DNA of 50,867 bases from Chiloscyllium plagiosum (taxonomy: Eukaryota), in contig NC_057752.1 of assembly GCF_004010195.1 (NCBI RefSeq), positions 3,102,222-3,153,088 of the forward strand. Direction: 5' to 3'. The notes under the pieces are model-generated. The model saw only the letters and a list, made by a program, of their open reading frames with translations. It made no database searches and was not told the origin of the DNA. A program made the translations under genes and the position numbers. Shown piece by piece: positions 1 to 50,867 of the stretch (its first letter is position 1; every line of letters begins with the position of its first letter).

Positions 1-164
1 TGCATGCTTTCGCCAATGACTGCAATCATTTCATTTGCAGCACCTGGAGTTAATTAGTCGTTAACTAATGCGTGCGCTAATTATTCCAGGAAGAAAGAGA
101 GATTTGGCAGAGCAACATTTCGCTGGAGTCCAATCCCCTCACACGGTCCCAACAAACGCACACC

Positions 165-458
165 CAGTGGTTAGCACTGCCGCCTCACAGCACTAGGGTC
201 CCAGGTTCAATTCCAGCCTCGGGCGACTGTCTGTGTGGAGTTTGCACCTTCTCCCCGTGTCTGTGTGGGTTTGCTCCGGGTTTCCTCCCACAGTCCAAAG
301 ATGTGCAGGTCAGGTGAATTGGCCATGCTAAATTGCTCATAGTGGTAGGTCCATTAGTCAGAGGGAAATGGGTCTGGGTGGGTTACTCTTCGGAGGGTCG
401 GTGTGGACTGGTTGAGCCAAAGGGCTTGATTCCACGCTGTAGGGAATCTAATCTAATC
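165..458 (+). mobile_element. HE1-type tRNA-derived V-SINE (slightly 5'-truncated)
   Basis: CAGTGGTTAGCACTGC..GGTTCAATTCC tRNA-like head, V-domain TGTCTGTGTGGAGTTTGCAC..CCCACAGTCCAAAG, CR1-like tail ending (AATCT)n; near-identical to other copies in the window. Confidence 0.9.
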
Positions 459-554
459 ATTGGAGGAAAGCCAAAATCCGACCGTGCTGCCACTGACTTC
501 AGCACATTAAACATCGCATTCGCGCTCGCTCGGTCATTGCATCACACTCAACAA

Positions 555-945
555 GGGTAGGGCATTGAGCCATTTAACATGATCATGGCCTCAACTCCAC
601 TCTCCCGCCCGCTCTCCATGACCCTTCCACCACGTTACTCATCTGACAATCACCTCCTCAAATGAACTCAGTGTCCGGCTTTCTGCTGCACTTTGAGCTA
701 AGAAATCCCACAGGCCCTTTGGGAGAAGTAATTTCTCCGTTTCAAATCTGCTCCCTCTTGATCCGAACATCCCATTTTCGATTGCCCCACCAGGAAATGT
801 CCTCCCGATGTTGATTTTGTCAATCCCCTTTTAGCATCTTATAGACCTCAATTAGATCTCCTCTAGATCTCCTCTCATTCTGTTAAACTCCAGAGAGTGC
901 AGGCCCAAAGTGCTCAATCTCTCCCTTCATCTCTGGAATTAATCG
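555..945 (-). mobile_element. Old degraded CR1-type LINE 3' fragment
   Basis: Similar to the old CR1 tail copies at 1295-1760, 12295-12710 and 42835-43170. Confidence 0.55.
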
Positions 946-1294
946 AGATCGCAACGGATGGTTTGGCACGCTCACCGTGAGCTTTGCCTGTTCACCGGGA
1001 ATCACAGGGCGAGCTGGGGAGGCTTTTCGCCAGTTGGCGACTTGGCTTGTATCCAGGGTGATGGCTGACCCTTCTCCCGCAGCGCACGCAACACACGTTC
1101 CACAGAGCTCTCACGGCGGCCTTACAAATCAACCAGCTCATTGCTTTGATGTGCTTTTGAACCAGCAGAGCACGTTTTGAACTGGAGTGCGTTGCTGGTG
1201 CTGTGTAGGAAAGGTCCCATGGGCAGCAGCGTTCGATCAGATAGTCAACTTCGAAAAAGATGCATCCTTCAACCACGAGAGCATTAAAATGAAA

Positions 1295-1760
1295 ATAAGA
1301 CCAGGAGCAGGCCTCTTGTGCCCGCTCCAAAAGGATCACGGCTGATCCGACATTTCTCATGTCCACTTTCCCTGTAACCCTTGATTCCCCAACTGATCAA
1401 GAATCTCTCTCGGCCTTCAATCCACACAAGGACTCTGCCCCCACAGCTCTCCCTGGCAAGGTGTTTTAAAGACTCTCAACCCTCTAACATGAGGAGGAAC
1501 TTCTCTCTATCTTAAATTGGCACCCCTTAATTCTGGGACTGTGCCCTCTAGTCTTTGACCCTCCCATGAAGGGGAAACAGCATCTCAGCCCTGACCCTGT
1601 CAAGCCCCTCTATGCTTCAATGAGATCATCTCTCATTCTTCTAAACTCCGGTGAGTAGAGTCTCTGCCCGTTTAGCCCTTGCTCATACCAGGGATCATCC
1701 TACTGAACCTCCTCTGAACTGCCTCCGATGAAATGATATGTTTTCTGAGATAAGGGGAGC
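1295..1760 (-). mobile_element. Old degraded CR1-type LINE 3' fragment
   Basis: ATAAGACCAGGAGCAGGCC tail, CCCTGTAACCCTTGATTCCC, CTCATTCTTCTAAACTCC motifs shared with other copies. Confidence 0.65.
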
Positions 1761-2224
1761 AAGACTCCTGTTTCAGCCTAACTCATCTTCTTAGCATCTG
1801 TCTATCCCCTTCTTAACTTGCTTCCTAAAATAATAAGCCCGATGTGCAGAATTGCATGGCAGAATTATAACGGATTATTATAATTGGCCAAACACAAAGA
1901 AGGCTGTCAAAATGGTCACCTCAGCATGCCAAAGAATTAGATCAGTGAGCCAGGTTTCCGACATCCAGGGATAGTTTGTTCGAGTGAATTTGAGTGTAAG
2001 GCCTAAATAGGGATAAAGTAAAAAGGGCAGACTTCTCCAGATGAACCTTACGACGATGTTGCTTCTTTGACCAGGTTATGTTGCCCTTGTTTTTTATTCC
2101 AGAGAGATCGTAAAGGCAGAGGTTCCGATATGTCTGGCAATATTTACTTGATGTAGCTTTTAAGATTTTTTTTAGAAATACCTGTACAATGAAAGGGGAG
2201 TGGCCAGTTCTCCACATTCACCAA

Positions 2225-2525
2225 GCACGTGGCTCAGTGGTTGCCTCATGGGACCTGGGTTCAATTCCATCCTCGGGCGACTGTCTGTGCGGAGCTTGCA
2301 CGTTCTCCTCATGTCTGTGTGGGTTTGCTCTGGTTTCCTTCCACAGTCCAAAGGTGTGTAGGTTAGGGTGGATTGCCCAAGCTAAATTGCACATAGTGTT
2401 CAGGGATGTGTAGGTTAGTTGCAATAGTCAGGGGTAAATTTGGGTCTGGGTGGGTTACTCTTCAGAGGGTCGGTGTGGACTTGCTGGGCCGAAGGGCCTG
2501 TTTCCACACTGTAGGGGTTCTAATT
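2225..2525 (+). mobile_element. HE1-type V-SINE
   Basis: GTGGCTCAGTGGTT head, V-domain, GGGCCGAAGGGCCTGTTTCCACACTGTAGGG tail. Confidence 0.88.
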
Positions 2526-2789
2526 CAGGGCTTGGTTTGGTTCTAGCAAGCTGCTTTATTTGCAGCTGCTGGCCAAGTGAGGATGTTTCCCCCTCACAAG
2601 AGAGTCCAAGACCAGAGGGTACTGTCTCAGAATGAAGTGGTGCCAATTTAAGAGCGAGATGAGGAGGAATTTCTTCTCTGAGAGTTAAGAGTCTTTGAAA
2701 CACCTTGCCAGGGAGAGCTGTGGGGGCCGAGTCCCTGTGTAGATTGAAGGCCGAGAGAGATTCTTGATCAGTCGGGGAACCTCGAGAAG

Positions 2790-3166
2790 CTGCTATGGAC
2801 CCAAGAAAGCAGTTCCACGTTGATCCTCTTGCTCTCTGACATCTCTCCTATACAAGCCTGGGTTTGATTTTACCTTGTTTTGCCAAGGGAGTGTTTACGG
2901 GGATGTTGCAAATACTTGGAAAGGCATCATTAAATTGTGACAGAGTCGACTGGGTTTTCAGACAGCTTAAGTTATTCTAAATTCGGTTCCCTTTTGTTTG
3001 TGTTTCATTCAGGAGTCTGGAAATAAATTCTGTATTGGTCAAAACCGTGGGGTTGGGTCAGCTGCATCGCTCCTGGAATATCCACTATACACCTGCTTAA
3101 ACCAAACAGAAGGTCTGGGCTACCTTCTTGACATGTTTTGAGGGGGTGTGGCTTGGTCCATGTGCA
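2790..3166 (+). mobile_element. Probable solo-LTR-like element (3' part)
   Basis: Ends GGCTTGGTCCATGTGCA, contains AATAAA (~3023); reverse complement resembles 10213-10680 and 23329-23410 (TGTTATGGACCAGACC.. terminus). Confidence 0.5.
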
Positions 3167-5554
3167 CTCTAAAGAGAGTGTCACCAGCAATGTGTCAGCA
3201 GCAGAGAAGTTAAGTGTTAACAAAACATTTCAGAAGCATCTTGGACTCAGAAAGGCTTTAGAGACAGGGAGGTGCCAAACTCTGGTAACAGTGCCAGGCC
3301 ATGGTAAGATTAAATGACCCTTGACTGGATGAAGTAGACATTAGTTCGTGTCCTGGAATTGGGCATCTGATCCTCATGGTTGTATGGAGCAAGAATGCCA
3401 TTCGGATACCCCAGCTTATCAAAATGGTGTACAGATAATGAATTTCTCTGAGTCTTACTCCAGTTAGACAGGAGTGAATAAACAGTCAAATATCTGCACC
3501 CGAGGCTCCAGTGGTCAAAGTAATCATAACACGGTCAACCAGAGTTGGCAGTGAGAACACAAACGAGACAGGCTCAGGAGTGGCAGAGACTGGCATTCAG
3601 CATGGCAAGACTGGCTGAGCCCAGATGCTTACTGCTCTACTGAACTGATTTGGAATGCTGTATTCTGCAGAGCAAAGACTTGAAACTAATGAGATGAACG
3701 CACCTTCTCTTCTATTTTGCTTTCAACTGTGCCTCCCCCATCCCCGCCTGTAATAACGTAAATTGCTGATGTCCCCCTTAAGGGAGCTGGCATTAAAGAG
3801 TTGCTGAGCTCGACGATCTGAGAGAGCTGAATTTGCATTAGCTGACAGTCATAAAAAGCACGTTCCAGCACAAGACTTCACAACAGTTTAGACGAGAGCA
3901 TTTCCCCAGAAACATAGCCCATTGCCGTGAATCAAGCAAAAATAAAAAAGGAACATAATGATGCCCCGATCCAGCTGCGCAGTTCCAACCAGGTTTGCAC
4001 TTTCTCTGCCAGCAAGCGGGTCAAGTATAGTTACTGAGATCTCCATGGCTTGGCACCAATGTATCAGATGCTCATTGGCAATCCTACACAGTTGGAGTTG
4101 AAAGCAGACACTGTTTGAAAAGATTTGAATTTTTAGCCCATGATTTGCACACCTTTGACTTGCTCTTGGGTTTCTCCCAGTTGCCCTCTGGAACTTTGCT
4201 ACAAGCTTGGCAGAAGTGCCAATAAATGGCCATGGTTTCCATCAAACCTGTTCTCAGGAGATCTGGAAATTCTCCCCTCCCGTCCTTTGTACAGAATCTG
4301 ACTTGGCGAGTCATTGCCCACCACTGGGTAACTCCCAGCGGTGGCAGGTTGAGTCCCCGTCCCCTGGGCATTAATTGGCCACTTGAAGGAGGTCAAGTGT
4401 TGGCAGAAAAGTGACACCACCTGGCACCCTCCTGTCCAATTAAATGCCGCCGTGCAGAAAGGCATTCAATTCTGCCCTCTGTGCTTTGCACCATCTTTTT
4501 CCTTGTCAGCTTGGGTCACGTAGCGTTTTCTGCTTTTATGCCAATTGCCTTAACTTGCTGCATTCAAATAGGCCAAAGACCCATTGGGGATACCTCTCGC
4601 TTGCACATGGTTGACCCCAGACTTCTCCAGAGGTATGGCTGCCAACTCTGGTTGGCACAACCTTGGAATTGAAATCAGAAAATATCCGATCTCCAAGCGC
4701 GCCAACATTGGCCATCTCACAGACCCCTGCTTTCCCACAGCCAACTGGTAAACCAAGAGTTTTCTCCACCTGGATGACTTCCCAGCATCCCTTGCCTTCC
4801 AAACCTCTCTCACCTTTCTTACAACCAGTGAACCAAAAGACTTTGAAAAAGAAAATGGAAAAATGATTTGTTTTGCGCCTCCATTCATTTTTCTCCAGGA
4901 CTGTTCGCAGCAATATCTCAGCAGTCCAGGATAATCCTGGAACACTGGCAACTCTATCCAACAGCGAGGGCTTACTGGATTGTCCGGTCGTTCCCAAAAG
5001 CGGGCAGTGAGGCCGAGGAGTGGGCTTTACAAATGAATGCTCCCCAAAACCTCAGACTATCACCTTAAACAATCACGCCAAGGTACGTGGGCGAGACACA
5101 TGCAGCAATAAACAGCGAGCTTCCACATTGGGGAATATTTTGGGGAAACACTGCCAATTCAACAGAATGCAATTACCTTTTTAGGCACAGAGTTTCCAAG
5201 GAAATCTCCCCTCAAGGTAACCACAAGTTTATTCCAAATTACTGTTTCACACCCTCTCATGTTTCAAACAGTTTGTTTATTGCTGTTACCAGTGTATGAC
5301 ACTGTAAACTCGCCAGGCTTAAATAAGGAGGCCATTCTAATACATTATTTACTGCCCTATAAATTATGGTAGTCAGGATGAAGGATGAGCTATTGCTCAT
5401 TAAGAAATGCAGTTGGCCAAAGGACCACAGTCAGCAAAAAGCCAACTCAAAGATGCAGGTTGAGCTGTGGTCTAATCAGGGAAAGAAAATCACAAACTAA
5501 TGCTGTTTCGGGCAGGTCCATTCATCAGAATTCATTTCCCATCTGTCTATCTCA

Positions 5555-5850
5555 AATTCACCAAAGATCCTCAGGCAGCACCTCTTCTAAACCCACAACC
5601 ACTTCCATCTAGAAGGACAAGGACAGCAGATACAGGGGAACACCACCCCCTGCAAGTTCCCCTCCTGGGTCAAAATCCTGGAATTCCCTCCCTCAGGGCA
5701 TTGTGGGTCAACCCACAGCAAGTGGACTGCAGCGGTTCCAGAAGGCAGCTCACCCCCACCTTCTCAAGGGGGGGGGGGGGCAACTAGGGATGGGGCAATA
5801 AATGTTGGGCCCAGCCAGTGGCACCCACATCCCACAAGATGAATAAATTA
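5555..5850 (+). mobile_element. L2/CR1-group LINE 3' end fragment
   Basis: GGGTCAAAATCCTGGAATTCCCTCCC..GGACTGCAGCGGTTC..GGCAGCTCACC..GGGCAATAAATG; inverse copies at 8175-8565 and 10070-10210; overlaps in sequence with the 3' part of 10760-11720. Confidence 0.7.
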
Positions 5851-7059
5851 AAGAAAATTGAAAATCAATTCACAACCACAGCTTCTTACAATACAGAAGG
5901 ATGCTATTTGGCATACACATTCAGATGTCCTATTAAATTGTAGCGAAACCTTTGCATAAGTGCAGAAGTTCGGACTCCAGGCATTAAAAGGGAGCATGCA
6001 GATTCACTTGGCTGCTCCTGGGAATGAGGAGATAAAAACACAGAGGAAACAGTCTGTTCCCAGCGGTGGGAGGAAGCAGCATGAAGGATTTTCGATAAAA
6101 GTTATGGATTGGATAATAGTGTTGAGGTCCCTCCATTGTGGTATGGATTGAGGTGAAACATAAAACCCCACCGATAGGACTAGCACCACCCCATCCTGTA
6201 ACTCCCAGCTCGCATAAATATTGTTCAGGCCGTGGAAGGACTGTTCACGCGACAGTCTGTCAGATGGTTAAATCAGCAAATCCTTCCACCACTTCATACT
6301 GTTCTCTCAGGACAAGTGTGTGAAAGTACAAAACAACAGATCTTGCCTTTACACATTCGGCTGTGACTGCTTGAAAAAGAAAACATGCCAAGTTTAAAAA
6401 AAACCTAAAGTCCTCGAATTATGTGAAACTAGGCCTGGTTCTAAGTCTGGGGCTGAGAAAGGAATTTGAGTGCACCCATGATCGAAATCAACACTGGTCT
6501 TACTTTGAACTTAACGGGCGGTTGCACGCGACTTTAAATTGTACAGATCGTGGACATTAACCGGGGTTTCACTTGAGCGCATAAAAGCAAGCGTGGTAAT
6601 GTCCCTTTCTCTGGACTAGAAGGTCCAGGTCCAAGGTCCACTCCACCCCAGAGGTAACATGACTGATGAGGGAGATTGAGGAAAATAATCATAACTCCAG
6701 CTGTCCTGGTCTGGAAATCCTGGAGCCAAGCAGACGGAGACCTGCTTGTAGACGATGGAGGACATGCCCCTACATTAAGGTCATAAGGTTGGAGCTCATT
6801 TCCCATGTTTGCCAGAAGTGAGAAAGATCCACTGGAATTGTTTCTGCAGTGTTTTTTGGTTTAAACCTATTTTTCTAACCAACCTGTTCAGCGATGTTAT
6901 TACACACTTCGACACCAGATCGAACTCAAACTCAGGCCTCTCGGTCCAGGGATAGGGACACTACCACTGCGCCACAAGAAGGCCTCGATCACATTCACCT
7001 GACACACAAAACATTCCCAACTTGGAACCAGGAAGGAACACTGTACGGAGAGAGGCCTA

Positions 7060-7298
7060 CTACAAGGTGTTGTGAAACTTGAAAGGGTTCAGAAACAACT
7101 TACAATGATGTTGCCAGGGTTGGAGGGTTTGAGCTGTAGGGAGAGGCTGGATAGGCTGGGGTTATTTTCCCAGGACCGTTGGAGGCTGAAGGGTGACCTT
7201 ATAGAGGCTGATAAAAACTCGTTTAATTTGGGAAACTTGGTTGGCATGGACAGGTTGGACTGAAGGGTCCGTTTCTGTGCTGCATGACTCTATGACTC
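7060..7298 (+). mobile_element. CR1/HER1 LINE 3' fragment with internal deletion
   Basis: Translates KLERVQKQLTMMLPGLEGLSCRERLDRLGLFS; tail (ATGACTCT)n. Confidence 0.88.
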
Positions 7299-7342
7299 TT
7301 AACAGATTGCTCAGAAACATTGCAATGTATCTTACCTATAAA

Positions 7343-7799
7343 GATTTACAAGGATGATGCCAGGGTTGGAGGATTTAAGCTGTAGGGAGAGGTTGAATGC
7401 TGTTTTCCCTGGAGCATTGGAGGCTGAGGGGTGACCTTATAGAGGTTTATAACATCATGAGGGGCATAAATAGGATAAACAGACAAGGTCTTTTCCCTGG
7501 GGTGGGGCAGTCCAGAACTAGAGGGCATAGGTTGAGGGTGAGAGGGGAAAGATATAAAAGAGAACCAAGGGGCAACTTTTTCACGCAGAGGGTGGTACGT
7601 GTATGGAATGAGCTGCCAGAGGAAGTGATGGAGGCTGGTACAATTGCAACATTTAAAAGGCAACTGGATGGGTATATGAATAAGAAGGGTTTGGAGGGAT
7701 ATGGGCCAAGTGCTGGCAGGTGGGACTAGATCAGATTGGGATATCTGGTCGGCATGGACGGGTTGGACCAAAGAGTCGGTTTCTGTGCTATATGACTCT
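7343..7799 (+). mobile_element. CR1/HER1 LINE 3' fragment
   Basis: ORF2 C-terminus RLRGDLIEVYNIMRG..RTRGH..FFTQRVVRVWNELPEEV..FKRQLD; TATGACTCT tail. Confidence 0.92.
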
Positions 7800-8174
7800 G
7801 TAACCGTGGTGATGTGTTAGGAAGTGCTTCCCTACTTCATCTGTGGATAAATATAAGATCGACTCCAACAGATCCTCTGAATGATAATTACTTCCTAATT
7901 ATTGGCTGGGGAAGAGCCAGCTCTTTGCTGTTAGGAAGATGTTCCCTGGGACTTAGTTAACGAAAAAAGCATTGATTTTAAATGGAGGTCCATTCAAACT
8001 GGATCGCCTCTGGGTCAACTCATTCTTTGATGTCCAGAGTAGTAAGGCATGGTTCGAGATGCTCACTGATTCAATTGGTGCTGCAAACTATCAACACAAT
8101 CTCCTTGTGCACAATTCAGCAATATTGTGAGGGATTCAATGAACATTCAGCTGTTCAAGACGTGTTCATTCAAT

Positions 8175-8565
8175 GTGGACATTGCAGGCAAGGGCAGTAT
8201 TTATTGCCCCGTCCCTAGTTGCCCCCTTTGAGAAGGTAGGGGTGAGCTGCCTTCTTGAACCGCTGCAGTCCACTGGCTGTGGGTTGACCCACAATGCCCT
8301 CAGGGAGGGAATTCCAGGATTTTGACCCGGCGACACTGAAGGATTGGCGATAGATTTCCAAGTCAGGATGGTGGAGGGGAACTTGCAGAGGATGGTGCTC
8401 TCAGAAGACAACGGAGCAGAAATTAGGCCATTCAGCCCATCGAGTCTCCCGTGGCTGATAGTTTTTTCAACCCCATTTTCCCGCTTTCTCCCTGTAACCC
8501 TTAATCCCCTTGTGTCTGCTGCCCTTATAGTTCGAGGTGGTAGAAATCATGGGTTTGGAAGGAGC
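8175..8565 (-). mobile_element. L2/CR1-group LINE 3' end, interrupted by a short CR1 tail (~8405-8510)
   Basis: Reverse complement of the 5555-5850 type; CR1-like GGAGCAGAAATTAGGCCATTCAGCCC segment in the middle. Confidence 0.65.
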
Positions 8566-9489
8566 TTTGACACATTGCTACAATGGATCGCGTCAATAAC
8601 ACAAGCATCAAATGCCTCATGCCAGCCACTATGGTAAAAGGACAATTGAGTGACAGGAATGTATGTCAAAGCCAACTTCCAAAGATGGCCAGTTTTAAAT
8701 AATTACTGGCTGGCCAAATCAATTTGTTTCACAGTAAACCTCTGATCTGCACTCAGTATTCAAAAATTCAAGTCTATAAATCAGGAAAAGGACCCTCTGT
8801 GGTCTCTGGGTGGTCGGCCACCAACTGAACATTAAATGAAGCATTTGTAAGCTCTGTCGAGCCATCAGTCAAAAGAATGGATAGAAAAGAAGAAACCAGA
8901 TGGTAAAAATAAATAAAAACGGCATGTCACAGAGACAGATCACGTGCTGGGAAAGAGATACGCTTTGGTCACAGTGCCAGGTTCCCGTGTCAAGAAGACA
9001 GTGCCAGTTTATTTCAGACCTCCAGCATGGCCCATACCCAGCATCAGAGCAAGGACAGCACAATTCTGCTCCTATTATGGAAGTTTAATAAAAACCTGTA
9101 ACAAAGCAGCAGTGGGTTTCATTAACACCACTGCTCCACAATCCCTGCCACCTCACCTCATTGCCATGTGTTCTTTTTAGCGCAATAAATATTGCATTCG
9201 CCCAAGTTTGTGGCTCACCATTTTTTAACCCATTTCAACCCGGACGTGCAGGCAGAGCAGTAGCATGGAACGTGTAACAGAAGCAATAAACCTTCACACC
9301 TTTCTCAAAGAATTGCTTTAATAAGCAGCTCCCTCCCAATCCCTGGCGTTGCCATAGACACCCACAGACTTTGACTCAGGATTTCATGCTTAGCAAAGGA
9401 CCCAGTGATAGCAACCCCCCCACCCCCCCACGTCCTTCAGCAACTCTGATGTTGGCAGCGAGGCAAATACATCGGATAAGCTCACTCAC

Positions 9490-9877
9490 TCATAGAGATG
9501 TACAGCACGGAAACAGACCCTTCGGTCCAACCCGTCCATGCCGACCAGATAGCCCAACCCAATCTAGTCCCACCTGCCAGCACCCGGCCCACATCTCTTC
9601 AAACCCTTCCTATTCATATACCCACCCAAATGCCTTTTAAATGCTGTAACTGTACCAGCCTCCACCACATCCTCTGGCAGCTCATTCCATACACGTACCA
9701 CCCTCTGTGGGAAAAAGTTGCCCCTTAGGTCTCTTTTATATCTTTCCCCTCTCACCCTAAACCTATACCCTCTAGTTCTAGACTCCCCCACCCCAGGGAA
9801 AAGACTTTGTCTATTTACCCTGTCCATGCCCCTCATAATTTCGTAAACCTCTACAAGTTGACCCCGCAGCCTCCGAT
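9490..9877 (-). mobile_element. CR1/HER1 LINE 3' fragment
   Basis: ORF 9564-9887(-) RRLRGQLVEVYEIMRG..QRVVRVWNELPEDV; inverse of 7343-7799. Confidence 0.92.
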
Positions 9878-10212
9878 CTAGATACAAAGAAATATTCTAC
9901 ATTCCTTACTCTGGATACCTCGTAATAAGTTGCAATATGTTGGCTTAGGTAGAAGGAAATATCCTAGACTATTGGTCTGAGCTAGTCAGGACGGTAACAG
10001 AGGCAAGAGGTGGAAGGCATAGATCACACTTCAGGGCCATTTTAATATTTGACTTTGTTCACAATACCCTTTTGTGGTGAGCTGCCCTCTTGAACCACTA
10101 CAGTCAGTCCATGTGCCGTAGGTAGACCCACAATGCCATTAAGGAAGCAATTCCAGGACTTTGACCCAGTGACACGGAAGTAATGGCAACATAATTCCAA
10201 GTCAGGGTTGCT

Positions 10213-10680
10213 AGGGACCAGACCAAAACACCTCAAAAGAGATGGCTTAGACCCGAACTTATTTTGTTTAAAATTGTAAGGCACTACATTCCAGATGCAA
10301 TTCCGTTGGTCACACTGCTCGGCTTTAAGCAAAACACACTTCATTCTTAAAATACAAGCAAAAAGTAAATAGAATTGGCAGAGAGTTAAAGTTTAGAAAT
10401 AATTAAGATAATATATTCTGTAACTACGAATCATCAAGTGTTCTAATGTAGCAGCATCCCATAATCACACCCTTGGCAAAGGCAAATTCAGCAAAACAGA
10501 TTCTCCTTGAGAGAGAGAAAGAGAGCGAGAGAACTGTAACTTGCAGTTCAACTCTAAAACCCCCCAAAGTCAACAACTGAAAGTAACACCGAACCCCCTG
10601 GGTCTCTGTGCGAGCCTGACTCCACCCATTCATGCTTGTCTTGTCTAATGCTTTTTAAAACCCCAAAAAGCTATTGACTC
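10213..10680 (-). mobile_element. Probable solo-LTR-like element
   Basis: Begins GGACCAGACCAAAACACCTCAAAA; shares CATCCC..CACCCTTGGCAAA with the reverse complement of 2790-3166. Confidence 0.45.
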
Positions 10681-10759
10681 TGCCATCCATGGAGCAGACG
10701 CCTCGGCGCCAGGTTTACAACATTCCTCTGCAAGCGGAGCAGGAAAGAACAAATCCCTC

Positions 10760-11720
10760 TTCAAGGCACATCTCATCCCAGGACAGTGAGTGGCTTGAAG
10801 GGGGATATGCAGGGGATGGTGCTCCCATGTATCTGCTGCCCTTGCCCTCTAAATAGAAGTGGCCGTGGGTTTGGAAGGTGTTGTCTGAGGAGCCGTGGGG
10901 AGTTGCTGCTGTGTATCTTCTAGATGGTACACACTGCTGCTGGTGAAAGGAGTGAATGTTGAAGGTGGTACCAATCAAACGGGGGCTGCTTTGTCCTGGA
11001 TGGTGTTGAGCCTCGAGTGTTGTTGGAGCTGCCCCCATCCAGGCAAGTGGGGAGTATTCCATCACACTCCTGAGTTGTGCCTTGTAGATGGTGGACAGGC
11101 TTTGGGGAGTCAGGAGGTGAGTTACTCGCCGCAGTATTCCCAGTCTCTGACCTGCCCTTGTAGCCACTATATTGATATGGCTAGTCCAGTTCAGTTTCTG
11201 GTCAATGATAACCCCCAGGATACTGACGGTGGGGGATTGAGTGATGGTGACACCATTGAACAGTGTTAAACTCTCTCTTGTTTCAGATGGCAACACCCAG
11301 TGTTTGTGTGACACAAACACTACTTGCCACTTGCTAGCCCAAGCCTGGATATTGTACAGATCTTGTTGTATTTGAACGTGGACTGCTTCAGCATCTGAGG
11401 AGTTGCTGTTGTGCGATCATCAGCGAGCATCCCACTTCTGACCTAATGATGGAGGGAAGGTCATTGATGAAGCAGCTGGAGATGGTTGGGCCTAGGACAC
11501 TACCCTGAGGGAGTCCTGTCCTGGATTTAACTAACCCCGAAAACTAAAAGCGTTGTCCTTGGTGCCAGGGGAGAATTGCCCCCGAGTCCCACTGACTAAT
11601 GTTATCAGGATTTCCTGAAGCTGCACTCAGTCAAACATGGTCTTGATGTCAAGAGCAGTCACCTTCACCTGGCTTCTGGAATCCTTCTGTCCATGTTTGG
11701 GGCAAGGCCAGAACAAGATC
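10760..11720 (-). mobile_element. Degraded non-LTR retrotransposon (L2/CR1 group) RT C-terminal region
   Basis: Translates LGVIIDQKLNWTSHINIVATRAGQRLGILRR..IYKAQLRSVMEYSPLAW (RT thumb region); frameshifted. Confidence 0.85.
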
Positions 11721-12294
11721 AGGGGCTCACCATGGTGATCTGATGATTCCGCGGTGACATTTTAAAAGTCTGGAGCTCGCAAGAGAGAGGACAGACTGAG
11801 GGAGATAAAGGCCTTCACACGTCCGAGAAAGAATATCTTCAAACAAGCAGTAGTGTCAGAGATCAATACTATGCGGATGAAGAAAACCACATATCACAGT
11901 GTGCTTTAATCACAGGAAGAGCAAGACAGGAGTTCTTATGTAGGATCAGGAAGAAACAAATATTGATATTGCAACCATGTGTTAATGGGCAGAAGAACAC
12001 AGCTTCAGTTAACTCCATGTACCCCTCTGTACCTGCCAGAAATATCAAGAACACTCTTCAGTTTTAATTAACAGGACAAAATGTTAAAGTGCATCGATTT
12101 CGACTTGGCAGTTTGAAATGTTCCCGTGTCCACTCCTGACACCACCCAAAGTAATTCCTCCACCTCACTTGAAGAGATTTTTATTTTGCTAATTTATCAA
12201 ATCACGCGAGCCATCTTCAAAAGCAAACCTACTTAACAATATGCAGCCATACCTGGACTTTGTCAGAATATTCATGTTGCAGGCTATTACCATT

Positions 12295-12710
12295 GAGCCA
12301 GAAGTATTAAATGGCATTGGCAAAAGTACTTCCAATTTTGTGGGATCCCAGAGCATAAGACCATAAGATTAAGGAGCAGATTTAGGCCATTTGGCCCATT
12401 GGGTCTTCTCTGCTACACTGGTCATGGCTGATAATGTTTAACCCCATTCTTCTGCCTTCTCCCTCAATTCCTTTACCAATCAAGAATCTATGTCTGTCTT
12501 AATTACACTCAATGACTTGACCTCCACAGCCCTCGGGCAATGAGTTCCACAGAGTCACTACCCTCTGGTTGAAGAAATACCTCCTTTTCTCAGTGCTAAA
12601 GGGTCCCCTTCATTCTGAGGCCATGTTCTAGTCTCTCCTACCAGTGGAAACATCTTCTCCACAGCCACTCTATCCAGGCCTCTGTATCCTGTAAGTTTCA
12701 AACAGATATC
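12295..12710 (-). mobile_element. Old CR1-type LINE 3' fragment
   Basis: (CATAAGAC)n tail followed by the typical CR1 3' region; similar to 42835-43170. Confidence 0.75.
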
Positions 12711-13058
12711 CCCAAGGTAAGATCAGTCAACGTGTTTTTGCCCTGCAAGAAATTCCCGCACTGGCAAGCTGGGAGGGAGGATGACCTGGATTTCAACCAT
12801 GCCCATCACTTGTCAGCAGCTGACTCTACCTCAGCACCTTCAGGGAACACCCATTAACCACACAGGAACAATTGGACTCTGTCCAACAGCCCTTCACTGG
12901 ATGGATTAGGATTTCATCTACTGCACCCGACTGCATCCATCCCTCTGGATAGCTCGGATCTCAGTGGAAGAACCCCTGAATTCGGTTTCTGGAATCCAAA
13001 GGGCACCATGGCACCACGGGAATGCTGATATTTGAAGTGCCATTGGTGCATTGCAAAA

Positions 13059-13371
13059 TGGCACGGTGGCTCAGTGGTTAGCACTGCTGCCTCACAGCAC
13101 CAGATTTCCCCTCTCGGGTGCTGTCTGTGTGGAGTTTGCACGTTGTCCCCATGTCTGCATGGGTTTCCTCCGGGTGCTCCGGTTTCCTCCCATAATCCAA
13201 AGATGTGTAGGTTAGGTGAATTGGCCACGCTAAATTGCCCATAGTGTTAGGTGCATTAGTTAGGGGTAAATACAGGGTAGGGGAGTGGGTCTGGGTGGGT
13301 TATTCTTCGGAGGGTCAGTGTGGACTTGTTGGGCTGAAGGGCCTGTTTCCATACTGCAGGGAATCTAATCT
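13059..13371 (+). mobile_element. HE1-type V-SINE
   Basis: GGCACGGTGGCTCAGTGGTTAGCACTGCTGCCTCACAGC head, V-domain, GGGAATCTAATC tail. Confidence 0.92.
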
Positions 13372-14975
13372 TACAAATAAAAACTCAGCACCACGCAAAT
13401 GCAGTCCTCCCCACTGGTGGTGCCACTGTGTTTATTGATAAAAGAAATGGGGGTAACATCATGGCTGCACACCCACTGGTCCAAAGGTATCCCGTTCCTA
13501 TCACTGTGCTCCCCCGAAAGGGGATGACACACAATCCACCAGGGGTCAAGGTGCGAGAGTTTGGAAAAGTGCATGTTTTGAATTCTTTTAAAGGGAAGCA
13601 GTGTACGGATGAACAATGTTTTAAAGTGGCCTTTGATTAGGAGCATACAAAATCAGAGCCAAAGGCTTTCAGAAACGACATTAGGAAACTATATTAACTG
13701 CAAAGACAGCCTCTGTTAGTTCCAACAGGCAAGACATTGCACTTGCTAGTGTGATGACGCGGTCCCCTTTGCTTTCCAGTGTCTGCTGTGGGCCAGCTAA
13801 CTGTTAAAATCTACCTCTGAGCATGACCAAAGTTAGCAACTGCTGTTTGTTACGTCTGCTGCACACAATGCTCCAGGGACTCCACTCTGCTTTGTGCAGC
13901 AGGATCCAATTAGTGACTGAATAAACTTGTTCCTGCATCGAGGGAACCGGTTTCGAAATTCAGTCAGACACCGCGGTGGAGCCATTAATTGATCAAGGCA
14001 CAAGCCTCTTGAGCACAATTCTCTGCAAATTCGTTTGAACTTCAGTCTCATGATATTACTTCCCACTGCAACGACTTGCATTTTAAACATAGGTGGAACA
14101 GAGGATACATTGAATTGGGCCCAATTCACTCTATTTGGGGGACAGCTAGGATTAGGGACGTACAACTCAGAGCAAAAGGGAGATATTGAGGCGAGCTGTT
14201 CAAATGCCTGAGGAATGTGGGAGGCTTTAAGACCCGTTTTGAAAGGATGAGGGTGGGAAAAATCAAGGTTACACAGGAGATTGGGATTAAGGGATGCAGC
14301 GTTCTGGGAGGGTCAAAGGAGGGAATCCATTGCTGCTTTCGTTTTTTCTTTGCCCAGTGTTCTCTCCCAGCTGAGTATCCTTGCCAATGTGTCAACTACC
14401 CTCTCACACCCGAGCAGGCATTGTGAGAGATGGCAGCGCAAACCTGGGCAGGTTGGTTGGCTTTAGAGATTCGTGCCCTTAATTGGCAATTAAAGGTGAA
14501 GTAATTACAGCACCATCAGGCTGGCTTTCAAAACCGGTGCCCAAAGAGCTAGGGCGACACTTGCAGTATAGAGGGCACACTTTATTGTCAACTGTGCCAC
14601 TTTTAGGCTGGCACGTTAACCAAAATGCAGCAAGCCTGTACAGACTGACATAAAAGATTGGGTAAAATTCAAAGGAAAAGATACATTCTCTGGCGCCCTG
14701 TTTATCCTTCATCCAACCTAAAACAGGTTAACTCGCCATTTACCCCTGTCATTGGAGGTATCTTGCAAATTGGCTGCCAGCTATGCTTAAATATTTAACG
14801 GTGAATTCCAGTTTAGTTGTAATTCATAGGTTGTGAAGTGTTTTGGGCCATAAATCCGTAGATCCCAAGGACAGGAGAGGTCTTGTGTTAATTGAAGTTC
14901 CGTCTTGTAGCAATCTTGGCGAATTGTCATGGACATTAATCGGGTGACCTGGAGAGACCGTGGTCAATTTCAAGG

Positions 14976-15078
14976 ACAATCCCGAGGAAAGGTCAACAGA
15001 CCCGAAACGTTAACTCTGATTTCGCCCCACAGATGCTGCCAGACCTGCTGAGCTTTTCCAGCAACTTCTGTCTTTGTT
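14976..15078 (+). mobile_element. Short Penelope-derived insert with degenerate hammerhead motif
   Basis: GGTCAACAGACC-CGAAACGTTAACT..AGATGCTGCCAGACCTGCTGAG; TSD GTCAATTTCA(A/G)GG at 14963-14975 and 15079-15091. Confidence 0.7.
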
Positions 15079-16194
15079 GTCAATTTCAGGGTCACCTGTC
15101 AGGAGCTGGACAGAAGGACAAAGCTCAGTCGACTGAGCAATGCTGCACTAGCAGCATTAGTTGAGGTAGCGAGGGTTTCTGTCTGTGATAGCAATCTGAA
15201 CAAACCAGACTTATGGATAAGCTATTGGAAGATTTGTAAAGAAGAGGTAAGAGATGGCATTGGATGGGTGATGTGGAGAGAAAAATAAAACAAAATGGGG
15301 AGGCAAAAATTCTCCATGCTGATGGTCTTCCACAGTTGACAAGCAACTTGGCAGCTAGCTCTCTCACCGAACCAATGTCATAACCAGCTATCAGATGTGT
15401 CCAGCTAAATATATCACTTAAACCTGATATCAGCAACTCAATGGAGAAATTAGGATCAGGTTACTTATGTACAGTGTTTATTGAGCTATTCAACAGCTCA
15501 CGAGAAAAATCAATAAAAACACACAAATTTACATCTGCCTGATAATTCAAATTCACTGTCACTGTCAGGATGTCCCTGCCTTTCACAAACGCCATGCAGA
15601 AAATCAAGATAAAAAAAGAACAAAATGGTAGATCTTACTAAATGTAGATTGAGGGCAAAATCCTCGATTCAGCTCTCTGGATGAGCCAGTTTTAAAAAAA
15701 ACAGGAGTGTTCCTTGCAACTCTTTGGTTCAGATCCCTTCAGAAGGTCAAGTGACTCCTTCCCTTACATCTCATGGATGGCGATGGCAGCTTGACTGCCA
15801 GGAGCCATAAGAAACAGCAGAAGCAGGCCCTCAGCTCCGTTCAATAAGATCACAGCCGAGTCGATTGTGGGCTTGACACTATTTCTCAGCCCAGAACCCC
15901 TGAATCTTTTGGCAAATCAACAATCCAGCTCAGCCTCCAATATGTTCAATCATCCCCGACTTCCAGCGCTCTGTGGCAGAGAATTCAAAACACCAACAAC
16001 CCTTAGAGAACCCGCAGTGATGTCTTCAAGAGGAGACACTTTAGTTTCAAACTGTGCCCCCTCGTTCCAGATTCTCTCCAAAGGGAGATATCCTCTCAAC
16101 ATTTATCCTGTCAGCCTCTTCAGAATTGCCTCATTCTACTAAATTCCACAAGATAGTCAATTGGCAGTAGATATTGAATATTGCTGAAAAATAA

Positions 16195-16315
16195 CCTTCT
16201 GATGAAGGAGCAGCGCTCCGAAAGCTAGTGCTTCCAATTAAACCTGTTGGACTATAACCTGGTATTGTGGGATTTTTAACTTTGTACACCCCAGTCCAAT
16301 ACCGGCACCTCTAAA
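16195..16315 (+). mobile_element. 121-bp Penelope-derived insert with hammerhead core
   Basis: CTGATGA-A-GGAGC-AGC-GCTCC-GAAAG-CTA (16199-16227); perfect 13-bp TSD TGCTGAAAAATAA (16182-16194, 16316-16328). Confidence 0.75.
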
Positions 16316-16412
16316 TGCTGAAAAATAAGCATTTCTTACAACTTTGCATCTTGCTCTCATCAGGACATTTTGTGAAATTTCTCCTGGAAAAAAGGAGAAC
16401 AATGTGGTTTAT

Positions 16413-17062
16413 TTTCTTATTTCTCTTTTTTTTCTTTTTCAAATTTCCACCACCAGGAAGAAAGAAAACACCCGAGTGGAGAGTCTCCTATTTAGAGTCA
16501 TAGAGATGTACAGCATGGAATATGTTTTTTTTTCATTTTTTTGTTTTTTTTTCTTTGTTGTGAGTGTGCAAATGTAAACAATGTGGTTTATTTTTTTTTT
16601 CTTCTTTTTTTCGCCCACCTCTCCCTGAACAACTCCAGGGTGTCGGTGGAGACCGCGTGCTCCTTCTCCAAGGACACCCGGGCCCTAACGTAACCGCGGA
16701 AGAGGGGCATCACTCTTGTTTTTTTTGGTGTGTGTGTATAGGTGTGAGACACAGTGAAAGACACAAAGTGCACGAATCCTTATTCAATTCCCACCACCAG
16801 TAAGATAGGAAAACACCCGAGTGGCCAGTGACAAACACTGTCCTTCACATCAAAGGGCAGTGCTGTGTGATCAAAACAGTGAAGGGAAGGGTAGGGACTA
16901 AATCAAAATAGAGTTGGAGGGGGAAATAATGCACTCCACTCCCTGCGGAGCCCACCTCTCCCTGAACAACTCCAGTGTGTTGGTGGACACCGCGTGCTCC
17001 TTCTCCAAGGACACCCGGGCTCTAACGTAACCGCGGAAGAGGGGCAGGCAGTCGGCCCTAAC
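16413..17062 (-). mobile_element. Cluster of three 5'-truncated Tx1-type LINE 3' fragments with A-rich tails
   Basis: Translates RADCLPLFRGYVRARVSLEKEHAVSTNTLELFRERWAPQGVECII; matches the 41147-41658 copy; poly-T tracts on + strand; AACAATGTGGTTTAT present three times. Confidence 0.8.
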
Positions 17063-17496
17063 AACAATGTGGTTTATACTGTGTAAAGGAGTGTGCTGAT
17101 TGGCCGGCAAGTGATAGAGGCTTTGCTATGGAGAATGCACCACTTAAAAATGATATCTAATGGATAACTGTCAAGGCATTGCCCTGAGCAATGAACCAGC
17201 GAATGGCTGTCATCCATTTTGTTGTGTTGAAACAGACACAGTCAGTGTACATGTACTTTCTGTCCACAAAGGAGTGGCCAATGACCAGCTTGGATCCACC
17301 AGAGGTAACACGCCTGGTTTAAAATTTAAACAAAGCTTGGCAGTTAACTGTCAGTCATCATTTAACTGATGCATTCCACAAAGCAATAAATACTGATCAG
17401 CTAGTGATGCCCACATCCCACAAATGAGTAGGGGTGGGTGGGTGGAGAGAACCAGCAACAGCCCACTCACCAACCAATTAGTACTTACAGTCAAAA

Positions 17497-18060
17497 GAGA
17501 TGTACAGTCCTTCGGTCCAACTCATCCATGCCGACCAGATAACTAGCCCCACCTGCTAGCACCCTGCCCATATCCCTCCAAACCCTTCCTACTCATATAC
17601 CCATCCAGATGCCTTTTAAATGTTGTAATTGTACCAGCCTCCATCACTTCCTCTGGCAGCTCATTCCATACATGTACCATCTTCTGTGTGAAAAAGTGGT
17701 CCCTTTTATATCTTTCCCCTCTCACCCTAAATCTATGCCCTCTAGGTCTGGACTCCCCCACCCCAGGGAAAAGACTTTACCTATTTATCCAACCATGCCC
17801 CACATGATTTTATAAACCTCTATAAAAGGTCACCTCTCAGCCTCCGACGCTCCAGGGAAAACAGCCCCATCCTATTCATCCTCTCCCTGTAGCTCAAATC
17901 CTCCAACTCTGGCAATATTCTTGTAAATCTTTTCTGAACCCTTTCAAGTTTCCCTTATAGCAGGGAGACCAGAATTTCACTTAGTATTCCAAAAGTGACC
18001 GAACCAATGTCCTGTACAGTACAACATGACCTCCCAACTCCTGTACCCAATGCTCTGACC
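17497..18060 (-). mobile_element. CR1/HER1 LINE 3' fragment
   Basis: GESRPRGHRFRVRGERYKR..WNELPEEV on the minus strand. Confidence 0.9.
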
Positions 18061-18084
18061 TTAAAAAAAAAAAGTATAAACATC

Positions 18085-18336
18085 GTGGGGCGAGGGAAGA
18101 GATTTTAAAAAAAGACGTGAGCGGCAATTTTCTTTTTACACAGAGTGGTTCTCACATGGAATGTGATGGATGTGAGGTACAATTACAACGTTTAAAAGAT
18201 ATTTGGATAAGTACATGAAGAGGAAAGGTTTGGAGGGATATGGGCCAGGAGCAGGCAGGTGGGACTAGGTTAGTTTGGGATTATGGTTGGCATGGACTGG
18301 GCGGACCGAAGAGTCTGTTTCCATACTGTATGACTA
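18085..18336 (+). mobile_element. CR1 LINE 3' fragment (second subfamily)
   Basis: GGTTTGGAGGGATATGGGCCAGGAGCAGGCAGGTGGGACTAG..TATGACT; like 33930-34332. Confidence 0.8.
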
Positions 18337-19227
18337 TGTTGTTCCCCTTGGTAGTCTTGTGAATTGCCCTGAAGACAGCAAGGTGAAAAACTTTGACAAA
18401 AAAAAAATGCATCTTTGACCCAACTGAAAGAGAGTCTGGGTAAGAGAGCCATTGAATCAAAGCAACTGAACGTCCGGACCCAATACACACTGACTGGCCT
18501 CACTACCTTCCTGACACCATTCATGCAACATTCATGCCCCTCTCTATTTAATCATTTCATGGAAAGGATTTCTGAAAGTCAAGTTTATAAATCCAGGATC
18601 AAGCCTGAACTGGTTCCGTATCTACAACCGATACAAATTACAGCCAAATTGCTTTCCCTTAAACAAATTACTTTCAGAATTAATTACTTTAAAAAGATTA
18701 AGTTTCATTCTCGTCAGCCTCAAAGTATTTGCTAATGCTATACATTAAATTCTCCATATCATGTTCAATATTTACTCATTTTCAAGTGAGTTCACACTGG
18801 TAACATTTTGTCCTCGGTGTTTTTTTTTCAGAATAAAATGTGTTTGTTCTTTGCTGAGTCTTCAACAATCATGTTTCTGCTCTCAAACTCTCATCCTAAA
18901 CCCTTCCTGCCTACCGCCTCTTTACATAGACTTATCCTTGCTACCCTTTGGACAGATCTTTGGTCATCTCCCCAGCTCTCTGCTCACTACCTATGCTACT
19001 CTTGCTGGGCTCTCTCGGACTATTTGCAACATAAGAATACAAGTTTGAAAGCTCCAAAAGGGAGAGCGTTACAAACTTCCCCTTCCCAACAAAATATATG
19101 GAATTGATGGGAATTCAACCCACGTCAATAAAGAAAGGTTTCAAATGTTATGGGTGAAATATTGTATCAAACATACAACATAGAAATGGGCCATTTGGCC
19201 CACGAGCCCCCTGTGTAAGAAGGGAGG

Positions 19228-21200
19228 GAGGGAGGCAGAGGACAGGAAACATAGGCCGGTTAGCCTGACCTTAGTCGTTGCTAATATCTTAAGAGCCCAT
19301 TATTAAGGAGGAGATTGCGGAGTACTTGAAAGTGCATGGTCAAATCGGGCTGAGTCAGCACCGCTTCGCCAAGGGGAAGTCATGCCTGACAAATCTGTTA
19401 GAATCCTTCGAGGAGCTAAGGAGCAAGTGAGACAAAGAGAGCCAGTGGACGTGATCCACTCAGATTTCCAGAAGGCCTTTAACAAGGTGCTGCACAGGAG
19501 GCTGTGAAGTAAGATAGCCCACAGTGTTAGGGGCAAGGTCCTGGCATGGGTGCAGTTTTGGCAGACTGGCAGAAGGCAGTGCATAGGGAACACAGGGGTC
19601 ATTTCAGGATGGCAACTAGTGACTAGTGGAGTTCCACAGCGATCTGTTTTGGGACCACAACTATTCAGGCTACACATTAATGATCTGCATGAAGAAACGT
19701 CAGGTATTTTTGCAAATGTTCAGATGGCATAAAGGGGCAGGTGGTGTTGAGGAAGTAGGGAGCCTGCTGAAGGACTTGGACAGGCTAGGAGAGTGGAAAA
19801 GAAGTGGCAGATAGATTACCCTGTGGGAAAATGTGAGGTCATGCACTTTGGTAGGAAGAAGAGGCGTTGGCTATTTTCTAAACGGGAAAAGGTGTTGGAA
19901 ATCTGAAGCACAAAGTGACTTGGGAGTCCCAGTTCAGGATTCTCTTCAGGTTAACATGCAGGTTCTGTTGGCAGTTGGGAAGGCAAATGCAATGTTAGCA
20001 TTCATTTCAAGAGGGCTAGAATACAAGAGCAGAGATGTACTGCTGAAGCTATTTAAGGGTCTTGCCAGACTGCATTTGGAATATTGTGGGCAGTTTTAGG
20101 CTCCATATGTCAGGAACAATGTGCTGGCATTGGAGAGAGTCCAGAGGAGGTTTACAAGAATGAGGAGAAAGTGAGAACTGCAGATGCTGGAGATCAGAGC
20201 TGAAAATGTGTTGCTGGAAAAGCGCAGCAGGTCAGGCAGCATCCAAGGAACAGGAGAATCGACGTTTCGGGCATAAGCCCTTCTTCAGGAATGAGGAAAG
20301 TGTGTCCAGCAGGCTAAGATAAAAGGTAGGGAGGAGGGACTTGGGGGAGGGGCGTTGGAAATGCGATAGGTGGAAGATCTGTGTTCATCCCTTGTGGTTG
20401 GAGGGTTCCTAGGCGGAAGATGAGGCGCTCTTCCTCCAACCGTCGTGTTGCTATGGTCTGGCGATGGAGGAGTCCAAGGACCTGCATGTCCTTGGTGGAG
20501 TGGGAGGGGGAGTTAAAGTGTTGAGCCACGGGGTGGTTGGGTTGGTTGGTCCGGGTGTCCCAGAGGTGTTCTCTGAAACGTTCCGCAAGTAGGCGGCCTG
20601 TCTCCCCAATATCGAGGAGGCAACATCAAGTGCAGCAGATGCAATAAATGATGTTTGTGAAGGTGCAGGTGAATTCGTGGCGGATATGGAAGGATCCCTT
20701 GGGGCCTTGGAAGGAAGTGAGGGGGGAGGTGTGGGCGCAATGTTTGCATTTCTTGCGGTTGCAGGGGAAGGTGCCGGGGAAGGTTACAAGAATGATCCCA
20801 GTGGCAAAGGACTTGTCATATGAGGAGCAATTAAAGAACTCTGGGTCTGAATTCAATGGTGAGAGGGACATCTGATTGAAACTTACAGAACACCGAGAGA
20901 ACTGGACACAGTGGACATGGAGAAGGTGCATCTGTTAGTGAGAGAGACTAGGACCCAAGGGCACAGCCTTCGAGTAAAAGGGATGATCCTTCGGAACAGA
21001 GACGAGGAGGATTTCTTCAGCCAGAGGGTGGTTCATCTGTGGAACTCATTGGCACAGAAAGCTATGGAGGCCAAGTCATTAAGACAGAGCTAGATTGGTT
21101 CCTGATTAGTAAGGGGATTAAGGGTTATGGGGAGAAGGCAGGAGAATGGGGTTGAGAAATGTATCAGCCATGATCAAATGGTGAAGCAGACTCAGTTGGT
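19228..21200 (+). mobile_element. Degraded CR1 LINE ORF2 (RT) fragment, split by a Penelope insertion
   Basis: Motifs DFQKAFNKV, VTSGVPQRSVLGP, KANAMLAFISRGLEYKS, RTQGHSLRV..FFSQRVVHLWNSL; many stops and frameshifts. Confidence 0.9.
20164..20783 (-). mobile_element. Penelope-like element 3' fragment (Cys-rich linker + GIY-YIG endonuclease + terminal repeat with hammerhead core)
   Basis: PGTFPCNRKKCKHC..FTCTFTNIIYCICC and AQHFNSPSHS..RRLEEERLIFRLGTLQPQGMN; CTGAAGAAGGGCTTATGCCCGAAACGTC at 20288->20261; TSD TTACAAGAATGA (20152-20163, 20784-20795). Confidence 0.9.
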
Positions 21201-22236
21201 GGGGGGGGGGGGAAATATATATATGGGTCATAGGAGTTAGAGTCATAGAGCATGGAAACAGACCCTTCAGCCCAACTCATCCATGCTGACCAGGTTTCCC
21301 AAAGTGAACTACTCCCTTTTGCCTGTATTTGGCCCATACCCATCTTGTGGAATCTCCTCCCAATCCTATCTACATGATCACAGCCTTTTGGCAAATGTTT
21401 CCATCCCCTTCTCTCTCAATGCTGCTTCCATTTGAAAGCACTGGAACAAGAACTAGAGTGAAGTCATAAACGTTGAACTTCATGGCAAACTGCTGTGGAC
21501 CCTTGTAGTCCCATTGCTGGCAGCAAAACGGGAAGCCCGTTTGGGAAATGCAACAAGTCAAGAATTCATAACGTATGCTCATGGAGTTAACTGGTCAACG
21601 AGGTCACCTCTGGATCACAGGATGGAGAAGTTGAGCTCAGAAATGAAGGCAAGACCCCAGTGTCATACTGAAAGAGGAGAATGAGCATCGTTAACACTTG
21701 GAATTCATCTCATTGGCTATCCTTCCTTCAGAATCACTTATAGACACCAATCTTCATTCTATTGTGAGGAAGATAATTTCATAAAGTTGTGACAACGCTC
21801 CAGATCCCTTGTGTACCAGACACAACACTAACATCAATTTGGACACAAATGGAGATTACAAATGGCTTCCTACACCTCTGGATGCATACTGCTTCCTTAG
21901 GAGACAAATTGGGTACAAGCCTTTGAACAATACAACAAGTAACCCTTTTCCCATTTTATACTGCACAATTCCACATTACAATTGCCCTAGAGTCTTGGAC
22001 AATTAAAAGAGTAATCTCCAAATCAATGCTATGAGCAAATTCAGGATAAAAATTATAGGGGCATTCAAAACATTTTTTCAAATGGAACAACTTTATTTAT
22101 CAGTTATACACTGATTGGAGATGGAGAATAATGGACTGCTTGACAATTTATAAGCCAATACATCATTGGAGCAAGAATCATCCAATCACTTAATGGATAA
22201 CCCATTGGCTGTGGAAAGGCTGACCATCAAAAGAAA

Positions 22237-22600
22237 AACAATAGAACATAGAACAATACAGCACAGAACAGGCCCTTCGGCCCACGATGTTGTGCCGAAC
22301 ATTTGTCCTAGCTTAAGCACCCATCCATGTACCTATCCAATTGCCGCTTAAAGGTCGCCAATGATTCTGACTCTGCCACTCCCACAGGCAGCGTATTCCA
22401 TGCCCCCACCACTCTCTGGGTAAAGAACCTACCCCTGACATCCCTCCCATACCTTCCATCCTTCACCTTAAATTTATGTCCCCTTGTAAAACTCTGTTGT
22501 ACCCGGGGAAAAAGTTTCTGAACATGGAATACACAGCACAGGAATGTACAGCTGCAACATCACTTCACGACTCTTGAATTCAATCCCTCTGCTAATGAAC
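22237..22600 (-). mobile_element. CR1 LINE 3' fragment ((CTATGTT)n-tail subfamily)
   Basis: ATAGAACATAGAAC tail, CCCACCACTCTCTGGGTAAAGAACCTACCCC; inverse-similar to 47735-48065. Confidence 0.8.
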
Positions 22601-23419
22601 GCTAATGAATCTTATAGATGGAGATGTTGATTGGTCAATGGCAGGGGGATAGGGGATGATACAGGTCATGTGATGACACCTTCAGGACCACGTCCAACCA
22701 GAGTTGGCGATCGTATTCCCTGAATTTCCTAAGCCATAAAAGGTCAGTGGACCAAGAGCTGGATGAAAGGATTGAGAGTTGAATCCACTCCCAGCTCCCT
22801 GTGGGGAAGTTTCGATCCACGCAGGGATGCTGGCAATTCTCTCAGTCTGATTTATGGGAAGTCAATATTGTTGGCTTCTTCCTTGACTGCATTCAATCAG
22901 TTGACCTTGAGTACATCTCACTGGCACCGATCATCACTCACATTCGCACATGTGGCCATCTTGTTGGCACCCAATTGAATGCCACAATGCACATCATAAT
23001 GGACTCTCCTTGCAACACCCCTTCCCTGGTTTCCTGTCCTCCCAGCATCACTCTCCCACACACCTGGGGACCAAATGAAACCCACAAACTGGTTGAAAGT
23101 CTTTGGGCTGCATCTCACTTTCCCTGCTTCACGATGACCTGCCCAATCCCCTAGCCTCTGCCGTGGTGTCCCGTTTAGAGCAGGATCTAGCAGGAGACAT
23201 TCTTTGGATCGAGGAATTGAAAACACAGGAAGTTATCAACAAGTTCCTCATGACAGACCCCCATCTGTCCAATGGCAGGCTTTGAACTACCCCAATGAGT
23301 CTGGTCCATAACATTAGATCCTTCCTATTGTTATGGACCAGACCAAACCCCTGTAAAATATAGCCAAGATCCTAATTGTTTTCCTTATTTTAACAACAAG
23401 TGCCAGGTATTGTGTTCAA

Positions 23420-23745
23420 TAGAATCCCTACAGTGTGGAAGTAGGCCACTCAGCCCATTGAGTCCATACTGACCCTCTGAAGAGCATCCCACTCAGACCC
23501 ACACATCCCCCCCTACCCTACCCCTATAACCCTTTATTTCCCATGGCTAATCCACCTAGCCAGCACATCCCTGGACAAAATGGGTAATTTAGCATGGCCA
23601 ATCCTAATTTGCACACCTTTGGACTGTGGGAGGAAACCGGAGCACCCGGCAGAAACCCACGCAGACACGGGGAGAATGTGCAAACTCCACACAGACAGTC
23701 ACCCGAGGCTGGAATCGAACCTGGGCCCCTGGCGCTGTGAGGCAG
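23420..23745 (-). mobile_element. HE1-type V-SINE lacking its extreme 5' end
   Basis: Reverse complement of the V-domain and tail; abuts a GA microsatellite. Confidence 0.9.
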
Positions 23746-23873
23746 GAGGGGAGAGAGAGAGGGGAGAGAGAGAGAGGGGAGAGAGAGAGAGGGGAGAGAG
23801 AGAGAGGGGAGAGAGAGAGGTGAGAGAGAGTGAGAGAGAGTGAGAGAGAGTGAGAGAGAGTGAGAGAGTGAGA
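23746..23873. repeat. Compound purine microsatellite: (GA)n runs punctuated by GGGG, then (GAGAGAGAGT)n
   Basis: Directly visible. Confidence 0.95.
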
Positions 23874-23879
23874 AGCTTG

Positions 23880-24518
23880 AACTTATACACTTAATGGTAA
23901 GGTCCTGGGGAGTGTTGCTGAACAAAGAGACCTTAGAGTGCAGTCGCAGGTAGATAGGATAGTGAAGAAGGCGTTTGGTATGCCTTCCTTTATTGGTCAG
24001 AGTATTGAGTACAGGAGTTGGGAGGTTGTGTTGCGGCTGTACAGGACATTGGTTAGGCCACTGTTGGAATACTGCATTCCATTCTGATCTCCCTGCTACA
24101 GGAAGGATGTTGTTAAACTTGAAAGGGTTCAGAAAAGATTTACAAGGATGTTGAGGGTTTGGGCTACAGGGAGAGGCTGAATAAGCTGGTGTTATTTTCC
24201 CTGGAGCATTGGACATTGAGGGGTGACCGTATGAAGGTTTATAAAATCATGAGGGGCATGGATAGGGTAAATAGACGAGGTCTTTTCCCCCAGGGTAGGG
24301 GAGTCCAAAACTAGAGGGCATAGGTTTAAGGTGAGAGTGGGAAAGATTTAAAAGGGACTGGAGGGGCAACTTTTTCACGCAGAGGGTGGTGCGTGTATGG
24401 AATGAGCTGCCAGAGGAAGTGGTGGAGGCTGGTACAATGACAACATTTAAAAAGCATCTGGATGGATATATGAATAGGAAGGGTTTAGAGGGATATGGGC
24501 TAATGCAGGCAAATGGGC
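23880..24518 (+). mobile_element. CR1/HER1 LINE 3' fragment
   Basis: Inverse of 45190-46340; RT C-terminal motifs through WNELPEEV. Confidence 0.92.
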
Positions 24519-25664
24519 CTGAGGGAGAGCTCTTTTTTTAAGAACACTGTGTGGTAAATACCTGGATTTTCTTACCTGCAAGGGGGTAGAAGCAGAGCCA
24601 ATGAAAACTGGATGGGCAACAGAAGACAAAAAAAAAGTGACAACCCCATTTGACAGAGTGGGAGAATGGGACTGACTAGATTGCTCTGGAGAGCACTAGT
24701 AAATACTTGATGGGCTGAACAGCCTCCTTTGTTGTAATAGCTCCAAGGCGCTCTCAGGTTGAGGGTGGGAGAAAAAGCAATGGGGAGGCATGGCAAATCA
24801 AAGAGGGAGCAGTTGCTTGTGCTAGGCCTCAAGTCTGGTGTGGCAGGGTGACAGGGAAAGGAGGAGGGTTGTGGGAATCTTCCCTTGATGTTTCTGGTCA
24901 GATCATTACTGCAGCCAGCTCTCACGAACAATGTCTGTCCATTCAGCCTCTTGCACCCTCTCCAACAGTCAAATTATGGCTAATCTGTACCTTAAAATTC
25001 CAACGATCCGCCTTTGTACCCCTGCCCAAGAAATACAATGTATTCCAACTTAAAATTCAAACCCTTTGTCTGATCATCAGCTAAATGGATCACTGCAGAA
25101 TAATTTCAGAGCGACAGGAGGGCGTTTACTGTGGTAGAATCCACAAGGGCAAGTTTGCCCTCAGACAACACAGCAAGGAAATCCTGTGTTGCACAACATG
25201 GAAAACAAATCAAAGTTCAGACTAACAACTTTCAAAAGGAAATTGGATAAATACTCAAAATACAGCTAATTTGCCAGGCTATGAGGAAAGAGCAGGGGTT
25301 GTGGCATGAGGATTGGCATCTGAGATTGCTCCGGTGGTAACATCTTTGCTGAAATTGTTCCAAGTTAAACTTTGATGTTTCCATGGATCCACAGGACACC
25401 TGGTAGGAGCCTGCATTTCAAGAGCTTGCGAGACATTGACAAGAAAATCAAGTGGATGTTTCTGCTCACCCTGCCGTCTTCCAAATCACATTCTCCCCAG
25501 CCTCAAAACGTAGCAGCTCAACAGAAACAGAGACTAACGGTGCCAAAAGCACTGGTGCATGACAACAAGGTAATAGCATTTGTCAGCAAGGCATTGTGCA
25601 GCCTCCCAGCGGGTTCTTACACAAGACAAGACCAAGGCTTTTTATAGTAACTGAGCCTAAAGAT

Positions 25665-25905
25665 CAAAGTTTGTGAGAAGATTTGTAGCTCGGGTGCTCG
25701 TTGCTGTGGTTCTGTTCGCCGAGCTGGGAATTTGTGTTGCAGACGTTTCGTCCCCTGTCTAGGTGACATCCTCAGTGCTTTCCTCCGGAGGAAAGATCAC
25801 AGAAGCGCTTCAGAGGAGGCTCCCAAGCACTGAGGATGTCACCTAGACAGGGGACGAAACGCCTGCAACACAAATTCCCAGCTCGGTGACCAGAACCACA
25901 ACAAC
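25665..25905. mobile_element. Palindromic Penelope-derived insert with hammerhead motifs on both strands
   Basis: 84-bp inverted arms 25697-25780 / 25825-25908; TSD GAG(C/T)CTAAAGAT at 25653-25664 and 25906-25917. Confidence 0.8.
25739..25778 (-). ncRNA. Candidate minimal type I hammerhead ribozyme
   Basis: Minus strand reads GCA-CTGAGGA-T-GTCACCT-AGAC-AGGGGAC-GAAAC-GTC-TGC: intact core, stem II, 3-bp stem I, loopless palindromic stem III, GUC site. Confidence 0.65.
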
Positions 25906-26514
25906 GAGTCTAAAGATGCTCACAGCTGTTCATCAAGCCACTTCAAAACTTTATTACTGGAGGAGGTTGTGGGAGAGCAGGGGAGGGAGGGAAAGAGAGA
26001 CTGGGACAAAGTAGATTGAAAGAACAGAGGAATTAAAGTCTGAAACAAAAATAGAGGGATGAGGGGCCAGTAATTACATCAAAACTCTCTGGAGGAAGCT
26101 ACAATTTAAACTGTTTTTTTTTCAAAAATAAAAAGATGCTGTTGGTTTATAATCTTTTCTTGAGCTGAGTGCAAGTAAGGACTTTCGTTTTCAGTTCAGA
26201 ACTCATTTATTAGATATGAAACAAGGGTCTGCAAAGGCATTACGGTTGTGGACAGCACGGTGGCCATAACGTCATTCACACCACTGCTGGCTCCACCCTT
26301 GGACATAACCAAGTCCCTTCCCCATGTGACAATGGAAATCCCCAATGTATCTTTCACCCCGAAATACTCTAGGTGACGTTTCAAAGTCCTGAGTCATTGT
26401 AAAGTACGTTTGCCTCTGAAAAATTTAAAAAAAAGAACAGAATTCTAAAAAGGTATCTCAGCCAAAGACTGGCCACAGCTCAACTGCAAGATCTACTTGT
26501 GCACAAGTAAGTAT

Positions 26515-26930
26515 AGAAGTAAAGGACTGGCAGTTACATAGCAGCTTTCACAACCACCAGAAATCTCAAAATGCTTTACAGCCAATTACAAACTCTATTT
26601 TTTTGAAGAGTACTCACAGTTTTAAATGTCAGGGAAAAGGGCAGCCAATTTGAGTACAGGAAACTCCCACAAGCAGCAACCTGATAACGACTGGATTACT
26701 TGATTGTGCTATTGAGGAATAAATATTTCTTTGAACTCTGCATAGAACTCCTTCAACAGTGCCCTGGGATCTCTCATATCCACCTATCTCCTCAGGGAAA
26801 AGACAGCATATTTGACAGTACAGCATTGCAGTGGACCATTGGCCTCAATGTTTGTGCTTAACCTTGAATGTGAGATTTAAACCTAGGGCCTTCTGAATCA
26901 GGGATACGGCTGCTACCTACTAAGCCATGA
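26515..26930 (-). mobile_element. Deu-domain SINE (SacSINE1/AmnSINE1-like), degraded
   Basis: GCTTTACAGCCAAT..TTTTGAAG..GGCAGCCAATTTG..CTCCCACAAGCAGCAA, matching the Deu-domain pattern and the copy at 27062-27670. Confidence 0.65.
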
Positions 26931-27061
26931 GGGTATGTTCTTGGTAGCATAATGAAATCTCCAACAGAGAAAGATTATTTCCCCTTTCATCATTCAGCAT
27001 TTAATGGGTAAAGTAAGCTGACGGGAATAGAAACTTTGAGTCAAGCAAGAGTGTGAAAGAA

Positions 27062-27670
27062 CATTCATTAATATAGCACCTTTCACAACCTCAGGATGCA
27101 CCAAAGCACTTTACAGCCAGTGAAAGCACTTATGAAACAAACAGTCCCTGCTTTAATGTCAAAAACACAGCTACCTCCTACCAACAGCAATGCAGTCATG
27201 ACCAGATAACCTCGGAGAAAGTGAGGACTGAGGATTCTGGAGATCAGAGTCAAAAAGTGTGGTGCTCGAAAAGCACGGCCGGTCAGGTAGCATCCGAGGA
27301 GCAGGAGAGTCGACGTTTCGAGCATAAGCTCTTCATGCTCAAAAAGCCCCTCATTCCTGATGAAGAGCTCACTCTTGAAACGTTGACTCTCCTGCTCCTC
27401 GGATGACCAGATAGCCTGCTGAGTGAAGTTAATGGGGAGGTATTAATTTGCCCATGGCTCTCTTTCTGCTCCTTGTTCTTCTTTAAAAATAGATCCATAG
27501 GAATTTTGTACGTCCACCCAAGAAGGAAGGCAGGACACTGGCTCAATGGGTCATCTGAACGTCAGCACCTTGAACAGCTCCCTCAGCACAGCACAGTGCT
27601 GGAGTCTGAGCTTTGATTTTGCACTCAGAGTGGGACATGAGCCCACAACCTTCGGATTCAGTGTCACCAA
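27062..27670 (-). mobile_element. Deu-domain SINE, interrupted by a Penelope-derived palindrome
   Basis: ATATAGCACCTTTCACAACCTCAGGATGCACCAAAGCACTTTACAGCCA..ATGACCAGATAA; tRNA-like head GAGTGGGACATGAGCCCACAACCTTC at ~27630-27655. Confidence 0.7.
27213..27402. mobile_element. Partly palindromic Penelope-derived insert with hammerhead-like motifs
   Basis: CATCCGAGGAGCAGGAGAGTCGACGTTTC..CTGATGAAGAG..GAAACGTTGACTCTCCTGCTCCTCGGATG; 15-bp TSD ATGACCAGATA(A/G)CCT (27198-27212, 27403-27417). Confidence 0.8.
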
Positions 27671-27878
27671 CTGAAAGATAGCTGCCGCTTCCAAGATTAT
27701 CAGGTGAACCAGCTGTGCACCCAAAATAACAACTGACAAATGGAAATGTAAAAGCTGAAAGCAGGTTGGAAGTGCAGACAGTTGGAGGTTCAGCCTTTGG
27801 TGTACATGCCAGGGGCTATCACAAGGATGGATAAGATCACTGGCACTCTCCCTCACCTCAAGTTACTTCCTAAAACCA

Positions 27879-28007
27879 GCCAAGTCCCATAATGCACCAG
27901 TCTCTCTGCAACTACACCAGGAAGGTCACATCTCGTCCCAGAGGCCAAGTCCCATAATGCACCAGTCTCTCTCCGCAGCTACACCAGGGGTCACATCTCG
28001 TCCCAGA
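27879..28007. repeat. Tandem duplication, ~65-bp unit x2
   Basis: GCCAAGTCCCATAATGCACCAGTCTCTC..GGTCACATCTCGTCCCAGA starts at 27879 and again at 27944. Confidence 0.92.
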
Positions 28008-28549
28008 CGCTTTTGTACGTAATCCAGGCCAATACTTCAGTGCTGCAGTGTCAGAGATGCTAACTTTCAGGCAAGGTATTAAAGCAAGGCCCCTACCTGC
28101 CTCCCACAACTGCTCTCCTGGGCACTTCTCCCGGGGGTCCAGGCTGGTGTCAATCCCTCAACCATCAGGCCTGATCAATTTATCCTTAGGATTGTCTGTG
28201 GGATTGTACTGTGTGTAAATGGGTTGCTGGAGTGGGAACTGAACCTGCAACCTCCAGCGGTGTGTCAGAGGCCTGTACCTAACCACATTGCAGTGCTTTG
28301 GCAGCCATTTTAAAGTGGATCCCAGCCTACGATACACACAATAGTGTCACCACCTCATCATGGATGGCTCTGTGCCGTTTCTCTGCCGACATAGCACTGA
28401 CCTAATGTAGACACCAAGGGATTAACTGATGCCAATTCTTCAGTGCCAACTTCATCATTGTTTAAGCAATGGAACCCACTCCCTTAAAAACCAACCTCAA
28501 CGAGGATCCCGATTATAGTGAGTGGAGTGCAGAATCTACAAGGACACAC

Positions 28550-28738
28550 AAGGTAGAAGTTGCCATTGTCCCAGACGGCTACTCTCTCATGAGGGTGGTT
28601 TAAACCGGAGGGTCTCAGGCAGACGGGGGGCAAGTTGAGAGGGCAGGGCCTTCATTCAACCTCGGCCGGTGGTGGCAATTGAACCTATGCTGTTGGCATC
28701 ACTTGGCACCGCATGCCAGGTGCCCAACCGAGCTAACA
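28550..28738 (-). mobile_element. Degraded tRNA-derived SINE (non-HE1)
   Basis: Minus strand begins GTTAGCTCGGTTGG (A-box-like) with GGTTCAATTGCC (B-box-like). Confidence 0.45.
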
Positions 28739-28817
28739 AACCCCTCTCTTGGGACAGCATGCCCTGGGCATCATGCAAGTAAGACAGTGGCTCACACCAG
28801 TGTTTGAAAGAAGAGTT

Positions 28818-29130
28818 GATTAGATTACAGTGTGGAAACAGGCCCTTCTGCCCAACAAGTCCATACTGACCCTCCGAAGAGTAACCCACCCAGACTCATT
28901 TTCCTTCCATTTCCTTCTGACTAATGCACCCAACACTATGGACAATTTAGCACGGCCAATTCACTGAACCTGCACATCTTTGGACTGTGGGAGGAAACCG
29001 CAGCAAACCCACGCAGACACGGGGAGAACGTGCAAACTCCACACAGACGGTTGCCCCAGGCCAGAATCGGGCCCGGGTCCCCTGGCGCTGTGGGGCAGCC
29101 GTGCTAACCACTGAGCCGCCGTGCCGCCCC
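28818..29130 (-). mobile_element. Full-length HE1-type V-SINE, ~42 nt inside the ASIC intron, same strand as the gene
   Basis: GGGGCGGCACGGCGGCTCAGTGGTTAGCAC head, V-domain, GTAATCTAATC tail. Confidence 0.92.
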
Positions 29131-29171
29131 AAGGCAGCAGGAGTCTGGTGTTGAGGGAGAACGGGACTTAC

Positions 29172-29774
29172 CACCGTGAAGTTCTCAGGACCACATTCCT
29201 CCATCCGGTACCGACAGTCCTTCAGCATGTCCTCCAACTGATGACTAGTCCGGTTGAACAACTCGTACATGCTGTAGGGGGCACCGTCGTTCCTGACCGG
29301 GGGCGCCAGCTGGAACCCTGGATCCATGCCCTTGGTGTATCCCATCAACGAGCCGGCCAAAGCCAAGTCCATGGATGTGATCTTGGAGCGCCGGAAGCGG
29401 TTGAAGTTGCAGAGGGTCACCGCCGGGAAGAACAGGAAGGGGCTGTCCATCTCGTCGAGAGCCGTGATATGATGGTACTCCAGATAGTACATGACCCGGT
29501 CCATCACCTGGTACAGAAAGATGGCGAGGGAAGACAGGAACGCGCAGCCCCACAAGACTTGCCGGACACCACAGCCTCCTTTCACAAAGATGTGGCCCAT
29601 CCCATGCAGGTTGGAATTGGCAGCAAACTCAGCCAGGCTGACCCCAGTGGACTGGTGGTCTTCCGCATGGCCGTCCTCTTCAGAAAACTGATCAAACCTC
29701 TCCTCCCTTCTCCTCTCCTCTGCTTTCTCATCGTCGGCAGCGAAAGAAATAGTGCAAAAAATCTGGACTGGCAT
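29172..29774 (-). CDS. ASIC1: Acid-sensing ion channel (DEG/ENaC family), b-type first coding exon, 201 codons: N-terminus, TM1 and first part of the ectodomain; most like ASIC1b (paralogue assignment less certain than family)
   Basis: ATG at 29774 with A at -3; MPVQIFCTISF N-terminal motif; pre-TM1 LHG..HIF; TM1 LWGCAFLSSLAIFLYQV; YYLEYHHITALDE; FPAVTLCNFN; DPGFQLAPP; HQLEDML..C....CGPENFTV, then phase-0 donor GTG|GTAAGT (29171-29166) at the position where ASIC b exons join (V)FTRYGKC. Confidence 0.93.
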
Positions 29775-31064
29775 TCTGAATCCGACGGGAAGCTGCTGTT
29801 GTAAATTCCAAAATTTGTTTTTTTTTTAAAAAGTAGCAGTTCGTTTGCACACATTTAAAAAAAAAATGTTCTGCTTTCAAAATAAAGTGCAGATCTGAGG
29901 TAGAAAAATAGCTAAACTGACACAATACAATTCAAAAGGTAGAAAAGAAACCATGCATTCCATGCTGCAGAAAGTTAAGAAGGCAATGGATATGAGCTCA
30001 AGCTGTCTCTGTTGTACAATAAGTGCCAGTCAGCTCCACTGAAGAAGTGCTGTGTGTGATCACATTGCCAGAGTACTGAAGCCAGGATGATGAGCAGACT
30101 CGGCCTGCTCAATAATTTATCAGGAGCCCGTCCCAACGAACGACAGGGAGGACTTTTGTCAGTGGATCTGGGGCTGCTGCCTGATCACTGAGTCCTGATC
30201 CACCAGTCGATTGCAAGCACAGAAACTCTCATGACAACCTTAGACCTCTGACGCACACTCTCTTTCTAAACAAGCACTGCGAGGCATTTCTTATCTTCCA
30301 GCTATTAGCAGCGAGAGAAAAAAAAGCAGCAGAGCAGGACGTGTTAAGAGAGAGAGAGAGCAAAAGCCAGTCTCTCATCGCCGTTCCCACTCTTCTCTGC
30401 CTCACTCAAAATAGCCTCAGCGAAAGAGTTCAATCTTTTTAATGAGTCAAAATTTGAAAGGTGATGGATCAGCCTCTCACTGCAATTGAGATTTATTATC
30501 CTGCAATTGACTAATTTGACGGCCTTTTCACTGGTGGGTGGGGGACTGTGGGTTTTGAGTAATGAGTGCCCAAGTGCCAAGATCAAGCATATTAAAGAAA
30601 CTTTATTGAAAGCAGCAGCTCAACCGAGTGTTAGCAACAATTGAAGCGCTGAATTTGATTTATACCGAGCTGTCAGCATCAATTACAAACTAACACACGC
30701 CAGGGGAGGCTCAGCCCGCACACGGGGGTTCCAATCCAAAACCTGCTCCAAACGGAAAGTTCAGCCCCGAGTTTCCAACAACATTAAACAGCCACAAAAG
30801 CAGCACCTTCCTCACCAACACAGCAGGCATGCAGCTGCTCTACCAACACTGTCCCCCTCACCCCCCACCCCGGATCGCACAGCTTAACCCTGAACAGGCC
30901 GAATGTTTCGTGCTCGGGCAGAAATCGTGGCTGCATTGAAATGGCGCCACCTGTGGGACAGTCTGCGGATCGGCCATTGGACTCAGGAGCCACGATGGAC
31001 TTAGGAGTTATTTCAGAACCTGGAGAGGAAGCAAGCCCGAGGTGGATTCCGGAGTTGAGAGGGG

Positions 31065-32215
31065 TTTGGCTTCTGAGGGGAGACTGAGTAGACTGGGACT
31101 ATGTTCATTGGAATTCAGAAGACTGAGGGGGGGGGAATCTTATAGAAACATATAAAATTATGAAGGGAATAGATAAGATAGAGATAGCGAGGATGTTTCC
31201 ACTGATGGGTGAAACTAGGACAAGAGGGTGTAACCTCAAGGTTAGAGGGAGCAGATTGAGGACTGAATTGAGAAGGAACCCCCAGAGGGTTGTGAATCTA
31301 TGGAATTCCTTGCCCAATCAGCCATGATCTTGGTGAATGGTGGAGCGGGCTCAAAGGGCTGGATGGCCTACTCCTGCTCCTTATTCTTATGTCATCCTTG
31401 ATCCTGACAGACTGCAAACAACGGGCTTTGGAAATATAGAATACAGCAGTAGGCCATTCGGCCCGACGAGCTTCTTTCCCCAGTCAACCTGATCCTGGCT
31501 GATCATCCAACTGTTCCCACTTTATCCCCAACACCCTTTGATCCCTGCAGCCCTAAGAACTATAGCTAATTCCTTCTTGGAAACTTTCAAGGGGAGGAGA
31601 TTCACTAGGTTGATTCCGGAGTTGATTCCGAGTTGCCTGATGAGGAGAGATCGTGTAGACTGGGATTATATTCATTGGAATTGAGAAGAATGAGGGGGGA
31701 ATCTTATAGAGACAGATCAAATGATGAAGGGAATAGATCCGATCAAAGCAGGTCGATTGTTCCCATTGGTGGGGCATACCCTCAAAATACCGGGGAGCAG
31801 GTTTAGGGCTGAGTTAGGGAGGAGCTTCTTCCCCCAAAGGGTTGTGAATCCGTGGAATTCCCTGCCCAGTGAAGCTGTTGAGGCTACCTCACTGAATGTT
31901 TTTAAGATGAAGATAGATTTGTGAACAGGGAAGGAGTTAAGGGTTACAGTGAAAGGGTGGGTAAGTTGAACTGACCATGATCTTAGTGAATGGTGGAGCG
32001 GGCTGGAGGGGGTCAGATGGCCTACTCCTGCTCCTGTAATGGTTAGGCCTCAACCTGTTTCCTGTGGCAAAGAATTTCACAGGCTCGCCACTCTCTGGGC
32101 AAAAAAACATTCTCCTCATCTCAGTCCTAAATGACCTTTACCCTTAGCTGGTGACCCCCGGTTCAGGATTCCCTGGCCAACGGTAACATCCTCCCTGCAT
32201 TTACTCTTCCTATTA
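31065..32215. mobile_element. Mosaic of CR1-type 3' fragments in both orientations
   Basis: + fragments ~31065-31390 and ~31635-32037 (FFPQRVVNPWNSLPSEAVEA); - fragments ~31435-31610 and ~32060-32210. Confidence 0.75.
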
Positions 32216-32655
32216 TAATACAATCAGAAATATTGACTCGGTTTCTCTTCCCACAGATGACGCTGTTAATTATTTTGAGATTCCCACCCACCTTGCCCTC
32301 AGTTCCTGCATGGCTGCGGGTTCCTACAGGACTGACCTGCAGGAAAACATGGAACTTCTGACATGGAAGCGAGAAAGGGATAGAAAATGTGGAAATATAG
32401 ACACATGATCTTAAAGAAATAGGTGCTTCTTCCTTACTGGAGCAGTCAATCAGACTATGTTGCAAAGAAGGGGGCGACACTAGCGTCCAACAGTGCACTG
32501 TTAAGTACAAGAAGGATCATCTTCTGATTTAATGAATGGTTTCATGTGGAATTTACAGCAGAGAAACAGGCCATTTGGCCCAACTGGTCCATGACAGCGC
32601 TTATGTCCCACATGAGAATCCTTCCAACTCAAGTGACCATAACCTCCCACAACAA

Positions 32656-32955
32656 GGGCGGCATGGTGGCTCAGTGGTTAGCATGCTGCCTCAGGGTCCC
32701 AGGTTCGATTCCAGCCTCGGGTGACTGACTGTGTGGAGTTTGCACATTCTCCCCGTGTCTGCGTGGGTTTCCTCCGGATGCTCCGGTTTCCTCCTACAGT
32801 CCAAAGATGTGCAGGTCAGGTGAATTGGCCATGCTAAATTGCCCATAGTGCATTAGTCAGAGGGGAAATGGGTCTGAGTGGGTTACTCTTCGGAGGGTCG
32901 GTGTGGACTGGTTGGGCCGAAGGGCCTGTTTCCATACTGTCGGGAATCTAATCTA
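32656..32955 (+). mobile_element. HE1-type V-SINE
   Basis: GGGCGGCATGGTGGCTCAGTGGTTAGCA head to GGGAATCTAATCTAA tail. Confidence 0.92.
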
Positions 32956-33214
32956 AAAAAACAGTTTTCAGGATCATGAATCTATGTTACACTTTCGCCA
33001 CATTCAGTTTCATGCTCTCTTGCTGAGGCCCACTGCCCACTGCCCAACATAATCAGGGATCTGCTCAGCTGTCACTGATGTCAATGACTGGCAGTCAAAA
33101 TCAAAAAGGTCACAGCTTGAAAACACCTTGCAGTTGTTGGAAGTTGGAACAAAGATAGAAATGGCAACAGGTCAGGGAGACAGAGAGTTAGGATCGATGG
33201 CCTGTGCTCAGAAC

Positions 33215-33415
33215 TCTCATGAAAAGGTCACTGAACCCGAAACGTTAACTCTGTGTTTTTCTCTCTGCAGATGCTGCCAGACCTGCTGAGTTTCTCCAGC
33301 CACTTCTGTTTTCCTTTCTGATGGAAAGGTCACTGAACCCAAAACGTTAACTCTGTTTCTCTCTCTCTCTCTCTCTCCACAGATGCTGCCGAGTTTCTCC
33401 AGCAATTCCTGTTTA
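33215..33415 (+). mobile_element. Tandem pair of ~100-bp Penelope-derived units with degenerate hammerhead motifs
   Basis: AAGGTCACTGAACCC(G/A)AAACGTTAACTCTG..CAGATGCTGCC..GAGTTTCTCCAGC twice; related to 14976-15078. Confidence 0.7.
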
Positions 33416-33724
33416 CAATTTGACATAGTCTCCTATTCCGTTCTCCCTCACGTACTTACCTGGCATCTCTTTAAATATACTCGCATTAACTATTCCCTGT
33501 GGTAGCAAATTCTATATTCCCACCACTCTCCGAGTAAAGAGGTTTCTTCTGAACTGAATGCTAATTTAATCGTGGTTAATTTATACCGTTGCTAATTCAT
33601 ATTGGTGGTCAATGGTTTGTTCTCTCTCAGGAGCAGAAAGCTGCCTCTATGTTTGCCCTGACAAATCCCTTGATAACTTTAGAGACCTCTTTTGCATCAC
33701 CCTCTGAGCCTTGTCCATCCTAAA

Positions 33725-34332
33725 GGATTTTGCCGGGTATGGAAGGTTTGAATTATAAGGACAGATTAGATTAGATTAGATTAGATTCCCTACAGTGTGG
33801 AAACAGGCCCTTCGGCCCAACCAGTCCACACCGACCCTCTGAAGAGTAACCCACTCAGACCCATTTCCCTCCGATGAATGCAGGCATTTTAGCATGGCCA
33901 AATCACCCAACTTGCACATCGTTGGACAAGCTGGGACTTTTTTTCACTGGAGCGCAGGAGGTTGAGAGGCACCCTTATAGAGATTTATAAAATCATGAGG
34001 GGTATAAACCGAGTTATTGGCAGTTGTCATTTTCCTAGGATGGGAGATTTCAAGACTTGGGAGCACATTTGAGAGGAGAGAGATTTTACAAAAGACATGA
34101 GGGGCAATTTTTTTTACACAGCAGGTGGTTCATGTGTGGAACGAATTTCCTGAGGAAGTGGTGGATGTGGGTACATCTACAATGTTAAAAAGACATTTGG
34201 ATAAGGACATGAACAGGAAAGGTTTGGAGGGATATGGGCCAGGAGCAGGCAGGTGGGACTAGTTTAGTTTGGGGATTATGGTCAGCATGGACTAGTTGGG
34301 CCGAAGGGTCTGTTTCTGTGCTGTATGACTCT
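33725..34332 (+). mobile_element. CR1 3' fragment with an inverted 3'-half HE1 SINE nested at ~33763-33927
   Basis: CR1 sequence breaks at TATAAGGACAG and resumes at TTGGACAAGCTGGGA; (GATTA)n SINE tail and body lie between. Confidence 0.85.
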
Positions 34333-35037
34333 AAAGTGCTAGCCTATTCGGTCTTCCCTGACATAACCTTCTCAGTCCCAAGATCATGAATTTACAGTAC
34401 ATCATCTCCACATTCAGTTTAATGTTCTCATGGTGAGGCCCACTGCCCACTGCCCAATACAATCAGGTATCTGCTCAGCTGTCAGTGAAGCCAATAATTG
34501 GCAGTCAAAATAAAGGAGGCCACAGTTTGAAAATGGCGCGAGCTAAACAGGACACAACTGTAAACAGAGAGAAAAGGGACAGTGAACACGATTATCCATG
34601 AGTGAATTTGACCTCTGCGTCACTCCGAGTATAAGAACATAAGAACTAGGAGCAGGAGGAGGCTCTTCAGCCCCTTGCAACTACGTCCCCATTCAACAGG
34701 ATCATGGCTGATCTACCTCAACACCACCTTCCTGCCTTATCTCGATATCACTCCGTTTCCTCAGTGGCTAAAAACTCTGAGTCTTAAATGTATTTAACGA
34801 TGGAGCAGCCGTGATCCTCTGGGCAAGAGAATTCCAAAGACTCACAACCCTCCGCAAAGACTCCTCTCTTTCGGTCCCTAATCATGAGGCCGTGGCCTCT
34901 GTGTTCTAGATATTCCAGGCAGCAGGAGCAACTTGCTTTGTCAAGCACCACCTCCTCCCTCCTCCCGCACCCCCCTTCCCGAAGGACATCGTGCAACTCA
35001 GTGAGGTCACTTGGAAAGCTCAATAACATGTCAAACC

Positions 35038-35318
35038 ATGGTGGCTCAGTGGTTAGCACTGCTGCCTCACAGCGCCAAGGACCTGGGTTTGATTCCAGCC
35101 TCAGGTGACTGTCTGTGTGGCAGTGCTCTGGTTTCCTCCTACAGTTCAAAGATGTGCAGGTTAGGGTGAATTGGCCATGCTAAGTCCAGGGATGTGTAGG
35201 TTAGGTGCATTAATCAGGGCTAAATGTCGGGGAATGGGTCTGGGTGGGTTACTTTTTGGAGGGTCAGTGTGGATTTGTTGGGCCGAAGGGCCTGTTTCTA
35301 CACTGTGGGGATTCTATG
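35038..35318 (+). mobile_element. HE1-type V-SINE with internal deletion
   Basis: Head and tail intact; V-domain shortened. Confidence 0.88.
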
Positions 35319-36526
35319 AAGTCGAACCGAACCGAAAGAGGACTTGCATTTGTGTAGCGCCTGCCATGACTGTCGGCTGCCTCCAAAAGCGCTTCACAGG
35401 TGATATGACATAGGAAGCACAGCTGTCAATTCACACTCCCACAGGTGTGGGCTAATCCGGTTCTTTGGAAGTTGATGGAGAGGTCAAACATCATCTGGAA
35501 CACAGAGAAAAATGCCCCTATTCTTCTTTGCCATGCACCAGAGCGCGTGGAGAGGGCCTTGGATTGATGTGTCAACCAAAAGGCAGCACCTCCCTCAGTA
35601 CTGCGCTGGAGCAGGGCTTGAATCCATTAGAATGCCCCAAACAGTGCCCCCTCCTGGATTGGAGAACACACGCAGATGTCAAGTCAACTTTGTCCTCCTG
35701 AAGTCAAAACAGTCCAGCTAAACGTGGCCACCAGAAAGATGGATAATTGTACCCAGTGAGAGTCGACACTTCCAGCACAGGAATGGGACAGCAAATTGGA
35801 AAAAGAACAACGGAAGAGAAGTGAAAAGAGATGACACAGTATTTAATCAAATTCCCTTGTTTCCTTTCTCTGAACAGCAGATAAATTGGCCTACATTAAG
35901 TAAATCCACAAGGACAAAGTAAACAAGATAACATTCGATGGATGACTGATGTTAACAAAGTTCTGGGCTCTGCTGCACAGGAGATGTAGATCAGCAGAAA
36001 AAGGCAAGTGATCAGGACTTTTGGAATGGAAAGTTGGGGGTGGGAAGTTCAAAGGAGGGACGTGGCTTCCTCTGTCCAGGGTGAAGCAACATAAACAGAT
36101 TTGGAGCATTAACCCTGGCAGGATATTGGGGTATCTGATTTCTTGTTCGATTCGGTGTTTTCAGGTAACCTGAGACAGCTATTGTTAACAGACGATATGA
36201 TGAATCATGGAAAAACAAGAACAGGACTGCGCAATCAATGCTGCGCAAAACTCATGGCAGAACACTGATGAAAAGTTGCAATGCTTCTTCACAGTTTGAG
36301 GGTAACTCGTCTGGTTTGGCCATCCAGTGTTGCCGGGCAACGGAAAGGGCCGCTTACTCTTCGAGTCAAGGCCTCACACTTTGAGGCCCACAAAGCCGGC
36401 ATATTTCTTCATTGTTGAGGCTTTCATGCTGTTCAAATCGACATCCTACCTTCTCAAGGACAATTCGGGATGGGGAAAAGGTCCTGGCCTTGCCAGCAAT
36501 GGTCATCACCCACAAAGGGCAAAGAA

Positions 36527-36815
36527 CAGAGTCACAGAGATAGAGTCAGACAGCATGGAAACAGACCCTTCGGTCCAACTAGTCCATGCCGACCAGATAT
36601 CCCTAACCTAATCTAGGCCCATTTGCCAGCACATGGCCCATATCCCTCCAAAACCTTCCTATTCATATACCCATCCAGAAGCCTTTTAAATGCTATAATT
36701 GTATCAGCCTCCACCACTTCCTCTGGCAGCTCATTCCACACACGTACCACCCTCTGTGTGAAAACGTTGCCCCTTAAGTCCCTTTCCCAACTCACCTTAA
36801 ACCTATACCCTCAAG
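36527..36815 (-). mobile_element. CR1/HER1 LINE 3' fragment
   Basis: RDLRGNVFTQRVVRVWNELPEEV on the minus strand. Confidence 0.9.
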
Positions 36816-36895
36816 TTTTGGAATATTTTATGATTGTCGTCCACTTCAACCCCATCATCCTCAACCCTCACCATCCTCACCCCCTCATCCCCCCT

Positions 36896-37596
36896 NNNNN
36901 NNNNNNNNNNNNNNNNNNNNNNNNNNNNNNNNNNNNNNNNNNNNNNNNNNNNNNNNNNNNNNNNNNNNNNNNNNNNNNNNNNNNNNNNNNNNNNNNNNNN
37001 NNNNNNNNNNNNNNNNNNNNNNNNNNNNNNNNNNNNNNNNNNNNNNNNNNNNNNNNNNNNNNNNNNNNNNNNNNNNNNNNNNNNNNNNNNNNNNNNNNNN
37101 NNNNNNNNNNNNNNNNNNNNNNNNNNNNNNNNNNNNNNNNNNNNNNNNNNNNNNNNNNNNNNNNNNNNNNNNNNNNNNNNNNNNNNNNNNNNNNNNNNNN
37201 NNNNNNNNNNNNNNNNNNNNNNNNNNNNNNNNNNNNNNNNNNNNNNNNNNNNNNNNNNNNNNNNNNNNNNNNNNNNNNNNNNNNNNNNNNNNNNNNNNNN
37301 NNNNNNNNNNNNNNNNNNNNNNNNNNNNNNNNNNNNNNNNNNNNNNNNNNNNNNNNNNNNNNNNNNNNNNNNNNNNNNNNNNNNNNNNNNNNNNNNNNNN
37401 NNNNNNNNNNNNNNNNNNNNNNNNNNNNNNNNNNNNNNNNNNNNNNNNNNNNNNNNNNNNNNNNNNNNNNNNNNNNNNNNNNNNNNNNNNNNNNNNNNNN
37501 NNNNNNNNNNNNNNNNNNNNNNNNNNNNNNNNNNNNNNNNNNNNNNNNNNNNNNNNNNNNNNNNNNNNNNNNNNNNNNNNNNNNNNNNNNNNNNNN
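36896..37596. other. Assembly gap (701 N)
   Basis: Run of N; both flanks contain C-rich CACCCCCTCATC. Confidence 0.99.
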
Positions 37597-38369
37597 CCAC
37601 CCCCTCATCAGGGGTAGGGGAAATGAGGAAACTGGTGAAATCCGAGTTGTCTGACAGGTTCATTTGGAAGCACTAGCTTTCGGAGCGCTGCTGCTTCTAC
37701 AGGTAGCTGTCCCCACCCCTATCCTGGCCCCCACTCAGAGTGAAACATTCTGGCCCCCTGGCTTGTCAGAGGGTGATACTAATCCAGGCTGTGGTACTTG
37801 TCAAATAGGGAAAGGTAATATCAGTGGGATGAATCGATGCCCTCTGTGTGCCACCCATATGACCACCCACGGTTCCCTCAGGATGTGGAAGAGCTTGGAT
37901 TCCTCGCTTGAGCTACTAATCAGGTCATGACCACGTGCAGCTTTGGAACGTACCGATGCTGAGAACACAACTTCGTTAACCAGCTTCAGTTAACAAGGAA
38001 TCAGACCTGCTGTTCAGTTCAGGCCGCTTGTTAGGAGCTCACCTGCCTAGCTTTCTCGCACGGGAAAATTGACAAAAAAAGAGAGTCCGCCATCGATTTT
38101 TTTCTGTCATATGAACCTGTCAAACTGATGGACTGTACTTCTTTTCAGCTGACTGCAATGATTGAGTGAAATTTAAAAAAAACATAAAATATTCCATGGT
38201 TTGCTTTACAAGAATACAATGTACAGCAAGGGCTTCGCAAAAGGAAGCTGAATGCTTCATCAATGCCCCTTCATCATCTGCTCTGATAAATGGCTGGCTT
38301 CCCACCCAGCAAGGAGCATCAGCCTTCATATTCATTCTCTGGCATCAGCCCATGTCGACATGTCAGTCA

Positions 38370-38790
38370 AGAACACACCACAGCACCTCTATTTCGTCCA
38401 CAAAGACTCTCCCCAATTTTTACAGATGTACCACAGAAAGCATTCTATCCAGATGGATCACGGCTTGGTACGGCAACTGCTCTGCCCAGGGCTGTGAGAA
38501 ACTACAGGGAGTTGTGAACACAGCCCAGTCCATCACCCAAACCAACCTCCCATCCACTGGCTCCATCTACACTTCCCACTGCCTCGGGAAGGCAGCAACA
38601 TCATCAAAGACCCCTCCCACCCTGAGTAGACAGGCAGGAGGCTGGAAGAACACAGCAAGCCAGGCAGCACCAGGAGGTGGAGATGTCAATGTTTCAGGTT
38701 AACCTTTCTTCAGGACCAGCTGAGGTTATACTCTTTTCCAGCCTCTGCTGGTGGGCAGAAGATAAAAGTTTGAACAGTCGATGAATAGCC
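38370..38790 (+). mobile_element. Rex1/Babar-type LINE fragment, interrupted by a Penelope-derived piece (~38626-38716)
   Basis: NFYRCTTESILSRWITAWYGNCSAQGCEKLQGVVNTAQSITQTNLPS..IYTSHCLGKA is typical of the Rex1 ORF C-terminus; insert matches the left arm of 44832-45050. Confidence 0.8.
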
Positions 38791-38796
38791 AGGGGT

Positions 38797-39087
38797 ATTA
38801 GATTAGCTTCGCTACCCAGTGTGAAAACAGGCCCTGTGGCCCAACCAGTCCACACCGACCCTCTGAAAGGCAACCCACTCAGACCCATTTCCCTCTGGCT
38901 AATTCACCTAACATGATGGGTAATTTAGCATGGCCAATTTACCTGACCTGCACAACTTTGGGCTGTGGGAGGAAACCCACGCAGAGAGAATGTGCAAACT
39001 CCACACAGTCGCCTGAGGCTGGAATCGAACCTGGGTCCCTGGTGCTGTGAGGCAGCAGTGCTAACCACTGAGCCACCATGCCACCCC
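38797..39087 (-). mobile_element. HE1-type V-SINE
   Basis: Reverse complement of head, V-domain and tail. Confidence 0.9.
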
Positions 39088-39869
39088 TTTAGTAAAGCCT
39101 ATAGACCATGGACACCCGCTGCAGGATGATGCCTCCATGCACTACTTGTCACTAAAATGGGCCAGTTGGCATATTAACCAGCAGGCAGGGCCCTGGTCCA
39201 TAGGGCAGTCAGTCTGCCCACCGTCTTGTGGCATGCAAGGTACCCATCGGGCAGCCAGCTTGGTTGCCAGGGAGTGTAGGCACCCAAACCCCTTCGCCCA
39301 CTGCAGCCTCACCCAGCGTGTCTCAGATTGGGCTCTGGCTGCCACTTCAGCTTTGATCTCCTGCTCGGCTGCCTTTTACCCTCCCACCAGCCGAAACTGT
39401 GCCCACTTGCTGGGCAAAAGGTTCAGGCATTTCATTGTCCCCAAAGGCTTCCAATTGGGTGGCTGCTTCTGTCAGGTTGCTGTAACCCCAGCTGTGCATC
39501 AGTGATTTATTGTGCAGAGAGGTAGTGAATTAGGTTATACGGTGTAATAACTGATAGAAGAGAGTGATTGCTTCATAATAAAACACTATCAAGCTTCTCA
39601 CAGCCAATCTCTTTAAACCTCCGCACAACAAAGCTGCCCTCCCTTACTGTGTCTAGCCCTCAGTGCTTCCCAGCATTTGACAACGAACCTCTGCTTTCTC
39701 AGTCACTTCTCCAGTCCATACCTCTCATTGCACGTTTGTTTCAAACCCCGTGTGATGTTGCGAGTCTGTCTTTTTCACGCTCTCTCCTCCTGCTCTGAGC
39801 TGCTTTGACATGTCTCCCAAAGTACACGACCAATCGCACCCACATGATTCAGGAAAGCTAACTCAAAAA

Positions 39870-40051
39870 AAAAACCGAAAGGACTGCGGGTGCTGTAAAT
39901 CAGAAACAAACGCGGAAATGGCTGGAAAAGCTCACCAGGTCTGGAAGCATCCAGTGAAGAGAGAAATCAGAATTAACCCTGAAGAGGGTCGCCCGACCCA
40001 TAGCGTTAGCTCTGATTTCTCACTTCACGGATGCTGCCAGACCTGCTGAGC
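39870..40051. mobile_element. Palindromic Penelope-derived insert, degenerate hammerhead
   Basis: GCTCACCAGGTCTGGAAGCATCC..GAGAAATCAGA / TCTGATTTCTC..GGATGCTGCCAGACCTGCTGAGC arms around CTGAAGAGGGTCGCCCGACCC. Confidence 0.65.
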
Positions 40052-40491
40052 CATTTCTGCTTAAAGCGAAGTCACATGACATCTCAAAGCCTGAGGCCTC
40101 CTCACTTCCAATGCTTTATTTGCCACAACTGGGATTTCCAACATTATTTCCAACTCTATTTTCTAATGTTACCCTGTGGAGGAAAAGTTGCATAGGATGG
40201 AATGGAGCCCAAATACCTAGAAAGAGGTTGGTCAATGATGAAGTAGAAAGTATTAGTAATGAGTTCACCTCAAACGCTGGGGGCGTACTATTTTAAGAGA
40301 GCAGCAATCTAGCCTGGGAAAATGCTCCTCGTTGATTGGATGCACTAGCAGAGAATTAAGGGCGTAGGCTTGGCTCAGCATACGCACCTCTGGATTACAG
40401 GAAAAGTTCCAATCAAAGACTTGAGCCAATAAGCTAGGCTGACACTCCTCTGCTGTACTGAGGGAGTGCTGCGCAATTGGAGGCACTGTCA

Positions 40492-41110
40492 CAGAGTCAT
40501 GGACATGTACAGCACAGAAACAGACCCTTCGGTCCAACTCGTCCATGCTGACCAGATATCCTAACCTAATCTAGTCCCACTTGCCAGCATTTGACCCATA
40601 CCCCTCCAAACCCTTCCTATTCATATACCCATCCAGATGCCTTTTAAATGTTGTAATTGTACCCACCTCCACCACTTCCTCCGGCAGCTCATTCCATACA
40701 CGCACCACCCTCTGTGAGAAAACGTTGCCCCTCAGATCCCTTTTATATCTTTCCCCTCTCATCCTAAACCTATGCCCTCTAGTTCTGGACTCGCCCACCC
40801 GAGGGGGAAAAGACCTTGGCTATTTACCCTATCCATGCCCCTCATGATTTTATAAACCTCTATAAGGTCACCCCATAGCCTCTGCTCCAGGGAAAACAGC
40901 CCCAGCCTGTTCAGCCTCACCCTATAGCTCAAATCCTCCAACCCTGGCAACATCCTTGTAAATCTTTTCTGAACCCTTTCAAGCTGAGCAACATCTTTCC
41001 TGTAGCAGGGAGACCAGAGCTGAATGCCGTATTCCAAAAGTGACCGAGCCAATGTCCTGTACAGCCGTAACATGACCTCCCAACACCTGTACTCAATACT
41101 CTGATCAATA
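40492..41110 (-). mobile_element. CR1/HER1 LINE 3' fragment
   Basis: LEYGIQLWSPCYRKDVAQLERVQKRFTRMLPGL..WNELPEEV. Confidence 0.92.
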
Positions 41111-41146
41111 GCCTTTCGATAGGTTGACAAATAAAAGCCACATTTT

Positions 41147-41658
41147 AGCCCCACGCTCCTGATCTTCGGGCACCCGGTACGGAGGAGGGAGGGCAGGTCT
41201 GAAGACCTCCTCGTGGGTCTACTCCTGGGCCTGGCCAAACTGGCCATCAACAGGTCCAGGCAGCGGGCCGTGGAGGGAGTCGTTAGGGCCGACTGCCTGC
41301 CCCTTTTCCGCGGTTACGTTAAATCCCGGGTGTCCTTGGAGAAGGAGCACGCGGTGTTGACCAACACCCTGGAGTTGTTCAGGGAGAAGTGGGCGCCGCA
41401 GGGAGTGGAGTGCATTATTTCCCCCTCCAACTGTATTTTGATTTAGTTCCTACCCTCCCCTTCACTGTTTGATGTGAAGGGCACTGCTTGTCACTGGCTA
41501 CTCGGGTGTTTTCCTATCTTCCTGGTGGTGGAAATTGAATAAAAATTTGTGCATTTTGTGTCTCTCACTGTGTCTCACACCTGCACACACACACACACCA
41601 TGGGTGCTGGGGAAAAAATAAAATAAAATAAAGAAATAAAAGAAAAAAAGAGTATAAA
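41147..41658 (+). mobile_element. 5'-truncated Tx1-type LINE with A-rich tail
   Basis: FSPTLLIFG..GLLLGLAKLAINRSR..LFRGYV..W ORF2 C-terminus, stop at 41446, AATAAA, A-rich tail; 14-bp TSD AAAAGCCACATTTT (41133-41146, 41659-41672). Confidence 0.85.
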
Positions 41659-41977
41659 AAAAGCCACATTTTCTCTTTCAGGTGAACATAAAAGATCGCA
41701 GGACACGATTTCAATGGAGAGCAAAGCTCAAACCATTAACTCAGTTTCTCTCTCTCTCCTCAGATCTCTCAGTGTGTCTCACACCTGCACACACACACAC
41801 ACACACACACACCATGGGTGCTGGGGATAAAATAAAATAAAAAAAAGAAATAAAAGAAAAAAGAGAAAAAAAAAGGCACATTTTCTCTTTCAGGTGAACA
41901 TAAAAGATCGCAGGACACGATTTCAATGGAGAGCAAAGCTCAAACCATTAACTCAGTTTCTCTCTCTCTCCTCAGAT
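41561..41977. repeat. Tandem duplication of ~205-212 bp spanning the Tx1 3' end and its flank
   Basis: 41561-41765 vs 41766-41977; differences mainly in (CA)n and A-tract lengths. Confidence 0.92.
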
Positions 41978-42122
41978 ACATCCAGACCTGCTGAGTTTCT
42001 CCAGTGTTCTCTGTGTCTGTCTGAAATTTCCAGTATCTGCAGGGATTTGCTTTGACTTGAAACTCAGGTCACACTCTGGGCTGTGGTGGACCTGTGTAGT
42101 GTTAGGCATTGCACATTGTGTC

Positions 42123-42334
42123 GAGAGTGGTGCTGGAAAAACACAGCAGGCCAGGCAGCATCCGAGGAGCAGGGGATTCGACGTTTCAGGCATAAGCCCT
42201 TCTTCAGGAAAGAAGGGCTTATACCCAAAATGTCGATTCTCCTGCTCCTCGGATGCTGCCTGGCCTGCTGTGTTTTTCCAGCACCACTCTCGACTCTGGT
42301 TTCCAGCATCTGCAGTCCTCACTTTCTCCTAATC
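42123..42334. mobile_element. Palindromic Penelope-derived insert with mutated hammerhead motifs
   Basis: ~85-bp inverted arms centred near 42207; TSD GCACATTGTGTC (42111-42122, 42335-42346); same family as the terminus at 20164-20290. Confidence 0.85.
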
Positions 42335-42834
42335 GCACATTGTGTCTCAATGTCTGAATTCAAAACATTTTAATTGTACGTTTTGTCTTTTCATATGTTC
42401 CCTTGCCGTTATAATTCAGACAAATCTGCTACCAGCCTGTACACACTGAAAATGAAGCCTAACAATTCACTTACTTATTTCAGAATGGAATCTTTTGAGC
42501 ACTTTCTTAATCATGCAGAAGGAGTACTTGGTGTCTATTTATTATCGTCACAACTTCATTTGGTCCCATTGGTTTGGACCTCATCCCAGTGCAGCAGCCT
42601 CCTGGCTGCGCAAACACAGATAGAGTGCTAACTTGGCCAAACAGCAAGGGATGCTGGGTACGTTGGCAACATAAAGCTCTGAAGCCACAAAGCCCACACA
42701 CCAGACCTAGTGCAAACACAGCAGCCAGGTGCTAATGACATTAGCATCATGTACAAAGGCAACAGTTATCCTGGACAGACATGCCCCCAACAATTTATCT
42801 GCTCAATAAAGGAGAGCCTGGTCCACAAAGAAAC

Positions 42835-43170
42835 TATAAGACCATAAGACATAGGAGCACAACTAACACCATTCATCCCATCGAGTCTGCTCTGCGATTC
42901 AACCATGGCTGATAAGTTTCTCAACCCTATTCTCCTGTTTTCTCCCCGTAACCCTTGATCCCTTTGATACTCAAGAACCTATCTATCTCAGTCTTAAATA
43001 TCCTCAATGACCTGGCCTTCCGTGGCAATGAATTCCCCAGATTCCCCAATCTCTGAGTGAAGACATTTCTCCTTATCTCCATTCTAAAAGGTCTTCCATT
43101 TACTCTGAGGCTGTGCCTTCGGGTCCTCATCTCTTCCTACCAATCTTCCCAACATCCACTCAGTCTTATG
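42835..43170 (-). mobile_element. Old CR1-type LINE 3' fragment
   Basis: (CATAAGAC)n tail; RTRRHSLRV..FTQRLGNLGNSLP. Confidence 0.8.
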
Positions 43171-44831
43171 GTATTTGTAGTGATTTGACCACTTCAGTAT
43201 TGTGGGGACACCTGGGCAAACACATTTGGAACACTCTGGTCAGAGTGGTTGAAATTGTTTTAAGGAGAGAGACGCCAACATGGAAAAGCCCCAGGAGGTG
43301 CATTCTTAATGCAAGCAAGCAAGTGGTAAATTCAGCAGCGACACCTCAAGGTAGGCAGGAAGAGTCGCAGAGTCTGCTGATCAGCAGAAGGCAAGAGCAA
43401 GCCACTGCAGCAGTCTCTGGCCAGCGTGACCATGGAGCAGAGGCTGTGGTCACTGAAATGACTCTACAGACATCGGTGTCCCATCACCCTTTATTTACAC
43501 CCACCCAGCTCCCTCACAGCCAAAATGAACTGAACCTGTGACCCTCCTGTCAGCCAGGACTCCCTGATCAGACCTGATTAACAGCCCCAACTCATATTCT
43601 CTGGTGTCCACTGGGCTGATCTCGTTACAATCATTCCAGTCAGCACCATTGCCTTTGGCTCTGGTACCTAGACAGAAAGCCCCAAGGTCAGTCATTATTC
43701 CTGCTAATGAGTAGGTGATATAATTGATGACTCAAACAGCCTTAGGCCATAGAAACATCAGAAGGGTTAGAATTTGAAGTGGTGGACACAGATTCAAGAC
43801 TCACTTTCGATAAGGAATGAGATAACTACTTCAAGGAGCAGAATGAAAATAAAAACCACTGGGAGATGGGGAAAGGAAAGTAGACTGGGACTCACTCTTG
43901 GAAAGAGCCAGGGCAGACCAGATGGGCTGAGTGGCTGTAATATTTACGAATCCATGATGTCAGCCTGTTTGAACAATGCGCCGATGTCAGGGAAAGGTCC
44001 CAGAGATCACAGCACAGCAAGTAATGTCAGCGATAGCTTCACGTCAATGCCAAAGCTCTCCTGAGATGTTGGCACTGTTTCCCTGACTGACTAGGCCCCA
44101 GGCCTCCATTACAACCAACGGTGGGCTCACTGACTCAAAGCCAGTGACAATCATCGCAGCTTCACATTGTTCTGCTGAGGACAAGCACCTGGGGAAGCGA
44201 TGGCCTTGCAGTATTATCACTGAGCTGCTCACCCAAAAGAGCCAGATAATGTCCTAAGGGCCTGTGTTCGAATCCCACCTTGGCAGGTGTGGAATTTGAA
44301 TTCAATAAAAAATCTGGAATCTAATGATAAACAGGAGTCCTTCAAGGAAGGGAACTGCTGGTCTGGCCTATGTGTGACTCCAGACCCCCAGCAATGTGGT
44401 TGACTCCCGGTGCTCTCTGGGGTAGGCAATAAATGCTGGCCGAGCCAATGATTCCCTTGGGCAATTCTTTAAAAAAAATGGAACAGGCACCCATCGCAAG
44501 CAGGGTAACATCTCTGCTGGATGTTACAAAATAAATGCTATCTTGTTTGTAACTCTTCCTCATCAGATCGTATTGATTTGACAGAACAGTTACAGTGTCA
44601 CCTCCTTTGGAGACGATACAGTGAAGGGAATCGAGAACAGGAGAGTCTCAGGATATGGGAGCTCTCAGGACTGCGATGGGGGAAGAACGTCTCCGCTCAA
44701 AGGGCTGTGAGTCTGGGGAGTTTTCTGCCCCAAAGGGATGTTGAATAAATTAGACAGAGGAATCAAGGGATTAGCAGTGTGGATGGGAAAGTCAAGTCAA
44801 GTCAGAAGACCAGCTATGGTCATATTGAATG

Positions 44832-45050
44832 TAGACAGGCAGGAGGCTGGAAGAACACAGCAAGCCAGGCAGCATCAGGAGGTAGGGAAGTCGATGTTTT
44901 GGGTGGAACTCTCCTTCAGGACTGAAGAGGGGTTAATACCCGAAACGTCAACTTCTCCACCTCCCGATGCTGCCAGGCTGGTTGTGTTCTTCCAGCCTCC
45001 TGCCTATCTACCTTGGATTCCAGCATCTGCAGGTTTCTTTTTTGTCTCTA
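44832..45050. mobile_element. Palindromic Penelope-derived insert nested in a CR1 tail; intact hammerhead core on + strand
   Basis: Arms GTAGACAGGCAGGAGGCTGGAAGAACAC.. / ..GTGTTCTTCCAGCCTCCTGCCTATCTAC; CTGAAGA-G-GGGT-TAAT-ACCC-GAAAC-GTC at 44922-44949; degenerate 23-bp duplication at 44809-44831 / 45051-45073. Confidence 0.8.
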
Positions 45051-45189
45051 ACCAACCATGGTCGTATTGTATGGCGGAGTAGTGCTGACGGGCAGAATGG
45101 CCTGCTCCTGTTCCTTGATTCGGAGTGAGGTATAATGATGGCCTGTGTTTCCTGTGCGCCCCGTGTGTGACATTTTGCCAGTGTGTATG

Positions 45190-46340
45190 TCATAGAGTCA
45201 TAGAGATGTACAGCACAGAAACAGACCCTTCGGTCCAACCCGTCCATGCTGAACTGATATCCCAACCCAATCTAGTCCCACCTGCCAGCACCCAGCCCTT
45301 ATCTGTCCAAACCCTTCCTGTTCAAGTACCTATCCAAATGCCTTTTAAATCCTGTAACTGTACCAGCCTCCACCACTTCCTCTGGCAGCTCATTCCATAC
45401 ACGCACCACCCTCTGCGTGAAAATGTTGCCCCTTAGATCTGGCTTAGAAAGAATGGAAATGAAGAGACATTTCTTTAGCCAGAGAGTGGTGGGCCTGTGG
45501 AATTCATTGCCACGGGAAGCAGTGGAGACCCGGACTTTAAATGTCTTCAAGGCAGAGAATGACAAATTCTTAACCTCGCAAGGAATTAATGGATACGGGG
45601 AGAGTGTGGGTCAGTGGAATTGAACCACCCATCAGCCATGATCAAATGGCGGAGTGGCCTCGATGGGCCAAATGGTCTTGCTTCCACTCCTATGTCTTAT
45701 GGTCTCTTTTATATCTTTCCCCTCTCACCCTAAACTATTATGGTCTTATGGTCTCTTTTATATCTTTCCCCTCTCACCCTAAACTAATGCCCTCTAGTTC
45801 TGGACTCCCCCACCCCAAGGAAAAGACTTTGTCCCTCATGATTTTATAAACCTCTATAAGGTCACCCCTCAGCCTCCAACACTCCAGGGAAAACACCCCT
45901 CAGCCTATTCAGCCTCTCCCTACAGCTCAAACCCTCCAACCCTGGCAACATCCTTGTAAGTAATTTCTGAATCCTTTCAAGTTTCACAACATCTTTCCGA
46001 TAGGAAGGAGACCAGAATTGCACGCAATATTCCAACAGTGGCCTAACCAATGTCCTGTGCAGCCGCAACATGACCTCCCAACTCCTGTACTCAATACTCT
46101 GACCAATAAAGGAAAGCATACCAAACGCCTTCTTCACTATCCTATCCACCTGCGACTCCACTTTCAAGGAGCTATGAACCTGCACTCCAAGGTCTCTTTG
46201 TTCAGCAACACTCCCTAGGACCTTACCATTAAGTGTATAAGTCCTGCTAAGATTTGCTTTCCCAAAGTGCAGCACATCGCACTTATCTGAATTAAACTCC
46301 ACCTGCCACTCCTCAGCCCATTGGCCCATCTGGTCCAGAT
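45190..46340 (-). mobile_element. CR1/HER1 LINE 3' ~0.85 kb with an opposite-strand CR1 tail nested at ~45437-45703
   Basis: ORF 45862-46329(-) WQVEFNSDKCDVLHFG..RDLGVQV..VRPLLEYCVQFWSP; host breaks at CCCCTTAGATCT and resumes GGTCTCTTTTATATC. Confidence 0.92.
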
Positions 46341-47416
46341 CCCGTGTGCCGGATGTTTCTCGGTGTTAGCTCCTCCTTGGCTAACGGGCATTCCCCTGGG
46401 ATGGGCACAAGCACTGGGAGTTGGCACTCTTAACATCTGCCCTCTGACCTTCCCACCGACTGCCGTTTCTGTGCAGGTCAGAGAAGGGGGCCTCAGAGAG
46501 TACCGTTCGGCACAAACTACCCGTCTGCCCATTGGCAGCCAAAAGGCAGCCACAGAAGTGGGAGGCCAGTTCCTATCGGGTGCCAATGATTGGAGCATTC
46601 GGAAGGAATCAAATGCAGGGGGTCCCTCACCATGCCTCCAGTCAGTGCCTCCGAATCTGATAACGCCAGGGCTTTGAATCAAGTACCTGATCTGGGAATA
46701 CACTGTGCGAATAATCTTCTGAGCGCGTAAACAAATCGAAATCAAAGTTACTCAAGTAAAGTCAAACTGGGCCAACATCACTTCTATTTCCCCTGTAGTA
46801 AAGCAACATGCTTCATTTTTTTTAAACAAGACCAGGACTGTTACAAAAATTGTAGCTAACCGTGTTATGGGATTTAATTCATTAGAATTGCTTTTGACGT
46901 TTCTGTATTAGGCAAAGCAGCCTGGGGTGAGTACTCCTTTGAAATATGGCTGCTGTTATTTTATGAATTCATAATAAGAATTTATCAGGATCAAATCAAA
47001 ACTTAATTGGATAAGTGACATTTACACCACGCTTTATAGATCTGGCTGCTATTTTTAGCTGTTTTGATTTAACTAAAGGTGTCAGTGCTGTCTCCTGTAC
47101 ATTTTATCCACAGGATGCAGCAACACAATGAATCTTCAGAACACCTTTGAAATAATATCACTTTCCTGTTAATTATGTTCTCAGCCATGATAAATACCAG
47201 AGCGACGCAAACATTTACTGGTCCTCATGGGCTGTGCTATACATCAAGTGTTTAATGAAAGTCTCTTGCCGGCAGGATTTCAGACATGTTCAAAATTTGC
47301 CCCTTATCCTTTAATTGCCTTGGTTTCACTGTTCTATTTGGGTCATTGCAGTCTGTGGTTTTCATTCCATGGTTTTCCGCTCAGAATGCAGAAGGATTAC
47401 TGTCCATGCTCATTAT

Positions 47417-47712
47417 ATAGAATCCCTAATGTGTGGAAACAGGCCCTCAGGCCCAACCCCCGACCCATACCCCGACATTTCCCTCTGACTCATGCACCTA
47501 ACCCACACACCCCTGAACACTACGGGCAATTTCAGCGTGGCCAATCCACCTGACCTGCACATCTTTGGACTGTGGGAGGAAACCGGAGCACCCGGAGGAA
47601 ACCCACGCAGACACTGGGAAACTCCACACGGACAGTCGCCCGAGGCTGGAATTGAACCTGGGACCCTGGCGCTGTGAGGCAGCAGTGCTAACCACTGAGC
47701 CACCATGCCACC
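47417..47712 (-). mobile_element. HE1-type V-SINE
   Basis: Reverse complement of head, V-domain and tail. Confidence 0.9.
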
Positions 47713-47734
47713 CAAAGAATTGTTGGCCATCCAA

Positions 47735-48065
47735 CAAGATGATTAGGGGGTTAGACAGGGTTGACAGTGTGAACCTTTTCCCGCGTATGGAGTCGGGTAT
47801 TACAAGGGGGCATAGCTTTAAATTAAGGGGGGGTAGATATAGGACTGAAGTTAGGGGTAGGTTCTTCACTCAGCGAGTCGTAAGTTCATGGAATGCCCTG
47901 CCAGTAGCAGTGGTGGACTCTCCCTCTTTATGGGCATTTACGCGGGCATTGGATAGGTATATGGAGGATAATGGGTTAGTATAGGTTAGGTGGGCTTGGA
48001 TCGGCGCAACATCGAGGGCCAAAGGGCCTGTACTGCGCTGTATTCTTCTATGTTCTATGTTCTAT
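47735..48065 (+). mobile_element. CR1 LINE 3' fragment ((CTATGTT)n tail)
   Basis: TRGHSFKLRGGRYRTEVRGRFFTQRVVSSWNALP; TTCTATGTTCTATGTTCTAT tail. Confidence 0.9.
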
Positions 48066-48572
48066 CCGAGTCACCAATGGTGGCAAGCCAGTGGGTACAG
48101 ATGCCAATCCCAGGCAAATGTTCAGGAGGAGATGGTGATGTGGTGGTAATGGCTTTGGACCAGCAGAATGTAATAAATCTGGAATTTAAATCTCAACTTC
48201 CCCGGCATCTGACACTTTTTTTTGTCCCCTCGAAAATCTGTCTGGTTCACTAATACCCTTGAGGGAAGGGAATCTGCTGTCCGTACCCAGTCTGGCCTAT
48301 TTGTGACTCCAGACCCTGCAGCAACGTGCCTGATTCTTAACCACCCTCCGAAATGACTGAGCAAGTCGCTCGGTTCAAGGGGCACTTAGGGACGGGGGAC
48401 AATTGCTCATCTGGTGCTCATGTAGCATGAACGAAATGTTTCAAAAAATCAACATGGTGGCTCTGTGAGGATTGGGGCATGGGCTAACCATCCAGGGGCA
48501 AAGGGATATCGGAAGGAGGAAGTCCGAAGGTGTGGGGAGGGAAAAGCTTGGGCCCCATCAACAGCGGAATTG

Positions 48573-48667
48573 AGAGTGCGGTGCTTGAAAAGCACAGCCG
48601 GTCAGGCAGCATCCGAGGAGCAGGAAAGTCGAGGTTTCGGGCATAAGCCCCTCATCAGGAATGAGGC
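48573..48667 (-). mobile_element. Penelope terminal-repeat fragment with mutated hammerhead
   Basis: Minus strand CTGATGAGGGGCTTATGCCCGAAACCTC; same family as 20164-20290 and 42123-42334. Confidence 0.75.
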
Positions 48668-49361
48668 TGCCCATCAAGAACAGGTGAGCAACAACTGTGT
48701 GTTATTGAGACAGGGATGTTGAGAGAGAGAGAGAGAGAGAAAGAGAAAACAAAGAGAAAGAGAGAAAGAAAGAGAGAGAAAGCAAGAAAGAGAGAAACAG
48801 AAAAAGAGAGAGAAATAAATATACATGCACCAACGAACAAATAAATAAATAGATGGGCATGTGATGAGGTGGGTGGTATTAATGACACTGTCAGGAGGAG
48901 AGAGGGAGACATGGCAACCCAAGGCCCTTCCTGCTCTCTCAGCTGCACATCAGAATAGTGCCGCGGGGGGGTTTGACGGAGAGTCATTCTTGACCGCATC
49001 ACGAAGAACAAGCCATCTGCTCATTATTGCCTTGCTGTTTGTGGGACCGATTGACTGCTGCGTTGACTCCATTGCAAATATTCCGTTGGTTGCAAAGCAC
49101 CATGGGATACCCCGAGTCTACTTTCAAAGGAAGCACTTGCAAATCTCTTGACACTGTCACTGCACACTGCCAAGGGAGCACTCTTCCCTGTATCTGTCTG
49201 TTGGGCATGATTGAGGGCAATAAATCACTTCCTGAGTTCTCTCAACCTTTCTCACCCCTCCTAACACTCTATCCGAGTCCAAAGTTTGCAAGAATTGCTG
49301 AAACGTTGAAGAATTGCAATGGTGTAAGACATAAATTTGTGGACCTCATGTCCATGTGTGT

Positions 49362-50692
49362 ATGGCTCTTTACACATATACACACTCACACACACACTCT
49401 CTCATACAGACACATTTTCTCTCTCTATCACACACATTCTCTCACTCACACACACAGTCTCTCTCAAACGTACACTGTCTCTCACACACACATTCTTTCT
49501 GTCACATGCATGCACACACACACATACACTCTCTCTCTCACACACACATACACATAGACTCTCTCTCTATCACACACATACTCCAGAGCTCATCAGTCCA
49601 CTAACTCGCACCTTGTTCTCTAGCTAATTGATTTTCCAGCATCTTATCCACTCTGTTCTTCAGCTGCACACGATAAGGAACGCAGCACTAAAATTCCTGT
49701 CTCGGTTCCCTTCTTTCCCTCAAAGAGCTCCACTAATTGGGGCATGTTCCCCTCCTTTGTCTGAAGACTCGCCTGCAATTTCTCACAATTATCATTCCTT
49801 TTCAAACATTACAATTGAAGGTGATGAAACTGTGTCTTTTCACAATTCCCAATGGAAGTATGGGTGCTCAGTCATTCAGTCGATTCAAAATTGAGGTCAG
49901 GGCATCATTTGGATATCAGGAAAATCATGGCACATGGGGGTAAGGTGGGAAATGGGGTGGTGGTGGTAAATCATGCGATGTATGTTTTAACCCCCCTCCC
50001 TCATTCTTATCCTTTCTGAGAAAAGACAAGAACATCCAGCCTATCAAAACTAGTGCTCAGGGCTCAGTGGGACTTTGCTGCATTTTGAATAACAGCTGGG
50101 GTCTCCATTTCCCTAATAATCTAAACATTCGTCAATCTCTGTGGTGACAAAAGCCCAAGGCTGACTGATTTCTTGGTGGTCTCTGTGACCTCGGGTCTGC
50201 CTTCCCTGCTTTATTCCAATGGAAGCCTGCTCGATTCCTTTCATGATCAAAGTGTTCACCAGAAAGCCATCACACTAATCATTTCAAGCCAGCTTTCATT
50301 TTCTTATATTCTTAATAAAAATAACTCAATCTCCAGTTCCTTCACTTGAAGGAAAACCTCAAGGGCAAGGTGAATATTAATTGCAGCAGGCTTCCCTGTG
50401 TCTACCTTTTCAAAAACATTATTTCTTACGAGGTCCTAAAAATAATTTTAAGACAATCTTAAATAATTGAAGGAGCTTATGATATTTAATGGCTCTTTAC
50501 ACATATACACACATACACACTCTCACACACACACTCTCTCACACAGACACATTTTCTCTCTCTATCACACACATTCTCTCACTCACACACAGTCTCTCTC
50601 AAACGTACACTGTCTCTCACACACACGTTCTTTCTGTCACATGCATGCACATACACACATACACTCTCTCTCACACACACACATAGACTCTC
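49362..50692. repeat. ~200-bp CA/CT-rich direct repeats at 49362-49563 and 50489-50692
   Basis: Both start ATGGCTCTTTACACATATACAC and share TCTCAAACGTACACTGTC and TTCTGTCACATGCATGCAC. Confidence 0.9.
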
Positions 50693-50705
50693 ACTGGGGT
50701 AGTTC

Positions 50706-50736
<31 letters not shown>

Positions 50737-50817
50737 ACTCTCACTGGGATACGGGCTCTCACACACACACACACACTGGGATATGGGATCACACACACAC
50801 ACACACACGGATACGGG

Positions 50818-50860
<43 letters not shown>

Positions 50861-50867
50861 GGATACG
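50693..50867. repeat. Compound minisatellite: (CA)n spaced by CTGGGATACGGGCTC-like units; runs off the window end
   Basis: Directly visible. Confidence 0.9.

What the first reader, a model, noticed from the sequence alone, without database searches (positions are those of the whole stretch)
14976..48667. Dense, multi-family population of short hammerhead-bearing Penelope-derived retroposons
Seen: at least 10 inserts of ~90-240 bp (14976, 16195, 25665, 27213, 33215 x2, ~37650, ~38626, 39870, 42123, 44832, 48573) plus the terminus of the coding fragment at 20164 carry CTGANGA-[stem II]-GAAA-[AC/GT or AG/CT]-H or a decayed form. They fall into about four unrelated sequence families, and seven have recognisable TSDs. 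Established: Penelope-like elements carry minimal type I hammerheads in their terminal repeats, with a loopless palindromic stem III thought to act as dimers. Inference: these are non-autonomous or heavily truncated ribozyme retroposons, at about one per 4-5 kb, inside or beside a neuronal gene.
Basis: partly seen in the sequence, partly recalled or inferred. Interest (0 to 1): 0.72.

Follow-up and report, generated by a model that had tools for sequence, protein, structure and literature searches.

The report
Shark Penelope retroelement end stubs
The short ribozyme-bearing inserts are real, but they are stump-sized copies of the end piece of Penelope-like jumping genes in a shark genome, a kind of element already described, and there is no sign that they act on the neighbouring ion-channel gene.

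Summary
Observation confirmed: 13 inserts (19 arms) carry a minimal type I hammerhead or its decayed form. Six cores are perfect versus 0 in 40 shuffles, stem II covaries, and 8 of 13 have target-site duplications beyond chance. Corrections: there are three lineages, not four unrelated ones (A/B/C align). Two belong to coding Penelope-like elements: A ends a GIY-YIG fragment (20164-20777), and E's arm encodes the N-terminus of a reverse transcriptase ORF (95%). Five inserts are head-to-head two-arm palindromes with a 35-40-nt tail on one arm only, the published Penelope signature. Ends are fixed rather than random: 12 of 16 arms start -11 to +4 nt from the core, only one near the cut site. Over 10^5 contigs per run pile loose ends at the tail, no-tail and hammerhead-front positions. 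Best reading: by-products of internally primed reverse transcription on uncleaved Penelope RNA, decaying neutrally in and beside an ASIC gene. Not shown to be retrozymes; cleavage untested. This scan noted the same thing on many other pieces of this genome. New member of a known kind; low interest.

The parts
14976..15078 (+). Lineage C single arm, no tail, core decayed (U4 changed); starts 3-6 nt before C3
   Evidence: (TSD 16/19, p=0.001)
16195..16315 (+). Lineage D single arm, perfect core with AGCT stem III palindrome; starts 4 nt before C3, stem I 5' strand poor
   Evidence: (TSD 13/13, p=0.001)
20164..20777 (-). 5'-truncated coding Penelope-like element: CX4CxxC linker, GIY-YIG-type endonuclease frame (20778-20374, one stop), 3' UTR, perfect hammerhead (C3 20288, cut site 20261/20260), downstream hairpin and tail; lineage A
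   Evidence: (TSD 16/18)
25665..25905 (.). Lineage E head-to-head two-arm insert; minus arm has perfect core and tail and encodes the first 35 codons of an RT ORF; plus arm lacks the tail and reaches about 45 nt upstream of C3
   Evidence: (TSD 11/12, p=0.004)
27213..27402 (.). Lineage A two-arm insert; minus arm with tail starts inside the core; plus arm has a perfect core and is 3'-shortened
   Evidence: (TSD 14/15)
29172..29774 (-). Host gene: first coding exon of an acid-sensing ion channel (ASIC); context, not part of the elements
33211..33414 (+). Lineage C head-to-tail dimer, both cores damaged, no significant TSD; left boundary approximate
37654..37708 (-). Lineage D partial arm, core with one mismatch, next to the assembly gap; boundaries approximate
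38627..38719 (-). Lineage B single arm, no tail, CpG-type change in stem III; starts 6 nt before C3; 5-bp TSD not significant
39872..40062 (.). Lineage C two-arm insert; minus arm with tail starts at about the cut site (the only such arm); plus arm has a damaged core and no tail
   Evidence: (p=0.10)
41915..42056 (+).
42123..42331 (.). Lineage A two-arm insert; minus arm perfect core, no tail; plus arm starts inside the core and has the tail
   Evidence: (TSD 14/15)
44832..45050 (.). Lineage B two-arm insert with palindromic junction; plus arm perfect core with tail, minus arm no tail
   Evidence: (TSD 19/23)
48570..48669 (-). Lineage A single arm, no tail, one change in stem III; starts 11 nt before C3
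   Evidence: (TSD 8/8, p=0.013)

Best explanation
The inserts are minimal insertions of the terminal module (pseudo-LTR) of endonuclease-bearing Penelope-like elements (PLEs) from three lineages: A/B/C (Neptune-type by the Zn-finger linker of the attached ORF), E (Poseidon-like by layout) and D. Shown: Penelope homology of A and E, fixed 3' ends at two positions about 35-40 nt apart, 5' ends concentrated at the front edge of the hammerhead, TSDs, head-to-head pairs with one tail. Inferred from published PLE biochemistry: the element's RT/GIY-YIG protein binds its RNA near the ORF start, nicks the target, and starts cDNA at one of two internal sites 60-105 nt downstream of the hammerhead. It copies through an uncleaved hammerhead and stops a few bases past it, giving a 90-130-nt insert. 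A second cDNA joined head to head gives the 190-240-nt palindromes. Why copying stops there is not shown: the RNA's 5' end (start site) lies there (about 45%), RT stalls or switches template at the hammerhead fold (about 40%), or other causes such as re-copying of short source copies (about 15%). After insertion the copies decay neutrally, and in two-arm inserts the hammerhead would be buried in a long hairpin, so most are not working ribozymes.
For: Core far above chance; stem II 89% paired, 3 of 4 pairs with both-side changes, 0 of 500 shuffles reach the covariation score, slid controls lower. The A terminus is continuous with a GIY-YIG fragment 90% identical to a bamboo-shark protein and about 50% to RT+GIY-YIG proteins. 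[quoted passage not shown] 5 of 5 two-arm inserts are head to head with the tail on one arm, as in PMC3846280 and PMC8557442. 12 of 16 arms with a definable 5' end start -11 to +4 from C3, and 1 of 16 near the cut site (hand-set offsets). In three DNA runs and one RNA run, listed loose ends pile at 20163/4 (tail), 20203-8 (no tail) and 20283-20296 (hammerhead front); depth drops 2.6- to 5.5-fold just upstream of the core. PMC11167929 found uncleaved RNA to be the dominant template in vitro.
Against: No coding partner was found for B (two unrelated repeat proteins), and the lineage-A arm frame found no protein, so 'start of the ORF' is shown for E only. C and D were not searchable as protein. 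Part of the depth step is subfamily divergence: the loose end at 20296 in X4 has a shared continuation (agreement 0.48). Only 24 of about 2,690 loose-end rows and 15 of 218 joint rows were shown, and Logan depth is no copy number. 4 of 16 arms fall outside the 5' cluster; the cluster window was chosen after seeing the data, and arms of one insert are not independent. The downstream hairpins show no covariation beyond shuffles, and single arms fold no better than shuffles (z from +0.3 to -1.9). PMC3846280 explains head-to-head junctions by self-priming on an antisense template, a different route from the one inferred here. Clade names rest on motifs and layout; no tree was built.
Confidence: 0.8

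Rival explanations
1. At least some lineages (most plausibly C, also B or D) are true non-autonomous SINE- or retrozyme-like families: short masters are transcribed, processed by dimeric hammerhead cleavage (perhaps circularised) and mobilised in trans by a Penelope protein.
For: Fixed ends; a head-to-tail dimer at 33211-33414; head-to-tail joints 20293->20162/20195 in other loci; no ORF-linked copy of B, C or D in the window; trans mobilisation by pLTRs alone is reported (PMC3846280 passages); the 2026 bioRxiv preprint 10.64898/2026.07.22.740005 derives animal retrozymes from pLTRs and finds them in one cartilaginous fish.
Against: A and E, which look the same, are ends of coding elements; 1 of 16 arms starts at the cut site; 1 of 13 inserts is a tandem, and both its cores are damaged; hammerheads are the minimal PLE type, not the canonical type of retrozymes in PMC7229834; 94% of RNA reads laid run on into unrelated sequence and both directions occur, as expected for read-through of dispersed copies.
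Confidence: 0.12
2. Ordinary random 5' truncation of Penelope cDNA; the apparent pile-up at the hammerhead comes from searching by the hammerhead motif.
For: PLEs are known to be heavily 5'-truncated (PMC8557442, PMC4209133); 20164 (-490), 25665R (-45), 27213R (-20) and 39870L (+25) end elsewhere; the upstream step is partly subfamily divergence.
Against: Profile searches that do not need the core found no further downstream-only copies at E<0.001; under geometric truncation with means of 50-1000 nt a 16-nt window takes at most 12% of ends, against 12 of 16 seen (illustrative only); loose ends at 20292 have heterogeneous flanks (agreement 0.31 in X1).
Confidence: 0.06
3. The cluster is kept by the host: intronic hammerheads or hairpins tune ASIC pre-mRNA.
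For: Two intact cores (20288, 25775) are in the sense of the ASIC transcript downstream of the exon and share the ACGT palindrome; all 13 inserts lie beyond position 14,900 (p about 0.01, post hoc).
Against: 13 of 19 cores are damaged, several at CpG; orientation is mixed; 93,000-125,000 contigs per run lay on one family's terminus, also in another species, so such inserts are genome-wide; minimal PLE hammerheads cleave poorly even as dimers (PMC4209133) or need the element's protein (PMC11167929).
Confidence: 0.02

Closest known systems
Minimal hammerheads (min-HHR) in pLTRs of metazoan Penelope-like elements (Cervera and de la Pena 2014, PMC4209133; read parts 1-2 of 4)
   Same: Type I core, unpaired base before stem II, G10.1-C11.1 pair, palindromic 15.2-16.2 without loop 3, many solo copies and opposite-strand pairs 100-700 bp apart, several consensus families per genome, reported in Neptune and Poseidon of fishes.
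   Different: No shark is named in the parts read; here the opposite-strand pairs are only 0-60 nt apart, and density (one per ~4 kb, >10^5 contigs for one family) looks far above the 4,000-9,000 motifs reported for coelacanth and Xenopus, though those counted intact motifs only.
Insertion architecture of EN+ PLEs: inverted pLTR, palindromic junction, optional 30-40-bp tail, 8-10-bp TSD (Arkhipova 2013 PMC3846280; Craig 2021 PMC8557442; passages read)
   Same: Head-to-head arms, tail on one arm, pLTR includes the first codons of the ORF, TSDs, solo pLTRs.
   Different: Here most inserts consist of the pLTR arms alone with no ORF body; TSDs run 8-23 bp; a pile-up of 5' ends at the hammerhead front was not seen in the passages read.
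Anole Poseidon element PAc (Frangieh 2024, PMC11167929; read parts 1-2 of 4; supplementary figure 2 gave only labels)
   Same: ORF starts at stem II, two internal RT start sites define the tail, uncleaved RNA is the template; lineage E matches this layout within a few bases.
   Different: Mechanism is shown for PAc in vitro only; for lineages A-D the ORF start was not located.
Animal non-LTR retrozymes (Cervera and de la Pena 2020, PMC7229834, passages; Li et al. bioRxiv 10.64898/2026.07.22.740005, parts 1-3 of 5)
   Same: Non-coding, type I hammerhead, pLTR-related, dispersed monomers exist.
   Different: Retrozymes are tandem arrays of 170-400-nt units, mostly with canonical hammerheads, that yield abundant circular RNA; here units are 90-130 nt, mostly single or inverted, with minimal and mostly damaged cores.

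Membership tests
EN+ Penelope-like element | C-terminal GIY-YIG endonuclease with CCHH motif | tested here: met
   Lineage A fragment 20778-20374: homologues carry PF01541; the fragment itself gave no Pfam hit
EN+ Penelope-like element | Reverse transcriptase in the same ORF | tested here: met
   Not in the window; shown through relatives: P0004 (RT+GIY-YIG, 51% to the A fragment) and P0045 (RVT_1 E=4e-11, N-terminus 95% to the E arm). Not shown for B, C, D
EN+ Penelope-like element | Minimal type I hammerhead in the terminal repeat | tested here: met
EN+ Penelope-like element | Inverted pLTR with one-sided 30-40-bp tail and TSD | tested here: met
   5 of 5 two-arm inserts; TSD beyond chance in 8 of 13 inserts
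EN+ Penelope-like element | RT groups with PLE clades in a phylogeny | not tested
   No tree built
Neptune clade (lineage A/B/C) | CX2-5CxxC Zn-finger-like linker before GIY-YIG (shared with Nematis) | tested here: met
   CX4CxxC; definition from PMC8557442; does not separate Neptune from Nematis
Poseidon clade (lineage E) | ORF starts at hammerhead stem II as in PAc; no Zn-finger linker | tested here: inconclusive
   Layout matches; P0045 ends before the linker region and is 24% identical to P0004
Animal non-LTR retrozyme | Tandem units, each with an intact type I hammerhead | tested here: not met
   1 of 13 inserts is a tandem dimer and both cores are damaged; some tandem joints exist elsewhere
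Animal non-LTR retrozyme | Canonical hammerhead with stem III loop and loop 1-2 contacts | tested here: not met
   All recognisable cores are loopless ACGT/AGCT types with 2-4-bp stem I
Animal non-LTR retrozyme | Abundant unit-length linear and circular RNA | tested here: inconclusive
   One poly(A) single-cell run, 2% read: 4,255 of 12,955,460 reads laid, 94% run on into unlike sequence, no end pile-up; such a library would miss short circles
Animal non-LTR retrozyme | No coding partner sharing the sequence (non-autonomous master) | tested here: inconclusive
   Not met for A and E; open for B, C, D
Active hammerhead ribozyme | Self-cleavage as monomer or dimer | not testable with these tools
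   Needs in vitro transcription assay

The most novel reading that the evidence does not exclude
The fixed 5' boundary just in front of the hammerhead, not at its cut site, shows that in shark Penelope elements the folded ribozyme marks the end of the copied unit (as RNA start or as an RT stop and template-switch signal). The 90-130-nt hammerhead-to-tail module is then a self-sufficient replicon, and lineages B, C or D have become orphan non-autonomous families that outnumber their parents many times over.
Probability: 0.25. Interest if true: 0.5.

Novelty: new member of a known kind. Interest (0 to 1): 0.22.

Why it matters
As annotation it is ordinary: Penelope ends with minimal hammerheads are a described class. 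What is useful is that sharks offer a very large natural sample of insertion ends, which could settle an open point in Penelope biology: what the hammerhead does if the template is copied uncleaved. The match of lineage E to the anole element's layout also extends the internal-priming model to a shark element. Nothing here points to an effect on the ASIC gene.

Tried and rejected
No own genome is held, so no genome-wide consensus or end histogram could be made. Rfam at E<=5 gave 2 chance matches and no hammerhead. My first motif scan mis-registered stem III and was replaced. A degenerate A/C-lineage pattern found 0 loci in viral contigs and 3 in metagenomes, none similar to the window. No RNA holder was listed for the ASIC exon region; this is no evidence on expression. 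Pfam gave nothing on the two window pieces of the GIY-YIG frame. Protein searches with the open frames of A and B arms found no related protein, a weak negative. The conserved downstream stems predicted by RNAalifold had no covariation beyond shuffles, so they remain a lead. A motif search for later ASIC exons found none in the window (motifs recalled), so the intronic position of 14976-27402 is inferred from the splice donor. RNA letter changes were raised for all transition types, so no editing is claimed. A 3' splice-site-like stretch 25 nt upstream of C3 at 20314 was considered as a cause of the 5' boundary and dropped: it does not coincide with the pile-up. Literature searches: hammerhead+Penelope+shark, 4 papers, none apparently on this by title, one checked by passages; Penelope+Chiloscyllium, 2 papers, the one checked has a passing mention; hammerhead ribozyme+cartilaginous fish, 1 unrelated; Penelope+Neptune+Poseidon+shark+retrotransposon, 0; further searches. 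Repbase and Dfam could not be searched, and subscription papers are not held, so these families may already be catalogued. Lunse et al. (dimer cleavage) was not held and is known here only from passages and the reference list of PMC6765202. Supplements of the bioRxiv preprint (shark retrozyme families) and the image in PAc supplementary figure 2 (copy-end coverage) could not be seen and may bear on novelty of the 5' pile-up.


Full report
Setting. The window is shark DNA: the two best protein matches to the coding fragment and both matches to the lineage E frame are labelled Chiloscyllium punctatum by their source (90% and 68%; 95%). It is rich in other short repeats. The only host coding piece found is a 201-codon exon at 29172-29774 on the minus strand, an acid-sensing ion channel. 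It ends at a GT donor, so the inserts at 14976-27402 are inferred to be intronic; those at 33211-48669 lie upstream of this exon. No whole genome was available.

Is the motif real? A scan for the hammerhead core with stem II of at least 3 pairs and a palindromic loopless stem III gave 6 perfect hits against 0.0 in 40 shuffles, and 10 against 0.6 with one mismatch; at two mismatches the excess shrinks (12 against 3.3). BLAST and profile searches give 13 inserts made of 19 arms, about 2.5 kb in all. Thirteen of 19 arms have an imperfect core, and no lineage C arm passes at one mismatch. Several changes are CpG-type at G12 and in the ACGT palindrome (read), which fits neutral decay. On the 15-arm alignment of A, B and C, stem II is 89% paired with both-side changes in 3 of 4 pairs; 0 of 500 shuffles reach the covariation score and slid structures score lower; stem I is only 54% paired, partly because several arms start inside it. 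These sequences are related, so the shuffle count is not a probability. TSDs beat random pairs of ends in 8 of 13 inserts (p<=0.013) and not in 5 (boundaries set by hand).

How many families? A (20164, 27213, 42123, 48573), B (38626, 44832) and C (14976, 33215, 39870, 41915) align from the core through a shared downstream block to a shared tail; mean identity between them is 60-66%. D (16195, 37650) and E (25665) share only the hammerhead plan. So there are three lineages, one with three subfamilies.

Link to coding elements. The insert at 20164-20777 carries a frame with a CX4CxxC linker, a GIY-YIG-type segment and the CCHH residues. Its relatives carry GIY-YIG and, when long enough, RT. The linker is the Neptune/Nematis mark in PMC8557442. 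Lineage A short forms are this element's last 95-130 bases. For E, the minus arm is an open frame from an ATG at the start of stem II to the tail end 105 nt later. It matches the N-terminal part of a 656-residue RVT_1 protein at 95%. That is the layout of the anole element PAc, whose ORF starts at stem II, is cut 26 nt in and is reverse-transcribed from 111-118 nt in (PMC11167929). The same test found nothing for the A and B frames; C and D have no stop-free frame long enough.

Anatomy. Five inserts (25665, 27213, 39870, 42123, 44832) are head-to-head pairs of arms; in 5 of 5 only one arm has the 35-40-nt tail. PMC3846280 describes the same for rotifer Penelopes: inverted pLTR, palindromic junction, optional 31-bp tail, pLTR holding the first codons, 8-10-bp TSD. 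PMC8557442 gives it as general. PMC4209133 reports solo minimal hammerheads and close opposite-strand pairs genome-wide and attributes them to truncated PLEs.

Fixed or random ends? Of 16 arms with a definable 5' end (3 of 19 left out: 33215a, 37650, 41915), 12 start between 11 nt before and 4 nt after C3; the others start at about -490, -45, -20 and +25, the last near the cut site (offsets read by hand; tally). Profile searches found no extra downstream-only copies at E<0.001. I laid three DNA contig sets and one RNA run on 20130-20820 at 80% likeness: 124,558 contigs in X1 (84% of the run read), 93,445 in X4, 117,894 in X11 (another species), and 4,255 of 12,955,460 RNA reads. The best-supported loose ends are at 20163/20164 (tail end; 1,063 and 586 contigs in X1), 20203/20207 (no-tail end; 525 and 692) and 20292 (424), with 20283 and 20296 in X4, that is the front edge of stem I. 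None of the listed rows sits at the cut site 20261/20260; the nearest (20257, 30 contigs) continues as lineage B sequence. Depth falls 3.1-, 2.6-, 5.5- and 4.5-fold from the core bin to the next bin upstream, and RNA depth over the core is about 18 times the ORF median. Opposite-strand joints (20193->20287, 20199->20292) and head-to-tail joints (20293->20162, 20293->20195) show both arrangements elsewhere in the genome. Limits: only 24 of about 2,690 loose-end rows were shown, counts were saturated in X1 and X4, contig depth is no copy number, and the 20296 end in X4 has a shared continuation, so some copies simply belong to a subfamily with another upstream sequence. The RNA run is a fragmented poly(A) library: 94% of laid reads continue into unlike sequence, both directions occur, and no start or end pile-up was reported; it cannot show cleavage or circles.

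Mechanism. Shown here: Penelope origin of A and E, two fixed 3' ends, a preferred 5' end in front of the hammerhead, TSDs, one-tailed palindromes. Taken from PMC11167929: the protein nicks both strands, primes internally at two sites that define the tail, and uses uncleaved RNA; the hammerhead cleaves only with the protein. Inferred: priming at the RNA's terminal module and stopping just past the hammerhead yields 90-130-nt inserts, and a second cDNA yields the palindromes. The stop may be the RNA's start (Penelope has an internal promoter in Drosophila, PMC2377424 passages, although there the start is well upstream of the hammerhead) or a stall at the fold; these cannot be told apart here. 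That copies keep the 5' half of the core argues that cleavage at that hammerhead did not make their template. In two-arm inserts the arms pair over 27-85 nt and would bury the core.

Comparison and verdict. The elements pass the PLE tests that could be run and fail the tandem and canonical-hammerhead tests for retrozymes. Non-autonomy of B, C and D is open. The searches listed under Tried and rejected found no paper on shark PLE hammerheads, but repeat databases were not searchable. This scan's notes report the same kind of insert, and the same 5' pile-up, on other pieces of this genome (103 of 187 notes fit the words, 8 shown; 2 shown); these are unchecked notes and not independent support, but they are a lead that the density here is not local. 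One of them pointed me to PMC3846280. Verdict: real, a new member of a known kind, interest 0.22; the one point worth a specialist's time is where the 5' ends stop.

Noticed in passing
window 1-14900: No lineage A/B/C arm and no intact core in the first 14.9 kb, while all 13 inserts lie beyond (p about 0.01, post hoc).
   Followed up: partly
window 5496-5530 (minus): A hammerhead-like core with a 2-bp stem II and non-palindromic stem III; no homology to the lineages; decayed copy of another family or chance.
   Followed up: partly
window 37611-37649 (minus): Short stretch resembling the end of a lineage A-type ORF (tblastn E=0.88) joined to the partial D arm beside the assembly gap.
   Followed up: partly
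window 36897-37597: Assembly gap of 701 N flanked by short C-rich repeats.
   Followed up: no
window 41570-41970: Local tandem duplication of about 200-240 bp holding a CA-repeat element end, an A-rich tail and part of the decayed C arm; the same repeat family occurs at about 16480-17065.
   Followed up: no
window 20146-20795, 38600-38760, 44790-45090: Three Penelope inserts sit inside older LINE-like repeats (identity of those repeats recalled, not tested), which would allow relative dating.
   Followed up: no
window 20314-20335 (minus): Polypyrimidine tract plus AG 25 nt upstream of the hammerhead core, like a 3' splice site; Drosophila Penelope has an intron ending at hammerhead stem I (PMC4209133).
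   Followed up: partly
window 20164-20250 (minus) and matching arms: A long-range stem pairing the block after the hammerhead with the tail, enclosing a 5-bp hairpin, is predicted in A, B and C; the no-tail end falls between them. Conserved but without covariation support.
   Followed up: yes
window 29172-29774 (minus): The ASIC exon's N-terminus looks like the alternative first exon of ASIC1b (recalled, not tested); no later exon motif was found in the 29 kb downstream.
   Followed up: partly
window 32225-32265: Possible very decayed lineage C fragment lacking the hammerhead 5' half; below significance.
   Followed up: partly
window 49367-49582 and 50468-50830: CA/CT-rich low-complexity block present twice about 1.1 kb apart (87% over 183 nt).
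   Followed up: no
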